From contig NW_005434657.1 of NCBI RefSeq assembly GCF_000315625.1, forward strand, positions 939,430 to 1,003,429: a stretch of DNA of 64,000 nucleotides, written 5' to 3'. Made by a program: the position numbers and the translations under genes. The stretch's first letter is position 1. Each line of letters opens with the position of its first letter. Of this stretch, positions 1 through 64,000 are shown one piece after another. The DNA is from Guillardia theta CCMP2712 (taxonomy: Eukaryota > Protista > Cryptophyta). The notes beneath the pieces were generated by a model. That model did no database searches, was not told the origin of the DNA, and worked only from the letters and a program-made list of their open reading frames with translations.

Positions 1-332
1 CTGTTTCGTTTTTTCCTCTTCCTCTACTGCCTCTGCTGGCTCCTAGAAGCTGCCATGCTGACGTCCAAGGGGCAGACGAAGATGCGAGCGATGATGAAGA
101 AGTTTCTCGAGGTGACCAAGAAGCCCAAGCATGAAACACAAAACGAAAAGGTCGACCTAGAATTGTTAGTGCGGGAGGAGCTGACAGCATGATGCAGCTT
201 GTGGTTGACAATCCGACGAAATTCATCAACCTCGGTTGACAAAGGCAAAACTTAATGTTGTTGATCCTCTTCATAAAAGCAAAATGTAATCAAATAACAA
301 ATAACTTTCTGTCTTCTACTTGTACAACGGCG

Positions 333-2894
333 TCATCTGCTGCCCGTCATTTTCTCTAGACACTCTATCTTGGCCTTCGCCATTGCGAGTTCGCTCTCGT
401 AGAACTTGCGCAACTCCTCAGCTTTCATTCGTTCCGCATGGAGCTCTTGCTCGAGTCCAAAATTATGCGAGAGAGACAACGCCTTCATCTCCTTCCGCCG
501 CAGTGCCGTCTCCTTGTTTTTCTTCTTCTCATCTCGCAACTGATTCACCAGCACGTCGATCTTAGCCGATAGCGACTCAACTTCCTTGGCTTGGGACGAG
601 GAGAGGCCCTTCAAGGCAAGGATGTGTTGGCTCTGCTTTTCGAGTGACAGCTCCAGCTGAGTCTTCTCACTCTCGGTCTCGGCAAGTCTCTTCTGCAAGA
701 CAGTGACAGCAGCCAGCAGCTTTCTCGGGGACATGCTCTTCAGCTCCTCCATGTGAATCGCAGACAGTCCAGAATTGTTCCTGCTCGAACGTTCTGCAAG
801 GAGTTCAAGCCCTTCGAACGTGTACTCGCTGGTGTTGGGGGACTCTGAAGATGAGGATCGATTTTCCATGCTCGAGCTAGCGAGAAACAGAGGATATTCG
901 ACTTCGACACTTGACCTCGTCACTTCTGGTTGCAGTTGAGGACTGGGAGTTTGAGGGGAGAAGCTCTGCAGCAGGTCACTGACCGCATCAACGTTTCCTC
1001 CGAAGGGAGACTGAAGAGAGTCAGGACTGGTGGACGACTGCAGACTCAGAGGAGAAGAATTTCCACTCAACTGAAGCGCAGAAATCCCGCCAGCAGCTTC
1101 CCAGGAGTTATTCCCCAAGCTGTCTCGACGTGTCACGTCCCACTGCCATGGCTTGACTGGAGCTCCAACGTGCGAGGCACCATACTGCTCTTCGCTTGTC
1201 CTCAAGTCGGAACTCAAGTCGGAAGCCTCAAGCATATTTGATCGGTATCCACCACCAGAGGTGCACAGAGTAAGCCCCATCGTTGACTTCTTGTGGGGCA
1301 TTTCATTTGAAACAAACAAGCCCACCATATCCGGGGCACCGAAGTTGCGAGAGGATTCTTTTATCTCCTTCTGCTTCAAGTTCAGATGGCAGTGCATTAC
1401 CCGTCTCATCGAGGGACTGTTGCGCAAGGGACTGCTCGGATCGCTTATTTGACGCTGAATCTCCTCTGCAATCTGCAACGGAGACAACGACATGAGCCCG
1501 TCATCTTCCGTCAAAGAACTTATGGACAGCTCTACAGAAACACACCCACGCTTGTCCTCTTGCATGGCAGTCACAGAAAATCTTTTTGAGGTACTCGAGA
1601 CAGCACCAGCAATGTCAGATAAAATTCTAGATTCCATACGAAATCTCTCCTTGGCATCGTGAGAGTACTTTTCCCCAAAGGAAAGCGTGCAAGAAACTAT
1701 TCCAGTCATGCCCACGCAGTCACGAAATCCACCTTCCTTCCTGACATCTGAGGGGCTGTTTGATGATGAATCTTTCATCATGCATCGAGCAAGCAGTAAT
1801 TCTTCTGTCGGAGATTTTGGCCGAGTTTGATCAACATCTTCCATGTCATGGTTTACTTGTGTTGATCTTTCTCGATCTTCTTCAGAAAGGTTGCAAGATG
1901 GAGCCCAGCGATTTTGTGCCTGAGATATTTGCTTAATCGAATGATTCTTTCCATCCGTAGTAAAAATTTCTCTTTCTTCGACCATACAAATTCCCCACGG
2001 CCTGCTCAGCTTTGGCTCGTGGACTCGAGATCCTGGCTCCTGTCGCCCTACGAGTGTATGCACGAAGCCATGTCGTGTAATGCAGCGAATGGAGTCATTG
2101 CGGGAATCAGCAACAAAGATATTTCCCTGCTGATCACAAGCGATGAAGCATGGCTCATTGAAGGTCGCTTGAGACGCTTCCCCATCTCTGTGACCACATT
2201 CACCAGTACCGGCGATTGTCGTCACTGAGTTTGCAGCAAAATCAACTCTTCTGATCTTATGACTCTCTTGTTCAGAAACAATCAAAGTGTTCGTCAGAGC
2301 ATCCCAAGCTAAACCGTATGGGAATGAAAAGGAGGCATTAAGCAAGGTCCCATCGCGACTTTCCCCTTCTCCACTGCCAGCCACAGTCTCAAGAAACATA
2401 TCTTGTGAGCGAAGGCGCCGAATTCGGTGGTTTGAGCTGTCAGCTATATACAAGTCTCCATGTGGATCGAATGTCAGTCCGCGTGGCCCATTCAATCGAC
2501 CTGATTCATGACTTCCGTCTTGGCATCCTCGCCTTCCGCATCCAGCTACAACGCTGATATCCCATAAGCCCGAAGACCCACGACTAAGAGCTGCCACCAC
2601 ATGCGATTTGCAATACGAGACAAAAACTTCTCCGGAGGCATTCAAAGTAAGACCTCTGGGTTGTTCGAGTTCAACCTTGTACTGAGAGCATGCGAATTGA
2701 AGAGTTTCAATACAACCGTCCTCAGATACTGTTTTGATGCAATTGTTTCCGGCATCGGCCACAAGCATCAGCTTTGCTCCATAAGAACGCAAGCAGCATA
2801 TCCCTGCTGGTCTCTTGAGCTCCTGTTCTTTGCCATCACCATGGCTGGATCCATCAAAAAAATTCGTCACTGAGATCTGTCCACTCATAGACAT
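333..2894 (-). CDS. NHL-repeat (beta-propeller) protein with Ser-rich linker and C-terminal coiled coil
   Basis: Long ORF with repeated NHL motifs (PRGLTFDPHGDLYIADSSNHRIR, PYGLAWD, PCFIACDQQGNIFVADSRNDSIR, TVAGSG/TIAGTG) and a heptad-rich C-terminus; first ATG at 2894. Confidence 0.85.
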   Translation of the reverse strand: MSMSGQISVTNFFDGSSHGDGKEQELKRPAGICCLRSYGAKLMLVADAGNNCIKTVSEDGCIETLQFACSQYKVELEQPRGLTLNASGEVFVSYCKSHVVAALSRGSSGLWDISVVAGCGRRGCQDGSHESGRLNGPRGLTFDPHGDLYIADSSNHRIRRLRSQDMFLETVAGSGEGESRDGTLLNASFSFPYGLAWDALTNTLIVSEQESHKIRRVDFAANSVTTIAGTGECGHRDGEASQATFNEPCFIACDQQGNIFVADSRNDSIRCITRHGFVHTLVGRQEPGSRVHEPKLSRPWGICMVEEREIFTTDGKNHSIKQISQAQNRWAPSCNLSEEDRERSTQVNHDMEDVDQTRPKSPTEELLLARCMMKDSSSNSPSDVRKEGGFRDCVGMTGIVSCTLSFGEKYSHDAKERFRMESRILSDIAGAVSSTSKRFSVTAMQEDKRGCVSVELSISSLTEDDGLMSLSPLQIAEEIQRQISDPSSPLRNSPSMRRVMHCHLNLKQKEIKESSRNFGAPDMVGLFVSNEMPHKKSTMGLTLCTSGGGYRSNMLEASDLSSDLRTSEEQYGASHVGAPVKPWQWDVTRRDSLGNNSWEAAGGISALQLSGNSSPLSLQSSTSPDSLQSPFGGNVDAVSDLLQSFSPQTPSPQLQPEVTRSSVEVEYPLFLASSSMENRSSSSESPNTSEYTFEGLELLAERSSRNNSGLSAIHMEELKSMSPRKLLAAVTVLQKRLAETESEKTQLELSLEKQSQHILALKGLSSSQAKEVESLSAKIDVLVNQLRDEKKKNKETALRRKEMKALSLSHNFGLEQELHAERMKAEELRKFYESELAMAKAKIECLEKMTGSR

Positions 2895-3761
2895 GATCAG
2901 TTCTTTTGCAATCAAAAACCACGATGGTGAAAATTTGACAAGAGAGCTATACTGAAATATTTAACATACAGAAAGTCGGAGACGAAAATTAATCGTGAAG
3001 CGAGGTGGAGAAAATGTAAATATTTTCGACGAGAAGAAAGTTGTTACACCAATGACTTGTGAATCTATCGAAACTGTTCGAAATGTCAAAGATTAAATCT
3101 GATCTCAATGGCAACTTTCCGTAGTGTAAAAAACAAAAAAGTCTGCGCGTACACGCCAAGGTGAGAGCCAGAAGCTGATTGGAGGTCAAGAAAGATGTAG
3201 CCAAGCGCAATACGAAGCACGATCAAACCAAGAAGAGGATGTGGCAGAAAGCGGGAACAAGAGAGAAGCTGAAGCTGTCGAGCACAAAGGGAAAAGCGGG
3301 AGAAGCGGAAGATGATAGCCGCCTACAATACACTCTGCTCACAAACTCGCATATGCATGGTTCAGGGACGGTTATGGAGGGACTGGTCAGGGTTGGGTCA
3401 TCGATTGTTGGATATAGTACCGGTCTTCTGAGTTTACAAAGTAGGGGTACGACGGTTCAATCGATATATTTTCAGGGGGTGGGGGTGGGACATAACTGTT
3501 CGGTTTCAAGAGCTCCTCTCTGTTGATCTTGACTATAGCTACATTGACTACAAGCCTGCCTCGTCACAAGGCAAGCTGTGCACGCAAGTACGGGGTCATA
3601 TATCACTCAAATGTCTTGATTTTGGGGGTGGGGTAATCTTCTATAAAAAAAAAGTTGACGATTGAGTTCAATCGTCGTTTGACTATACATGTGTCGAACA
3701 ACTCGTTATAGTCAAACAACGGGCCTGCCTCGCCGGAGACGGCTAACAGAGTCAAAAAATG

Positions 3762-3834
3762 CAACCCTGACGAGACTCGAACTCGCAATCTCCTGATCCG
3801 AAGTCAGACGCCTTGTCCATTAGGCCACAGGGTC
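3762..3834 (-). tRNA. tRNA-Arg(TCG)
   Basis: Minus strand reads GACCCTGTGGCCTAATGGACAAGGCGTCTGACTTCGGATCAGGAGATTGCGAGTTCGAGTCTCGTCAGGGTTG: cloverleaf, anticodon TCG, GTTCGA T-loop, followed by a T5 Pol III terminator. Confidence 0.95.
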
Positions 3835-5086
3835 ACGTGAAGAGACCAGAATCATCAGAGTTTATATACACTCGCTCTTTCAAGACCCACACATAAGCCA
3901 GAGGGTTGCAGGGACACCCCCTATTTTGTTGGAACACCCCACCCTTGACATGTCCCGTTCTTCGTCACCCCATGCACTTCCTTTCAGATCCAACTACCCA
4001 CCCTTTGGTAATGTCCGACCCACCCCTTTCAGGACGCAAACCATTTGGCTTAGTATTTTTTTAGTAGTATATCCATAACCCCCCTCTCTGTTATGGAAGT
4101 CATGATTAGGGTGCCTCTAGGACCGGTAACGCCATCTCTTTTCATGGAAGGGGTAGGGTCCTCTACATGGGTACCTGAGATCTTTTGGTTGGTTTCAGCA
4201 GGGTAGGGTAGAACAAGATAGGCATGGGCTGGAGGGGTGGAGAGGAGAGAGGATGGACTATGGAGATGGGGGTGAGGGTACCACTGTACTACTCGTCTGT
4301 TGTAATTGGGGATGGGGTGGTTCAAAAAGAACCCTGGGCATATTTGAGGGGTACGGATACCTGTACAGACACCTCCCATGGGGGGTGGGGATGTGGTAGG
4401 GGACAGTCAGGTGCGATAACCATGTAAGAGGAGGAAAACGAATCCATGAATAGTGTAGAAAAGGAGAATCGCGAGAGTTTAGATGCAAGATAACAAGGCT
4501 TGATCTTATTAGCAATGACCTGGATGGATTCTTATATAGTAAAACACTAGATGACAAAGTGCATCCAATCAGGCTGCAGAGGGTTTATTTCTGGCCCACA
4601 TTTGCAAAAACAGAATGTTCAGGATAACCTTGAATAGCATACTAAGTCAAGATCGATTCTCAGGAGGTTCAATTCAAAGAGCTTATGTTCAGTGCAATCA
4701 GCTGGAGTCGAAGAATTCATGTTTACTGGAACAGGTTCATCTCAGAAATCATCAGAGCATCATAGTTAGACAGCAAATGAGAACTTATCGTGTTGAACAT
4801 GGATGTAACTCAAACGTACATGAAATATGACAGAAACTTGAGTCGAAAATAAGTTTTGAAGAAGTAAGGGCAGAGTGGAGGTTGAACCTGTTTTCATGAT
4901 CGATTTCGGTCTTGTTAAAAGAGCATGAGGTTGCGAGTGGACTGACTTATCAACAACAGCGTATGCATTGAACACTGGCTGAGTTGCTACATTCAAAAAA
5001 TTCTATGAATAATCAGCGACATTAGGTATGCAGACTGTATGGTTCTAATCTCTTGTCTTATGGTTCTTGCAGAACCTGTTGGGACC

Positions 5087-7770
5087 ATGAAGCTCAATCT
5101 TTTCTCAATTTTAGCTGTGTTATGTTGTTTTGATAAGTCTCTTGCATTTACGGGATCATTTGTTCAATCGCCATTGCAACGAGTCGTTTTGCATAAATCT
5201 GCCTGCAAGGTGCGATCAGTTTTGTTCCTAGTGGTTCTCTTATTCGATTCATTGGTCAGCTACAGCACATACGTGTTTATTCTCAGCGAGCAAATGTCGT
5301 CTGCAATGCTCAACCTTTGAAAAGAATCAAAAGCCTTTTTCGATCGGAAAAGAAGCAGGTGGTTTGCATATGCTTGACTTGAGCACATTGAATCTTCGAT
5401 TTTTATCACACAGCCCGAGGTAGACATAGTCGTACCGACTTTTTTCCCGCAAGCGGAGCGAATCATTGCAAGTATGGTTGCTCCAAACGAATTGATGCAC
5501 TTCTCACATTCTCTACAGTTGGTGATGTCCATGGCGACGTGGATGCTCTGCATGAATGCTTGAAGGTCACGATAGTTCGGCAGTTGATTAATAGGTTGTT
5601 GAATGTTTTCTTAATTCCAGGTTGCAAATCTAGTAGATGATGGATGGAATTGGATAGGAGGAGCTGCACATCTAGTGCAGGTAAGAATCCATTGTTGGTG
5701 CTCTCTTCATTTCCGAGCAGGTTGGCGATATTCTTGACCGGGGAATGGAAGAGCGAAGGTTCATGGCTAGAGATGTTTCTAAACAATATTGATGGATGTA
5801 GGGCAGATGTCTGCAGTCCTTGTTAGATTTGAAGCAAAAAGTTGGATTACGCCTTACGGCTATGTCTCTTCTAAAAACTTTTCAGGCGGCAGATGCGGGG
5901 GGAGCTGTGCATGTGCTCCTGGGAAATCATGAAGTATCTCTTTTGAAGTACTGTTCTCACATTAATCAGTGTTGATCGTAGGTTATGAATGTAGATTTGG
6001 ATTTCAGATACGTCTCGCCGCGAGAAAATGCATGGTTTGGCTGGGAATTTTTGGACAGAAGACCCAAGAGTGGTAGCATGTTGGTAAACATCGCAGACGA
6101 GATTTCGGCAATCAGTGAGACTTTCTCACGGTAGTCTACCATGGAGAGATTGACTTGCGTGGCCATAGGATTTCCGGCGTACATGAGAGAAAGAGTGTAT
6201 GCTTTCAGGCCCGGTGGTGGAGCGGCTCGTTGCTTGTCCAAAATGCCAATCGCCATACAAATAGGGGATTCTGTTTTCGTTCATGGAGGTTTGAGATTGC
6301 AGCATGTCGAGTATGGTCTGGAGAAGTTGAATCAGGAGACTGCGGTTCGATCAAGTCCTTGATATCTTCTCAAGCTCATCTTGCTCTCAGGCTTGGCTGT
6401 ATGGAAGTCCACGGTATACGAATTTCCCCAAGGTGCTCCTTTCTACCTTGTTGCTGTAGAGCATGACAAATAAGCTCAAGCCAAGAATGATCGACGATAT
6501 CAACTCGCCTATCTGGTCAAGAATTTATTCTGTGCCTTCTCCAAAGCGAGATGCCGAGGTAAGATTTGTTGCTATTTAAATGTTGGATCTTGTGGTTATG
6601 ATTTTGTCTTGGTAGCTGGAGCTTGAACAAGTACTCGAGAAACTAAATGCAAAGCGAATGGTAGTTGGCCATACTCCGCAGCTTCGTGGGATAAACGCGT
6701 TTGTAACTCAGAACGGATATGAGGTAACTTGTTTTCATGCATTCTAATGTGACGAGATTTAGGTGTGGAGGACAGACACGGGTATGTCCCAAGGGATGAT
6801 GTCCGGCCCTATCGAGTGTCTGGAGGTAGATGAATAGGTCGATGGTTTGACCTCCTCACGACCTGTCAGATCCTCGAAGATGGGAGGGTACATGTCCTCA
6901 CCCAAGCTGGAATTGTTCCTGCCGCAATGCGCATGCCCGAAGCTGGTGGGACTCTAGGAAATCTTGAGTTCGATGTCCTTGACTTCTACGACAGAAGGAG
7001 AGTTCATCAATGTTTGTGATGTTGACAGCGGAATTTGTACCCCGATGCCGGTCTGTCCAGAAGAATTCAGTTTGTGGTGGGTTGGTGATTGGAGATGAAC
7101 AGGAGGAAGTCATGAAGATTCAGCTCAAGGAAGCAGCAGCAGCAGACTTTTCTGAAGGGCTGGTTGTGGATGTCGTCAATGCCCAGGAGATTGTGGCCAT
7201 AGGTCCAGACGAGGCACCGCGAAATCTTTTAGAGAAGAAGGACAAGGTAGGCAAAGATGCAGGTTTGTCTGAGATAGTTGACTCTTTGCAGGCAGAGATC
7301 GAAGTCCTCAGAACGCTGGATGATAGTTCAATGCCAACGGAACAGGTGAATTCTAATTATCAAAGCATAAAGCGCTCACTTGTGACGATGCAGAGACTCA
7401 CTTTCCTCCTTGAGCGCCTAATTGCGGATGCTATCAGACGTGAGGACGAGACTTTGACAAAGGTTCCGTTTTCCTGGTGACAATTCTTGTTTTGTGCTGA
7501 TGCTTACCGCAGAAAACTGTCAAAGATGTGCTCAAGAAGGTGGTTGGCACGCAGATAGTTGACGATTACGCCGAGTTCATCGGCAAGGAGGTGAAGCTGT
7601 GGTGAGATGACTGCCGCTTGAGCTGATGATGAAGTCCTAGGTGGATCGCATCATCTCTGATGATGACCCCGAGTATGGCAAGTACGTTAATCGTATCTTG
7701 GAGAAATATGGGACGCTTGTGAAATAGGAGAAGCAGCCTCCTAAATCTGAAATGCAGTTGCGAATGAATG
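5087..7770 (+). CDS. Shewanella-like (SLP) PPP-family metallophosphatase, multi-exon, probably plastid-targeted; 3' end approximate
   Basis: Motifs on successive exons: GDVHGD, GDILDRG, LLGNHE, FVHGG, MVVGHTPQ, RTDTGMS; N-terminal signal peptide MKLNLFSILAVLCCFDKSLA-F. Confidence 0.85.
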
Positions 7771-7862
7771 CTTGGTGGCAATTCGTATTCCCGCTTCCTT
7801 TGGTTTGCCTTTCACTCGGCTCCCTCTGCCTCTCTTGCTCAGCTGTTCTAAGGTGGGGTTTA

Positions 7863-8283
7863 GTTCTCAAGTAGATCTTTCTGTAGAAACTGCTGTGAGG
7901 ATTCAAAAGTAAGAAGGGAACACTCATCAAGCGCACATCTGCCGCAACAGACTGAGCCGCAGTGTAAAGCACATGAGGACGGGTAGAGACCATGAACCAA
8001 TGCTAGCTGGGCAATGCAGAAGTATTATGGTGTGCGACTGAGGCTCAGGAAGCACAAGGGAGATTGCAGAAGTAGAAAGTAGAAAAGGTACAGCAGAGCA
8101 GAAGCACGGCTGCCGTAGGGGCCAGCCAAGTCGGGCCGAATTGCCGAATAGGTAGGCTGAGGCGGGCTCACGAAGTTACAAGGAACTTGGCTGCAACTTC
8201 CGGTCAAGGTTTGGTATAGTTTAAACAGCTTCAAGTTCTAAGTATGGTTCTTCAGTATGATGAAAAGTGTTCGCAACATGCTG
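7863..8283 (+). mobile_element. Diverged fragment of the telomere-associated RT-less element
   Basis: 8236-8283 matches TTCTAAGTATGGTTCTTCAGTATGATGAAAA..GTTCGCAAC of the 28.5 and 55.8 kb copies; 8036-8086 resembles the 3' UTR of the 28.5 kb copy (30852-30901); flanked by GGGGTTTAG and TTTAGGG. Confidence 0.6.
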
Positions 8284-8306
8284 TTTAGGGTTTAGGCCTA
8301 AACCCT
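8284..8306. repeat. Head-to-head telomeric repeat palindrome
   Basis: TTTAGGGTTTAGG|CCTAAACCCT; 8287-8306 is a perfect 20-bp palindrome. Confidence 0.85.
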
Positions 8307-8309
8307 TCC

Positions 8310-8510
8310 TTGATGATATTGGAACGCTTCTGTCTGCTATGATGTCAACGAATGCCTTACTCCGTCTGCACCAACACGTACGGGGGCTACGAATGCTCTT
8401 GCAACGCCAATTTCTACCTGGACGCGTCCGGAATATGCGATCGCTGTCCAGCAGGCATGACTTCCAGCATCGGATCGACTTCGATCAACCAGTGCTTCTG
8501 TCCGCCCATC
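8310..8510 (+). pseudogene. Cys-rich surface protein fragment 1 (EGF-like plus GCC2/ephrin-receptor-like repeat)
   Basis: VCTNTYGGYECSCNANFY..CDRCPAGMTSSIGSTSINQCFC, cut off by the Crypton terminus at 8513. Confidence 0.7.
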
Positions 8511-8512
8511 AG

Positions 8513-9912
8513 ACAGACGAACAAGGTCTGCGAGTCCCTTCAACAACCATATGAACTTTGTTTGCTTCGCAAACTGCACGATGCACCATCATCCGCACCC
8601 TTATCACAAAAGCATCTTCTCCCCTTACCCCGCAGTTGTGCCATTATCCCATCCCGGTCAACATTACAAAAGTCACAAGGAGTCATTCTTATTCCATGCT
8701 GCATATCATCGAATATTCCAATCCGTCTGTACCGAACTACACCAAAACATCTCTACACTTTTCGCCCTCCCCCGCTCTTCCTAAGCAAGTCCACCACCGT
8801 CATCCACGACAAATGGCCAAACCTTGGCGTCGCGTCCCATTCTCCTCTTGCGTCCTTGTATATTTCCATAAGAAAGTTTTTACACTGATCATACACAATG
8901 GTAAGCAGGATATCCTTATCCCCTGTTTCCGAAATGCCATTCTGTACAAATTGCTCTTGTATTCGCCTTGGCCCATTTGAAACTGGTAGGGAGTAAGCTG
9001 CTCTCGTCCCCTTCCACTGTATTGTCATTCACTGTTTGCCTGATTCTGTCATCAACCTCGCCGCCATCGCTGTCCTCTGCATCTTCCATCCCATCCTCCA
9101 TCTCCCCATCCTCAGTCACTCTGCCAGATAGGTCCCCGTGTCCCTTCCATGCCTTACCCCATCCTCCTGCGCCGCACACCCGTACTCGCCTGTGAAACAC
9201 TTACCCCTCTCTTGATCTCTTTCATGCCTTCTTCCAATCCCTTGATAGCGCCTTTCAGCTCTTCCAATGTATCCTGTATCCCTTGCATCTTCGCATTCAT
9301 TTTCTCTCTCCACTTGCCATCTCCTTGCCTTGTTATACATTCTCCATACTTGTCCTCCGCTGCTGCCTTCACGCCTGCATCCATACCTGTTCCTCCATTC
9401 TCCAACGAATTGGCTAGTGGACGATTCTCTGCGATTGTGTTGTATCCACCCATATAAGCGGACGCATCTCGTGCGGCCGCTCCTCCTGAATTTCCCCACT
9501 CGCATGCACAGTAAGTGTGGTGTTTGTGCGTAGTTTACTCTTAAGTGAACTTAGAGACTTCTATCTTCTGCTTCTCTGTCTTCTTCATCCTTACCTTACT
9601 CGTGACGTCGACAATCTCTGTGTTGTGTATACAACAGATTGCTCGAAAAATTGAATCAGCTGAAGTGCGGAAGCAAGCTGCAAGCTTCTCTTCCATTGTT
9701 GCATTTGTTTCTGTCAAGTGATTGATAGACCCTCTCATCTCGGTAATGTTCCCGTTGATGCCGTCTACGGACCCTTTCATTTCCTCCATTGATCGGATCG
9801 TGATGACATGAGGAGGCAAACCAGTAGGTTTTCTGCCATTCCCGTCAATTGAAATGTATCGGCTCAACAATGGTAGAAATTCATTCTGCTTTCCCTGCTT
9901 TCACATTTGAAG
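8513..9912 (-). mobile_element. CryptonS-like transposon, 3' portion, interrupted by a solo LTR
   Basis: PTGLPPHV and RFGHLSWMTVV motifs like CryptonS C-termini; 49 bp (9335-9383) identical to 24747-24795 of the tyrosine recombinase copy; removing the solo LTR and one TSD restores the frame FRAI-AENRP. Confidence 0.7.
9438..9636 (+). mobile_element. Solo LTR of the chromovirus family
   Basis: TGTTGTAT...ATACAACA ends, similar to LTR 15906-16152 but diverged and about 48 bp shorter; 5-bp TSD GATTG at 9433-9437 and 9637-9641. Confidence 0.92.
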
Positions 9913-9934
9913 AATGGTTCCAGGCCCGCAAGTA

Positions 9935-10385
9935 CGGCCTTGCCCTGCCAATTCCACATCTAGCCTCGGCTCTACTAGTTTCGGCTCCTGTCTCTGGCTT
10001 CCCGGCTACAAGCGCAGCGATACGATGATCACGCAGATCAAAACTTGCGTCTGTCCCGGAGTGTTTCGCTGCCTGTCCACCGACCTATTACAGCGCGTAT
10101 CAGCCCTATTACTGCTACAGACCCGAAATGAGGCGAGATTGTCCGTGCCCAGCGGGCTGGTGGCAATACTGGGTTCGACCATAACCGCGCCAAACACTAA
10201 CATTTCCTGCGTCCCCTGCGGGCCTGGAACGTCTGCGCTCCCTGTCCTATTCTGAAGCATACGCTTTGGACAAGGCCTGCAATCGCTGTCCCGCCTTCAC
10301 CGCTTCCGCTGCTGGCTCTTAGACTGCCAGTGCGTAGCTGGCTACACAAACTTCAATGGTTCCAATGGATGCGTCCCGTGCGCTG
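9935..10385 (+). pseudogene. Cys-rich surface protein fragment 2 (frameshifted GCC2-like repeats)
   Basis: CPANSTSSLGSTS, CVPCGPGTS, CNRCP, CQCVAGY spread over several frames. Confidence 0.65.
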
Positions 10386-10551
10386 CATGCTGAACATTGA
10401 GTAAAGAAAGGCTACCGGCGGCAGCAAAGCTTCCGTTATGAGGAGTAACGGATATTTTCCCGCCTTTTTTCTACCCCCTACCCCCAAATCTCTGATGAGG
10501 TACCCCCGGCAGCATCCGAGGCTGGACGCCACAAACTTCAGTGCGGCGGCC

Positions 10552-12445
10552 ATGGCGTCCAAGGAAGCGCTTGAGGCTCTAGGGAGACAGCTGGAAGCTC
10601 TAAGGCTAGATAGCGACAAGAGGTTTCAAGCCTTGGAAGAACGAAATGAGAGATCAGCCGACAAGATTCGAGCTCTAGAGCAAGACAACACTACTTTAAG
10701 GCGTCAGAAACAAGAGCACGACGAGGAGATTCGAGCCTTAAGAGAAGAGCACGACGAGAAGATTCGAGCCTTAAGAGAAGAGCACGACGAGAAGATTCGA
10801 GCCTTAAGAGAAGAGCACAACGAGGAGATTCGAGCCTTAAGAGAAGAGCACAACGAGGAGATTCGAGCCTTAAGAGAAGAGCACGACGAGGAGATTCGAG
10901 CCTTAAGAGAAGAGCACGACGAGGAGATTCGAGCCTTAAGAGAAGAGCACGACGAGAAGACTCGAGCCTTAAACGTATCTGAGCTCACGAAACAAATAGT
11001 GGGCAATCTACGATTTGGTTACTTTGACGACCTTTGCTCTACCTTTCTCCAGCTTCCAAAGGCTCCTGCAGTATTTCGGCAAAACGTTTGTCTGGCTTTT
11101 CTTCAGGCCGCGCAGAACTTACCCGCCGATAAACATTGCAAGAAGGGACATAACAGGGAGAAAGCTTTTGACCTGGAGGGCTGTAAAGTTAAATCAGGCT
11201 TGGTAGAGCGATCGCACTTGGTCCCAAACAGTGCTGCATGTCGAATCGACTGGGGGATTATTGTGCAGAATGCCCTTCCAGAGGGCTTGCGGTCGGATGA
11301 CGTCGCTAAGAAGGTTTTGTTTGGATGTTGTGATGAGGACAACAACCACATACCAGGCATTGCGGACCTTCCTTTCAACTTTATCTTCCTTGGTGGCCAA
11401 CGCGAACATTTGGAGAGCAAAGCAGCTCTGATGTTGCTTCCACTCCTATCTCCTCAGCAGCAATTCGAGTGGAAAGGCGAAGGGTACAAAGCGATTTTGA
11501 TCGGTGTTGACAAAGACGTCTACAGACAAACTTTCTTTCAACTTGATACTGAAGCTGTTCTGAAGAACTCAGAGTATCAACAACATCATTTGGACGAGGA
11601 GTCTCTCGTCAAGGAAATCTGCCGTCCGATGAAGCAGAAGTATTTGCTTCCCACCTTGTATCAAGGTACTGTAGCATTGAATGTGTTGACCGTACCAATG
11701 AAATGTTCTAGATGACAGGGAGGTGCTACATCAGGCCCTACAGCACATTCAAATTCTTTACAAGGACGTTTGTTTGATTCAGTGCGAAGCTCCCAAAAGT
11801 CTGGAAACGTTGCTGCAAGATAACGGATACTGGAACCAAGTCTCCAGGTGTTTCCAGATCAGAAAAGTCTCAGGGTGCGATGATCTCAGGGATAAGCTGA
11901 GAAAGCAGAAGAAAGTCAAGGCTTTCGAGGGACTTAAGTCTGAAACTGGGCAGCCAGTGGCGGTGGCACTGCCATGTTTTCGCGTGATCACGTTCAAAGG
12001 AGACAGTCAGGAAGAGCAACATATAGAGCTTCACACGGCACCACACCCTCTTCTTCTCTCGCTCCGATCCATGAACGCAATGGCGAATTATTTTTACGGA
12101 GATTTGCCAAATGGGAGGTCGAGTCTACTGCTTATGTCTTGTTACGGCGGCCTGGAGGAAGGAATGGCATTCGATTGTGAACTTTGCTTACGAAACGCGT
12201 TTGGCGAAGAATTCGACCCTCAAGAGCAATATGTCATGGGACCTGATGGCCCTGAGATTCTGTCTTCCGGTAATCCTGTCCAAGGTGCCGCAAGGAGTCC
12301 AGACTCTCAAAACAGTCCGGAGGCGTTACAGTATGCGGCCGAGCGTCAGTGTGGATCGAATACCAGCGCATCTCCCCCCTCGAGTCAAGAGTCGGAATGT
12401 AGCGCCGCGAGTACTGTCCAAAGGGACGTTTTTGAGGATCAGTGA
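10552..12445 (+). CDS. Coiled-coil plus putative HNH-like nuclease-family protein (exons 10552-11665, 11712-12445)
   Basis: A 46-nt GT..TAG intron (11666-11711) joins the two ORFs in frame; about 8 copies of EEHDEEIRALR; RSHLVPNS..C, PFNFIFL and APHPLLL motifs recall algal Crinkler/HNH-like families (from memory). Confidence 0.5.
10714..10972 (+). repeat. 33-bp coding tandem repeat (about 8 copies, 11-aa coiled-coil unit)
   Basis: GAGCACGACGAGGAGATTCGAGCCTTAAGAGAA unit. Confidence 0.95.
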
Positions 12446-12514
12446 AGTTTTAAGGATGATGGTGTGCTATATCAGATCATGTCTTAGCATCATGAATAGA
12501 ATACCTTACATGTT

Positions 12515-12835
12515 ACAGACGAACAAGGTCTGCGAGTCCCTTCAACAACCATATGAACTTTGTTTGCTTCGCAAACTGCACGATGCACCATCATCCGCAC
12601 CCTTATCACAAAAGCATCTTCTCCCCTTACCCCGCAGTTGTGCCATTATCCCATCCCGGTCAACATTACAAAAGTCACAAGGAGTCATTCTTATTCCATG
12701 CTGCATATCATCGAATATTCCAATCCGTTTGTACCGAACTACACCAAAACATCTCTACACTTTTCGCCCTCCCCCGCTCTTCCTAAGCAAGTCCACCACC
12801 GTCATCCACGACAAATGGCCAAACCTTGGCGTCGC
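12515..12835 (-). mobile_element. Second Crypton 3'-terminal fragment
   Basis: 321 bp nearly identical to 8513-8833 (one mismatch seen), with the same outer endpoint. Confidence 0.85.
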
Positions 12836-14760
12836 TCCAGGTCCTGTAAGTACTCTAGCTCTGACCGCTGCAGCACTGGTTGGAGATCGCTCCATGAGGT
12901 GCCTGTGATCGACTGCGGCTCCTATGATGCAGTCTTCTGCGGTCTCTGATATCAGGCTTACTGTGCGAGATGAATGATGAAGAGCGAAGACATGGTCTAA
13001 TTTGGCTTGGTGGTGGCCCTGTTTGTACCATGTGGAGAAGGTGAAATGCGAACTGCTTCTGCTCATCTTTTCGCAGGTGACCATCTGATATCGCCCCAGC
13101 TCATTTAAGTTTCGTTCCATTTCCTCATCTGCGCGGTGCACGTTCCGAAGCGAGTTGCTCCCGTACCCTACTCTCGTGCAGATCTCTGCAAGCTTTCGAG
13201 ATAGGGAAATGTAACGTTCGCCAACAATATTGTTTCTTTTTTGCGGCCAACGTGTAAAACCTGTATTCTTTTTTGGGAGACCTCGCGCTCCTCTTCCATG
13301 GCGAAGTGCCATGGCAGGGGGGGGCGAGGTGCAAGGTCAGCATGCGCTAATGTCATGAGGCGTAGGTCACTCTTACCCTTTCTCCCGCCCCCCGTGCCTT
13401 TCGTGATAAATACTCGATAGCATCCCCATTCCTTCTTGATCATCGTTCGGAGAGCTATCTCTTTCCTCTTCCCCCCTACCAAGACCTCCTGCAGCATTAC
13501 CACACTCGGCTGGTATGTCTCGATCAGGTATCCCAAGATGTGTTTCAGCACAAACTGGCTGCACCCATTAACATTTTGAAAGATGATGTTGCCTGGGGTG
13601 TTATCCTTTCTGTGCATCTCCACCCATGATGGTTGCTCTGATCTTTCTGTTCGCATTGCATTGTGAGGTTTTCTACCTGTTGTTAGTACTTGTTCCTCTT
13701 CCCTATTGGCCCATTGAAGTTGATGTGGTACTCCCCTTCGATCTCTTGCCGGAGAGTGCGTCTCCTCCTCCTCCCTAGTTCCCCTTGCATCGTTCGAAGC
13801 TTGTTCTTTGTGCGTGCCCGCTGGGGGGAGCGATGTGGCCTGAGGCGGCGGTGAGTCCATCTGTTCTGACCTTTCATATGTCCGCAGGTCCGCCATGTTT
13901 CTTGCTTGCCACGATTCTTGCTCTCCCTGCTCCATCTCTTGTGCCTGGGTCACCTCTGCTGCTTGCCATTCCTTGTACCCTTTATCTTGCGCGTGTTGTA
14001 AAGCTCTGCAGATGCCTTTGATCGTTTCTCGCATGCGCACTTTTCCTGGATCCTCCACCCAAAGCGCATCCAGCAGCAGGTGCCTCATCCTCTCGAGCCA
14101 TTGCTGGGGTGGGGGGACGCCTTGCTGCCTACCTGTTTTTGAGATGTCTCGTTGTGTCGGTCTGTTTGTCTTAGCGATCAGCAGCAAATGCAACAGTATG
14201 AAGATCCCACAGTTGTGATTGTCTGTTTGTTGTAGCTCAGTTGACAGGTAAACCCGCCATGTCGTTGCATGTTCCTGCTGGTCGCTGAATGCCTCCGTGA
14301 CAATCGTCGCCGCGAGTGTGGCTAAGTCCATTCGTTGTGCGCCCTCCAGCTGAAACTGTGCCTCCCTTTGACTTCTGACAATCCCCAGGTCTCTCTCAGC
14401 CATGCTGAGTGAGTCAACAATGCGTATTCTTTTTGTGTCAAAATCTGCCATTAGTAAAATCCAATGATTGCCATTCTCTACGCACGGGAATAAGAATGGC
14501 TGAGCTGCCCCGGCTAGTAGTCGCTTTGCTCTCTTTGTCCTCCCCTCTTGATCTCTCAAACAAGCTACTATTCGCGGGAGGACAATAGTCCCTCTCGGCG
14601 ATTCGACCTGGTTTCTAGTTTGCGCGCTCGCGTACCTCTTGTCTCGTAGCCATGCTATTTGAAATCTGTCTTCCACTGGTTGGATACCTTCGCATTTGAA
14701 ATCTGTCTTCCACTGGTTGGATACCTTCGCTCGTCTGCACACTAGTGCCCTGGTCATCAT
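12836..14760 (-). mobile_element. Non-LTR retrotransposon fragment: Ulp1/C48-like cysteine protease plus AP endonuclease (frameshifted)
   Basis: NHWILL..IVDSL..QQTDNHNCG protease motifs, then FQNVNG, VMLQE, FTFSTWYKQ, AKLDHV and AVDHR APE motifs; clearly homologous to the 58.2 kb ORF. Confidence 0.8.
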
Positions 14761-14769
14761 AAGACCTGG

Positions 14770-15905
14770 CCTCCATCTGCCGTTGCCTGTCTGCTATAAA
14801 TTCGGACAGGTACCGCTGCCTGGCATCATCACCCCACTACGGCACCAGCGTCAATCCCTGCCCGCACAACTCCTACAGCCTTGCCGGCTCTATCTCTTCG
14901 GACAACTGCACTTGCAGATACGGCTGGCTGGCCGAGCTGGACTTGCCAGTACGGCAGCAACTTCTACAACTGCTCCGCTGGCAAGTCGTCCAGGAGCTTC
15001 GAACCTGCCCGGCAACAATGACGACGCAGTTTACTGGCAACACGACGATCAGCAACTGCGTCTGCGCTTCAGGCCTGACCTTCAACCTGACAGATCTATG
15101 CGTACCATGCCCGCTGGCGACCTACAAGACCAACTTCAGCCTGTACGGTTGCCAGCCCTGCCCGCGCTTCTTCACTACGTCTTACAACGCACAGTCTGCA
15201 CTTGTCCGAAGGGAAGCGAGCTAGATATCGAAAGCTGCAAGCTCTGTCCTGTTGGTGGGTACAAGAACACAACGTCGTTTGACTCCTACTACCCCTGTCC
15301 GCTCTTCTTCAGCACGGCTTAGAATGGCAGCACCAACTTCAACAACTGCAGCTGCGAAGCTACGTTCTACAGAGGAGCGGAGACTGTCTGCACTTGCGCG
15401 CTGGGCAAGACGCTCCACGGCGAAATCTGCGTCAGTTGCGACATCAACACCTACAAAGACTTCATCAGATACAATGCCTGTATCAACTGTTCGCCAAACT
15501 CCATAACGCTTTCCAACAAACCTTCGTCCTTTGATCAGTGTCTTGCTATCGCTGGCTATTACCGAAACGGAACCAACTTTTTCCAGTGCCCGCAAGCCAC
15601 CTACAAGCCCGCTGTCGGGAATACCAACTGCCCGATTGGCTCTACCACCTTTATACTGGCGCTACACTTGCGGCAAACTGCGTGTCGGATCTTGGATATC
15701 ACCAGAAAAGCGACGGAAGCTTCGCCGCCTGAGCCATCGGGACTTATTCCGACACGACTCTCATCAACACGACGTCCTGCAAGACCTGCTTCCTTGGTTC
15801 TACCACTGCCAGCACAACGGCTACGACTTCCAGTCTCTGCATTGCCGACCTTGGCTACTATGGCAGCAGCGGCGTTTTCATCCAGTGCGCTATTGGGACC
15901 TACAG
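14770..15905 (+). pseudogene. Cys-rich surface protein fragment 3 (GCC2/ephrin-receptor-like repeats, frameshifted)
   Basis: CVPCPLATYK..CQPCP, CKLCPVGGYK, CINCSPNS; ends CAIGTY at the LTR insertion. Confidence 0.75.
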
Positions 15906-16176
15906 TGTTGTATCCATGAGGATCCGGAACCACGGATACTCGTCGGATACTCTGCCGGATATTCCCTATATAGGCGGACGCATCTCGTGCGGACGGCCTC
16001 CTGAATTTCCCCCACTTGCATGCACAGTGAGTGTGGTGGTTGTGCGTAGTTTACCTCCTAGTAAACTTAGAGACTTCTATTTCCTGCTTCTCAATCTTCT
16101 TCATCCTTACTTTACTCGTGTCGTTGACAATCTCTGTGTTGTGTATACAACATTCTGGAAGCGAAGTGGTTGATTC

Positions 16177-17724
16177 ATGACCTCGAAACAAGGAAGAGGA
16201 GGAAAGAAACCTCAGCCGGAAAGGAGCCCTCAACCTCGATCTAAGCAATCAGGAGCATTTCAAACAGAAATTGCTGAAGAGAGTTCTGAGGAAGAAGTCG
16301 AATGGAGCGAGCGGCTGCAGCTGCAGCAGCAGCAGCTTTCTCCGAGTCAGACCAGTGGATCTTTGACTCAACCTTATAGGGATGGAGATGTACAACGTGA
16401 AGCGCTGTCTAGCGCGGATCAACGGGCCCGAAACAAGAGGGATACTCCCTTGCGAAGTATTCTGCGATCAGAGGAGGCAACTCAGAGAGCAGCCTCCCCT
16501 GCAACATCGGTACGTCTGCCAAGCTCGGAAAATTTTTCATCCGACCCCGTCATGTCCTCGCCAGTGGCGCAGGACCGAGCTCTTCTCCTTCTTCGTCGAA
16601 TGTGTGCCCTCCTGGCTGACACCACGCAGGACGAGCGTTTCCACATGCTCGCCAATGCTGCCGACGAATTTGCGACAGCCGGCGCTGCTGCAACACCAGA
16701 GCTCCCGCATCTCGCACGAAAAGTTACCCTGCAAGATGCTAATGCTGATATCTATTCAGCTGAGGAATCAGCTAGCGCTGAATCCTCTGATCAGGAACCA
16801 GTCCTCTCCAATCGGACTCTCGTGAATGTGCTAACGAACTCCAAGAGTTTCAATTCCAGCCGCATTCCGATGTACAAAGGTTTTGCTGATCCCCGCTCTG
16901 TCGAAGAATTCCTTCGTCAGTGCAACCGCGAATTAATCGCTCAAGAGATCCCAACTCGCAAATGGGTGAAGAGCATCACGCCGTTGTTCACCAACGAAGT
17001 GATGGTGGTGGTAGAACGTAAGTACGGAAAGAGTCTCGAGGCCATCAACAAGCTTAAATGGGATGAATTTTCAACTCATCTAAGTTCGTGTCTAGCCCCA
17101 ATGCGGCAAGCCAAGAATTATCAGACTCAGCTTGATCAGCTCAAGCAGCAGCCCAACGAATCCGCCTGGGCGTACTTGACTCGCGCCACGACACTCTTCG
17201 CAACGCTCGAATCGCAGGTAGGGTCTGCCATCCTGTACTTCAACGATCAGCCACTCCGGAAATTCATCAAGGGATTTTCGCATACGCCGACGCGCACGTC
17301 TATCCACACATGGTTTACGATTTATCGCAGTCAGTACGGACACGGAGAAGACATGTTCTCTCGCCTAGTCACTTTCATCACAGCTCTTCTGGACGATGGT
17401 GAACCGCTAACAGTGTCTAAGCAGCCTAACTCAGCTGCTGCTAACGCTGCGCAGACCTCTTCGCACACGAAGGCCAAAGCCAACGGTGGGCAGAACAAGA
17501 AGAAGTCCAACGGTAAAGAAAACCAGCGCAAGCAGAAGTCCATCCGTTGTTTTTACTGTCAAGAACCGGGTCACATCAAGCCGGACTGCGAGCAGTACAA
17601 GCGCGAAGTCGCTCTCCAACAGGAGCGCCATGCTGATGAGAAACTCATGGCAACCCAGCATGAACAGCATGTTCAGCTTTTAGCTGCTCTTCAACCGCTC
17701 GCGACGCGTGCGGGAAACGAGTAG
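16177..17724 (+). CDS. gag: Gag with CCHC zinc knuckle
   Basis: QLKQQPNESAWAY capsid motif, CFYCQEPGHIKPDC. Confidence 0.93.
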   Translation: MTSKQGRGGKKPQPERSPQPRSKQSGAFQTEIAEESSEEEVEWSERLQLQQQQLSPSQTSGSLTQPYRDGDVQREALSSADQRARNKRDTPLRSILRSEEATQRAASPATSVRLPSSENFSSDPVMSSPVAQDRALLLLRRMCALLADTTQDERFHMLANAADEFATAGAAATPELPHLARKVTLQDANADIYSAEESASAESSDQEPVLSNRTLVNVLTNSKSFNSSRIPMYKGFADPRSVEEFLRQCNRELIAQEIPTRKWVKSITPLFTNEVMVVVERKYGKSLEAINKLKWDEFSTHLSSCLAPMRQAKNYQTQLDQLKQQPNESAWAYLTRATTLFATLESQVGSAILYFNDQPLRKFIKGFSHTPTRTSIHTWFTIYRSQYGHGEDMFSRLVTFITALLDDGEPLTVSKQPNSAAANAAQTSSHTKAKANGGQNKKKSNGKENQRKQKSIRCFYCQEPGHIKPDCEQYKREVALQQERHADEKLMATQHEQHVQLLAALQPLATRAGNE

Positions 17725-17792
17725 CGGCGGCAGGCAACGAGAGGGGAGCATCACTTGCTCCTCCTGCCGCTGGTCTTTGCCCCAGCCCTCTC
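17712..17792 (+). promoter_or_regulatory. -1 programmed ribosomal frameshift signal
   Basis: G GGA AAC heptamer in the gag frame; downstream stem GCGGCAGG/CCTGCCGC with inner hairpin GGAGCA/TGCTCC and possible pseudoknot pairing GAGAGGG/CCCTCTC. Confidence 0.85.
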
Positions 17793-20700
17793 TTACCAGG
17801 TAGCAGCGCTTTACCTCCTCATCGGAGCTCGCTAAGCCATTTCGTGCTGCCGCCTGATCGGAACGCGTCGTGCTCAACGGCCGCGTCCCTTCCTACGGGT
17901 CAACTACATGTTTGCCCCTGCTTAGCCCTCAGCCGTGGCGACGCCTCCGCGCCGCTTCAGCTCGCCTTACCCGATCTTATTCGGCTCCCCGTTAGCGTCA
18001 GCTCTTCCCGAGTTCACGCTCACCAGACCGTTGCCCTGCTCGATCACGGCGCGACGATCAATATCATGTCTCAGCAGCTTTTTCAGCAGCTGGGCCTCTC
18101 CGAGACTCTGCTACAGCGTGATACGCAGTTCACCGTGCAAGTTGCGGACGACCGCCAAGTGCAAACCCTCGGCGCCGTCTCGCTCGCCTATCGCATCGGC
18201 CGCTTTTCAAGCAAAGATACGTTTCATATCTTGCCACGTTGTTCTCAACCCCTGATCTTGTCTCTCCAGTGGATACATCGCCACAACGCTGTATACGTTC
18301 CGCGGACCCGAGAAGTGTTCGTCGATTCCCCCAAAGCTCGACGAGCCCCTCCGATTAGCTTGCCAGTTCAGCATCAAGTGCCCTACAAGGACTCGGTCTT
18401 AGCTGTGACAACCGTCTCGCTCACCGATGCTCACGCTCTGCGCGTCGCCAATCCTAATGAGGAATGGTTCTTGTTGCACCTGCATGTCCCAACGACAGCT
18501 TCCGCCTCGGCCTCTTCCGCCGACCCGCCAGTGGGCGCCCCCGCTCACCTTGCTCAAGCCCTCTCTGAGGAATTCGCCGACGTCCTCGTCGACGACCTGC
18601 CGCAAGGACTTCAGATCAACCGTCCCCCTCAGTTTGACGCTCACATTCAGCTCAAGCCAGGGACCTTGCCCATCAACCGCAGGCCATATCGCATCCCCCT
18701 TCATCTTGAAGGAGAACTCCAGGCTACCATCGCGTACATGCTCGAACACGACATCATCGAACCATCCAATAGTGAGTTTGCCTTTCCTGTGCTTTTCAGT
18801 CGACGTCCCAACGATCCACGCTCCCCAACTGATCCCAAAAGCTACCGCTTTTGCTGCGACCTTCGCCGCTTGAACCAAGTCGTCTTGAATCAGCAGACCG
18901 CCGCAACTCCTACCGTCGATGAGATGTTGGAAAAGATCGCCGACACCGTCCGTCAAGGCAAAGCCCGTCGCAACACCGATGAGCAGCTATGCATCACTAC
19001 GCTTGATTGTATCAAGAGTTTTTGGCAGGTACTCGTACGTGTTCCTGATCGCCGATATCTCGCGTTCATCACACCGATTGGTCACTACCAATACAAGCGC
19101 CTACCATTTGGATTCATCACTGCCAGCAGCATATTCCAAGGATTCATCCAGCAGGTCCTCCATGATCTACCCCACACGTTTGCATACATCGACGACATCG
19201 TCATCGCTACGTATTCCACCTGGGAAGCTCATGCAGATCACGTTCGCGCCGTGCTTCAACGCTGTCGCGAGCATCAGGTCTTCCTTAAGAGAGAGAAAGC
19301 TCAATTCTTTCGCACTAGTGTTGACTTCTTAGGTCACCGTGTCTCCGCCGACGGCGTGACGACCCAACACTCCAAGACGGCGGCTATCTCCGCGTGGCCG
19401 CTACCGACGACTACTAAACAAGTCAAGATGTTTCTTGGACTAGCTTCCTATTATCGAAAGTTCATCCGCAACTTCTCGACAATAGCAGCCCCTCTGACTG
19501 ACCTTCTCCGCAAGGGCGCTCAGTTTCAGTGGACTGCAGCATGTCAAAGCGCGTTCGACAACCTCAAGCAAGCTCTGACGTCTCAGCCCCTCCTGCATCA
19601 CTTCGACCCGTCCCTTCCGACCGAAGTGCACTGCGACGCGTCCAATGTCGGGATAGGAGGCGTACTTCTACAGCAGCCTCCCAACGCCCCCGCCCGCGTC
19701 ATCGGATTCTACAGTCGTAAGTTGACTCCGACCGAACAACGCTATCACGCGACCGAACGGGAGTTACTCGCAATCAAGGATACCATCCTTTTCTTCAAGT
19801 TCTACTTGATAGGGACTCCATTCAAGGTCTTTACTGATCATCAAGCTCTTACGTATTTCCAGACACAGAAAGACATCAACAGCAGATTGATTCGTTGGCT
19901 TCAAACGCTCAGCGAGTTTGCAATCACCGAGTACTGTTACGTCAAAGGTTCTCAGAACGTCGTCCCCGACGCTCTCAGCCGTCAAGATGAAGTTCCCCTC
20001 TCGACTGCAGTCGCTCCTCATCACGAGCAACTCTCTCGTCAAGAGGACGGCTTCTTGCTCGCCTTCACCGTCAGCGCCTTGCAGCCTTTGTCGGACCAGA
20101 TTCAAGCCGCCTACGAGACGTGCGACTTCTGTCGTCCTCTTATCCACCGTCTCCGCGCCAAGTCTTCCGTAACTTCTTTTCATCTGGATGATGAGCTTCT
20201 GTTTTATACAGATTCGTTGCGCCGCATCCGCCTGTGCATTCCGCAAGCATTGCGTCGAGAAGTTCTCTTCCGCGCCCACGACCTTCAGTCCCACCTCGGG
20301 TTTTCAAGAACCTACCTTCAGCTAGCAGCAACTGTTTATTGGCCCCAGCTTCGGAAAGATACCGAGCTTTACATCCTGTCATGCCAGCATTGTCTTCAAG
20401 GGAAATCTTATCGACAACGACCAATGGGTACTCCTCATTCCCACGCCGTTCCCTCGACACGCTTCGAAGTCGTCAGTCTCGACTTGCTGACCGGACTCCC
20501 ACGAACTCGAGATAAGAACGATGCAATTCTTCTCTTCATTGACGAGTTCACAGGGCGAGTTTATCTCACCCCTTGCCGTAAATCGATTACTTCTGAACAA
20601 GCTGCTCAAAAATTCATCGAAACCGTATTTCGATCCCAAGGCCTTCCTCAAGTCCTTATCAGCGACAACGCTGCCATCTTTTCGTCCAGATTCTGGAACG

Positions 20701-21599
20701 CGCTCTTCAAGATGCTCAACGTTCACGTGAAGCATTCGTCGCCTTTTATGCCTCAAAGCAACGGTCGACCCGAGCGTATGAACTCCGTCGTCCTCGAAGC
20801 TCTGCGTATCTACACCACGCAGTATCCTCGAGCCGATTGGGATAGGTACCTCCCCATCCTGGAGACTCACCTAAACTCAGCTGTTCGCCGTCCCATCGGT
20901 GCCAGCCCTTTCGAAGTCATGTTCGGCAAACCTATCAGGACACAACTCTCTCTGCCCTCACCTGACGATCATCAGGACGAGACCCTCGACTCCATTCGTG
21001 AAGCAACCGAAGTCAGCGCCGAAGCTGCCCGAGCTGCTCTCGAAACTGCAGCGCGAGCCACCGAAGCTCGCCTTGCGCAGGCCCGTCGTCCCTGCCGCTA
21101 TCAAGTTGGAGATCTGGTTTGGCTCTCTACCGCCAACCTCAACATCCCCGACGCCGCCTCGAAGCTCAACCCTCGCTTCGTTGGTCCCTTCCGCATCCTG
21201 GAATTTGTTTCAGACAACACCGTTCGTCTCGACGTCTCTCCTCGCTTCGCATCGATCAGAAACACCGTCATCAACATCAAGTGGCTTCGTCCGCATACAG
21301 AGCGCGACCCTGCCTATCAAGATCCCCAGCGACCACCCGAACCTCTGGCCACCAGAGACGGCTTGGAATACGAGATCGAGAGCATCCTCAGCAAACGTCG
21401 TCGCGGTCGAGGTATTCAGTACCTTGTTAAGTGGACAGGCTATGATCAAGTCAGTGAGAACAATTGGCTCCCTGCCCGTGAGTTGCAGAAGAAATCAGGT
21501 CTTCGCGAACTCATCCGTCAATTCGAAGAACGTGAAGCTCTTCAAGCTTTACCCTCCAACGCCTTGGACTCCTCCGACTCGTCTGAAGTGGAACTTTGA
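17712..21599 (+). CDS. pol: Pol (PR-RT-RNase H-IN-chromodomain), in the -1 frame relative to gag
   Basis: LLDHGA protease, YIDD RT, HCDAS RNase H, H..H..C..C and D,D35E integrase, GPF motif, YEIESIL..YLVKWTGY chromodomain; frame is open back through the slippery site. Confidence 0.95.
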   Translation, partial: GKRVAAAGNERGASLAPPAAGLCPSPLLPGSSALPPHRSSLSHFVLPPDRNASCSTAASLPTGQLHVCPCLALSRGDASAPLQLALPDLIRLPVSVSSSRVHAHQTVALLDHGATINIMSQQLFQQLGLSETLLQRDTQFTVQVADDRQVQTLGAVSLAYRIGRFSSKDTFHILPRCSQPLILSLQWIHRHNAVYVPRTREVFVDSPKARRAPPISLPVQHQVPYKDSVLAVTTVSLTDAHALRVANPNEEWFLLHLHVPTTASASASSADPPVGAPAHLAQALSEEFADVLVDDLPQGLQINRPPQFDAHIQLKPGTLPINRRPYRIPLHLEGELQATIAYMLEHDIIEPSNSEFAFPVLFSRRPNDPRSPTDPKSYRFCCDLRRLNQVVLNQQTAATPTVDEMLEKIADTVRQGKARRNTDEQLCITTLDCIKSFWQVLVRVPDRRYLAFITPIGHYQYKRLPFGFITASSIFQGFIQQVLHDLPHTFAYIDDIVIATYSTWEAHADHVRAVLQRCREHQVFLKREKAQFFRTSVDFLGHRVSADGVTTQHSKTAAISAWPLPTTTKQVKMFLGLASYYRKFIRNFSTIAAPLTDLLRKGAQFQWTAACQSAFDNLKQALTSQPLLHHFDPSLPTEVHCDASNVGIGGVLLQQPPNAPARVIGFYSRKLTPTEQRYHATERELLAIKDTILFFKFYLIGTPFKVFTDHQALTYFQTQKDINSRLIRWLQTLSEFAITEYCYVKGSQNVVPDALSRQDEVPLSTAVAPHHEQLSRQEDGFLLAFTVSALQPLSDQIQAAYETCDFCRPLIHRLRAKSSVTSFHLDDELLFYTDSLRRIRLCIPQALRREVLFRAHDLQSHLGFSRTYLQLAATVYWPQLRKDTELYILSCQHCLQGKSYRQRPMGTPHSHAVPSTRFEVVSLDLLTGLPRTRDKNDAILLFIDEFTGRVYLTPCRKSITSEQAAQKFIETVFRSQGLPQVLISDNAAIFSSRFWNALFKMLNVHVKHSSPFMPQSNGRPERMNSVVLEALRIYTTQYPRADWDRYLPILETHLNSAVRRPIGASPFEVMFGKPIRTQLSLPSPDDHQDETLDSIREATEVSAEAARAALETAARATEARLAQARRPCRYQVGDLVWLSTANLNIPDAASKLNPRFVGPFRILEFVSDNTVRLDVSPRFASIRNTVINIKWLRPHTERDPAYQDPQRPPEPLATRDGLEYEIESILSKRRRGRGIQYLVKWTGYDQVSENNWLPARELQKKSGLRELIRQFEEREALQALPSNALDSSDSSEVEL

Positions 21600-21925
21600 A
21601 TCCTGTCGTTCATCTCCTCATGGTAAGAGCGAAGGACAAGTTGGAACTAAGTTGTCAAGCGCAGATGGAGCGATGTTGTATCCATGAGGATCCGGAACCA
21701 CGGATACTCGTCGGATACTCTGCCGGATATTCCCTATATAGGCGGACGCATCTCGTGCGGACGGCCTCCTGAATTTCCCCCACTTGCATGCACAGTGAGT
21801 GTGGTGGTTGTGCGTAGTTTACCTCCTAGTAAACTTAGAGACTTCTATTTCCTGCTTCTCAATCTTCTTCATCCTTACTTTACTCGTGTCGTTGACAATC
21901 TCTGTGTTGTGTATACAACATACAG

Positions 21926-23075
21926 CGATCAGATCGGACTTACTGTCTGCAAATCATGCGCTGCGGACCAGACAATGCATGGTGTCACGACAAGCCTGCA
22001 AGACTGCGGAGCTATGACTGGCAATTCGCTCTGCACGGGCGGACAGTCTAGCTATCACTCTGGCAATCACAATCTTGGTAACTTCATGCATACAAAACGC
22101 GTCGCAACGCGCTATTGGTGGATAGACTTTGGCAGCAGCAAGGATGTTCAGTCAGTAATGATGTGGAGTAGGAAAAGTTGCTGTTGGTTGCGAGATGGCG
22201 GTGACAAGATCTATGTTGGCAACTCTCTGACGCCTACCAGCAACAGTCTGTGTGGGGCAATAGCAGCATAGCTATGCCAACACTGTCAACTGCAAGTTCT
22301 CCGGTCGTTATCTGTTTGTTTACTTCAGCGGATACAATCCACAGCCCGATTATTGCATGAACTGTGCCAGAACTGCCCACTGGGTTATTTCCAACCGCAC
22401 AAACTGTAGCCCCTGTGCGATCGGCTTTTATCCTGCATTGACGATTGCTTTTGCACAATCTTCGGAATTTTATTTGGCAGGATCATCACGTCGGAAAGGA
22501 ATGCAAATTTCAGCCTATCAGAATGCCAATCAGAACTGCACGGATTGTCCCGCTGTGTACGAATGCCAAGCCTGCCCGGCCGAGAGCTATTCCAGCGCTG
22601 GCGCTTCCTTCTGCACGTCATGCCCGGCGCAGATGCGTAGCTCTAACTCCTCTACTACCATGCCTGCGACGCATTTCTGGCTGTGGATTCGGGTCTTACT
22701 GCAACAGTTCGATTGGACAGTGCGTTTTCTGCGAAGCTGGCAATCTAAGCCCTGCGTACGGATTAGCCAACAGCGGGCGATGCGACAACACCAGCAGCGG
22801 TACGGCGAACAAATGCCTGCTAACGGCGAAACTGGCTACTGCGCTGCTTGTCCTGCTGCGAAATATCTACCTTGGCCCAGATATGCAAGCTTTGGAGCCG
22901 ACCAATGTAAGAAAATATCGAAAACCTGTCCTACTGATTCATACATGAAAATATCTACTGGAAGTTTACCAACGCAGGCGGTGATCAAACACGGTACCAA
23001 GTCAATGTTACAGTGCCATCGTTAGTCGAGTGTATCTGTGGCGGTGGAGCCGGTGGTAACATAACATCTGGCTGC
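21926..23075 (+). pseudogene. Cys-rich surface protein fragment 4 with F-type lectin/discoidin-like domain
   Basis: Resumes in frame across the LTR TSD (CAIGTYS-DQIGLTVCKSC); HT..WWIDFG..V.MWSRKSCC..R..IYVGNS lectin-like segment; more CxxCP repeats with stops and frameshifts. Confidence 0.75.
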
Positions 23076-23079
23076 CTGT

Positions 23080-24795
23080 TGCGGTATAGATATTTCTTTA
23101 ACAAACGCCAATATTAGTTCATGACAGTGATTCAACGAGGCCTGTGGTAGCAGGGGAACAGGCTATTCCAGCTTTCGCTGTTGTAGCAGACGAAAACGTC
23201 TTGCAACATCAAGCCCCATTGGATCAATCGCCGGTGCAGCCTAGGGCGCGGCGAGGTCGCAAGCATCCTCAATCCAGAGCTGCAGAATTTTGTGTGAAAC
23301 GGCATGATCGGCAAGAATTCGACAAAACACGTACACGCATTCAGCAGAACAATTTATCGGAGAAGACCAGAGAGATGTATATGAATTACATGATACGCTT
23401 CATAGAATGGTTGTACTCGAATGAGATGATTTCAAAACGAAGATGCGTGAAGAACATGACAAATTCTTGAACGGATCAGATGAGGTGACAGAGCCGGCGA
23501 TGACAGACGAGGGCTTACCTACTACATCTTACATCGAGTCTGTAATGTCACAGAAGAACATTCCTCCCGTCTATTTTGACAAATTCACGCCAGTCATGTT
23601 TCTTGACTGGGTGACCTTTAAAGTTCAACAAAATCCAGATTTGACATTCCAAACATGCTCGTCTTACAAGTCAGGATTGATGCACATGCTGAAGAATTAC
23701 GGGGTTACACTGAGCATGGAGGCGGTGAAAACATTGAGCAGTGACTTCAGCCTGGATTGAAGCGAGCATTGAATCTTTCTCAACTTCCCGAGTCTTGCAA
23801 CCAAGATGCAAAAGTGATAACCGGCAAGGTTCCCATGTCATACGTTTTGTATTCAGTATTCGCCAAGGTTATGCTACAGAAACCAGAAAGAGAATATGTT
23901 TGGGCCAGAACCTTTTTGATTCTGGCTTGGAATTTTATGTCCAGATCCAGAAACGTATGCACACTTCTGTACAATCCCATGGAATATGTCGGGGATGCCT
24001 TGCGATTCTACGTAATTCACACGAAAAATGATCAGGCTGGTGAGAAACCGCGGGATCCAAAGCATGTCTATAGCAACCGTGTGTTCACCTGAAGTATGTC
24101 CTCTGCTAGCACTGGCTGAGAATGAGTTTGGGGTGGGGGGGAGGGAATCGTTCACTGGAATGACATATCACAGGCATGTACTTCTGCTGTTATGGATAAT
24201 CATACTGCTAGCGGTGGGCGTCTGTTCCCAGGTGAGCTTGCCATGTGGCCATCATCAACGGTCTTCCAGTAATCACGAGCATCAGGCACAAACCAGTATG
24301 ACAGATTTCGAAAGCTCTTCTGCAAGAGACTTCTCATTGCCAAGTTGCGGATGAGGAAGTAGCAGCTGCAATTCAAGGGAAGGGGTTGGATGCAAACGAA
24401 ATCGGTAACACGGCGCTTCATCCAAGGAGCAACACGCTTCATCCCTTCTGTTGCAGTGGGAGCACTGCTTGCCCGAGCCTAGCAGCAAAAAGCATTCGAG
24501 CAGGGTGGAAGCTTGGGACAATTTACGACACCTACCTGAGGTATGAAGCAGCGTCTGACTGCTACGTTGGACGCACAGTGTGCGATCTCCCCATGAATCA
24601 TGCGGACTTCGCCATCTTGCCACCATTCTTCAAATGTGAAAGCAGGGAAAGCAGAATGGAGGTAGACAGAGTCATAGATCAACTTTTCCCCAACCTGGAT
24701 GCGAAGAAGAAGTACATTGCAGAGCAGGCTATTGCGGCGGTGGTCTTGGATGCAGGCGTGAAGGCAGCAGCGGAGGACAAGTATGGAGAATGTAT
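23080..24795 (+). mobile_element. CryptonS-like tyrosine recombinase transposon (frameshifted, internally deleted)
   Basis: LILAWNFMSRS, HTKNDQAG..PKHVYSN, EVCPLLAL, CCSGSTACPS..IRAGW..DTYLRYEAASD.YVGRTV..FAILPPFF: CryptonS-type YR signature. Confidence 0.85.
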
Positions 24796-25426
24796 GGTTT
24801 CGTATCTTACCACATTGCAATATGACGCGATCATAATATGTTTAAAGTGTGGTTATCAGGAGGTCCTCTTGGTTGAACAGAACAGGCCTGTGATGTTGCG
24901 TAACAAGAAGGATAATTCACATTACAGTTATAAGCGAATAAACCATTTCAGGGAGTGGTGCAATCAGATCCAAGGGAAGGAGAGCACAGATATCCCCAAT
25001 GATGTCTTTGAGAAGATATTGAATGAACTGAAGAAAGAGAAGATAACAAACACCAAAGAACTGTCTTATAAGACAATGCGGAACATCCTTAAGAAGTTGA
25101 AGATAAACAAGTATTATGAGCACATCAATTACATAATAAACAGGATAAATGGTGTGCCTACCCCACAATTCTCGCCAGAGTTGGAGGAGAAGCTTTGCAA
25201 CATGTTCAAGGAGATACAGGGCCCATTCTTGAAACACTGTCCTCCCAATCGGAAGAACTTCCTCAGTTATAGTTATGTCCTCTACAAGCTCTGTCAGATA
25301 CTAGGTCAAGATGAATACTTAAAGCATTTCCCATTGTTGAAGAGCCGTATTAAGATTTTTCAGATGGATTTAATATGGAAAAACATATGTGAATCCATTG
25401 GATACCCTTACATTCCTAGCATATAA
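24796..25426 (+). pseudogene. NCLDV late transcription factor VLTF3, 5'-truncated and fused in frame to the Crypton ORF
   Basis: ICLKCG, YKRINHFREWCNQIQGKE, KYYEHI..I, RKNFLSYSYVLYK, FPLLKS..D.IWK.IC: VLTF3 motifs of Imitervirales-type viruses. Confidence 0.92.
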
Positions 25427-25466
25427 GTTTATACATAAAGAAATAAGACAAGAATAAAGACAAGAG

Positions 25467-26162
25467 ATGTCGGGTGAAACAGTATCTACTAAGGAGGTCG
25501 ATTATTTGGAAGAGGATGATCCTATCCGTGGACAGAACTATGTCTGTCTCTCCATGATCAATCCTGAAGACATCTTGATTGAAAAGGAGGCATTCTATTT
25601 CTCTAAGTTCATCACACAGTTCTCTAAAGACATGAACACCCTATTCAACAATCTCAAATTGAAGTTTCCTGAGTCTGCCGATCTTGTCGATGCTGTTAAG
25701 GACAGCAACAGCTATATATTTGATGCTGAACAGTTAGATGCTCAATATAAATTCTTCAAGTCTACATCAATGGATGAGGTGGAGAAGGAGTTCAATGAAC
25801 AGCATAATTTCAGGACCTCTGTCCGTGGAATCAAGATTAGAGGCGTCTATGATACCGTACAGGAGGCACGACACCGTTGCGAGGTCTTGAGAAAGAAGGA
25901 TGGCAAATTCGACATCTATGTCAGCCAGGTTGGTGTTTGGATCCCTATCTCGATTGATCCTAACAATGTACAGAATCAGGAGTGGAATGAGACACAATTG
26001 AACACTCTGATGATGACTTATAACAAAAACAAGGAAGCCAAGGATCAATTTTTTGCTGAGAGGAGCAAGAATCCGGGAAGCACCAACCCTATTCAAGAAC
26101 TCCAAGATGGCGTTGATCCCTGGGTACAAAAAAATATCACAAACGAGGTCATTGAAGACTAA
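25467..26162 (+). CDS. Conserved NCLDV hypothetical protein (VLTF3/A32 neighbour)
   Basis: DYLEEDDPIRGQNYVCLS, F.TSVRGIKIRG.YDT..EA, IYV.QVG.W, LN.LM..Y..N; intronless and AT-rich. Confidence 0.8.
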   Translation: MSGETVSTKEVDYLEEDDPIRGQNYVCLSMINPEDILIEKEAFYFSKFITQFSKDMNTLFNNLKLKFPESADLVDAVKDSNSYIFDAEQLDAQYKFFKSTSMDEVEKEFNEQHNFRTSVRGIKIRGVYDTVQEARHRCEVLRKKDGKFDIYVSQVGVWIPISIDPNNVQNQEWNETQLNTLMMTYNKNKEAKDQFFAERSKNPGSTNPIQELQDGVDPWVQKNITNEVIED

Positions 26163-26458
26163 TACTTCTTATTCACATTTATCTTGCATTTATTCTTAAT
26201 GATTATATTAGGATCAAATGATATATCCTGATTATCATCATCCTCATCATCATTCATCATTGATTTTTTCTGGTCATGCATGGCTTGCATGTCCCACAAT
26301 TCACTGTCACACATCTTGAAATCCTTTATTTGTGCTTTGTACCAAAACACCTGATCCTCTAGCTTGTTGCTGCTTGCCTTGTTGTTGATAACAAGACACT
26401 CATGATTCTCTGTGCATTGGTCCAGAGTCTGGCTGAATATATCAAAGGTAGGGAACAT
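26159..26458 (-). pseudogene. A32-like virion packaging ATPase, C-terminal fragment
   Basis: MFPTF..F...LDQCTENHECLVINN..SNKLEDQVFWYKA. Confidence 0.88.
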
Positions 26459-27430
26459 CCCAGAAGAACCTAAAACAGAATATCAAGAAGACCCGATGGA
26501 AAAGCATATACAACTCAAAGAACAGTCCACTGAAGAGAGACAACATGAGGATGATTCTCATAAAAAAGAGGAAGAGGTGAATGATTCTGTTCATAGAGTG
26601 ATAATTGATGATGATAATGACAAAGAAGAACAAAAGGCTCCATTATCCTCTGATATCAAGAATATTGTGATTAAGGATGCGTTTTTCTAAAAGGTAAAAT
26701 TTAGAAATCACAAAGTAAATGTATTATCTCTATTCACTTATTGTAAGCATCATTATATTTATCTTCATAGAATGGAGAAAACGATCCGCAAGACTTGAAA
26801 TGGATCAAGAATACAACCTTGGATTCAGTGAGGCAGGAAACTTTATTGCTCTTTATATCATAACAACGGCAATGTTGTACTTTGTCCATGTGATGTACAA
26901 GTCAAATCCCTCATCGAAAGAGACAATAGAAAACACACCAGTTCAAACACAATACAAGAGAGGGGGTGGCAACAATGATCTATTTGATTATAAGATACTA
27001 CAGAGAATCCCTGAAGAGGTCCATACAGGATTTGGCATACCTAATAAATTAGAATAGACCACTCTAACATGAAACACATCTTGTATGGCAGAAGTATGTA
27101 TGGAAGCCAAACAATCCAAACATAATATATAGATTCCAATCCACTGTCAAGAAGAACAAATGTATCATCACTGCCACACTTGTGTTCTGATTTGCAGGCA
27201 TCTCCGAATTTACAATACATTCCAAGGAGACCGAATATATATGAGATGAAGTGCTTGAAGAATCCTACAATCAAGAGGATATGTAATAATACGATAGATC
27301 AATGTTCATGATATGCCTGATGAATACAGATACAAAGATATACATGAAGACAGAATATATGCCAATGAAACATGTTGTTGATTTATTTTGTGATTGTTTT
27401 TTTATGATAGCACATAGTGTGTGCATCATA
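26459..27430. other. Small viral-like ORFs: acidic C-terminal fragment (to 26690, +), 112-aa two-TM ORF (26719-27057, +), frameshifted hydrophobic ORF (about 27041-27426, -)
   Basis: Compact, intronless, AT-rich ORFs between NCLDV core genes. Confidence 0.55.
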
Positions 27431-27520
27431 ATTGTATAAATTTCTTAGAGAAAGTAAATTTGAACATAATAATATTTTGTGTTATATAAATCTCACACTG
27501 TGAAAATGAAACCATCTTGT

Positions 27521-27799
27521 ATGAAGTTAGACTTAAGGAAGTTTGATCCATCAACAATGAAATCGGATTCAGTGGTTGTAGCAATCTCCAAGCGAGGTGG
27601 AGGGAAATCGGTCCTGTTGAAGGATATCCTATCTTATCACCAGAGCATGCCAATCGGGGTTGTGATCTCTCCAACCGAGCAGGCTAACAAGTACTTCCAG
27701 AAGTTTATACCAAAGATGTTGATCCACGATGAGTACGAAGCACCAATCATAGAGAAGTTTATGACCAGACAGATACAAAAGAACAACAAGGTGAACTAA
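27521..27799 (+). pseudogene. A32-like packaging ATPase, N-terminal fragment
   Basis: MKLDLRKFD..VVAISKRGGGKS (Walker A with first G replaced by S), PIGVVISPTE.AN.YF, IHDEY; truncated before Walker B. Confidence 0.88.
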
Positions 27800-27876
27800 G
27801 AACATAAAGGCCTGTTTCATGAATGGAAGGCATTACAAGATATTCTTCAGGCATCCCTCCAGCATTGAGAACAAAC

Positions 27877-27953
27877 AGGGTTTAGGGTTTAGTAGCCGGT
27901 AGGGCTTCGACAGGTTCCCCCATGGGGTTTAGGGTTTAGGGTTTAGGGTTTAG
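27877..27953 (+). repeat. Interstitial (TTTAGGG)n split by a 31-bp insert
   Basis: Repeats at 27877-27892 and 27924-27953. Confidence 0.95.
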
Positions 27954-28450
27954 AGCGCCGGTTATTTCAGGCAGCGCCGGTTATTTCAGGCAGAGCGCCG
28001 GTTATTTCAGGCAGCGCCGGTTATTTCAGGCAGCGCCGGTTATTTCAGGCAGCGCCGGTTATTTCAGGCAGCGCCGGTTATTTCAGGCAGCGCCGGTTAT
28101 TTCAGGCAGCGCCGGTTATTTCAGGCAGCGCCGGTTATTTCAGGCAGCGCCGGTTATTTCAGGCAGCGCCGGTTATTTCAGGCAGCGCCGGTTATTTCAG
28201 GCAGCGCCGGTTATTTCAGGCGAGCGCCGGTTATTTCAGGCAGCGCCGGTTATTTCAGGCAGAGCGCCGGTTATTTCAGGCAGCGCCGGTTATTTCAGGC
28301 GAGCGCCGGTTATTTCAGGCAGCGCCGGTTATTTCAGGCAGAGCGCCGGTTATTTCAGGCAGCGCCGGTTATTTCAGGCAGCGCCGGTTATTTCAGGCAG
28401 AGCGCCGGTTATTTCAGGCATTATTTCAGGCAGCGCCGGTTATTTCAGGC
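27954..28450 (+). repeat. 19-bp minisatellite (about 26 copies)
   Basis: AGCGCCGGTTATTTCAGGC unit with occasional 1-2 nt additions. Confidence 0.97.
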
Positions 28451-30651
28451 ACCATGGCTGCACGCGTGGTGTAGGGGAAGCTGCCAGGGCGCCAAGGAAG
28501 CTGCAAGCGAGAGGTTTGTATACTTCAAATAGCTTTCTAAGTATGGTTCTTCAGTATGATGAAAATGTTCGCAACCTGCTGTATCGGAGATCATGCCAAT
28601 ACACGCAGAGCGGACTTGTGGATGCCTCTGTCCTCGAAGCTGATCTCGTCGAGAGGGTGAAGAGCTTCGCGAAGCGTTATCCGAACATATCGCAGAAGCC
28701 ATCCGCTCGACATGTCAGCAGGCACGACGTGAGCTTCTCCAAGAAGCGATGACTGGATGGAGTGACGCATCCAGAGAGTGGTTTATGCAGCAGATTGAAG
28801 AAGCCAAGAAGGAGAAGGTCGAGACATACACCGCCTCAGCAGGCAACGAGGTGACTTCCTTCATCTCCATGACTCTCCTGGGCATCTCGTCGGTGTCAAC
28901 CATGAAGAAAAGCTGAAGAAGAAATTTGAAGAGATCGGACTGATCGTAGACTCAGTGCAAGAGAGTAAAGCAATCATGTGGAAGGCTCCGTATAGACCCG
29001 AGATAGCGAGTGCTGAGGAGATCCCGGTGACTGTTTCCTTCCTCCGCAATGCACAAGCGGAGAAGCTCTGGCAGGGAAGAGAGGACTTCGCGATTGATGG
29101 TCGCAAGTTCACAGCTGTACATGTGAGCATCGTGCACGATCGATCTTTCAAGATTCGAGCCAAGAGAGGACCCTGGGGCAAAGGGGGCAGCTTGGCAGAG
29201 CTGACTCACCTGCTAACCTTGGGCGGCATGACAACGGCTGAGATAGCTGCCGTCTATCGCTATCAGCTGCTGCGCCAGTCCCTTGCAGCGGTCCAACTCC
29301 AGCCGCTGGCAGGCATGCTGGTCGCTGGGGCGCCAGGCCAGCAAGTCCACAAAGGCTTAGGTCAGAAAGGCTTCATCGCTGTAGGGGCCAACGTCATCTG
29401 GAGACAGAGGGAGGTGGAGTGGATCGTCTCCTCGAGCTGCCCAGAGGCGAATGATACAGCATTTCGAGCTTTCCGAGAGAGCGAAGCGATGGAGGGAGTA
29501 CACCTGACTCTGTTCAGCGAGGACCCGAAGATCAGAGAGGCGCTCGCAGTCGAGTTGACAGCTGATCGCTTTGTGTCCAGAAATAAGGTGAAGAAGGCAT
29601 CAAGGATGCAGTCAAGTCGACGGCGGCATCTGGTCGCTTCACGAGGAAGGAGATGGAGGGGCTGTGCAACGGCGGCAACACGTCTATCGCAAGAGTCAAG
29701 AGAGTCCTGTTGGAGATCGCTAACAGGCTCGAGATCAACGTTGAAGGCATCGACATGGAGGAGGATTTGAACACCAAGTCCTGGAACGGGTCCAAGCTAT
29801 GCATCCTCCTCGGCTCCACGGAGGATGCTCGACGCATGCATCCTCCTCGGCTCCACGGAGGATGCTCGACGCGTGATGAAGGAGCTGCCCTTCTATCTCG
29901 AAGGCGCAGCAACCAAGCTCGAAGCAGTCGGCTTCGACAAGGAGCCTGACTCTGAGGCGGCTGGTCAGCGGGGCACCAGCGACGCAGCGCAGCGACAGGA
30001 GGAGAGCGAGGGAGAGTGGCTGGAGTTTACAGACCTGGAGAGGATCACAATGGAGGCAGCATCTCCGTCAAGCCAAGAGGACATGCAGCTCGTCAGCGAG
30101 CTGTCAGCAGTCATCGAAGATGCAGCTTCTTTGAACGAGGCGGGGACGAGCGAGCCGATCAAGCTGGTCCTGGACAAGGCCGTTGGCAACCTCCACGACA
30201 CCTTCTACTCTCCGGGGAGCCTGGAGTTCATGTCGCTGGGAGAGTGGGCGAAGATGCCAGAGGAGCAGGGAGTTGGGCGCAACGTTCTCAAGGAGAAGCT
30301 GGGGAAGTGGCTGCAGAGCAAGCGCTGGACTCGCGTGCAAGGAGAGAGCAAGAAGGCAAGGAGGGGCAGCGCGTTCTCGCCACGGGCAACGGCAGCTGCT
30401 GAGCTTGAGCAGGAGGCGGAGAGCGACGACATAGAGCGTCGATCTCTTAGCTTCCTGTTCATAGCACTGAGTAAATTCGCAGAGATGCATGTGCTGGCCT
30501 GCTCGCTGAAGGTGGACAAGAAGGACCGACTGCGAGTGGAGATGAGGGGAGATGACGAAGAAGAGGAAGACATGGAGGAAGAGCAAGGCGAGGGCGAGGA
30601 AGAAGACGGGGCGAGCCCGTACCGAGCTTGAGCTGAGCTCAAGGTAAGTAG

Positions 30652-30869
30652 AGAAGGTGGAGGCGACCGAAAGCCAAGGTGAGGAGAGGCAACTCTCCTG
30701 ACTGAAGCTGAGGAAGCTGAATGGAGGAGGAGTAGGTGGCGACCGAAGGCCAAGGTGAGGAGAGGCAACTCTTCTGACTGAGGCTGAGGAAGCTGAATGG
30801 AGGTAGAGTAGGTGGTGACCGAAGGCCAAGGTGAGGAGAGGCAACTCTCCTGACTGAGGCTGAGGAAGC
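30652..30869 (+). repeat. 76-bp 3' UTR tandem repeat (about 3 copies) with a GCAA tetraloop hairpin
   Basis: AGGAGAG-GCAA-CTCTCCT hairpin (one G-U pair in the second unit); also present at about 57870-58039. Confidence 0.9.
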
Positions 30870-31044
30870 CAAGAGAAGACAGCAGAAGTAGAGAGTAGAA
30901 AGACGCCTCAGAAGCAGGGTTCGCATTGTAGGCCGTGTACTCCAGGTGCTCGAGCGCCTCTTTAGACTAGGATCAAATTGCATAAGCCCACAACGAGGCC
31001 GAGCAACATTCTAGCATTCTAATAAACTCACATAATAATAATAA

Positions 31045-31328
31045 TAGGGTTTAGGGTTTAGGGTTTAGGGTTTAGGGTTTAGGACCGGGCCCCTGACAGA
31101 GGCACCGGGCCCCTGACAGAGGCACCGGGCCCCTGACAGAGGCACCGGGCCCCTGACAGAGGCACCGGGCCCCTGACAGAGGCACCGGGCCCCTGACAGA
31201 GGCACCGGGCCCCTGACAGAGGCACCGGGCCCCTGACAGAGGCACCGGGCCCCTGACAGAGGCACAGGGCCCCTGACAGAGGCACCGGGCCCCTGACAGG
31301 GGTTTAGGGTTTAGGGTTTAGGGTTTAG
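31045..31328 (+). repeat. 20-bp minisatellite (about 11 copies, 31083-31298) between two TTTAGGG arrays
   Basis: ACCGGGCCCCTGACAGAGGC unit; telomeric repeats at 31045-31082 and 31298-31328. Confidence 0.97.
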
Positions 31329-32702
31329 TAGACAACATCGCACATGTAGACATCATCGCACATGGTACTCATCGCACACACGATGAAAGAAATGCGAGAA
31401 TTGGTAGCAGTGGTGGATTCCTTCTGCAAATGGTCAGGACTGCAAATCAACAATAAGAAATCAGAGATAACCAGCTTCGACTATGCTCGCAAGGGAGAGG
31501 TTCCTGGTGCGAACAAAATAACGGTCATGGGGGAACCTGTCGAAGCCCTACCGGCTACTAAACCGTTCAAATATCTCGGCTATCGCATCTCTCTGTGGAA
31601 GGAAGAAAGACGAGCACCACGCTACGGATGTTTGAGGGAGACGACAGGAATGGAGGAAGCATACACCTCGGACTGATGTCGGAAGATGAAAAAATCCTCA
31701 AATGGTTCACTACTCAGGTTAGTGCAATCACCAGGGTAACGAGACAGCATCCAATTAGGTTGGACTTCTTGCCCGACGCGCTAGGAGCAGTACCACGAAG
31801 AGTGACCTATGAGGTACTGGTCAAGAGTAAAGCACAGAAGGGAAGGTTCACCAGAGAGGAAGCTGAACAGATCTGCGACGGGGAGGATCTCTCTATGGGC
31901 ATGACAATTCGAGGACTGAGACGGATCGTGGCGAGCTGGAAGGAGTCAGCGGCTGAGCACATCGTCAAGATCTCCTCGAAAGAAGATGTCGAGACCAACA
32001 GCTGGAACGGTGAACATCTAGTGCTCAGCTTCTCAGAAAAAGAAACGGCGATTGACATCCTCAGGTCCTTTGCGCCATGGGACAGGGCAGGGAAACTTCT
32101 TCTCCTAGAGCCAGGCAGTGCCAACATCTGGGAAGCGATCGCTACAGAACCCCCTACAGAGCCTCTTTGGGCTCAGGTAGATCTCGAACGGATCGAGAAT
32201 GAGATCAACATCCCAGAACCAGAGGCAAACGTGGTCCTCGAAGACATCTACAAAGTTCTAGAGGAGACTGTCAACCAGGGACAGAGTGCAGAAAACCAAG
32301 CTTGCAAACTCAGGCTCGATGGAGCCATCGTCGGCCTGTACGACAGCTTGTCATCTCCTGGAAATGCATGTTTTCCGACGCTGAAGGAATGGGCGGAATC
32401 ATCCTCGGCAACCCAGGACGACGACATGCAAGTTTTGAAGAGTAAGATTGCAAGAGTAAGCGAGCAGCATGCGTGGGAGACGGTAGCATCAAGAAGACGC
32501 CAGGGAGCCTTTGCAAAAGCAACAGGGAGAGGAGGGGAGAAACAACAAAAAGAATTTCGAACTGACCTGTTGTTTCTTGCCCTGAATAAAGTAGTTTCCA
32601 CAGCTACGCTAACCTACCAAGGCAGCGTTGGCTCGGGAGACGAAATTGAGTTTCTCTTGAGCAAGGCAGGATAGGGACTTCGGGTAGTACGTTACACCAG
32701 GC
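31329..32702 (+). mobile_element. Chimeric telomeric element: RT fragment joined to a diverged homolog of the RT-less element ORF
   Basis: 31360-31613 equals 60903-61156 (one mismatch seen); 31614-32674 shares HLxLxSEDxKI, KSxAxxGRFTR, TxSWNG, DLERI, KLxLDxAxxxLxDxxxSPG and LFxALxK with copies A and B. Confidence 0.88.
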
Positions 32703-32802
32703 NNNNNNNNNNNNNNNNNNNNNNNNNNNNNNNNNNNNNNNNNNNNNNNNNNNNNNNNNNNNNNNNNNNNNNNNNNNNNNNNNNNNNNNNNNNNNNNNNN
32801 NN
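32703..32802. other. Assembly gap (100 N)
   Basis: Run of N. Confidence 1.
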
Positions 32803-34018
32803 TTCTTCTGATACAGCAAGGAGAGGACGAACGACGTCTGGCACGAGCAATGGGGAGAAAAACGCGCTCCCCCTGACGAGCACAACCGTAAGAGAAGAGG
32901 AGGAGCAGGAGCAGGAGGAGCAGGAGGAGGAGGAGGAGGAGGAGGAGACTGCCAGTGGTCAAGAGAACGTAGTGGAAGACAAGGAGAAGGGAGAATGTGA
33001 GGATGGAGAAAGTGGGAGGGAGAAGAGTTGAGGGAAGGAAAAAGTGAATGAGGAGGGGGGTGAAGGGTGCAGGGGAGGATGGTAGTGTGAGATTGCCGCA
33101 GCAAATGGAAGATTCTCAAGCTGCTGGGCTGAGAAGGAAGGAACCAACGGGTATGTAGCTCGTCTCTCCTCTTCTCTCCTCCTCCTCTTTCCCTCCTCCT
33201 TACAAGCCCCCTGCTATCACATCCGTTCAATCTTCCATCCCACTGCCCTTCCTCTCCCTCCCCCCTTCTACTCCCTCCCCGCTCCCCACTCCACTCCTCA
33301 CTCCCATCATAAATGCAGACTTCCTTTGCTGCGTCTGCTCGTGATTTCTTTACTGACTCGCGGCAAGGTACGGCGAGCGATGGCACGACCAGTGGAGTGA
33401 AAACTACGAGGACAACGGCTCTGGGTGAGGGAGAGCACGGGAAGGAGAGGAGGGGAGGGGAGGGGAGGGGAGGGGAGAGAGCACGCCGGGATGACTGGAG
33501 GGCACGAGGGGAGAGGAAGAGAAGTGTGCAAGTAGACTGAACAGGAGCAAGGAATGATGTCATGATGGACAGGACAGGAGAGAGGTTGGAGGAGGGAGAG
33601 ATATGAGAGATGAAGACAGCGGAATCTTGAACTTGTGACAGAACCGCAGGAACAAAGTTTGCAACAAGTGGAAAGTTTTCGGTGACGGGACGGAAAGGAT
33701 CGAGAGGTCAGGGGAGGAGTGGGACGGTAAGCAAATTAATTAATTCGATTATCGTGAAACATGTGACTGTGTCAACTACAGGAAGAGGTTGGTTCCAGAA
33801 GGGAGGAGAGACTCTCCTCAACGGCGCCAAGGTAACGCTTAGGAGCCCTGGAGGAGGGGAGGAGGAAGCAAGGAGGGACTGGAAGACCTCTGAACCTCCA
33901 TTGACAGGTTGACGGCTGGCACGAGCGTGCATGGTAGAAGAATCAGCAGCACATGCCCAACCAAAATATAAGGAGAAGGAGGAGAGGAGAAGGAATAGAG
34001 AAGGATTGGGCCTCATTA

Positions 34019-36878
34019 TTAAATGTGAACGAAGCTGTCTGGATGATAAACCTGAAGAGAACTCGTCACCTTCTCCCTCTCTCCCTCCTTCCTTCCCTTC
34101 CCCTCACCTGCAAGCTTGCAACAAGAATGTAGATGACCCACAACAAGAAAAGGAAGCAGCTGGTAACCTGAGAGACGAGGTGAGGAGATCGAAAGTGGCA
34201 ACAGACGAGGAAAGGAAGGAAAGGAAGGCCTTGAGGATAAGCGGTAGGCAGGCAGGACATCGTGAGGGAGGGGAGGGCAGACAAGCAGGGAGCAGAGGCG
34301 AAGGAGGGGCAGAGAGCTTACAATATTGTTGACAAGCGATCCGCCGATCTCAGCTCCGAAGGCAAACCTCTTGCCGAAGATGACAACGAACGAGGCGATG
34401 CTGAGGATGGCGAAGATAAGAACATTGAAGCCCAGGGACCCGGCCTCCACCACAAACGCTCCCGTCTTCTCATACTGTTGGAACCTGCTCCATTTCTGGT
34501 ACTTCAACCTCCACTGGTCGTCCGGTCCAGTCACCGCCCACTTGACAGCAGCGCACAGCCAGGGGATGCCGAGACCGAGAAAGACGTTGACGCAGTTGCT
34601 TCCCGTCACGTTCCCCAGCGCGTTGTCGGCCGTGTCGTCCATCTTGATCGCGATCATGGAAGCGAAGGTGTCAGGCAACGAAGTGCCGAGGGCAACGATG
34701 GTGATGGCAGTGACAGGCTTCTCCAGCCCCACAAGGCAGCCGAAGATGGAAGCGAGGTCTCCTACCATGGCAGTGACGCAGCCAATCAGGCCGAGGGCAA
34801 CGAAGAAGCAGTACCATCCTCCTCCGAGGTTAGGGGGGGGGATAAAGGCAGCCACAAACTGCCAGGGGCAAGTGAGGATGAAAATGCAGATTTCGTTGAC
34901 GGACGCCTTGGACCAGTCTCCATCCTCGTTGACTTGGAAAGCCTGGGGTGCAAACAGTCAGCATGAGAGGAGAAAGTGTGCGAAAGTGATGAGTGGAAGA
35001 CAACAAGGAGAAAGAAATGAGTATTTTGAGAGGAGCTTGGAAGGAGTACAATAATCAAAGAACTCACTCGCACAAACTGATCTTTCCATGAGATTGGCTC
35101 ATCCTCAATGTCGCCTGCTGTCTCGTCCAAGGCCTGATTGCCATTCGGCTTGGGGGATCCGGGGGATCCATTCACCTCTGCCACTCCGTTGCCAGCTGCT
35201 ACTTGGCCATCTCCATGTGCTTCGTTCTCAGCCCCTTGCGTTGAACGTTCATGAATCTTCTGCAGAGCCTTCCTGTTCTCGAAGGTGTTGTTGATGAAAG
35301 CTCTTCGGTACGTCAGGTAAGATGCCTTCTGATTCTTCGCCAGCGCAAGACGAACCACATCGATGAACCTGTTGGCTCCATCCTTGCCCACCAGGTGAGC
35401 GTGGATCGCAGCTTTCTTCCAGTGCTCGCTCGTCTTGTCGTTGTGCGCCAACGCCTGAAGGAACTTGTTGCTTCCTGGGCTCATTTCGAACTTCTTGCCT
35501 GCATTTAACGGGGCGTCGTTGCTGACCGTCACTACCTTGTCCTCGTCCATCCGAGTGACTTCATCAGATGCAGGTTGGGTTTCATCTCGCTTCTCCTCCT
35601 CGGGTGAGACTTTGCTCGCTGTGTGAGTGTCTGCGATGTACACGGCAATCAGAAGGACGACCATGATACCAAGCGTTGCCGCTGCTTCCCAGACTTCTAC
35701 GACATCAGGTGAAGAAACAATCAGGATGATGAGCAACCAGATATCTGCGTGAGGATGTTACAAGCAAACCAACAGATCCATCCCGACAGCTTACATGCCA
35801 AAACAGAAAACACACTGGTGATGCAGAATCCAACAAACCCTGTGATCTTTCTCTTCACACCAGCACCAAGCACCATGCTGCACAGAGCAGTGATCACAAA
35901 CAAGTTGTATGCTGCCGAGCCGATGATGGTGCCTGGCCCGAGGTCATCGGCATAGAAGTTGGCTCCAAAGGTCTCGATGATGGCAAGAAGCAGCTCAGGC
36001 GTCGAGCTTCCCAAGGCCATGAGCGTCAGGTTTGCCACTGCCGGGTTCCAGATGAGAGCATCTACTTCTTCGTAGATGAACTCTCCGTCGGCTCCTTTGA
36101 CGGGCTTCCCGTCCTCGCCCTTCTTCTTCACCCTCTTCTTGTAAGTGCTGTTTGTGATGGTCTCGATGCCCGCCATGAACACGTCGCTGAGGATCGCGAT
36201 GCCTACAAACGCCCACAGCAGGCCAACAATGTATAGAAAGGCACGGAAACCAGTGTTCCACGACCCTTCGCCGCTGAAGATGGGAAAGATCAACCCCTCT
36301 GTGCAATTGCTCGAGTTGGTGTCAGCGGCAAGAATGGGTTGAGGAAGCGCAAGGAAGGCGAGACACATCAGCATCATCAATCCCGTACTCGTTCCCAATC
36401 GATTCCTTGCCAGACAACATGCCCTTGCTGGATAATTGACAGATGCTGCGCCTGTAGAGCAAGAAGCCCCAATGTTCTGGGAAGGGTACATCTCCAATAG
36501 CTGATTGCAAGTATGCGAGGGCTCTGACGGGCCTCGACCAGTAGTGCTTAAACCTTTGACTCGACAAGGAGCTTCGCAGCTGTCCTTGCCCAAACAACAC
36601 CGAGGAACGCTGAAATCATAGTTTACTCTATCCTCCTCCACGTATTCATGGTTAGATGGCTGATCAATCGATACATCGTAGTGCAAAGAGTTAGCTGAAG
36701 CATGTATCTCATCGGTGCCCTGAGAGTGATCAAAAACATCCTGGTTCTGCCCTGTCAAGCTTTGTTTCGCAGTTCTTCTCATGTTTGTCCCGGGCTCTTC
36801 TTTCAATGTATTTGTCGGGATCTTACTCTTGCTCTCTGCTCCACTACTTCTCTTCCTCCTGCACTCCGCTTCCTCCAT
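34019..36878 (-). CDS. Na+/Ca2+ exchanger (NCX/CaCA family), multi-exon; start uncertain
   Basis: Alpha-1 repeat ANLTLMALGSSTPE..GTIIGSAAYN and alpha-2 repeat VALGTSLPDTFAS..GNVTGSNCVNVFLGLG. Confidence 0.92.
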
Positions 36879-39800
36879 GGTATCTCCCTTCACTTCGTCC
36901 CTGCACCTGCATGGCCCCAGTACCCCACATTGTGTCCACGACCCCAGCACCCCCCTCTCCCACAGTCTCAACCCTTGTTGACTTCTCCCACCCCCTACAA
37001 TCCAGTGAACTTACATCCACACCCCTCCTTATTCCCCAGGTGCTCCATACTACCCCCGTCAAGATAAAAATTCCTTCTGCTGACTACCCCTATGTACCCC
37101 CTCAATTACCCTTCCTCGTATCTCGTACCCTACCCTTGTATTCCAAAGCATCCAACCACCCCTCCTTTCACCACATACCTTATTCGACCACCCCATGTTA
37201 TGTTACCTCTGCGATTTTTCAACCCTACCCTACCGCAGGGCTCACCTAGTTGACTGGTAGAGCAACAGTCGACCAACTGCCAGGACGCAAGGGTGGGTAG
37301 GTGTATTATTGGGACAACATAGGTAGACAGGGGGTAGGGTACTGAAAAGCTAACAACAGGGTGGGGAAATCGAAGGTTCGATTTCCTTACAGGAGTAGGG
37401 TGGTCATACCCGAAAGTTAAACTGGCAGGGAGGGTGGTGACAGGACAGATGGAAACATGGGTGGAATATATGGGAATAGGGGGGTAGGGGTACACATTCT
37501 GAGGGATATGGCAGGACTGTGTTGTAAGTTTGCAGAGGGTAGGAAGCGACTCCTGGACAGGGGGGGTGCTCGCGTTGATGCTCGGAATTGATGATGGGGG
37601 TGGGGTGATTGGATGCATTGGAGTTGGAATAGGGGTACTTGCACGGAAATTTCATCTGCTTTGGTAGGGAGGGGTTATCATGACAACCCGCTCCATGAGT
37701 GGGTAGGGTACAACAGGCAATATCAGGGGTAGGTGATCACTACAATCATTTTACCATTATCAATGCGGAAGAGGACCTTTTTGACACTCCACCCCTGGTT
37801 AGATTTTGCTCAGAACCAGGGGTAGAGATAAGAGATTTTTCTAAAAACGATGGGGACCCAGGACAATTTTGTACACCGAAGGAAAATGAAAAAAGATATA
37901 TCTGGAATTTGCTCGTAGGGGGTAGCAGGGGGTACTACCACCGATCCATCGTTTTGTTTAAACAAAGTGGGTAGGGGGTAGGGTCATGTGAGAACTCCAA
38001 AAAAAAAATTAGAGGTTTGCAAGGTGACTACCTCTCATACTCACAACCTACCCCACTATTGAAGTTGCCGTTGAGATTACACCCCACCCCCTATCTTGCA
38101 TCAATCAGACTCTCTAAAGCACCCGTTCATCTGGCTGATTAGCAACTTTAACAGGTAGGGTTGGTCAATGGTACCCAACTAGTACCCGACCCCCGATTTT
38201 GACACACCGGTACTCACTGTCACCACCCCTACCCAAACTTTCGGTCTTGTCCCCAACTTTTTTGGCCTGACGGTGACTTCGAAGTACCCGGGTAGATCGA
38301 CCGGAATGATCGTGGAATGGCAAGGGTAGGGTGGTCATCCATGAGCCCGGGCCGACTGCCTCCGGACAGATCAGTACTCGGAAGCCTACTTAGTCCTCCA
38401 GTGAAATTTTCCCCCATTGTGACGGTGCTCAAAGTTAAAAATCAGCCTTGAAGTTAAGTTCAATATCTGACACTCACTGAACTATAACTTTGCTGAGTAA
38501 AGAACTCACCGGGCGCTATCATGGGTCGGAGTCGCCGGGGGCCTGAGTGGGCCTGCGACCGTACTAACTAACGGCGGTTGAACCGTCGGGCAAGTTCGGA
38601 ACTTGAACACTGACTCGGACCGCCGACCGTCCCGGACCGCTCGGATAATGAGTCAGGGCCCGGCCGTCAAGTTGATGGCCGCGGCGCGGCGGGCAGGCTG
38701 TGCCACTGGTCGGACTCGGATCGGCCCGCCGATCATCGGATCGGACTGGACTCGGCCGCCGGGCCCGCTCCCAGGCCCGAGGGGCCCGGGCCGCCGCCGA
38801 GCGGCCCCTTTCCGGCCCCGGGGGCCCGGCACCGTGACCGTGGCACCCGGTCGCGTCACGGACCGTACTGTACGGTCCGACTGACTCGGTCCGACCGGCG
38901 ATCGGACATTGAGGCTGTCACGAGTCACTGAGGCTGCGGGCCGCCGCGAGCCGCCGCCCCCCCCCCGCCGCCGCCGGACGCCGATCGGACCGTACCCAGA
39001 CCGTCGGACCCCGTATAGTACGGTGACCGTACGCCGGGGCGGCGGAGCGCAGTCCCTGGCACGGTCGTCCCAGTCCGGGATCATCCGAGGCATCCGATCG
39101 GCCGGCCGACCGCGCGCGGCGGCGGGCCGACCGTGGGCAGGCGCTCTCCCGGAGCGGCTCGAACTCCCCGGCTCACTGACTCTCACTGAGTCAGCCGGCA
39201 GTCTTCCGAGTCAACTTTGCTGACGGTTCGGAGCCCGCCGGGCCGCCAGTTTACTCAAAGTTAAGTTAAAAACTTCTCTTCTGCCCACCCCACCCCTGGA
39301 ATTAAGTTCACTCTCAATCTACCCCACCCTAATTCTCACCATCACCCTGACCTAGAAGTCCCGTGTGTACTCTCATGATAATTCCTAGCTACTACCGGTA
39401 CATCAGTACCCCTCACCCCTCTGACAACTAACCCCACCCTCCATGTACAAGGTAACACGATGGTAAAGATCCGAAAAAGATCCGTGTCTCTTGGAACACC
39501 CTACCCTACTATGAGTATATGGACCCTACAATCTCCTGAATTACCCGTTCTTGCATGGGTATATTTGTGGTGGACACTGGATGGGGTACCTACCCCCACC
39601 ACCTCTATCCAACAAGAAATTTTGGGGGCGCTGGTTGGGCATAGCCTTGCGTATAGTACCCCTCTGGGACCTCTATTTTGATGGGGTGGTGAAAGGTATC
39701 GTGACCGGCTTTTAGGGCCACCAAAGGTCGCTACCAACTAAGGGCCGGACCACCCCTACCCTATTTTCATCAAACAACTACCCTGGAAAAACGATCAGGG

Positions 39801-40361
39801 ACCCCACAACCCCCTCATTTGTTCACCCCCTCTCAGGCCCCACTTAGACGCACAGTCACCCCAAAATGTTCAGTCAAAGGTACCCGTACTTATACAAAAT
39901 TCACCCACCCCTCCCTCAAATCTTCAGTTCACAATGGCTTTTCGAGGACCCCTACCCCCTAAATTGTCTCGACCCTTTCCGAACTTTGGATTCCCTGGCC
40001 ATGCCTTTGTAGCCTCCATCTTCCTGCATTGTTTCGTCCTCCGCTCCTCTCCTCCCCTCTCCGCTCCTCTCCTCTCCTCTCCCCTCCTCTCCTCTGCTTC
40101 CTCCCCTCTCCTCACCTCTCCCTTCTTCTTATCCCCTCTCCTCACCTCACCTCTCCCTTCTTCTTATCCCCTCCCCTCCCCTCGCATCATAACCTGCTCT
40201 CTGCGCGCCCCCCAGCTTCCGGGTTTGTGGGCTTTCTGATTCGATCTTCTCTTTCGCTCGTTTTGTCCGTTGGCAAGCTCCTTCATTGCTTCTTCTTGTA
40301 TCGGGTGTCGTGCTATCTACGGGTAGCACGGTGAAAGAGTCTGAGCAAGAGGAGTGGAAGG

Positions 40362-41837
40362 ATGACGTGTACCGCCATGGACAGCTCTCCGCAGCTGCCG
40401 TCAGGTAACTAAAGCCCGCTCTCTACCCTTGCCCTCTCTTGAATCGCACCATGGCCTCATCTCCGATCTGCGTCCAGTGCTGCTTGTCTCTTCCATTCGT
40501 GTTATGTCGCAACCTGGTGCTTGACTAGTCTGACATCGCATGCAGGACCCTCTTCTATCCCCGCACACCGACGGGCCTCTGATTCTCTGGAAGAGAGCAT
40601 CTCGACGCCGCAGAACAGCAAGGCGCCGGAAGTCCTGGACCTGCGCAACAAGTCGGCGTCATGCTCGGTCTTCGAGCTTGCAAACCGATACACGGTGAAG
40701 AAGGTGATCGGAAAGGGAGCTTTTGGTTGTGTCGTAGCAGGAGAGGACGAGTTCGGTAACCCGGTAGCTATCAAGAAGCTCAGTCATGCCGTCTCCGACA
40801 GCCGCTCGTCTCGACGGCTCCTCCGTGAGCTGAGATTTCTCCGCCACGTTCGGGGACACCCCAACGTCATCTCAGTGGAGGATGTGGTGGTGAAGCAGAG
40901 GGGCGGTGAGGTGGACGTGTACATCGTGACGGAGCTCATGGAGGCGGACCTGGAGCAGATCATCAAGTCCTCCCAGGCCCTCACGACCGAGCACGTCCGT
41001 TGCCTCATCTTTCAGATCATCAACGGGCTCCGGCACATCCACTCGGCCGGGATCGTCCACAGGGACCTGAAGCCTGCCAACATGATCGTGGACTCAGAGT
41101 GCCGGCTCAAGATCTGCGACCTCGGGCTCAGCCGGCACATCGCCGACCCGTCGGTCTCGCAGCACTACGACGCCAAGTTCACCGACTACGTGGTCACTCG
41201 GTGGTACCGCGCTCCTGAGCTGCTGCTGGGGAACAGGATCTACGACCACAAGGTGGACTTGTGGGCAGCTGGTTGTATCCTGGGGGAGCTGCTGGGGAGG
41301 AAGGCGCTGTTCAAGGGGTCAGACACTGGAGACATGCTGAGGAAGCAGGTGGGAGTGATAGGAAGCCCCTCGGAGGCGGACCTGGCGATGCTGACAGGAG
41401 ACGAGGCCGCGAGGAACTACATGAGAAAGATGCCGGTGCGGCCCCGGGTGAACTCGTTCGAGCTCTTCCCGGGGGGAGACTTGGCGGCGCTGGAGCTGCT
41501 GGACTCGTTGCTGCAGTGGGACAGCAGGCGGAGGATCGGAGCCGACGAGGCACTAAGGAGCTCCTTCCTTCTCGAGCTGTTCGAACCCGCCAGCAGCCTT
41601 GCCACCAACCACTGCGAACTCGCAGCGATCTCGTGCGGGTCGTTGGGGAGCGAGCAAGTGACGAACTTGATCTTCCTGGAAGGAGCCCTGTGGAGGACGA
41701 GGAGCGGACATCGCTGTTCCCCTATCGACCTGGAGATGCGCAGCAACCCGCGGGTCCCTCACTTTTGCGCATGCTCGTGCGGGCAGAAGTTCAGGAGGGG
41801 ATGCGACTTTCTGCAGCACTTAGAGGGCCTCGCATGA
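40362..41837 (+). CDS. MAP kinase with a TDY activation loop; short first exon upstream of 40547
   Basis: GKGAFG, VAIKK, HRDLKPAN, DLGLSR, TDYVVTRWYRAPE. Confidence 0.93.
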
Positions 41838-41949
41838 TGGGGACGGTGAAGGAGGAGAAGGGGGGGAGGGAGGAAGGGAGGGAGGGAGGAGACTCTGAGA
41901 AGGAGTGAGACAGGAGAGCTTCAAGATAGGAGGGCAAGTGGCTCTGAGC

Positions 41950-44900
41950 AGGAGGGAGAACCTCCTGCGAGCCGATTGCTCCTCCTTCTGATTCTACTGA
42001 TCGCCTCTGACTTCCTTGACTTGAGAACTGCTGCTACCAAGGCTACAGCCCGTATGAAGAAGGAACAAGTTCATTCTCTTATCCTTAGTCATTCTTTTAA
42101 TGAAAGCAAAGACTTTCACCGCTCCTCTCCTGACTTGTCTGCTGTCTCCTCTCCTGACTTGTCTGCTGTCTCCTCTCCTGACTTGTCTGCTGTCTCCTCT
42201 CCTGACTTGTCTGCTGTCTCCTCTCCTGACTTGTCGACTGTCTCCTCTCCTGACTTGTCGGCTGTCTCCTCTCCTGACTTGTCGGCTGTCTCCTCTCCTG
42301 ACTTGTCGGCTGTCTCCTCTCCTGACTTGTCTGCTGTCTCCTCTCCTGACTTGTCTGCTGTCTCCTCTCCTGAGTTCTTAGTGTTCTCTCGCTCTTTTGC
42401 CTTGTCGGTCGCTTTCAGGGCTGAAATCGCTCGGAGCTTCGATGAGATTGACCGCAGGGCGTCCTTGTATGACTTGTCGCCTCCTCGCCCTCTCAGCGGC
42501 TGCTGCCCCTGATCCCTTGCTTGCTTGCTGCTGTCCCACTGCCCAGCTCATTAGAAGGATAGAGGCAGGAGAGAGCAGAAGAGAGCAGGAGGATAGAGCA
42601 GGAGGATGGAGCAGGAGGATGGAGGCAGAAGAGAGGAGGAGGAGAGAGGAGGAGCACGCGATGAGGATGTGGACGAGGAGTGATTTGGACGGGGCATGCC
42701 AAGGACGGAGGAAGGGAAAGGAGGGGAAGGGGGAGGGAGGAGGGAGGGAGGAAGGAGGGGGAGGGAGGGAGGGGTATTCGATTCTGACCGATGGGGCTGA
42801 TGTAGCGAGAAGACTCCAGCTGTTTGAAATCTCAGCTGAGACTTTCATCGACTTTCTCACCTCAACGTTCGCTGCGACTTTTCCTGTCCCGCTCCTCCCT
42901 CTCCATCTCCTACAGCACCGTCAGCTTCCTTTACCTCCTTCCTCTGCTTGTGCCTCTGCCTCTGCCTCTGCCTCTGCCTCTGCCCCCCCCCCCCCCCTCC
43001 CACCTTTATCCCTCGCCTCCCTGCTCCCTCCTTCTCGACTCTTTCTCTCTGCTCTTTGATTCCTTGTCCTGCTCCTTCTAATCGTCGTCACCTTGCGCTT
43101 CAGACGTCCGCATGGTCATCGGGCTCAGGCTATTCTGCATGGGGGAGCAAGAAGGACTGCAGACACAAGCCAAGAGAGGAAGCGGCAGGTGGAAGGGAGA
43201 AGAGGAGAGGGAGAAAGGTAAGCAACGGGAAGAATGAAAGAAGGAGAGTGAGGGCAGAGGGAGAAGGAGAAGTAGTAGTAGTAGTATGCTAGGTAGGTTT
43301 ACATGGCTTGAGGGAATACCTTAATTTGAAGGAAGACGAAGTTGTTTCGAGGAGCAAACTTGACGTGTCGAGATCTCTCGGAGCCTCTGAGGTCAAGCAA
43401 GTGAGGAGGAGAAGCTTGTGGGTTGGGCCTTACGAGCAAGAGCGTCACTCTTGTCCTCCTCTCCCTTGAACAGATCCACACTCACACACGCGTCAAGCAT
43501 CTCACTGCATTATTCATTAGCTTCCCTGCCCTCCCCCTCCTCCTCCTCCTCCTCCTCCTTTTTCCCCTCCTCCTCCTCCAGCTTTTCCCCCACCCTCCTA
43601 CTCTACGCATCGTACTCCTCCTCCTCCTCCTCCTCTCCTCCTCCTCTCCTCCTCTCCTCCTCCTCCTCCTCGTTTTCCCCCTCCTCCAGCTTTCCCCTTC
43701 TCTCTCCTCTTCCCTCTGTTCTCACCTGCGTCGAGCAGTCAAAGGTGTCGAGCAAGCTTCGACAAGCTCGGTGACGGTGGAGTTGCACGCCTGCAGTGAA
43801 AATCGAGACAGGAGGTGTGAGAGCAGGGGGAGGAGGGGGAGGAGGAGGAGGAGAGAAGAAACCTGCGCAGTAAGGTAGAGGCAGACCCTGAATCCTGCAA
43901 GGTTGATACATCCGGACGAGCTGCAAGACAAAGATCAAACAGAATCATCTTTACAAATAAAACAATGAGACGAGGAGGAGGAGGAGGAGGAAGCAGGATA
44001 GAGGAGAGAGGAGGAGAGAAGAGGAGAGAAGAGGAGAGGAGAGGAGAGGAGCACGAGAAGAGATGTACTTGCTGGAAGGCAATCGTCGGAGCTTGCTTGC
44101 TATCATTCCTCTCGTTCAGCAGGAGCAACTTAAGTTCCTTCTGCTCACCTGAGGAGCTCGTCCTCGTCGCTTCCACTTGCGTCCTCGCACTCCTCGTTCT
44201 GGTGAGGGTCTGCTGGAGCGTCAGCTGACGGCAGAGAGCCGCAAACTTGACCGGAGGGCCGTGGGGGACGAGATGATCTCTTCCTGCCTCTTGGCCGTTG
44301 ACCTTGAAGCTCAGACCTGAGAACGATGACCGACGCCAGCTCAGAATCAGCTGGACTCACCCTGACGGAAAATTTCCATGGCTCGATTCTTTCGGAGGCG
44401 AAAGGGCAAGAGGTCACCTGAGAAGGCATGAGGAAAGAGAGAAAGGGTGAGAGAGAAGTGGATGGGTTGAGGGTGAGGAAGAGACGGAGAGGGAGAGAGA
44501 GAAAGCGAAGTAGATATCAAGTTACCATGCGAGAGAATCTTGAGGAATCGATTCAAGCTCATCTGAGCATGCGTCACAAGGAGCAAGAAGATGTGTGGGA
44601 GGAGTCGAGGTAAGAGAAGGTGGAGGAGGAGGAGGAGGAGGAGGAGGAGAGGGGGGGGGGGAGGAGAGAGGAGGGAGCTAAAGTCACCTTATTGGAAGGG
44701 TCTCTTCCCCTGTCAAACTCGTTGAAGAGGAAGTTGATTTTCTGTGAGGGTGTCACAAGCGAAGCGACAGGGCGAGCAGGCGGTCACTTGCTCCACGTTC
44801 TCTCTCAACATCTTCGCGAGCTGCACCAGTGTGAGCGCACAAGACAAGAGAGAGGAGAAGGGGATAGGGGAGGGAGGAGGGGATAGAGCAGGGGGAGGGG

Positions 44901-45154
44901 ATACAGGAAGAGAAGGGGGTAGAGGAGGGGGAGGGGGGAGGAGGGGATAGAGGGAAGTGGGAAGGGGAGGGGTAGGGGAGGGGGAAGGAAGTTGAGGGAG
45001 AGGGAGTAGAGGAAGATGGAGCAGAAAGAGAGAAGTAAGTGAGTAACCTGAATGTTCCCAAGGGAGGATTTTCTTCTTTTCAGGGCAAAGCTGATCGTTG
45101 GATGTCAGTAACAGGAGGAAGCAAGGAGAAGACTCGCCTTGCTGCTGCCCGATG

Positions 45155-45191
<37 letters not shown>

Positions 45192-46683
45192 CCGCTCGCT
45201 CTACCTTGCTCCACTAACGTGCTCGTCACTCCTCCAACTGTAAGCAAGTAAGGAATGAAACTCCCCTCGCAACCTTCTCACTCGATGTGTGCGGCCGCTC
45301 TAGCCTGACTGAGGGTTTCCAGGTGACTCTCGACCCCCTCCTGGGGTTGGTCGTATGCGGCCGAGGCTCGTCCTCCTCTTTCGAGCTGCGATTGAGAGCA
45401 AGGTGGTGGAAAGGATGAGCAGCGGGAGCATCGCTGACGAGCGAGTGCGAGATTCTCCTCCTCCGCTCCAGCAAGCTGAAGTTCATCTCCTCTCGCAGGA
45501 ACTGTCGGTGGCTCTCGAAGATTTTATCTCTCTCGCTCGTCTCGTCGAGGGTCCAGGCGCCAGCAGCAAGCTTGTCTTCCAGCACGCTCTCCTCCCTCAC
45601 CAGCTTGTTCTCCATGCTCCTCTGCAGACTCGCTACCACCTTGCCGAAGTTCCCACCGCCCACGGACTTGGGGTGAGCGAGAGTCAGTCGCGGGTCCGCC
45701 TCAAAGTCCGATTCCTCGAGCTGCTTGAGGATTCTTTCCTTGCTCACGTTGTGGAACTTTGAGAGTCGGAGGTTGGCGGCAGCGCGCTCGGAGGCAGCGG
45801 CGAGTGTGCGATCTTTCTTCTGATCAGCCAGGTAAGACCTCACTGCACTCCACAGCACCGCGTCGCTCTTGGCCTTGAGCTTCGCTCCGTCGTTCTCCTC
45901 TTTGGTCTCCGACTTCCACACCTGGAGGCAATAGGAGCAGGGGCCGGCGGGGGAGGTGACAGAGATGAAGTACTTGCCGTACCCGAAGTTGGGGTCCTTG
46001 GAAGAGATCTCGATCTTGTCTGCTCCATCTCCCTGCGACCGCCAGTCGAAGTTGCGCTCGGAGGGTTCGGAGTGCGAGCGGGAGACGAACAGGTCAGGGT
46101 CACTCTCCTCATCCTGAGGCTGAACGAGGATGTGCAGCTGTGCCGAGAAGTTTCCGCGCGGCTTTGACAGCTGAACGAGGTAGACCTGTCGCGAGAACTG
46201 CGGGATGTGCGCGCGATCGACGACAGGAGTGTGGGAGATCTTGAGCTCCTTAAGCGTGCGCTGCTTGTTCTTGGACGGGTCGTTGGGCCCGACATCAGCG
46301 TACCGACAAGCCTCGTGAAGGTTCTCAAGGTAGGCGATCTTGGCTCCCCACACCTGTTGCCTCACACATCAAACACGCAGCTCCTGACCGAGACCTCCGA
46401 CCTTGACCCGCTTGCAGTCCTCGACTGCAGTCCTGCCCTGAACAATGAGCGACTGATGCTGCCAACAGTGGTTGAGTCCACAAGCCTCACGAGCTAACGC
46501 ACAAGCTACCTCGTTCTCCAGTGCCGCGGACTCAAACCAGGTTCCCCATTGGCAAGGATGAACCCCTTGAGACTTCTTTCGTCTCGTTTCTTCCGGGACC
46601 CCCCTCTCTGTTTCATCATCATCGGAGGGTTTGCCTGCTGACCGGATTCTCCTTAACAAACTCGGTTTTGCTTTCTTCTCCAT
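41950..46683 (-). CDS. Multi-exon gene of unknown function with a PPC-like beta-sandwich segment; exon model and 3' extent uncertain
   Basis: 379-aa ORF with DPDLFVS..P...DWRS...GAD.IEI...G.YFISV; further short exons between purine/pyrimidine-tract introns. Confidence 0.5.
42124..42372. repeat. 24-bp tandem repeat (about 10 copies; ETADKSGE on the minus strand)
   Basis: CCTCTCCTGACTTGTCTGCTGTCT unit. Confidence 0.95.
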
Positions 46684-47940
46684 TCACGACACAACCGAAC
46701 GGTCAAATCCAATGAGCTTGCATGAGTCTACACCAGAGCCAAACCCAGTCATCGACTCAAAATAGATAATGAAGAGTAATGAAGAACTCGTACCAAGATC
46801 GCCTTAGATTCTACACATACAGCATGCCACACTCTATCATATGATCTTCACACATTATGATTTCCAAGTTGTGATGAAAAAACCTCACTTAGGATAAGTC
46901 TGTGGCCAACTTCGACTGCACGCATTTGTCTGTCTTGAATCCCTGTCCATTTGACAACATCAGTATCTCTCTTTCGAATCAAACCCGGTTCAAAGTCCAT
47001 CATTGTCCTACTGATCTCTCTTCTCTTCTTTCTCCCAAGTCCACTTTTGTTCTCCCGATTAATATCTCACTTGTCCTGTCCTCTCGGCTCCCTCCTCGCT
47101 GCTGTCACTTTTCTACGAACATGATGTACGTTCATGTCAAGTTGGGACGTTGAGCCCCCCGCGTCCCCACTCAGACTAATCGTTTAGTCAACTGCATATT
47201 TACTCAACTGTTGCTATGGTGAGGCGGACCTGCAGGGTGTCCCTGCTGACATAAAATGGGGCAAAAGCTCGCGTACGGCCCACCCCTCTTAACCCCAGTA
47301 GAAGTACCCCACCCTATGTGCACATGTATCCTGAAAAAAGCAGTTTATGGACCCCTTGTAATGAGTCTCGTCTTACGGAGATATGATGTAGAGGGGGTAG
47401 GGTACTTGTTATAAGCCGCATTCTGTAGATAGTGTGGTACAAATGACAAGCTGGGGCCCCCATTTATAACTCATGGTAGTGAACCGAGTTCTAAAACGTA
47501 AGTCATTGGTACTGAATGTGTGCACTATCCGATACTTATGATACAAATATGAAAAAATTATTCAGACAGTACAACAGAAACTTTAATAATGTTTTTATGA
47601 TTTTTTTGTAGTTTTTATTTGTACTTCTTTGAAAAAACATATAGCAGTCACCGACGCTTAGGTGACCGCACGGGAATGGCTTCATGGCTAACAGCAGCGG
47701 CAGTTAGCAACAAGCGAGGAGAGGGCGGCATGAGAGGGGGGGGGGGGGGTGAAGCGAAGTTGTAACAGGGGAGAAGGAAGATTGAGAGCAGAGGGTGGAG
47801 GGCGCAGAAGAAGGGAAACCATCGCAAGGAGCAGGGCATGGCTACTATCTTTTCTGAGTGCTTGCTAGGAGAAGAAGTTCTACCGGATCCATTTGGGTGT
47901 CTCACCTTCGTCGCCGTCCGCAAAGTCTTTGTCAACCGAG

Positions 47941-49716
47941 ATGACTGATTCAACTCCGATCGACAGCAACCTGCAGTACCTGCGAACCCCGATAGTCCAG
48001 GCCATGGGTACCATGTCTGTTTGTTGCTTCTGTCAGGCTGACTGCACTAGATTGGGTCGGATTCATCGCTCTCAGTGGCACTGCGGCAACACTTGCTTAC
48101 CGTTTGTTCACTTTCGTTCCTCCGAACTCGGATGTCCTCTACTTCTTCGGTTCGTCCTTGACTGGCAAAATGCAAGCCCTTATTGTTCAGACAGGTTACA
48201 GAGAGCATGGAATGATTTCTCTCTATGTCAATCTCTTTGCAGGGGTTGCATATGTAAGTGAAGAAGGATGTTATTTTGCTTTTGACTTGTTGCTCCTCCC
48301 AGTATGCCAAAGTCTGCTCGCATCTTTCGGGCGATGTCAATGGTGAATTCAACATTGTCGCGTACAAATACTTTGACTATCTCATCACCTGTCCTCTATT
48401 GGTCTGCGAGTTGCTTGTGCTGCACTATGTGATGTCTGAAGATGTCTGAACAGACCTTCGATCTATTGAGCACATTGAACCTTCCTTACAAGATCACGTA
48501 TGCCATTTATGTGCTCGTCACCTTGTTCAGCGGCTTCATGGCTGCCAACTCGCCCAAGCCCGGAAGGTTCTTAGGAACGGAAAAGAGCTCGAATGACGTG
48601 AGTTTGCAGATACTTGTGGTTCGGCTTTGGCATGATCATCTTCTCATATACTTGGTTCAACATCATCTGCCTGGTGCAGGTGAGGCGAGCTCGCTAACGG
48701 GAGGACGAGCGAGTAAGGCTGCTGGCAGGTTCGATTCATCCAATACTTCAAGAAGAAAGTTTCGAACAACTCGAACACGAGCAAGAGAATGTCTATGGCC
48801 TCAAAAGCTGGTGTGCTGCTTGACCCGCATATCTCCTGCCTACCTCATGTTCTCCGCAGGATTTCGGAACAAGAACGTGAGGAATCCGCTGCAGACGGCT
48901 CTCTCCACCTACTTCTGCATCTGGATGGCCTATCCCATCTTGTGGATCCTCCTGGAGACCAACGCAATCTCTAGGGTGACCGAGCACTGTATTAACGTCG
49001 TCATGGACGTCCTTGCTAAATCCATATGTTCGAATTCTTGCACATGAAGTTGTTTGTGGTGACGAGCTTCCAGATGGGTTTGCTCTGCTCAGGTTTCAGC
49101 TGATCATGGACAAAGCACGGTTCGAGATGACGGAGCTTAAGGTCACTAAGGAAGATTTGCTCGAAGACTACAAGAATGAGAAGCAGCGAATGCGGGTGAG
49201 AATGTCATACACATTAAGGTATGCTCGCTAACTCTACGACAGGAGCTGCGTCGAAGAGCTCAGGCAGCACAGGACGGACAAGAGTCGTTCAGCGAAGACG
49301 AGGAGGAAGAGATGAGTAGACACAACAAGGAAGCTGATCGTCCTTCCAAGACAGAGGCCTCTTCAGCACCGACTCTCCCCATGTCTCAAATGCAACTTCA
49401 GGCGTTGATGCAGCAATTCTCTAACTTGCAAGCATCGTCGCCAGATCAGCAGCCGGTGACCCCAAACTTCCTCTCGGCACAGCCGTTCCCTCAAGCTCAG
49501 CCGTTCCCTCAAGCTCAGCCGTTCCCTCAAGCTCAGCCTGGCTTCCTTCAACAGGCTCAGAATCTGATGCCGAGACTTTCAGAATCGTCCGACAGTCCCA
49601 ACAACTCGTCACCTCTTCAGAGGCCTCATCCTCTCCCTCCCGCTGCTCCTCCCGCAAACGGTTCCAGGTTGCCTGGACAAGACTGGCGCTCGTCCATCAT
49701 GTTCACGCCTGAGTGA
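47941..49716 (+). CDS. Bacteriorhodopsin-like cation channelrhodopsin (cryptophyte CCR/BCCR family), multi-exon
   Basis: DWVGFI, GYRE..ISLYVNLFA, YKYFDYLITCPLL-TFDLL (DTD motif), LNLPYKITY, YFCIWMAYP, MDVLAKS (retinal-binding Lys), GFALLRFQL; Q/P-rich tail. Confidence 0.92.
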
Positions 49717-50000
49717 TGCTGCAGACACACAACTCGTGAACAACATGAATTGAAACTTGATTAGCTCACTATAATTCTGTTGATGGCAGAAAGTTTGATT
49801 AATAATTCGGATTTTGAATAGATTGTGAATTCTATCATCCATCTTTCCTACACTAGTATGTAACAAGCTTCATCGAGTGTATCAAGCCGGAGGAGAGCGG
49901 TGTTTTGTCGGTTTAGATCAAGCAAGCTGCACACTCAACTGCTTCTGAATATATGATCCCATGAAATCCCCCAACGCGATCCTTCTTCCGCCTACGTATC

Positions 50001-51611
50001 AAGGAGGGCCCTGTGCAAACTGCAATAGCCCCGTCAGATAGCTCGAGTCATCGCTACAAGCCTAGCGTTCATACCTGATCGAACTCCAAGCGGTCCGACG
50101 GGTTCCATGATGGCTTAGGCCGAGCTGGGAAGCCCTCCGCAAACTGCAATCATCGCTTCCGTTCAGTACCCTACCTCTCTCCTTCCCCTCGCGATCCTCC
50201 TTGTCCTTCCCCTGCTGCCTCCCAAACCACATCGCCTTCCCCTCTTGACCTGCTCGAACTCCAGGTTGTCCGACGGGTTCCATGATGGCTTAGGCCGAGC
50301 TGGAAAGCCCTCCGCAAACTGCCAAAGTCCCATCAGACCAACTCACTCTAACATTCCTACATCGTAGCCTCCGAGCATGTCAATTCCTACTCCGCCTCCT
50401 CTCAAACTCCTGCGCTCCCCTTCCTCCACTTCTCCCTCAAGCTTCACTTCTCGTTTGCTTTGTCATTCGCATGTCTCTGTTGCTGATTCTCCGCACCTGC
50501 TCGAACTCCAAGCGGTCCGACGGGTTCCATGATGGCTTAGGCCGAGCTGGGAAGCCCTCCGCAAACTGCAATCATCGCTTCCGTTCAGTACCCTACCTCT
50601 CTCCTTCCCCTCGCGATCCTCCTTGTCCTTCCCCTGCTGCCTCCCAAACCACATCGCCTTCCTCTCTCCTGACCTGCTCGAACTCCAAGCGGTCCGACGG
50701 GTTCCATGATGGCTTAGGCCGAGCTGGGAAGCCCTCCGCAAACTGCCAAAGTCTCGTCACACAGAAGTTGAGCTCTGAGTCTTTCTCCTTCTCCCCCCTC
50801 CTCTCTCGAACTCTTCCCCCTACCACTTCTCGTTGTCTCTGCCTCTGCCTGTCTCTCTGTCTCCCTCTCCCTGTCCCTGTCCCTCTCCACCTCCCCCTTC
50901 CTCTCCCTCACTGTTCGTCTTCTATCCCTCTCTCTCTCATTCTCTGCTTGCCCCTACTCTCAGCTCATGATGTCCTACCTGCTCGAACTCCAGGTTGTCC
51001 GACGGGTTCCAGGATGGCTTAGGCCGAGCTGGGAAGCCCTCCGCAAACTGACACAAGGTCATTTTCACGTGCGGGACCTTTCTATTACGTATCCTGCCTG
51101 ATCGAATTCCAGATAGTCACTTGGGTGTTTCTGCACTAGAAACGATCCAAGAGCATGTTGCTTCACTTGAACAGGAAGATGTCCCTGTGACGTGAAAGGA
51201 ACAAAATACGCAATTGACAAGAGGCCCTAGATTGTATGGGTGAGCGCATGCTGGTTGAAGACGATGAACACACCGAAGTTTGGGGAGTCCAATAAGCAAT
51301 AGCAGACACGATCAAAAACATGGTTGCCGCTGCTACTGCTGCCATCGGCACAATCGATCTTGCTCGACGGTTCTTTGACTTCGAAATTTCGGAGACCTGC
51401 ACATTCGTGTCATTGACAAGACTTGAAGAGAAATTTCGGTATTGCATATCCCTCCTCTCGTTGATCTATTCATGATTCACGCATAGCTCTCCTCTCTTCT
51501 TCATGCTGTACCCCATGCCTCTTCTCTCCTCCTCTCTTCTTCATGCTGTACCCCATGCACTTCCCCTCCACTTGCTCACCTCAATGGCGCCATAATGGCC
51601 GACCGCTGCCA
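50001..51611 (-). CDS. Single-TM protein with five tandemly duplicated 69-nt exons
   Basis: Exon 1 MAAVGHYGAIE, a TM exon, then AG|FAEGFPARPKPSWNPSD(R/N)LEF(E/D)Q|GT at 50979-51047, 50674-50742, 50497-50565, 50250-50318 and 50075-50143; last exon FAQGPP*. Confidence 0.7.
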
Positions 51612-51718
51612 TTGCCCGAAGAGTCAGCCGTTTTCCACTCCGTTACGGTTTCAGGCAGCACCAAGCCTCACAGCTAGCAGACAAATAAGGGAGCAATGCA
51701 GACATCGCCGTCCAATGC

Positions 51719-53158
51719 GATGGACACAGGGAAACTGAGTGGAGCTGTGCTTCGAGTCATTGGATGCTTGTTGTTCTCCTTCCCCTTGGTACATGCGTTC
51801 AAGACGTCCTCTTGTTCTTCCTGTTTCCTGCCTTTGCCTTCACCCATGCGATCGTTCCAGGCAGATCGTATACATGAGGCTAACTCATTCCCTTCAATCC
51901 GCCTGGGATCGTTTCCCTCGCTCAATATCATCAAGTCTAGAACAGCTGCGAGGTTCGATCAACATAAAGCCTATACTTTCCAGGCAGTGTCTACGATGGT
52001 CAGTGACAAGGTCGTCAACTCGCTGCTGTTTGCGCTGTCATTTGATTTTTGTTTGCTTGCAGGACGTGCCTGTCGTTCTCGTTGCTGGTGCAACGGGCAG
52101 AGTCGGGAGGAAGGTTGTCAATCTTCTGCTGTCAAGATCGAAGGATCCCGACGACAAGCTTCCCGAGTTGAAGGTCAAGGCTTTGGCTCGTGACACGGAC
52201 AAAGCAGCTCGAGTGCTGCCTAGCGATGAGAACGTTGAAGTTATCAAGTGCGATCTTGGTGATGCGTCAGCTGTTGCCCGATGCTGCAAGGGCGTTGACG
52301 CAGTGATCTGGTGTGCCACTGGGTTCAGCGATTCTTCCGATTCCTCGTTGCTGAACAAGTTGCTCGGCGTAGCGAGGCTGAAGCTGACCCCAAGACAGTC
52401 GATTGATATTGCTGGCTTATCTCAGATCGGAAAGCTTCTGGAGGGTCAAGCTAGTCATCCAGATCTTCCAGGTCCGCGAGTGGTGATGTGCTCCTCAGCT
52501 GCTGTCACACGGCCAACATGGAATGAAGAGAAGAAAATGCGTAAGAGCGCGAGTGCTGAGCGATAATCTTTGATCAACCGCTTGCGACAGGATATGAGGG
52601 AGCAGCGGATATACCCATCGTACGGCTCAATCCGCTTGGAATTCTAGACGTGAAACGGTCAGTTTGATCTGCTTGTAGCAAGGAGTGACTGTTTGCAGGG
52701 ATGGTGAGCAGGCCCTACGCAGCTCTGGGGTCAGTTACGCCATTGTTCGCCCTTGTGGATTGAATGACAACTGGCCGAGCGGGCGAGCAGTCTTCAGTCA
52801 AGGAGACATTGCCGTCGGAAGGATCAATCGAGAGGATGTGGCGCAGCTTCTAGTTCAGGTATTGCTTGAGAAGGATGCTCAAGGCAAGACCTTCGAGTGT
52901 GTGGCTCTGCCAGGTTACCCCTCTCCTAAGTCTTGCAGTCTTCAGCTTGCTCGTCTAAAACTTGACGGAGATGCGAGCATATCAAACATAGATGTGCTTG
53001 ACGCTCAATATGCGTTGTTGCAGCAGCTTGTTCCAGGCGAAACCATGCAGCCGAATCAGCTTGCGATGGGACAAACTTACGAGCAGCTAGATTCAGGGCA
53101 GGTTGGACGGCTAGGAAAGAGAGGACAAGAGCGTCCGCCGCTTGCAAGGACTGACTGA
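51719..53158 (+). CDS. Atypical SDR / NAD(P)-binding protein (TIC62/NmrA-like), probably plastid-targeted
   Basis: VLVAGATGRVG, AVIWCATG, LRSSGVSYAIVRPCGL, SQGD..GRINREDVA; signal peptide ending VHA-F. Confidence 0.88.
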
Positions 53159-53222
53159 AATCTCGAAATAAAGACAACGGATAAGACAACTGACGAGGAA
53201 AATTAATGATCTTCGGGAGTCC

Positions 53223-53372
53223 GGGTTTAGGGTCGTCGGGTTTAGGATTTTAAAGGTCGGGTTGAGAATGTAGGGTTTAGGGTACTTACAGGGTCGTCGC
53301 ACGGATTAGCGTAGTACGGTCGAGTGAAAGTTAGGGTCGTCGGGCTTAGGGTCGAGTCGAGTCGGGTTTTGG
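53223..53372 (+). repeat. Degenerate telomere-like repeats
   Basis: GGGTTTAGGG interspersed with TCGTC/GTCGG; a related 15-bp unit GTCGGGTTTAGGGGA occurs at about 55384-55436. Confidence 0.7.
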
Positions 53373-55596
53373 GGACTCATGCCGTTCACAAACCCATATG
53401 CAGCCCCTAGCAAATCTGGTCTTTTTTTTTCTACTTTTTTGGGGGTTCACATGGGGTCCGTATATACACTCCCTGTTGACTACCCCCTGTTTTCATCGAT
53501 TAAAGGGGGGGTAGAGAGACTGGACAAAAGCGGGGTGGGGTGATTTGAATTTCTCTGGCGTGGAACCCTTCCCCCGCCTCAGTGGTTTTAGAGGTACTGC
53601 AATTTATTGGTACAAAAGAGAGGTTTCCTGGTACAGAAGTTCCCCCCTCCACCACCCTACCCCCTTCGTATCGGTAGTATCTCCTCACAGAGGATATTTG
53701 AATCCACAGAGAAATCCCTCAATGCTCACTGTTATGAATACTCACTGTTATGCGCATCCTCTAGTCATTTATGTCGCATGACGTTTCTTCCTCAACAGCA
53801 TCCCGTCACTGTGCGCTAGAGGAACGGGCTTCCTGCAGTCTCCTCTCCATCAGGAGATTCTGTTCCTGGAGCCGCCCCGGGTGTTCGGCCTCTGCATACT
53901 AGAGCGGACAAGTACGTGCAAGCTGGAAAACGCTATCAGGGATGCGACTAGGCTGGCACCAAGAGCTGAGGAGGCTAGTCGTCCTCTTCTACGCTGGCCA
54001 TGGGATGAAGGCAGGAAGGGCCAAGAGGACTACACTGTGACTCTCAGTCTGTTTCCTTGTTGTCATCGATGCCTGCAGATACCGGGAGGGTCTGCAGGAG
54101 ACGGGACGGCTGCTCCCGCAGCAGGCGGCGAAAGACGCCCTGCCTCGAAAAGAGACTGCTGCAGTCTTTCTATTTGCACAGCATGATGTTGTCAGGGCAT
54201 GTGGGTACATTTCTACGAGAAATATGGCATTCAACTAGCCTGACTATTGAACATGTCGTGCATCGAGCACCGACATCAACTTCAGGGAAGAGACCGTACT
54301 CTGAGATGCATATCTGTGTGGGATATGCACTGTCCATGCGGTAGTCATGGACCTTCACGCAATCATCCGCGGCAGATGACAAGAAGAAATTCAACAATTC
54401 GGTTCGAGCACACTTCACTCAGTTGTTGTGGCAGCTCCTTCAAAGTAAATTAATGTCTGAGTAAAGTCGCGTTCAATCTGGATGCCTCCAAATCTCTGTG
54501 TGAAACGTGCACAATCGTACCATTCTTTCGCTAATTTCGTTTGAAGGTGACTGTCAGTGCGCCCTCGAAATATAACGAACCTGATCCACTGCTGCGCCTG
54601 TTGGTTCTAACATGTAGGGTTCATCCTTGAAAGGCACAGGAACTTGATTCTCTGTTCTGTAAGAGTGATGTACTGATGGTCCAACTGCACTGACCTTTTC
54701 ATCCGGGGTTTCAAGAAGGGCTTCCCACGTTTGCGAAACCGTGGCAGTTAACCATACTACCGTAGTCCTAATGCCTTGTGCAGATCGATGTTGAGACGGA
54801 AGAAATTAGTTTGTTTTCTAGTGTTAAAGAAGTTGACATTCTTCCTTTCCAATTTCGGATGATTCCACTTCGAAATTTCACCATGACATGGTACCAGATT
54901 GAATGACATGTCTAAACCTTCAACGTGGTGTAGTAATTCAAAGTGCACAGAATGATCGAAGGCATTTGCTGCCGTTGAAGGAACAACGGTGCCTCTTTGA
55001 TGTATCTCATGCGAATGACTCTGAGAGGATCACCTTGTTCTCTTGCTCCAATCTCCGAGGCTCCTCCTTTTGGCAATGCCGAGCGATGAGGCAGCCCTTG
55101 ACGACGGTGGCCGCCCCGATTGCGCCGCTATTCAACGGTCCGTCAAGGCAAGGAGGATTGCAACTGGTACTGAAAGTAGTACCATAGGGTATGTGTCGGT
55201 ACCGTACTGTAACTACCGTTAAAACAACTTGTAAAGAGGATTGTTGAAATAAACTAAAACTCTTGGGTACTATGAAGTGGGGTCTCTAACTCGTTTATCA
55301 AAAAAGCACGCCTACTAAAAAAAAAGACCCTACCGAAAAATTTAAGTGCCAAATTAACGAAAGGCCTGAAAGTGAACGGCATGGTCGGGTTTAAGGGAGT
55401 CGGGTTTAGGGGAGTCGGGTTTAGGGGAGTCGGGTTCCGAGAGTCGTAAGTTGAGTTCAAAAAGTTTCGTGATGTAACCCTGTTCAACGGTTTCTGGGAA
55501 TCACTTCGGATCAACCAAGAATACGAATTTGCCTTAGAGACTACACTAGGATATGATTGGGGACAGTTTTAATGGACCCCCGCTTCGCTAGGAGGC

Positions 55597-55655
55597 TTTA
55601 GGGTTTAAGGGTTTAGGGTTTAAGGGTTTAGGGTTTAAGGGTTTAGGGTTTAGGG
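55597..55655 (+). repeat. Telomeric array mixing TTTAGGG and TTTAAGGG
   Basis: Direct reading. Confidence 0.95.
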
Positions 55656-58039
55656 CGCCGTTATTTTCGGCTGCGCCGTTATTTTCGGCAGCATGGCTCC
55701 TTGCCAGGTGTAGGGGAAGCCGCCAGGGCGCCAAGGAAGCTGCAAGCGAGAGGTTTGTATACTTCAAATAGCTTTCTAAGTATGGTTCTTCAGTATGATG
55801 AAAATGTTCGCAACCTGCTGTATCGGAGATCATGCCAATACACGCAGAGCGGACTTGTGGATGCCTCTGTCCTCGAAGCTGATCTCGTCGAGAGGGTGAA
55901 GAGCTTCGCGAAGCGTTATCCGAACAGCAGGACAGCCCAGGCTTGCAAGGCTGTGGCCCGGGGATGCACCCCCGACGCTATCGCAGAAGCCATCCGCTCG
56001 ACATGTCAGCAGGCACGACGTGAGCTTCTGCAAGAAGCGATGACTGGATGGAGTGACGCATCCAGAGAGTGGTTTATGCAGCAGATTGAAGAAGCCAAGA
56101 AGGAGAAGGTCGAGACATACACCGCCTCAGCAGGCAACGAGGTGACTTCCTTCATCTCCATGACTCTCCTGGGCATCTCCTCGGTGTATGTCAACCATGA
56201 AGAAAAGCTGAAGAAGAAATTTGAAGAGATCGGACTGATCGTAGACTCAGTGCAAGAGAGTAAAGCAATCATGTGGAAGGCTCCGTATAGACCCGAGATA
56301 GCGAGTGCTGAGGAGATCCCGGTGACTGTTTCCTTCCAAGCGGAGAAGCTCTGGCAGGGAAGAGAGGACTTCGCGATCGATGGTCGCAAGTTCACAGCTG
56401 TACATGTGAGCATCGTGCACGATCGATCTTTCAAGATTCGAGCCAAGAGAGCCTCCGACCCTGGGGCAAAGGGGGCAGCTTGGCAGAGCTGACTCACCTG
56501 CTAACCTTGGGCGGCATGACAACGGCTGAGATAGCTGCCGTCTATCGCTATCAGCTGCTGCGCCAGTCCCTTGCAGCGGTCCAACTCCAGCCGCTGGCAG
56601 GCATGCTGGTCGCTGGGGCGCCAGGACAGCAAGTCCACAAAGGCTTAGGTCAGAAAGGCTTCATCGCTGTAGGGGCCAACGTCATCTGGAGACAGAGGGA
56701 GGTGGAGTGGATCGTCTCCTCGAGCTGCCCAGAGGCGAATGATACAGCATTTCGAGCTTTCCGAGAGAGCGAAGCGATGGAGGGAGTACACCTGACTCTG
56801 TTCAGCGAGGACCCGAAGATCAGAGAGGCGCTCGCAGTCGAGTTGACAGCTGATCGCTTTGTGTCCAGAAATAAGTTGAAGAAGGCATCAAGGATGCAGA
56901 AGAAGGCAGGCGGCAAGGACGGCAAGGAGATCAAGATCATCATCAAGTCGACGGCGGCATCTGGTCGCTTCACGAGGAAGGAGATGGAGGGGCTGTGCAA
57001 CGGCGGCAACACGTCTATCGCAAGAGTCAAGAGAGTCTTGTTGGAGATCGCTAACAGGCTCGAGATCAACGTTGAAGGCACCGACATGGAGGAGGATTTG
57101 AACACCAAGTCCTGGAACGGGTCCAAGCTATGCATCCTCCTCGGCTCCACGGAGGATGCTCGACGCATGATGAAGGAGCTGCCCTTCTATCTCGAAGGCG
57201 CAGCAACCAAGCTCGAAGCAGTCGGCTTCGACAAGGAGCCTGACTCTGAGGCGGCTGGTCAGCGGGGCACCAGCGACGCAGCGCAGCGACAGGAGGAGAG
57301 CGAGGGAGAGTGGCTGGAGTTTACAGACCTGGAGAGGATCACAATGGAGGCAGCATCTCCGTCAAGCCAAGAGGACATGCAGTTCGTCAGCGAGCTGTCA
57401 GCAGTCATCGAAGATGCAGCTTCTTTGAACGAGGCGGGGACGAGCGAGCCGATCAAGCTGGTCCTGGACAAGGCCGTTGGCAACCTCCACGACACCTTCT
57501 ACTCTCCGGGGAGCCTGGAGTTCATGTCGCTGGGAGAGTGGGCGAAGATGCCAGAGGAGCAGGGAGTTGGGCGCAACGTTCTCAAGGAGAAGCTGGGGAA
57601 GTGGCTGCAGAGCAAGCGCTGGACTCGCGTGCAAGGAGAGCGACGGCATAGAGCGTCGATCTCTTAGCCTCCTGTTCATAGCACTGAGTAAATTCGCAGA
57701 GATGCATGTGCTGGCCTGCTCGCTGAAGGTGGACAAGAAGGACCGACTGCGAGTGGAGATGAGGGAAGATGACGAAGAAGAGGAAGACATGGAGGAAGAG
57801 CAAGGCGAGGGCGAGGAAGAAGACGGGGCGAGCCCGTACCGAGCTTGAGCTGAGCCCAAGGTAAGGAGAGAAGGTAGGAGGCGACCGAAGGCCAAGGTGA
57901 GGAGAGGCAACTCTCCTGACTAAGGCTGAGGAAGCTGAATGGAGGACGAGTAGGTGGCGACCGAAGGCCAAGGTGAGGAGAGGCAACTCTCCTGACTGAG
58001 GCTGAGGAAGCTGAATGGAGGTAGAGTAGGTGGTGACCG
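55655..58039 (+). mobile_element. RT-less telomere-inserted retroelement, copy B (3'-truncated)
   Basis: Near-identical to copy A; starts with two 18-bp units GCGCCGTTATTTTCGGC(T/A); ORF pieces 55701-57848; ends inside the 76-bp repeats directly on TTTAGGG. Confidence 0.88.
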
Positions 58040-58088
58040 TTTAGGGTTTAGGGTTTAGGGTTTAGGGTTTAGGGTTTAGGGGTTTAGG
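58040..58088 (+). repeat. Interstitial (TTTAGGG)n
   Basis: About 7 units. Confidence 0.97.
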
Positions 58089-61000
58089 AGAATGCACAAT
58101 CAGGAGAGAAAACCTCCCAGAGAGGGAAGGAGCGGAGGGGGGAAAGGCAGGAGGAGCAAAGGGGCAATGATTGGGCGCAGATGCATCGAAAAAGTTCAGA
58201 CCCAGGTTTCCTCATCTCACAAAATGTGAATGGTTGCAATCACTTTGTTCTCAAGCACATCCTCGCATACTTAATCCAGTCCTTCCAACCTGGGGTTGTG
58301 CTACTACAAGAGGTAAGGGTCTCGGCCCGCGACGAGAACAAATTAAGGAAGATGATCAAGGAGAACTGGGCCTGCTACAGAATCTTCCTGGGGCCTGCAA
58401 AGATCAATGCGAAGAAGGGGAAAGGAGACCTGAGGTTGGTAACGCTGGTACATGCGGCCCTGTCGCCGTCACCCTCCCCTGCCGCTCACCAGGCGTGCAA
58501 CAAAGAAAAGAAATATCGAAACCGAGTGTTTTCGATCAAAGTCGGAACAGGGAAAAACTCTTTCTTAGTCACAAACCTCCATCAGGTACCTGCGGAAAAT
58601 GCGATTCGAGAGCAAGGGGAACTGTGGGCAGAGCTGCTACACCTCGCTCTGGGAACGAGAGAGACACACATCATAGCCGGAGACTTTAATGCAGCAAGAA
58701 CCAACACAACAACACCAATGCGGAGAGGATATTCCCCCTCATCTATCACCGCAAAAGCAGATGAGAGATTCGAGAAATTCCTGGCAGACCTTTCCGCACA
58801 CCGTACACTCTCATATGAACAGATCAGCGAGACTGGGACAACATTTACCTTCTCAACATGGTACAAACAAGAACTGATAGAAGCCAAACTCGACGCAGTT
58901 CTCGCTATTCACCCCCCAAGTGACGAGGACAACTTTCCAAACATCTCCCTTCAATCGTGGACGGTCGACGGCTGTGTGATAGGGGGAGCAGTTGATCACA
59001 GAGCCCTGGTGGTGCAAGTACACACCAAGTTCACGTCCGAGGAGACGCAGCTAATCCCACGAGTAGAAGTGCATCAGATGAAGTCACGACAGAAGAAGGG
59101 GGAAACCCCTAAAAGCAGATGGGTGCTGGATCGCGATTCGTGGGAGGAGAAGAAGATCGAATGGGCGCAACAACTAGATGCAAACATACGAGACATGCGA
59201 GCTAAGGCGCAAGAATGTAACATTTGTGAGATGCTCGCCAACTCTCTACCACTAAAGGAGGTGAAAATCAGAAAGGGAGGGAGGCGACATTCGAACAAAG
59301 AACAAATGGATTTGAAGAGATCGATCCGCAACTTGCGGACTAAACTTAGGGAAGCATCACAGCAAAGCCCAGCGACTGGAGTACCTACGGAAGCTACATT
59401 ACAAAGAGAATTGCGAACTAAGATCGAGAGGTTCAGAACGATATGTGAAGAACAAAACAACGAAGTTTTCCAAGAGATCTGCCAACAGCAGCAAACACGG
59501 CTAGGCACGGTAGGCAGCCGTGAATCCCAGAATGCAATGGGACGCAAGAATGATTTCATTCCCAAAGAACCGATGATAAGTCAAGACATCAAGAAAAAAC
59601 ACCCCAACTCCCTTCGTTGCCACAAAGGCTTGGCTCTTCGACTGCTCGGCAAGATAGTCGACAATGCCGACGAGCTCATCAACCAAATCGAAGCAACCCT
59701 ATCTAGCGAAGACACGAGGGGCGTTAGAGCATTTTGGAGTGCAAACCAGCAACTGATGATTGGGATCGAGCGAGAGGGGACAGATGACTGGATCTTTCTA
59801 TCACTGCTACCTGCAAACACAATCACGAAAGCAATTGTAGCACTAGAAGAATCGGATAAAACAACATGGGAGATAGCAGGATACCGTGATCTCACGGATC
59901 ATCTCCCAATGCAGAAGGTTAGAGAGCTAGAGGACGCGGACCATACACGATTCTTCTTCAGCGTCAACGCATGCACGAAACAAGGGACCTGCTCAAAATG
60001 CTCAAACATCGGATGTATGCTCCCCTTGGCTGACTCAAGCGACGAGACCATCGGAGGGGGAGGGATTACCCCGTACTGCACAAAATGTAAGTCGTTCACA
60101 ACCGTGGCCCCAAGACGGATCACACCGCCTGAGGGGGTGCAGCTTTCAAGGAGACAACAACAGGAAATCACCAGACCCCTGGCACCGGGAGAGATTGATG
60201 TCTGGCTCGCCTCGGCGCCGAGACGAAAGGCTGCAGGACTTGACCTCATTTCGAACGAAGTGCTGCGGGCGCTGCCACCAGCATGCCGAGAGGAAGTTGG
60301 CAAGTTAGTCAATGCAGCCCTAGAAGGCAAAGCTGAGGTTCTCAACAAGACAGCGAGAGTACGCCTCCTGCCAAAAAATCAATTCTGTCACATTCTCGAA
60401 AACATGCGGCCAATATGCGTCATGTCAACGCTTACTCGACTAGTTCAGGCAATCCTGGCGCATCGTCTGAGTAAGACAGTAGAAGCAAATAACGTCCTCA
60501 CAAACTTCCAGGAGGGGTTCCGTCCAGGCAGAAGCACAAGTCGGCAGGCTCATCGACTGATCTCGATCGTAGAAGAAGCAGAAGAGGCCAAAACGTCCCT
60601 CATTCTCTTGTACCTGGACTTTGCGAACTTCTTTAACAATGTGGCGATCGAGGTGGTCGAGCAGGCAATGAACAGCCTAGGCTTCCATCCTGAAGACATT
60701 AGAACTGTGATAGCCTGCAACAGTGGAGTCGAACTGCAAATACAAACAAACGAGTTCAACACAGGGAAAATACCTCTAATAATCGGGCTGCCACAAGGTG
60801 GAGCAAGTAGCCCACAACTGGCCAACTTGGTGCTATGCATCCTCTCTAGGCAATTGGACAAGTGCAGCACAGGAACAACAAACAACCTGTCCTTCGCCGA
60901 TGACATGGTACTCATCGCACACACGATGAAAGAAATGCGAGAGTTGGTAGCAGTGGTGGATTCCTTCTGCAAATGGTCAGGACTGCAAATCAACAATAAG

Positions 61001-64000
61001 AAATCAGAGATAACCAGCTTCGACTATGCTCGCAAGGGAGAGGTTCCTGGTGCGAACAAAATAACGGTCATGGGGGAACCTGTCGAAGCCCTACCGGCTA
61101 CTAAACCGTTCAAATATCTCGGCTATCGCATCTCTCTGTGGAAGGAAGAAAGACGAAGAATAAAGGGCTGCCCTTTCACTTGGGGAGAACGAGCATACGT
61201 CTTTGAAAAAACCAAAGAACTGATCAACAATATCAGCTCGTCGAGTTATACTCCTGCGCAAAAATTTTACCTGGTGAAAGTTGGAATTCTCAACGTCTTT
61301 CGCTACTCCGCAGTCATGACTGGATGGACTTGGCGAGACCTACAAGAATTAGATCAACTGTGGATACGAGCTTTTAAAAAAGCGTTAGGCCTAAGCAAAA
61401 GTACAGGGAATGGTATATTCTACCTGCCAACAGAGAATGGAGGGCTGCAGGTCCCTCATCCTGCCCCAATCCTAGGGAGAGCAGCGTTACGATACATCGA
61501 ACGAGAAGTGAATAGTAAGCATGGTGGAGACATCCAAGATAGACTGATATCTAAACTCAGAAACTCGTGCGTAAAATGGGGGTGTCAAACAATGCTTGAG
61601 CTCCAAAGAGAAATGAATTTTCGAACTATGGAGCGGGATGTGGTGCGGGGACCCGAAGCTTTAGCAGTCTGGCTGGCGGAAAAACTAAACACGAGGATCA
61701 GCTGGGCCCATATAGAAGCAGGTCACCTACCTGGAAGCATCTCCCTCCTTCATAGGATGGAGGATATGGTGGCAAACTTGAACGACTGTAACAGACCACA
61801 GGGCTGGACGAACTTCCAAGCCTTATGGAGGCAACTCCCGAAACTCCAATTCTCCTTGCTACGCAATGTACGACCTATCGCGGACGAAGAACTGCATTTG
61901 CCAAGGAAGCTCTGGCCTTTCCCAAGGCAACGCGAGGAGGCGGAGGGGATCGTAATGCAATTGCTACAAGAAAATGTCATCTGGGTAAGCAGCGTCAACA
62001 GAGCATCAGGAACAAAGAGGAAAAGACGAGAGGCTGTCACACAGGATAGTGCTACAACCCGAAAACGAAAGTCACACCCGCAATCAGAGGAGGACCGGGA
62101 GGAGACATCCAAAAAGCATCGGGAAGCAGCAGAAGAGAGAAGGCCACACCCAGCTCATGCAAACACAAGATCCCTCATGGCTAAATTACTAGGCAATCTG
62201 GATCAACAGGAACACCTTATCCTAAAAGGTAAGGAAAGTTTCAAAATCAAGGGCGACATAGCAATCATGGACCGGCCCAGAAGTCACACGGGCCAAGAAC
62301 AAGACATCAAAGAAGCCGAACCTTCCCTTCGCTCGGCGCCATTTGCGAGGAAAGAAGATGAAGATGGCGCCAAGAACCCAGAGAAGACAGAGATCCTACT
62401 GCAAATTGCTAAGCATATCAGCAAAAAACACAACAGCTTACTCAACTCGCAAGCTTGGTGGGAACATCTAACCACCGCCATGGCTGAAATTCGAGATAGA
62501 CAACAAGGCCTTCCGCTGTCGTACGAATTTCTAGAACACTTGGGGATGCTCGCTGAAACAAAACAGTTCAGCAACTGGCCCACCCTCTATCACCCGACAA
62601 TCCAGGCCGCAACAGACAGCTTGCAGGACGACGAGGTTCGACGTGAAATAATATGGATCGACCAACAGGAGCAATACCTCAGCCACGCCGCATGCGAGTC
62701 CGGAACAATCATGATCGGATGGAACCAAACTTGCTTCAGGAAAGAAATCCCTGACGGCTTCATGCTAGTCGGTAAGGTACCTAAAGGATCAGAAATATGT
62801 TACGCTGCAAATTTCTGGAGGACGGGCGATCGGAGCCTCAGGAAGTCACAAGACGACCTGATTGTCTACTGCAAAGAGTCGGAACAAGAGAGAATAATTG
62901 TCCAACTCACAGTACACCTGATCCCTGAACGGGAGGAGCTACAAGAATACCGAAGGAAGCAAAACGAAAACTATCAAGCCTCGGCCAAACAGGAGAAGAA
63001 CAGGAACCACGTGTGGTCCGCAATCCACGGCGACATATCACGAAACAGGAAGGGTCGATCAATGTCGATAGGATACAGCACGCAGGAAAAGGAAGGAGAG
63101 CAGGAACGCGGAGCGATCAAGATACACGGAAAATGTAGCGTCATCAGAGCACATACCATCGCACTCTGCATACTCCTACAAGCGATTTGGGAACAAAGAG
63201 GCAAACAGAAAACAATCAGGAAAATCTTCGTCCTCTTTAAATCAACCCGAATGCATCGCTTTCTTACGGACACCCTCAGATGGTCTACCATGCAGTATGA
63301 AGACGAGCTCGTATACGACTTGGCAGGAAGACTGCAGGAATGCCTGAGCAAATTTCAGCGGGAAGGCATTGAGATCAACCTCTCTCTGATCGCAGACCAC
63401 ACCGTAGTGCAAGAAGCTGCAGAGGAAGCTCGCAAGGGAAAATCCTCCTTCTCCTCCACGTGGGAAAGGGCCCTCATCGACAGCGACTTGGGATTCTGCA
63501 TTGCAGACGAAGAGAACTTCAAGCCGGGGATGGATCGACTGAAAATATGGGATAAGATAATCAGAGAAGAACAACTGGAACTGAGGAGGAAAGAAGCCCC
63601 CCTTACCTTGACGGAAACCTTTCTCCTGGAACCACAAGTGGGCAGAAGGATCCTAGGTCGAGCCTTACAGAGGTGTCGAGGATCAGTACTTCGGACAGCC
63701 ATCCAAGCTATTACCTGGTCAGCACCTACGAGGAAAAAGCTGTTCCAGTGGAAGAAGACGACATCCCCCTGTTGCCCATGGTGCGAAGGCAGGGAAGAAA
63801 GCTGGGTGCATATCCAGCTAGCCTGCAAAGAATTTGAGCTCATGATCGCTTTGGCACACAACAGAGTAATGGAGACAATCAAGGGATGCCTGACAGAAAG
63901 CTGGAAGAAGAAAAGTGTTGAACAGGAGAGTTGGTGGCAAACGCCAATCAACTCTATGACAGGGCTAGGACTGAGCTATAAAAAAGACGATCTGAGTAAT
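58089..64000 (+). mobile_element. 5'-truncated non-LTR retrotransposon with a long open ORF (APE, Zn ribbon, RT, degenerate RNase H, CCHC); runs off the window
   Basis: Frame of ATG 58181, absent from the ORF track, consistent with no stop before the window end: SQNVNG, LLQE, AGDFN, KLDAV, VDHR; KAAGLD, NMRPI, QEGFRPGRST, LDFANFFN, GLPQG, FADD, FKYLG; CPWC..ESWVHIQLAC..AHN. Confidence 0.93.

Follow-up and report, generated by a model that had tools for sequence, protein, structure and literature searches.

An AT-rich stretch in a contig of the cryptophyte Guillardia theta CCMP2712 raises the question of whether giant-virus genes are part of the host genome here, which virus donated them, and what state they are in. 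We analyzed 64,000 nucleotides of contig NW_005434657.1 (the window), in which a first-pass annotation made from the sequence alone had seen an endogenous cluster of Nucleocytoviricota core genes, the footprint of a giant virus infecting this host lineage. A giant-virus stretch is indeed there, largely as described, with the drop in GC, the packing and the viral-type genes all confirmed. The footprint of a virus of the host lineage is supported, and a cryptophyte host lineage fits with Hanusia phi as the source of the closest named relatives. The term gene cluster, however, does not hold, as the locus is a broken 3-kb scrap with no working core genes.

Composition and gene content of the viral stretch

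Positions 24804-27876 have a GC content of 37.4%, compared with 51.8% in the remainder of the window, and fall below all 549 other windows of the same size (minimum 44.1%). The AT-richness claimed earlier therefore stands, but the abrupt edge does not on the left, where the GC shift is gradual because the flanking transposon remnant has 42-54% GC; the viral sequence begins at 24804 and not at 24796, and the end at 27876 is retained. CpG observed/expected is 0.37 in the stretch vs 0.78, and the near-identical pieces in X9 (see below) suggest that this is a trait of the donor. Six gene pieces occupy 83% of the stretch and introns are unnecessary, in agreement with the intronless, tightly packed reading frames noted before. 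The features are as follows; the name Crypton is the one we take to apply to the NDC10_II-type tyrosine-recombinase element at 23117..24803.

23117..24803, plus strand: remnant of a Crypton-like transposon of the tyrosine-recombinase (NDC10_II) type, damaged by frameshift and internal deletion; borders the insert on the left
24804..25426, plus strand: 3' half of the gene for the late transcription factor VLTF3 (206 aa), PF04947; in frame with the Crypton remnant
25467..26162, plus strand: DUF5832 gene, intact, 231 aa, PF19150 (E 5.6e-22)
26159..26461, minus strand: last ~100 aa of the A32 packaging ATPase, oriented as in the donor; 75% identity to P0241 residues 186-285
26462..27876, no strand: inverted segment, 1415 bp, both breakpoints within genes
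26462..26690, plus strand: last ~75 aa of a viral gene without a name, here gene X; similar C-termini in relatives
26719..27057, plus strand: small predicted membrane protein, intact, 112 aa; relatives P0275 and P0276
27058..27505, no strand: variable spacer, no frame >82 aa and no protein match
27506..27876, plus strand: A32 N-terminal part in three pieces (P0241 residues 1-97, 130-146 and ~155-163)
27877..27953, plus strand: right junction, with a TTTAGGG-type repeat, a 39-bp piece and four further TTTAGGG units
27954..31083, plus strand: repeat element of the right flank, starting with a 19-bp tandem array and ending on TTTAGGG repeats

The best matches of the genes are viral or virus-like, and the labeled relatives are Imitervirales IM_12, which bears out the earlier reading of Nucleocytoviricota core genes of Imitervirales type. 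VLTF3 is present as claimed (PF04947, E 2.7e-49, profile positions 2-165 of 168 covered), but not as a whole gene, since it has lost ~200 of its ~400 residues at the N-terminus and its frame runs in from the Crypton remnant; the database protein P0001 starts at an ATG at 24794, on the Crypton side of the junction. Over 206 columns it is 98% identical to P0273, 95% to P0002 and 94% to P0003 of Hanusia phi, beyond which identity falls to 76%. The neighboring frame that had looked intact is the DUF5832 gene, which overlaps A32, on the opposite strand, at the stop codons of the two, and whose product is 87, 79, 75 and 71% identical to P0121-P0124, respectively, and ≤59% to the other 116 among the matches listed.

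Two further viral genes, the tail at 26462-26690 and the membrane frame at 26719-27057, add to the earlier inventory. The gene X tail gave no direct match in a protein search; in relatives, a gene with a similar C-terminus sits just upstream of the membrane frame, and FF is found at the C-terminal end in 15 of 26 frames upstream of its homologues. An X9 piece (26479-26619) matches the tail with 2 differences and has a loose end at 26461. The membrane protein is 48% identical to P0275 and 37% to P0276, and its homologue lies upstream of A32 in 26 of 113 A32 loci. Within the spacer region, some X9 contigs skip 27058-27394, and a search for relatives of the minus-strand frames in 27044-27361 found none.

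The Crypton remnant itself has weak Phage_int_SAM_4 and Ndc10_N matches, and its Atlas clusters carry NDC10_II on 72% and 16% of members (score 0.96-0.97). Its depth is multi-copy in X1 and X9, a paralog lies at 9335-9918 on the minus strand, and a search to the right of the insert did not find its continuation.

A single A32 gene split by an inversion

The two A32 pieces reported previously are present, but they belong to a single gene, one piece being on each strand. They align to the full-length, 285-aa P0241 at 75-88% identity, or 75-77% when taken as two pieces, with residues 98-129, ~147-154 and 164-185 absent. The first of these gaps presumably includes the Walker B motif; a single frame with Walker A and Walker B does not exist at the locus, the gene being split across two strands. 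We also considered two copies or paralogs of A32 and rejected them, as the pieces cover non-overlapping parts of one protein. The pieces alone matched no Pfam family. The Pfam Pox_A32 cut-off was passed by one of sixteen relatives, with P0241 itself below it, while the Atlas clusters nearest to P0241 are 100% viral and carry Pox_A32 on 22-98% of members. P0241 gave only a weak terminase match in PHROGs, and a sequence search for a relative of solved structure found none.

One inversion of 26462-27876 accounts for the gene layout. It was predicted from the sequence beforehand, and a 4177-nt X9 contig then joined 26461 to 27848 on opposite strands; X9 contigs run unbroken at every scar of the insert (24804, 26461, 27795/27796 and 27848). 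In the donor, gene X, the membrane gene and A32 are followed by DUF5832 and VLTF3 on the opposite strand, an order that locus L269 carries complete. Gene-order counts, taken over 347 redundant loci, place DUF5832 after VLTF3 in 147 of 181 loci with both genes, and DUF5832 and A32 tail-to-tail in 24 of 76 loci with both. Among the closest relatives, P0273, P0121, P0241 and P0275 are each on a 4177-nt contig and P0123, P0242 and P0276 each on a 2397-nt contig, and we infer from these lengths that each set shares one contig.

The fragment is integrated in the host genome

In the DNA run X1, a single contig of 3149 nt covers 24766-27914 with 0 differences, spanning the left junction, the inversion point and the viral right end with 38 letters outside each end. 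Its depth of 95.8, against 78.8 for a host flank contig, is that of a single-copy sequence. X5, X6 and X10 (studies P3 and P4) each contribute one 0-difference contig across 24804. This count leaves aside X2-X4 and X8, which may be the source of the assembly, and the small-share runs X14, X16 and X17. Host-virus junctions are thus bridged by contigs beyond the assembly, as the first-pass annotation had proposed to check; these are contigs and not raw long reads, the strain may be one clone, and X1 is possibly related to the assembly. The first 32702 bases of the window have no gap, and eukaryotic genes lie on the left side; on the right, the connection to host genes depends on scaffolding across a 100-N gap at 32703.

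An assembly chimera of host and contaminating virus could be imagined, because repeats on both flanks favor misjoins and the scaffold has a gap 5 kb farther right. This explanation is largely refuted, and we give it hardly any credence: the left junction is crossed by 0-difference contigs in four runs from three studies and the right one in X1, the depth is single-copy, and a broken, inverted A32 would be useless to a free virus. The viral fragment is integrated in the host genome and is not contamination. With its viral best matches, spanned junctions, single-copy depth and viral gene order, it belongs among endogenous Nucleocytoviricota fragments; with 3.1 kb of viral DNA at this locus, it does not belong among giant endogenous elements, which have hundreds of kb with polymerase and capsid genes.

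The donor probably belongs to a lineage within IM_12

In the VLTF3 tree (65 rows, reduced from 174 at 90% identity, with long-branch warnings on other rows), the window groups with P0273, P0002 and P0003 of Hanusia phi in a clade with 100/98 support, nested in a 100/100 group of the g300 and g301 genomes. The combined VLTF3 and DUF5832 tree (45 rows) places the clade with g301 and g302 (100), separate from g300 (85), and in the A32 tree (54 rows) it adjoins g300 with a weak support of 81. We noticed that the nearest neighbor differs between the A32 tree (g300) and the VLTF3 and DUF5832 tree (g301/g302). Phylogenies of VLTF3 and A32, the check proposed earlier, group the stretch with IM_12 genomes.

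Family labels were taken from file 1 of PMC8575486, as far as that source is available. Among the labeled genomes for the top scans, 12 of 15 are IM_12, and all of the VLTF3 matches are; a label could be assigned to 21 of the 30 genome names checked (17 IM_12, 3 IM_07 and 1 IM_01). The trees contain outgroups from IM_07 and IM_01 only, with Budvirus and cultured isolates absent, and the fragment holds two of seven phylogenomic markers. Forcing the window clade together with six genomes listed beside Budvirus was rejected (AU p 5.8e-7) in a test that used 27 of the 45 rows (18 dropped) and was chosen after the tree had been seen. From the three trees and the labels, the donor can be assigned, on sequence grounds, to an unnamed IM_12 lineage within the g300-g302 radiation.

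Among relatives with a named source, those of Hanusia phi are the closest (90% and 79%), and transcripts from a Hanusia phi culture encode full-length VLTF3 and DUF5832 of the window's clade. No close member of the clade was found in IMG/VR and JGI metagenome contigs, where the best VLTF3 was 76% identical (50 of 64 parts scanned); further scans of metagenome contigs with the clade-specific VLTF3 C-terminus gave 64% and 72% at best, and DUF5832 gave ≤53%.

Near-identical viral DNA in a freshwater metagenome

X9, labeled as a freshwater metagenome, contains 73 records at 95% likeness on 24300-27950, covering 26 of 30 bins. It set the left junction at 24804, the position at which its Crypton contigs depart and its viral contigs join. 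The host flank differs from the window at 16 of 1342 bases (98.8% alike, depth 43.3). For the viral part, seven listed pieces together show 15 differences in 1125 bases (1.3%); beside the pieces listed, there are 69 further ones across four runs. Among the listed coding differences, 12 of 15 are synonymous, compared with 19-25% expected without selection (p 6e-7 to 1e-5), and adding two more residue-changing sites gives 12 of 17 (p up to 8e-5). In X13, four 151-nt records in VLTF3 and DUF5832 show 0-2 differences.

The viral variants in X9 are several, at depths from 7 to 170. One Crypton contig passes through 24804 into Crypton sequence without virus; this suggests an empty site and no more, because the Crypton is present in several copies in X9 (depth 147 vs 43). 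The simplest reading is that X9 contains a replicating virus population beside a host strain lacking the insert, and inherited copies also fit, since a divergence of 1.3% in the viral pieces and 1.2% in the host flank would be expected of inherited endogenous copies too. The unbroken pieces of ~99% identity, their mostly synonymous differences and the possibly empty Crypton site make a recent insertion and an extant donor lineage likely, and suggest that this lineage still infects cryptophytes of the Guillardia/Hanusia type.

A further reading, which we regard as unlikely, is that an IM_12 lineage apart from Budvirus persists in such cryptophytes as a latent or chronic infection, with Hanusia phi cultures transcribing late genes, a wild Guillardia-like population in X9 carrying intact copies at a depth like that of the host, and the present locus being a scar in the reference strain. 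If true, the model cryptophyte would have a giant virus of its own that could be recovered.

The fragment is likely inert

In the raw RNA run X18 (6% read, 764 M letters), depth over 24786-27950 is 0-0.38, and Crypton paralogs reach 40. The control for this silence is weak, because the single-copy host flank at 22000-23000 is almost readless as well. The run search listed no RNA runs carrying the stretch. X5, X6 and X10, putative RNA runs, show a depth of 3-28 on the Crypton-VLTF3 junction and the 5' part of A32 with no cover on DUF5832, so the stretch may be incompletely silent. We consider the fragment likely inert.

These possible transcripts across the junction would be welcome to a model in which the host has domesticated the genes, so that the intact DUF5832 and a truncated VLTF3 driven by the Crypton serve the cell. 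The entire Pox_VLTF3 domain does lie in an open frame, for which the Crypton side supplies the start codon, and DUF5832 and the membrane frame are intact. At ~1% divergence, however, open frames are expected without selection, and the depth in X18 is near zero. Moreover, positions 24900 and 25683 differ from all X9 contigs there and alter residues conserved in the closest relatives, and the share of private changes, at 2 of 206 and 9 of 228 columns, is not below that in the relatives. Domestication therefore appears very improbable.

Origin of the insert

Any account of the insert has to accommodate its integration, its ends within genes, the inversion, the deletions, the donor family and the unbroken near-identical relatives. 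We think it probable that a 3.1-kb IM_12 fragment with gene-internal ends and one inversion was ligated recently into a break between Crypton and telomere-type repeat sequence and has been inert. Viral DNA would have been present in the cell during an infection that the cell survived, and a piece would have been joined by end-joining repair into a chromosome break between the Crypton-like transposon and the telomere-type repeats, in a part of the genome that is rich in repeats and may be subtelomeric. The inversion and the deletions probably occurred at capture or soon after, as point divergence is only ~1%; slow decay of an old insert was considered and is disfavored by the same figure.

The junctions are consistent with end-joining. 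On the right, the viral DNA ends within A32 and is followed by TTTAGGG repeats, by the 39-bp piece, a reversed match identical to reverse-transcriptase sequence at 31526-31564 and 61069-61107, and by the repeat element, which has a second copy at ~55655-58088. On the left, there is a one-base overlap. The insert ends have no terminal repeats (longest direct repeat 5 nt; 12 of 30 bases match between them) and no integrase signature, and we looked for a target-site duplication and found none. The absence of terminal repeats and of a target-site duplication, the one-base overlap and the short templated piece, all of them features of junction shape, are the grounds on which we propose end-joining capture. 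A larger provirus that was later trimmed would be left with similar ends.

Such a provirus, integrated whole and later cut to 3 kb, with host relatives still carrying a full element that may reactivate, would explain why full-length VLTF3 and DUF5832 of the clade occur in Hanusia phi culture transcripts, and why the viral pieces and the host flank in X9 match in divergence and depth (41.3 for the 4177-nt viral contig vs 43.3). There are precedents in the accessible parts of two sources: the latent Chlamydomonas virus leaves relics elsewhere (10.1101/2024.09.03.611062), and Chlamydomonas GEVEs are placed within IM_12 (PMC10960955, Fig. S5). The locus, however, has neither a terminal inverted repeat nor a target-site duplication, and X9 has a Crypton contig without the viral junction. 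The mostly synonymous differences favor a replicating virus over an inert inherited copy, and the range of depths of the X9 variants resembles a virus population. In addition, as far as the available texts go, eleven other strains including cryptophytes lack giant endogenous elements (PMC12220804), and the entry for G. theta in PMC5294986 has a single core gene out of five. On balance, a trimmed provirus seems rather unlikely to us, and capture of a short fragment by end-joining is the reading we prefer.

Comparison with known systems

Short giant-virus inserts in protist genomes are already well known. The added value of this one is a host link, to Guillardia/Hanusia cryptophytes, for a virus clade otherwise known only from metagenome contigs, and the link has three lines: the insert, the Hanusia transcripts and the co-occurrence with host-like DNA in X9. 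The near-identical donor also shows how viral scrap rearranges at capture, ahead of point mutations. In the literature covered, with subscription papers outside it, we found no description of the locus anatomy, the family placement or a living relative. A 2014 paper by Filee may mention this locus.

Table 1 of Gallot-Lavallee & Blanc 2017 (PMC5294986) lists Guillardia theta with one Mimiviridae-type VLTF3 among RefSeq proteins, the same kind as the window's gene, and includes Hanusia phi among the transcriptomes. It is likely the same gene, because the window's 210-aa protein is present in NCBI, UniRef, nr and EukProt. In the accessible part of that paper, which predates IM_12, the G. theta entry has neither an ATPase nor a locus context.

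Degraded insertions in Acanthamoeba, as described in the available text of PMC12210455, resemble the present one in that incomplete pieces of viral DNA lie close to telomeric repeats and to mobile elements, without mobility genes or obvious terminal repeats; strain-specific occurrence and poor expression are counted as further likenesses. Unlike them, ours is a single 3-kb piece in another host supergroup and from another virus family. The latent virus of Chlamydomonas reinhardtii (10.1101/2024.09.03.611062, as far as accessible) is likewise giant-virus DNA integrated in an alga, with relics elsewhere, but it has 617 kb, terminal inverted repeats, a 6-bp target-site duplication and particles, none of which is found here.

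The nearest system by host is Budvirus of Rhodomonas lacustris, placed in IM_12 by PMC10960955, which shares with our fragment the family, a cryptophyte host and a similar GC content (36.7% vs 37.4%). Budvirus is a lytic isolate, however, and the window's clade lies apart from its six listed neighbors, a comparison in which Budvirus's own genes did not take part. In the available text of PMC10960955, the viruses of photosynthetic cryptophytes are one sequenced virus, Budvirus, and one unsequenced isolate, and since these are the only two named there, a second lineage, whose host is a model organism with a sequenced genome, offers a concrete goal for genome recovery and isolation.

CpG content and Walker A region of the insert

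The integrated giant-virus fragment (the insert, 24804-27876) has a CpG observed/expected ratio of 0.37 compared with 0.78 for the host, and the nine related viral loci have ratios of 0.53-0.97, all of them above that of the insert. The low CpG content is likely to be a trait of the donor, the virus lineage that supplied the insert. Several residues of the A32 Walker A region (27580-27612) differ from the form found in P0241, a full-length 285-aa A32 relative. Because a piece from X9, a freshwater metagenome run, shows only 2 differences from the window over 27580-27715, the unusual residues probably reflect the donor virus, and not decay.

Sequence context of the insert

Crypton and VLTF3 sequences are united in a single 374-codon open frame (24302-25426), and the start ATG of P0001, the public 210-aa VLTF3 protein from the window, sits on the Crypton side. 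Other features of the window are as follows.

Other elements and genes in the window
13168-14793, minus strand: frame of 541 aa, weakly matching a Ulp1-type protease and continuing with an endonuclease-like start
16174-21599: retroelement of Ty3/Gypsy type, comprising gag and an open pol of 1251 aa that has a chromodomain at its end
27881-27953, 31045-31328, 53226-53346, 55384-55655 and 58039-58088, mostly plus strand: TTTAGGG/CCCTAAA clusters, by heptamer count
32703-32802: scaffold gap of 100 N, lying 5 kb beyond the right end of the insert
48433-49047: exon weakly resembling bacteriorhodopsin (PF01036, E 3e-5)

The 541-aa frame is likely a retroelement ORF, and the exon likely belongs to one of the microbial rhodopsins of cryptophytes. 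The TTTAGGG/CCCTAAA clusters, with 28 of 30 heptamers on the plus strand, form the borders of repeat-family copies and non-LTR reverse transcriptase pieces; this arrangement looks like telomere-repeat-associated retroelements, or else buried chromosome ends.

Relatives in Hanusia phi and gene order in related viruses

The Hanusia phi relatives of VLTF3 (P0003) and DUF5832 (P0122) probably come from a single multi-gene contig, since they share a transcript number and their ids are almost consecutive. This contig is likely either read-through RNA or DNA, derived from a virus or an insert present in the Hanusia phi culture. L274 and L285, loci from g301, a group of related IM_12 genomes, have a gene order unlike that of the insert donor: A32 stands head-to-tail with DUF5832, and the downstream position, on the opposite strand, is taken by the membrane gene.

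Follow-up and report, generated by a model that had tools for sequence, protein, structure and literature searches.

Guillardia theta CCMP2712 carries a two-component retrotransposon system that is specific for the telomere repeat and whose sense strand lies on the G-strand, a conclusion supported by the data set out below. One component, LINE-A, encodes a reverse transcriptase (RT); the other, here called F2, consists of an ORF1-only element. These elements are probably non-LTR retrotransposons dedicated to the telomere repeat, in which the autonomous LINE-A is accompanied by ORF1-only partners copied in trans, and in which insertion alternates with the action of telomerase. The window, that is, the whole 64-kb stretch of DNA analysed, is the end of contig C17. 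Its features are as follows, in window coordinates.

27877–27953, plus strand: proximal boundary of the inner cluster (short TTTAGGG tract, inverted LINE-A piece, then TTTAGGG x4)
27886–27924 (C17:967315–967353), minus strand: 39 nt of the RT region of LINE-A, inverted
27954–31044, plus strand: F2 copy A, ORF1-only
27954–28451: 19-nt 5' repeats of copy A, x26
28543: start of the copy A ORF, broken by four indels
30662–30869: 76-nt 3'UTR repeats of copy A
30961: 3' stem arm TTTAGACTAG of copy A
31010–31026: 17-nt box of copy A, followed by the tail (TAA)4T
31045–31083, plus strand: TTTAGGG x5.6, whose start next to copy A has the fixed register T|AGGGTTT
31084–31299, plus strand: 20-nt repeat x10.8, unit ACCGGGCCCCTGACAGAGGC, with telomere repeats on either side
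31300–31328, plus strand: TTTAGGG x4
31329–32669, plus strand: fragment C, a dead chimera in which pieces of the LINE RT and of LINE ORF1 are joined
31328–31364: 18-nt stutter of fragment C
31360–31613: RT-region part of fragment C (LINE-A positions 6808–7061)
31612–32669: ORF1 second-half part of fragment C (LINE-A positions 1646–2703)
55384–55655, plus strand: subtelomere-to-telomere transition
55384–55436, plus strand: 15-nt units with GGGTTTAGGGGA
55593–55655, plus strand: degenerate telomere array with TTTAAGGG variants
55656–58039, plus strand: F2 copy B
58040–58088, plus strand: TTTAGGG x7
58089–64000, plus strand: 5'-truncated LINE-A copy (reference positions 3991–9879), running off the contig end
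58217–58768: APE of the LINE-A copy (Pfam Exo_endo_phos)
60371–61132: RT of the LINE-A copy (Pfam RVT_1), FADD at 60887
From 63770: CCHC finger of the LINE-A copy

An earlier reading of the window, made from the sequence only, had placed every copy in or directly after a TTTAGGG array of the same orientation, and this holds. Five arrays are found on the plus strand (27925–27953, 31045–31083, 31300–31328, 55593–55655 and 58039–58088), three-unit TTTAGGG matches number 11 where 0 are expected by chance, and all element copies follow (TTTAGGG)n in the G-strand orientation. In the copies fetched from elsewhere in the genome, too, each telomere tract is oriented like the element that it adjoins. 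The extent assigned to the system, 27877–64000, was too generous: both flanking clusters belong to it, but LINE homology ends at 32669, 33 nt short of an assembly N gap (32703–32802), and no match to LINE or F2 was found downstream of that gap, from 32803 to about 55380. Cellular genes in single copy occupy this interval, one for a Na/Ca exchanger, one for a protein kinase and one that is NmrA-like, and 22.6 kb of the range therefore lie outside the system. The block of 20-nt repeats at 31084–31299 may represent the 5' repeats of another element family, whose body would have been lost and whose end would have been healed by telomere addition, since LINE-A, F2 and LINE-B (a second autonomous family, described below) have comparable 5' repeat blocks.

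The junctions of the F2 copies agree with those proposed beforehand. Copy A begins at GGGTTTAG|AGCGCC, where the bar marks the junction, and ends in AATAAACTCACA(TAA)4T|AGGGTTT; copy B begins at TTTAGGG|CGCC or, given one ambiguous G, at TTTAGG|GCGCC. The 3' junction of copy A is an instance of a general rule, as the form (TAA)nT|AGGGTTT, with n = 3–12, is found in 27 of the 27 complete F2 3' ends that were fetched, while LINE-A ends in (TAC)nT|AGGG. The ORF of about 700 amino acids attributed to copies A and B does exist in the family, as an intact frame of 715 codons in five of the six full copies outside the window, but is broken in both window copies: in copy A by three deletions (49, 4 and 43 bp) and the duplication of 37 bp, and in copy B (start 55782) by an insertion of 5 and a deletion of 77. 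Copy B has two 5' repeat units only and is truncated within the 76-nt repeats that make up the repetitive 3'UTR noted earlier, its final 230 bp being absent and the remainder joined straight to telomere repeats.

F2 measures 2,946 bp between telomere tracts, and a second ORF1-only family, Fam3, measures 2,855 bp, which leaves no space for an RT. The F2 protein is nevertheless related to the RT-coding elements, being a full-length homologue of LINE ORF1 (BLASTP, 29% identity over 682 amino acids, E 4e-84). The likeness to HeT-A that had been suggested is thus stronger than claimed, given this homology and the 3' terminal module that the two families have in common. In an alignment of ORF1 from four elements, mean column identity is 61%; F2 and Fam3 are mutually nearest (55%), and each is 28–32% identical to either LINE ORF1. 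That F2 arose by a recent internal deletion of a LINE was considered and rejected, because the 29% identity spans the whole protein and because the closest relative of F2 is Fam3, not either LINE. Comparison of F2 with Fam3 yields a dN/dS of 0.39 (287 codons). The absence of a recognisable catalytic motif from the ORF, noted at the outset, is borne out: the ORF1/F2 protein matched no Pfam family, no ESM Atlas neighbour and, by profile, no PDB entry, and the only relatives retrieved in an ORF1 profile search were Guillardia's own copies, including GUITHDRAFT_111706. F2 is transcribed, with 4636 raw reads of which more than 99% run in one direction; the loose poly(A) end identifies them as sense reads, and read depth is highest just upstream of the 3' end of the element (the repeat-rich final 70 nt being left out).

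The architecture of the RT-coding family is best seen in full copies, such as the 10,809-bp reference at C15:1035717–1046525. These 10.8-kb copies comprise 20-nt 5' repeats, an ORF1 of 701 amino acids, one in-frame UAA and an ORF2 of 2503 amino acids, which encodes an Ulp1-like cysteine protease, APE, RT and, at the C-terminus, a CCHC finger and an R2-type restriction-like endonuclease (RLE). In at least three copies both ORFs are open. The window copy, preceded by GGGGTTTAGG, was correctly recognised as an APE and RT element beginning at 58089, since Pfam detects both domains. It is, however, 5'-truncated, and the family to which it belongs has two endonucleases and a protease. A single open frame runs from 58091 to the end of the window; about 4 kb (5' repeats, ORF1 and the protease region) are missing upstream, and the RLE core and 3'UTR fall past the contig end. 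The final 26 nt of the copy (63975–64000) are unlike those of every other copy.

Several lines of evidence bear on the individual domains of ORF2. Exo_endo_phos scores 33.6–34.6 bits (cut-off 24.5) and lies N-terminal to RVT_1 (121 bits) in the same ORF, and the APE motifs N, E, D-x-N and D-H are found in the translation. Peptidase_C48 scores only 12.9 bits in LINE-A, below the cut-off of 20.7, yet the H...D...NCG motifs are there, and the domain reaches 26.5 and 37.6 bits in LINE-B relatives that are 48% identical; it also exceeds the cut-off in more distant relatives. Among solved proteins, the RT is closest to that of R2 (E 6e-23), then to L1 ORF2p (1e-15). As regards the C-terminus, a sequence-only PDB search with a three-sequence profile produced no match and a single-sequence AlphaFold model was uninformative (pLDDT 41). 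By contrast, an alignment of 45 sequences revealed invariant columns C-C-H-C, PD, R, K and Y, and the AF2 model of the last 224 amino acids built from it reached a pLDDT of 92.8. R2 proteins take the first seven places among the Foldseek matches of this model (E 2.5e-8 to 1.5e-5; TMq 0.60–0.74 over 201–222 columns), followed by PD-(D/E)xK cap-snatching nucleases. No Pfam RNase_H match was obtained in LINE-A or LINE-B, nor any similarity in a BLASTP comparison of LINE-A with the RNase H of a relative, searches that a degenerate domain could escape; more distant proteins with the same C-terminal domain do possess an RNase H, alongside Peptidase_C48, APE and RT. In all open copies the two endonuclease domains are present, with their conserved residues. 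The predicted domain architecture therefore supports the assignment of LINE-A to the dual-endonuclease (APE and RLE) elements of Dualen type, with an Ulp1-like protease.

The 3' tails, which it had been proposed to compare, proved to be built alike in both families, each with a stem, a box of 17 nt and a tail of trinucleotide repeats. The box TCTAGCATTCTAATAAA and the stem arm TTTAGACTAG stand at equal distances from the end in F2 and LINE UTRs that are otherwise unalignable. In LINE-A RNA, the conserved stem UUAGA...UCUAA closes a variable hairpin and is followed by UAAUAAA, a short spacer and the (UAC)n tail. Single-sequence folds give one and the same closing stem for seven distinct 3' ends (z -1.25 to -3.78). 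RNAalifold returned no consensus structure from the MAFFT alignment of these seven ends, in which the LINE-B ends are misaligned, and covariation offers the stem no support, both of its arms being almost invariant. F2 combines features of the two autonomous families, its box resembling that of LINE-A, and the final 20 nt and the (TAA)n tail those of LINE-B. G. theta contains at least two autonomous and two ORF1-only families.

The location of these families was determined in the 87.1-Mb, 669-contig assembly, an old draft with gaps inside arrays. Copies occur at no fewer than 55 contig ends with the 3' end outward, and the mapping of both families, suggested together with the caution that most copies might lack telomeric flanks, gave a consistent picture: of the 42 F2 matches of at least 1 kb, 41 point outward and lie no more than 33 kb from the end of a contig (on the plus strand 22/22 within 33 kb of the right end, on the minus strand 19/20 within 17 kb of the left end), 3' junctions keep to one register, and LINE-A and LINE-B follow the same pattern. 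Contig C203 starts with about 270 bp of terminal telomere, inward of which lies a LINE 3' end. The exceptions are elements arranged head to head 17–31 kb from an end in C72, elements in plus orientation near the start of C176, a 419-bp fragment inside C14 and, in the window, the inner cluster (27.9–32.7 kb, beside the N gap), which may be a true interstitial relic or the product of a scaffold misjoin, and an 8.2-kb relic. The genome retains telomerase, as indicated by a Telomerase_RBD match of 51 bits.

These observations can be accommodated in the following scheme. An endonuclease encoded by the element would nick the telomeric C-strand, either at 5'-CCCTA^AA-3' or just before it. The freed 3'-OH, of which 2 nt (TA) are complementary to the tail, would prime reverse transcription. 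In the resulting copy the G-strand would carry the sense sequence and the 3' end would point to the tip of the chromosome, as priming from the C-strand entails. At the other end, the copy would be joined near TTTAGG^ through AGG microhomology with its 19–20-nt 5' repeats. Devoid of RT but endowed with an ORF1 homologue and the same 3' module, F2 and Fam3 would most likely be copied by the ORF2 protein that LINE-A, or else LINE-B, whose tail is (TAA)n, supplies in trans. Insertions would alternate with telomerase extension, and 3'-truncated copies would arise when terminal erosion enters an element and the end is then healed by TTTAGGG addition.

A reading without retrotransposition of the partners, in which F2 and Fam3 are dead subtelomeric passengers multiplied only by recombination among ends, along with LINE arrays, appears unlikely. 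Recombination could produce the tandem copies, which are 98–99% identical and separated by short telomere tracts; it has been documented in MoTeR arrays of Magnaporthe (PMC7367193), and the head-to-head arrangements and interstitial relics show that ends do rearrange in Guillardia. It would not by itself explain why F2 and Fam3 have a 3' module in common with the RT-coding families. Moreover, the copies differ from one another in the length of the (TAA)3–12 tail and of the telomere spacer, in the number of F2 5' repeats (2 to 26) and in their 5' truncation points, which fall at varied internal positions each joined to telomere repeats. Sense transcription of F2, the mostly intact ORF outside the window and the dN/dS of 0.39 between the ORF1-only families are not expected of dead passengers either. 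There is very little chance indeed that F2 represents a normal host gene family of the subtelomere that happens to lie beside telomere-targeting LINEs. Subtelomeric gene families are common, and a long, intact, transcribed ORF without known domain would be in keeping with one, but such a gene would hardly encode a full-length homologue of LINE ORF1 or form an intron-less unit whose 3' junction is fixed and which has a trinucleotide tail and a 3' box like that of the LINEs. Telomere repeats bound every F2 copy on both sides and flank even the 5'-truncated ones.

The alternative to a specific nick is that insertion is independent of endonuclease and exploits pre-existing telomeric 3'-OH ends, for instance on the lagging strand or on a damaged C-strand. 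The target is always the telomere, and endonuclease-less telomeric elements do exist, namely the Athena PLEs (PMC10088271). Yet the invariant register of the 3' junction fits a specific cut, and the conserved residues of both endonucleases are kept in all open copies, which makes this alternative most improbable. Priming at the G-overhang was rejected on orientation, since it would place the tail centromere-ward, as in Drosophila (PMC10088271). A bolder version of the scheme proposed above, which I regard as doubtful, is that the telomeres of G. theta are hybrid structures, to whose building telomerase and a guild of Dualen-type elements both contribute. F2 and Fam3 would then be an old lineage that persists as HeT-A-like Gag specialists bringing RNPs to telomeres, the role of ORF1 being here a guess; the two endonucleases would divide the cuts between them, one opening the C-strand for priming and the other the G-strand for the joining of the second strand, and the 5' repeats would stem from reiterative copying at integration. 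If true, this would constitute an independent origin of a Drosophila-like arrangement between element and host, in a protist that has kept telomerase.

Comparison with known elements points to Dualen as the closest in architecture, with a single ORF2 that has both an APE on its N-terminal side and an RLE at its C-terminus, an RT that among solved proteins resembles R2 more than L1, and a cysteine protease, a domain that the original Dualen description by Kojima and Fujiwara reportedly included. In the passages of PMC9977147 and PMC4640811 that cite this work (Kojima and Fujiwara, 2005), Dualen, or RandI, is first described in Chlamydomonas reinhardtii. An RNase H between RT and RLE is reported for Dualen/RandI as an accessory and not a defining feature (PMC4640811), and Dualen-class repeats are reported from cryptophyte genomes generally (PMC12747079). 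Whereas the Chlamydomonas Dualens have dispersed insertion sites and long target duplications (PMC9977147), the Guillardia elements are found only in the telomere repeat, in one register; they also differ by a separate ORF1, by their ORF1-only partners and by the lack of a detected RNase H in LINE-A.

In their targeting, the Guillardia elements are reminiscent of SART1 and TRAS1 (Bombyx mori, R1 clade), which insert sequence-specifically into telomerase-made repeats, coexist with them and leave 5'-truncated copies there. SART1 has the same polarity, sense on the G-strand. As members of the R1 clade, SART and TRAS have an APE as their sole endonuclease and end in poly(A), and they are not known to have a Gag-only partner; the Guillardia elements have two endonucleases, a protease, 5' blocks of 19–20-nt repeats and tails of (TAC)n or (TAA)n. 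SART and TRAS insert in opposite orientations to each other (PMC10088271). A Gag-only partner is found in Drosophila, where the telomeric element HeT-A encodes no more than a Gag, homologous to that of the RT-encoding TART and TAHRE; as in Guillardia, mixed head-to-tail arrays occupy chromosome ends and the RT-less lineage is long-lived and still coding. The Drosophila elements belong to the Jockey group, not to the Dualen type. They extend the very end and replace telomerase, with poly(A) tails towards the centromere (PMC10088271), whereas the Guillardia elements have endonucleases, insert into TTTAGGG with the tail outward (on C203 the 3' ends point to the tip) and reside in a genome with a telomerase gene. 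The Guillardia arrangement parallels that of the fruit fly telomere elements and arose independently.

A UAA-repeat tail in place of poly(A) likewise recalls the Drosophila I factor, an APE-only element devoid of telomere specificity, for which Chambeyron et al. (2002) are said to have described such a tail and a precise start of reverse transcription. MoTeR1 and MoTeR2 of Magnaporthe oryzae provide another pair, composed of an RLE-bearing RT element and an RT-less partner (PMC7367193). They too are arranged head to tail in telomere repeats with short tracts between them, have their 3' terminal sequence in common and undergo terminal truncation with de novo telomere addition; interstitial telomeres and rearrangements are found as well. 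However, MoTeRs are CRE-like, lack APE and have their 5' ends towards the tip, and MoTeR2 has a unique part without obvious function as well as 860 bp of 5' sequence in common with MoTeR1 (PMC7367193). The Guillardia partner has a conserved ORF1 homologue, only a 3' module of about 17–70 nt in common with the LINEs, and its 3' end tipward. Arrays in Guillardia may also lengthen by unequal exchange or break-induced replication, a route that has been argued for in MoTeRs (PMC7367193).

Telomere-targeting retrotransposons are known from few lineages. The LINEs among them fall into four clades, none of them cryptophyte or dual-endonuclease Dualen (PMC10088271), and the Guillardia system adds a fifth, deep-branching type. 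It also provides a Gag-only partner in an organism that keeps telomerase, such partners being otherwise known essentially from Drosophila. As G. theta is a culturable alga with many intact, transcribed copies, the role of each Dualen endonuclease is open to experiment, as are the setting of the reverse transcription start by the 3' RNA module and trinucleotide tail, and the reason why Gag-only elements arise at telomeres. These elements are also of relevance to the assembly and annotation of cryptophyte chromosome ends. Related elements with the same junctions are present in two JGI metagenome contigs, to both of which G. theta LINE-B shows 86–88% nucleotide identity.

The elements of Guillardia theta form a real and well-defined system of telomere-repeat-specific LINEs, Dualen-type in their predicted domain architecture, and ORF1-only partners. 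Five telomere-type TTTAGGG arrays, where none is expected by chance, lie within positions 27877-64000 of the window, the range that the sequence-only reading had attributed to the system, and every one is on the + strand. The copies in the window, and the best preserved ones elsewhere, are as follows.

G000:C17:939430-1003429: the window, final 64 kb of a 1.0-Mb contig (assembly of 87.1 Mb, 669 contigs)
27954-31044, +: copy A of F2, the RT-less family; 5' junction GGGTTTAG|AGCGCC, 3' junction AATAAACTCACA(TAA)4T|AGGGTTT
55656-58039, +: F2 copy B, directly after a degenerate telomere array; cut within the 3'UTR repeats, then telomere repeats
58089 to window end, +: LINE-A, the RT-coding family; preceded by GGGGTTTAGG; single open frame with Pfam APE and RT
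C15:1035717-1046525: complete LINE-A copy, 10,809 bp
C15:1032754-1035699: intact F2 copy, 2,946 bp

Reading the sequence bore out the junctions described for copies A and B and for the RT-coding start at 58089, as well as the APE and RT coding from there onward, the frame being open to the window end. This LINE-A copy is 5'-truncated, and the ORFs of copies A and B are both broken by indels. The range itself holds for the element clusters but not for 32.8-55.4 kb, which consists of single-copy cellular genes (a Na/Ca exchanger, a protein kinase, an NmrA-like gene) and is not part of the retrotransposon system. LINE homology before the assembly gap ends at 32669, 33 nt short of the Ns, and the sequence after the gap matched neither element. 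Two origins fit the inner cluster (27.9-32.7 kb): it may be what is left of a former chromosome end, now interstitial, or it may be a scaffold misjoin. Among the genes between the clusters, a weak match to Bac_rhodopsin, at 23.8 bits just below the cut-off, falls in an open frame at 48442-49044. The last 26 nt of the window (63975-64000) are unlike every other LINE-A copy, the others continuing in frame, and are probably poor sequence at the contig end.

The 5' end of LINE-A consists of 20-nt repeats (unit AGGCCGCTGGAGTAACAGAC), followed by ORF1 (701 aa), one in-frame UAA and ORF2 (2503 aa), both ORFs being open in at least three genomic copies. ORF1 matches GUITHDRAFT_111706, a hypothetical protein of G. 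theta CCMP2712 (94% identity); no relatives were found in Pfam, PDB or Atlas, and any role given to it is putative. ORF2 carries a Ulp1-like cysteine protease (Peptidase_C48 weak in LINE-A, above cut-off in relatives), an APE endonuclease scoring above the Pfam cut-off, and an RT whose best relatives of solved structure are R2 proteins, with L1 ORF2p behind. In its C-terminal domain, C-C-H-C and PD...R...K...Y columns are invariant among 45 aligned homologues. The model built from this alignment (pLDDT 92.8) had as its best seven structural matches R2 retrotransposon proteins (E 2.5e-8 to 1.5e-5, TMq 0.60-0.74), followed by PD-(D/E)xK cap-snatching nucleases. Remoter proteins with the same domain bear C48, APE, RT and RNase H; RNase H was not detected in LINE-A itself. 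According to PMC9977147, only the Dualen clade combines APE and RLE in one protein, and the class of the autonomous elements, as set by predicted domain architecture, is Dualen-type LINE.

ORF1 and ORF2 of LINE-A share a frame, with one UAA between them and the first AUG four codons on (L033:2612-2656), and those of relatives of LINE-B, the second autonomous family, overlap as UAAUG in different frames (L092:2223-2283); these arrangements suggest termination-reinitiation or read-through for ORF2. Two 10.4-kb contigs of a short-read metagenome (L094 and L095, ENA PRJEB17505) hold LINE-A with an ORF1 100% identical to that of the genome, so Guillardia DNA or RNA was present in those samples.

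The sequence-only reading had proposed an RT-less partner with an ORF of about 700 aa, which the broken window copies do not show intact but the C15 copy does: 19-nt 5' repeats, a 715-aa ORF, 76-nt 3'UTR repeats and a (TAA)n tail. Of four further copies fetched, three retain the ORF at its full 715 aa, with 711-714 residues identical, and the fourth has 688 aa. Over 682 aligned residues the F2 protein is 29% identical to LINE-A ORF1 (E 4e-84); F2 is therefore an ORF1-only element, and an element with an unrelated ORF is ruled out. Fam3, a second ORF1-only family, spans 2,855 bp between telomere tracts and ends in (TAC)n. It shares 55% identity with F2, and each of the two shares just 28-32% with the ORF1s of the autonomous families, which share 37-38% between themselves. 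These divergences, with a dN/dS of 0.39 between F2 and Fam3, imply that the ORF1-only condition is old and the ORF under constraint. F2 would be mobilised in trans by the RT of LINE-A or of LINE-B.

Two JGI contigs of 10.7 kb carry ORF1 and an ORF2 of 2573-2575 aa that is 47-48% identical to that of LINE-A over residues 1150-2503 (RT to C-terminus). Both have the 3' end ...TCTAATAAACTCAAA(TAA)nT|AGGGTTT, and in one an F2-like 3' end and a telomere tract precede the element. LINE-B of G. theta, likewise at contig ends, is 86-88% identical to them in nucleotides. Telomere tracts are followed by 5' repeat units of at least six kinds, 19-24 nt long, among them AGGATCCCTTTATCTGAGGC, GGCAGGTTCCTTATTTCCT, CCGGGGATGGATCGACTGAA and AGGGGTGTTAGAGCATTTTGGAGG (L053, L059, L061, L065, L072; merged contigs C89, C329), which implies families beyond the four characterised. 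Where fragment C, a LINE-A chimera, is 5'-truncated, an imperfect repeat of its LINE piece's last 18 nt, about 2.1 units long (window 31328-31364), stands directly after the telomere tract; this stutter may show how the 19-20-nt 5' blocks form, through reiterative copying or template jumps during integration.

The 3'UTRs of LINE-A and F2 are unalignable save for TTTAGACTAG and, about 40 nt on, a 17-nt box, TCTAGCATTCTAATAAA, both at matching distances from the element end. Seven 3' ends were folded (LINE-A, F2, Fam3, a fourth family, two LINE-B relatives and an F2-like element of a metagenome contig), and in all seven a closing stem, UUAGA(C) : (G/U)UCUAA, surrounds a variable hairpin just before UAAUAAA. 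Covariation evidence is lacking since both arms are nearly invariant, and RNAalifold found nothing on an automatic alignment. The stem is a reasonable, unproven candidate for an RT recognition element. A lack of LINE 3' features in the RT-less element had been named as telling against a pair; on the contrary, box and stem are common to both. F2 matches LINE-A in its box and LINE-B in the final 20 nt and the (TAA)n tail.

Mapping of copies across the genome upheld the proposed telomeric targeting: 41 of 42 F2 matches of at least 1 kb point outward and are no more than 33 kb from a contig end, and the 3' register, (TAA)nT|AGGGTTT with n = 3-12, is fixed at all 27 complete F2 3' ends fetched (25 contig ends). 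LINE-A and LINE-B show the same pattern of location, the three families jointly marking at least 55 contig ends, and the LINE-A 3' junction is (TAC)nT|AGGG. Full-length 5' junctions are mostly TTTAGG|AGG..., AGG being common to the telomere unit and the element 5' repeat, and 5'-truncated copies join telomere repeats at many different internal points. Every telomere tract has the orientation of its neighbouring element.

On contig C203 some 270 bp of terminal telomere come first and a LINE 3' end lies next inward, which places element 3' ends towards the chromosome tip. With this orientation the G-strand overhang cannot be the primer and a C-strand 3'-OH is needed, which would lie at or just before CCCTA^AA, the putative nick site. 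Several 3'-truncated copies run straight into TTTAGGG (window copy B, C15:1032679 and a 20-nt array at 31084-31299). Target-primed reverse transcription cannot give such a junction; terminal erosion followed by telomerase healing fits it, and the genome has a Telomerase_RBD match. The polarity is opposite to that of Drosophila HTT, with tails towards the centromere (PMC10088271), and of MoTeR, with 5' ends nearest the tip (PMC7367193).

On C72 (427494-441983), at 17-31 kb from the contig end, + strand pieces of LINE-B and LINE-A precede - strand pieces of F2 and LINE-A in a head-to-head arrangement, which could reflect chromosome-end fusion, inverted duplication or misassembly. A relic at window 8090-8305, 56 kb from the contig end, comprises a Fam3-like 3'UTR piece, the F2 leader with the first ~40 nt of its ORF (8207-8284), and TTTAGGGTTTAGG head to head with CCTAAACCC (8284-8305), beyond which the sequence is unique; it resembles a scar left by a fold-back or by an old fusion of two telomeres.

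Both LINEs that target telomeres and partners that lack an RT have been described before. A 2023 survey of telomeric elements covers SART/TRAS, GilM/GilT, Zepp, MoTeR1, Tx1-1_ACar, Athena and HTT, its LINEs falling in four clades, Dualen not among them (PMC10088271). Dualen-class repeats have been reported in cryptophyte genomes, expanded in all those analysed but G. theta (PMC12747079). Full-text searches of the literature, Repbase Reports and subscription journals lying outside their reach, turned up nothing on telomeric retrotransposons of Guillardia or any other cryptophyte. What is new is telomere targeting by a Dualen-type group, the cryptophyte lineage, and the pairing of Gag-only partners with elements that bear two endonucleases and a protease.

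Expression of F2 was followed in the raw reads of one 2026 RNA-seq run. More than 99% of the 4636 reads on F2 have the same direction, which reads with a poly(A) extension identify as sense, and depth is highest just upstream of the element's 3' end (last 70 nt skipped as repeats). Within the ORF, at L051:1125, 31 reads acquire a poly(A) extension just downstream of AGTAAA, which could be premature polyadenylation or internal priming.

What the first reader, a model, noticed from the sequence alone, without database searches (positions are those of the whole stretch)
58089..64000. Dualen-like architecture: APE, Zn ribbon, RT, catalytically eroded RNase H, RLE-type CCHC finger
Seen: an ORF of about 1940 codons missed by the ORF track. 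It has a CSKC..CTKC zinc ribbon just before RT (about 59970-60095) and a long insert after RT. An RNase H-like segment (about 63010-63430) has HGDIS and VIRAHTIAL in place of TDGS and RAELxAI. The finger CxxC..E..HI..C..AHN resembles those preceding restriction-like endonucleases. Known: Dualen/RandI elements combine APE, RNase H and RLE. Inference: a dual-endonuclease element adapted to telomeric repeats.
Basis: partly seen in the sequence, partly recalled or inferred. Interest (0 to 1): 0.8.

Follow-up and report, generated by a model that had tools for sequence, protein, structure and literature searches.

The report
Telomere-targeting Dualen retrotransposon in Guillardia
This is a copy of a jumping gene of the rare 'Dualen' type (a LINE that carries two different DNA-cutting enzymes) in the alga Guillardia theta; the type is already known from cryptophytes, but this lineage inserts only into the chromosome-end repeat TTTAGGG and has kept a catalytically dead RNase H domain.

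Summary
Window 58088-64000 (+) is one open frame of 1971 codons (1940 from the first ATG) that runs off the window. It encodes an APE endonuclease, a four-Cys zinc ribbon, an RT, an RNase H fold lacking three of its four catalytic carboxylates, and an R2-type CCHC finger followed by AHN.

The restriction-like endonuclease (RLE) is not visible in this copy. The copy departs from its own family 25 nt before the window ends. A same-family copy in Guillardia theta CCMP2712, 99.5% identical over the last shared 190 nt, runs straight into IPDG...VEIAR...KFQEKEQKY. The 45%-identical full-length relatives also end in a domain that folds like the R2 RLE.

So this is a Dualen/RandI-type LINE. That architecture (C48 peptidase, APE, RT, RNase H, CCHC, RLE) was already published for cryptophytes in 2016.

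Three features were not found in the searchable literature:
- Strict insertion into TTTAGGG tracts, in one orientation and one phase, forming head-to-tail arrays at scaffold ends.
- An inactivated RNase H that is still under purifying selection.
- ORF1-only partner elements.

This copy lacks ORF1 and the Ulp1 domain and is probably 5'-truncated. Another first-reader note (s1-433078) reports a similar dead-RNase-H Dualen-like pol elsewhere in this genome.

The parts
58040..58088 (+). (TTTAGGG)7 tract, the 5' flank and target of the ORF2 copy. The junction reads ...TTTAGG|AGAATG.
   Evidence: No letters from there were sent to any search tool afterwards.
58088..64000 (+). Open frame of 1971 codons (first ATG at 58181) encoding the Dualen-type ORF2. 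It runs off the window end.
58217..59005 (+). APE endonuclease. Motifs: QN (aa 45-46), QE (74-75), GDFN (198-201), LD (268-269), DH (303-304). The position of L1 Tyr115, recalled from memory, is His in this whole lineage.
   Evidence: Pfam Exo_endo_phos E 4e-8. Motif positions. Weak L1 EN match in the PDB.
59966..60088 (+). Four-Cys zinc ribbon (C635, C638, C664, C667) just upstream of the RT.
   Evidence: The Cys residues are invariant and also present in P0004 and P0005. The fold was not tested.
60371..61132 (+). Reverse transcriptase with the FADD box at 60893-60904.
   Evidence: Pfam RVT_1 E 5.5e-35. PDB: R2 at 84 bits versus L1 at 54 bits.
61133..62980 (+). Conserved post-RT region: a thumb-like part, a K/R/E-rich linker and a beta-rich pre-RNase H domain. 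It has no Pfam family.
63010..63430 (+). RNase H fold with a degenerate active site. The D10 equivalent is H1647, E48 is H1689 and D70 is K1717. Only the D134 equivalent (D1770) is kept.
   Evidence: Alignment with the canonical RNase H of P0004 and P0005. Foldseek gives RNase H1 at E 3e-6, TM 0.6-0.7. dN/dS in the sister family is 0.09.
63770..63868 (+). R2-type CCHC finger (C1896, C1899, H1908, C1913) followed by the AHN helix that precedes the RLE.
   Evidence: PDB profile hit to R2 proteins, E 2.4e-7. Pfam zf-RVT is weak. Alignments.
63975..64000 (+). Last 25-26 nt. They no longer match the family sequence, which 17 codons later would reach IPDG of the RLE. This is the breakpoint of an insertion, a rearrangement or an assembly join.
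55655..58039 (+). Upstream neighbour: an ORF1-only element. It has 18-bp 5' repeats and a frameshifted ORF1, is cut inside its 76-bp repeats, and is flanked by TTTAGGG on both sides.
27954..31044 (+). Second ORF1-only element, with a complete 3' end: ...TAATAAACTCACATAATAATAATAATA, then GGGTTTA repeats.
31360..31613 (+). 254-bp RT fragment 99.6% identical to 60903-61156, behind a TTTAGGG tract. It shows the family was active recently.
12893..14838 (-). Fragment of the sister (P0001-type) Dualen family carrying the Ulp1/C48 peptidase and APE.

Best explanation
The ORF is the pol (ORF2) of a Dualen/RandI-type non-LTR retrotransposon of Guillardia theta.

Shown:
- The domain order is APE, zinc ribbon, RT, conserved linker domains, inactive RNase H fold, R2-type CCHC finger.
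- In the family consensus a PD-(D/E)xK restriction-like endonuclease follows.
- Full-length relatives add an upstream ORF1 and an N-terminal Ulp1/C48 peptidase, and begin with 18-20-bp tandem repeats.
- This copy starts directly behind a (TTTAGGG)7 tract.

Inferred about this copy:
- It is probably 5'-truncated, because it has no ORF1 and no Ulp1.
- Whether its RLE is intact cannot be seen.

Inferred mechanism, from junctions:
- The lineage integrates by target-primed reverse transcription into TTTAGGG tracts, always with the sense strand on the G-rich strand.
- The C-strand is nicked at about CCC^TAAA. Its 3' end primes on an RNA whose (ATA)n or (CTA)n tail ends in UA and which can read through into GGGUUUA.
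- The G-strand is opened 1-3 nt away, at TTTAG^G^G.
- Repeated insertion builds head-to-tail arrays separated by 2-16 telomeric units at chromosome ends.
- ORF1-only elements share only the last ~20 nt of the 3' end (TCTAATAAAxTC.. plus a trinucleotide tail). They are presumably copied in trans.

The RNase H domain has lost catalysis but is kept by selection. It is presumably a structural or nucleic-acid-binding module, with template RNA removal left to host enzymes. Which endonuclease cuts which strand is unknown.
For: Architecture:
- Pfam APE and RT.
- P0001 and P0002 are 45% identical over 98% of the ORF and end in PDG..LIEFAR..KKFQEKEEKY.
- P0004, P0005 and P0006 carry APE, or APE homology by alignment, together with the CCHC-RLE module.
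- R2 zinc-finger/RLE matches by sequence profile (E 2.4e-7) and by fold (E 1.4e-7).
- RNase H fold with replaced catalytic residues; dN/dS is 0.09 on that domain between L001 and L004.

Same family with an RLE in G. theta:
- L007 nt 10664-10853 are 99.5% identical to window 63785-63974 and continue into the RLE, a 3'UTR and (GGGTTTA)12.

Telomere targeting:
- Every TTTAGGG tract in the window and in L004 and L007-L011 is G-strand on the element's sense strand, with no C-strand runs.
- Seven of eight 3' junctions read (A/C)TA|GGGTTTA.
- Most 5' junctions fall at TTTAG(G)(G)|.
- All five G. theta loci lie 0-44 kb from a scaffold end with the G-strand pointing outward.
- TTTAGGG is the cryptomonad telomere repeat (PMC3622300).

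Transcription:
- P0027, an MMETSP transcript ORF, is 100% identical across the part of the ORF it covers, to about aa 1751.
- P0003 comes from a Hanusia phi record in EukProt.

Literature:
- Cryptophyte Dualens with C48, APE, RT, RNase H, CCHC and RLE are described in PMC5029228.
Against: - The RLE of this copy is not in the window, and the copy leaves the family sequence at 63975/6. It may be interrupted or rearranged.
- No RT tree with named Dualen, NeSL, R2, L1/Tx1 or R1 references was built.
- The window also holds host genes (kinase at 40443-41834, Na/Ca exchanger at 35724-37010) beyond the 27.9-32.7 kb element cluster. Not every tract is therefore terminal.
- 5' truncation is inferred from relatives only. 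The 31 codons upstream of the ATG are open but not informative.
- The cleavage sites are read from junctions, not measured.
Confidence: 0.85

Rival explanations
1. The TTTAGGG tracts are not targets. They are tails made or carried by the element itself (templated read-through or RT slippage), and the element can insert anywhere. Arrays arise only because new copies land near old tails.
For: Tracts between elements are short, 2-16 units. The L001 contig ends in ..ATA GGGTTTAGGGTTTAGG, so telomeric units can be contiguous with the element in an assembled contig. In the window, host genes lie beyond one element cluster.
Against: The 5' junctions are also telomeric and phase-restricted, even where the upstream sequence is not an element 3' end (window 27925, 55593; L009 9475; L010 9697). 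The motif equals the host telomere repeat. All five G. theta loci sit at scaffold ends with correct outward polarity. A tract follows a 3'-truncated element at 58039, which cannot be that element's own tail.
Confidence: 0.08
2. An ordinary APE-only LINE (L1/Tx1- or R1-like) whose C-terminal CCHC finger is the common zf-RVT type, with no second endonuclease.
For: Pfam gives only a weak zf-RVT hit for the finger (E 0.006). The RLE is not visible in the window, and the last 25 nt diverge from the family.
Against: The same-family copy L007 and all full-length relatives continue from this finger into an RLE. The finger-plus-RLE profile and fold match R2. The RT is closer to R2 than to L1.
Confidence: 0.03
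3. This copy is a complete, Ulp1-less and ORF1-less subfamily that starts at the ATG at 58181, or is expressed by read-through from the upstream ORF1-only element. It is not a 5'-truncated dead copy.
For: The frame is intact over 1971 codons. The MHRK start is conserved in P0001. The same layout, an ORF1-only element followed by a short telomeric tract and then ORF2, recurs in L010.
Against: In L010 the ORF2 starts at a different point (P0001 aa 773), as expected for random 5' truncation. Full-length relatives have 5' tandem repeats, ORF1 and Ulp1. The ORF1 type fused to this family's RLE in L007 is type B, not the type A that lies upstream here.
Confidence: 0.15

Closest known systems
Cryptophyte Dualen elements (Dualen-1_GCr, Dualen-5_CCu, and a 2543-aa Tara Oceans ORF; Lescot et al. 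2016, PMC5029228)
   Same: C48/Ulp1 peptidase, APE, RT, RNase H, CCHC finger and RLE in one pol, in a cryptophyte host. The full-length relatives P0001 and P0002 (2573 and 2575 aa) have this order.
   Different: The published description, as read, mentions no telomeric target, no loss of the RNase H active site and no ORF1-only partners. Dualen-1_GCr also has a SET domain that is not seen here. No direct sequence comparison was possible because no Repbase sequences were available.
Dualen/RandI of Chlamydomonas reinhardtii (Kojima and Fujiwara 2005; active Dualen-4b_cRei, PMC9977147)
   Same: APE and RLE in one non-LTR element, together with RNase H. A cysteine protease in these elements is recalled from memory, not from a paper read here.
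   Different: The active Chlamydomonas family shows no reported target specificity and makes very long target duplications, with a median of 900 bp. Here the target is a fixed phase of a 7-bp repeat with a 1-3 nt offset, and the RNase H is inactive.
R2 (solved structures 9dou, 9nl2, 9nl3, 8gh6)
   Same: The C-terminal CCHC finger, (R/A)HN helix and PD..(D/E)..K..KY endonuclease match by sequence profile and by fold. The RT is closer to R2 than to L1. Both insert site-specifically into a multicopy target.
   Different: R2 has no APE and no RNase H fold, and it targets 28S rDNA using N-terminal ZF/Myb domains.
SART1 and TRAS1 of Bombyx mori (R1 clade, telomeric-repeat-specific APE LINEs; PMC7265360 was listed but not read)
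   Same: Orientation- and phase-specific insertion into the host telomeric repeat, forming arrays at chromosome ends. As with SART1, the sense strand lies on the G-rich strand.
   Different: Those elements have a single endonuclease (APE), no RLE and a different RT clade. These points rest on my own knowledge.
HeT-A with TART/TAHRE of Drosophila (own knowledge)
   Same: A gag-only element family coexists with pol-encoding elements in head-to-tail terminal arrays.
   Different: The Drosophila elements attach to chromosome ends without telomeric repeats or telomerase and point the opposite way. Here TTTAGGG tracts persist between elements.

Membership tests
Dualen/RandI non-LTR retrotransposons | APE-type endonuclease N-terminal to the RT in the same ORF | tested here: met
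   Pfam Exo_endo_phos at aa 44-227, E 4e-8, and RVT_1 at aa 762-1015. The catalytic motifs N, E, D, N, D and DH are present.
Dualen/RandI non-LTR retrotransposons | PD-(D/E)xK restriction-like endonuclease C-terminal to the RT in the same ORF | tested here: inconclusive
   It is not visible in this copy: the window ends, and the copy diverges at 63975/6. It is met in the same family (L007/P0029: IPDG..VEIAR..KFQEKEQKY) and in P0001, P0002, P0004, P0005 and P0006. The fold matches the R2 RLE.
Dualen/RandI non-LTR retrotransposons | CCHC finger preceding the RLE, of the R2 type | tested here: met
   C1896, C1899, H1908 and C1913 followed by AHN. The profile matches R2 at E 2.4e-7.
Dualen/RandI non-LTR retrotransposons | RNase H domain between RT and RLE | tested here: met
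   The fold is present (Foldseek E 3e-6 to RNase H1) and homologous to the canonical RNase H of P0004 and P0005. However, three of four catalytic carboxylates are replaced.
Dualen/RandI non-LTR retrotransposons | RT branches with Dualen/RandI, between the RLE clades and the APE clades | not tested
   No named Repbase references were available. As an indirect measure only, the RT scores 84 bits to R2 and 54 bits to L1 ORF2p. The nearest database relatives all have APE plus RLE.
Cryptophyte Dualen (Lescot et al. 2016) | C48/Ulp1 peptidase N-terminal to the APE | tested here: not met
   It is absent from this copy, where the frame starts at the telomeric tract. It is present in P0001 and P0002 and in the window's minus-strand fragment at 12893-14838. 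The absence is probably due to 5' truncation.
Telomeric-repeat-specific LINEs (functional class) | Both flanks are host telomeric repeats, with fixed orientation and fixed phase in independent copies | tested here: met
   For this copy only the 5' flank is visible. For the lineage, both flanks were seen in the window, L004, L007, L009 and L010, and a single junction in L001 and L008. There are no C-strand runs on the sense strand.

The most novel reading that the evidence does not exclude
Guillardia theta chromosome ends are built from head-to-tail arrays of a Dualen lineage and its ORF1-only and ORF1-RLE deletion partners. These insert at one phase of TTTAGGG. This would be the first target-specific Dualen and a protist counterpart of the Bombyx SART/TRAS system. 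It would offer a 7-bp defined target on which the division of labour between the APE and RLE nucleases, and the role of a dead RNase H, can be measured.
Probability: 0.5. Interest if true: 0.6.

Novelty: new variant of a known kind. Interest (0 to 1): 0.45.

Why it matters
Dualen elements are taken as the living intermediate between RLE-type and APE-type LINEs, yet nobody knows what the two nucleases each do. A lineage with a fixed 7-bp target, precise junctions, recent activity and a culturable, sequenced host makes that question testable with oligonucleotide cleavage assays. It also adds a telomere-associated retrotransposon system from a cryptomonad, far from insects, fungi and green algae. 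Finally, it gives a second example, after the retroviral connection domain, of an RNase H fold kept by a retroelement pol after it lost catalysis. The domain architecture itself is not new.

Tried and rejected
- **Read laying.** I have no read-level evidence on expression, on the 5' end or on what follows 64000. After that I masked or left out those places in every search.
- **Extending past 64000.** This failed. The metagenome scan returned only the L004 contig again. P0027 is not on record as a gene. No G. theta gene model lies on this exact locus: the best ORF1 model, P0030, is on another scaffold end.
- **The last 25 nt.** They match nothing in the window or in the fetched loci.
- **RT phylogeny with Dualen, NeSL, R2, L1/Tx1 and R1.** Not done, because no named reference sequences could be obtained. 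PDB bit scores were used as a crude proxy.
- **ORF1.** It has no Pfam family and no ESM Atlas neighbour.
- **Literature.** Searches for a telomere-specific Dualen or for G. theta telomeric retrotransposons found nothing. Repbase itself could not be consulted.
- **The upstream ORF1 unit as this ORF2's own ORF1.** Rejected. It recurs as an independent element with its own 3' end. The ORF1 fused to this family's RLE in L007 is a different type.
- **The big representative search.** Not used, because relatives were already found.


Full report
**1. The observation**

On the + strand the frame that opens at 58088 has 1971 codons without a stop and runs off the window. It was missing from the ORF list only because that list drops ORFs that touch an end.

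- Pfam finds Exo_endo_phos (aa 44-227, E 4e-8), RVT_1 (aa 762-1015, E 5.5e-35) and a weak zf-RVT hit (aa 1877-1914).

**2. Relatives and architecture**

The word search found five informative relatives:

| Protein | Length | Identity to the ORF | Source |
|---|---|---|---|
| P0001, P0002 | 2573, 2575 aa | 45% and 44%, over 98-99% of the ORF | JGI contigs |
| P0003 | 1295 aa | 48% | Hanusia phi, a cryptophyte |
| P0004, P0005 | 3028, 3341 aa | about 26% | ENA/Tara and Logan contigs |

The alignment shows these domains in P0001 and P0002:
- An N-terminal Ulp1/C48 peptidase (Pfam).
- The APE.
- The four-Cys ribbon, with all four Cys invariant.
- The RT.
- A long conserved region.
- The finger.
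- Finally WIPDG..(13)..LIEFARTSE..KKFQEKEEKYAHL, a PD-(D/E)xK motif of the R2 kind.

P0004 and P0005 have the same order, with a canonical Pfam RNase_H (E 3e-13) and RPDG..FIVEVARTKD..KELKYAKL. P0006 (2115 aa, APE plus RT by Pfam) also carries the finger-RLE module.

A profile of the C-terminal region hits only R2 proteins in the PDB (9nl3, 9dou, 9nl2; E 2.4e-7). The alignment covers the finger, the (R/A)HN helix and the PD..D..K..KY nuclease. The AlphaFold model of the P0001 C-terminus (pLDDT 71) finds R2Tg, R2Pm and R2Bm first (E 1e-7 to 8e-5), followed by cap-snatching PD-(D/E)xK nucleases.

**3. RNase H**

In the alignment with P0004 and P0005 the four catalytic positions compare as follows:

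| Canonical motif (catalytic residue) | Window ORF | P0001, P0002, P0003 |
|---|---|---|
| ATDGS (D10) | IHGDI, giving H1647 | E, E, H |
| RAELAA (E48) | RAHTIA, giving H1689 | N, N, Y |
| VDSS (D70) | FKST, giving K1717 | Q, Q, Q |
| ADHLAV (D134) | ADHTVV, D1770 kept | not aligned to D in P0001 and P0002; N in P0003 |

The model of window aa 1500-1971 has the beta1-3, alphaA, beta4, alphaB-D, beta5, alphaE order, with pLDDT 65-84 in that segment. Its best PDB matches are all RNase H1 (human, E. coli, Halobacterium; E 3e-6, TM 0.6-0.7 by target).

Between the two sister-family copies L001 and L004 the domain has dN/dS 0.09. That is as low as the RT (0.08), while an inter-domain linker drifts at 0.81. 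The fold is therefore retained by selection without its active site. Pfam finds no second RNase H in the two ORF stretches scanned apart, aa 342-704 and 1005-1557.

**4. The RLE of this copy**

The window ends before the PDG motif. P0029 (GUITHDRAFT_116523 of Guillardia theta CCMP2712) is identical to the ORF from EGREESWVHIQLAC to ...PINSMTGLGL. It then continues TAPEHGNLIPDGLCYFRGSNRIVLVEIARTSE..KFQEKEQKYAAL.

Its locus L007 is one uninterrupted ORF. Nt 10664-10853 are 99.5% identical to window 63785-63974. After the shared ...GGACTGA the two sequences have nothing in common, and the window's last 25 nt match nothing else I hold. The spacing from W.TP to IPDG in P0029 equals that of P0001, so the family form is the L007 form.

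The window copy therefore has an insertion, a rearrangement or an assembly join 17 codons before the nuclease motif. The family has an RLE. For this copy it cannot be decided.

**5. Organism**

Four lines of evidence identify the genome as G. theta or a near-identical strain:
- P0029 (above).
- More than 30 GUITHDRAFT proteins matching the upstream ORF1 at up to 98%.
- An MMETSP transcript ORF, P0027, that is 100% identical to the ORF as far as about aa 1751.
- TTTAGGG, inferred as the likely ancestral cryptomonad telomere repeat (PMC3622300).

**6. Telomeric targeting**

The structure of full elements comes from two contigs. The JGI contigs L001 and L004 carry a full element: 20-bp 5' repeats, ORF1 of 712-713 aa, and ORF2. 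L001 ends in ...TCTAATAAACTCAAATAATAATA followed by GGGTTTAGGGTTTAGG. L004 ends in the same sequence followed by 16 telomeric units to the contig end. L004 is preceded by three units and by the 3' end of another element that is 81% identical to window 30867-31069.

In the window, the ORF2 copy starts at ...TTTAGG|AGAATG. The ORF1-only units at 27954-31044 and 55655-58039 are flanked by tracts in the same way.

Across the window and L004 and L007-L011:
- All tracts are G-strand on the element's sense strand; none is C-strand.
- Seven of eight 3' junctions read (A/C)TA|GGGTTTA.
- Most 5' junctions end at TTTAG, TTTAGG or TTTAGGG.

All five G. theta loci lie 0-44 kb from a scaffold end with the G-strand pointing outward. 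In L010 a P0001-type ORF2, truncated at aa 773, follows an ORF1-only element and a short tract, which is the same layout as here.

I infer a C-strand nick at about CCC^TAAA that primes on the UA-ending tail or on read-through GGGUUUA. The G-strand break would lie 1-3 nt away. This is read from junctions and is not measured.

**7. This copy**

It has no 5' repeats, no ORF1 and no Ulp1. The ORF1 unit upstream is a separate element: it recurs independently with its own 3' end, is frameshifted, and is of type A. The ORF1 fused to this family's RLE in L007 is type B. I take the copy to be 5'-truncated, with about 75% confidence. A 254-bp fragment 99.6% identical to its RT lies at 31360-31613, so the family was active recently.

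**8. What is known**

- Lescot et al. (PMC5029228) described cryptophyte Dualens with C48 peptidase, APE, RT, RNase H, CCHC and RLE, and a 2543-aa Tara ORF.
- PMC12747079 reports LINE/Dualen as expanded in all cryptophyte genomes except G. theta.
- Chlamydomonas Dualen-4b is active and makes long target duplications, with no target specificity mentioned.
- I found no paper linking Dualen, or G. theta, to telomeric insertion. Repbase notes could not be checked.

**9. Verdict**

The architecture is a known kind. The telomeric specificity, the dead but conserved RNase H and the ORF1-only and ORF1-RLE partner elements are variant features that appear undescribed.

Noticed in passing
window 27954-31044 and 55655-58039; L008, L009, L010: ORF1-only elements of about 2.4-3.2 kb: 18-20-bp 5' tandem repeats, an ORF1 of about 700 aa with no Pfam family, 76-bp repeats and their own 3' end. 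They form a family of more than 30 annotated 'hypothetical proteins' in G. theta, in at least two types (A and B, about 50-57% aa identity). They share only the last ~20 nt with the pol-encoding elements.
   Followed up: partly
window 58030-58039; L008 9940-9950: The ORF1-only element is cut at nearly the same spot inside its 76-bp repeat (..GACCG| and ..GACCGAAG|) and joined to a TTTAGGG tract in two independent loci. Possible causes are internal priming on G-rich RNA sites or telomerase healing. This is unexplained.
   Followed up: partly
L007 9317-11829 (P0029); L011 10001-12284 (P0034 model): RT-less deletion derivatives fuse the front of ORF1 to the CCHC-RLE module. In L007 this is one uninterrupted 419-aa ORF flanked by telomeric tracts. 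Derivatives exist for both pol families.
   Followed up: partly
window 12893-14838 (-): Fragment of the sister Dualen family, 75-88% nt identical to L001 and L004, with the Ulp1/C48 peptidase and APE. It is preceded by a 35-codon piece of ORF1.
   Followed up: yes
window 31084-31299: Eleven copies of a 20-bp unit (ACCGGGCCCCTGACAGAGGC) lie between two TTTAGGG tracts with no element body attached. They look like a 5' repeat array on its own.
   Followed up: no
window 16174-21596 (+): Chromovirus-type LTR retrotransposon. The gag has a zinc knuckle; the pol has protease, RT, RNase H, integrase and a chromodomain.
   Followed up: partly
window 24302-25423 (+): ORF with a strong Poxvirus VLTF3-like domain (E 2e-49). 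This is a giant-virus-like insert near the telomeric tracts.
   Followed up: no
L002/L003 (Tara/ENA contigs): A distant Dualen-like giant element. It has a 1903-aa ORF, a separate UCH ubiquitin-hydrolase ORF (578 aa), and a 3028-aa pol with a weak primase-like (AEP C962R) N-terminus, APE, zinc ribbon, RT, canonical RNase H, CCHC and RLE.
   Followed up: partly
P0031 (EukProt, Heterocapsa arctica): A protein filed under a dinoflagellate is 99% identical to the G. theta ORF1. This is probably cryptophyte carry-over in that transcriptome.
   Followed up: no
P0027 (MMETSP transcript): A transcript ORF is identical to the window ORF as far as about aa 1751, then shifts frame inside the RNase H-like domain. 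It comes from a variant or deleted copy that is transcribed.
   Followed up: partly
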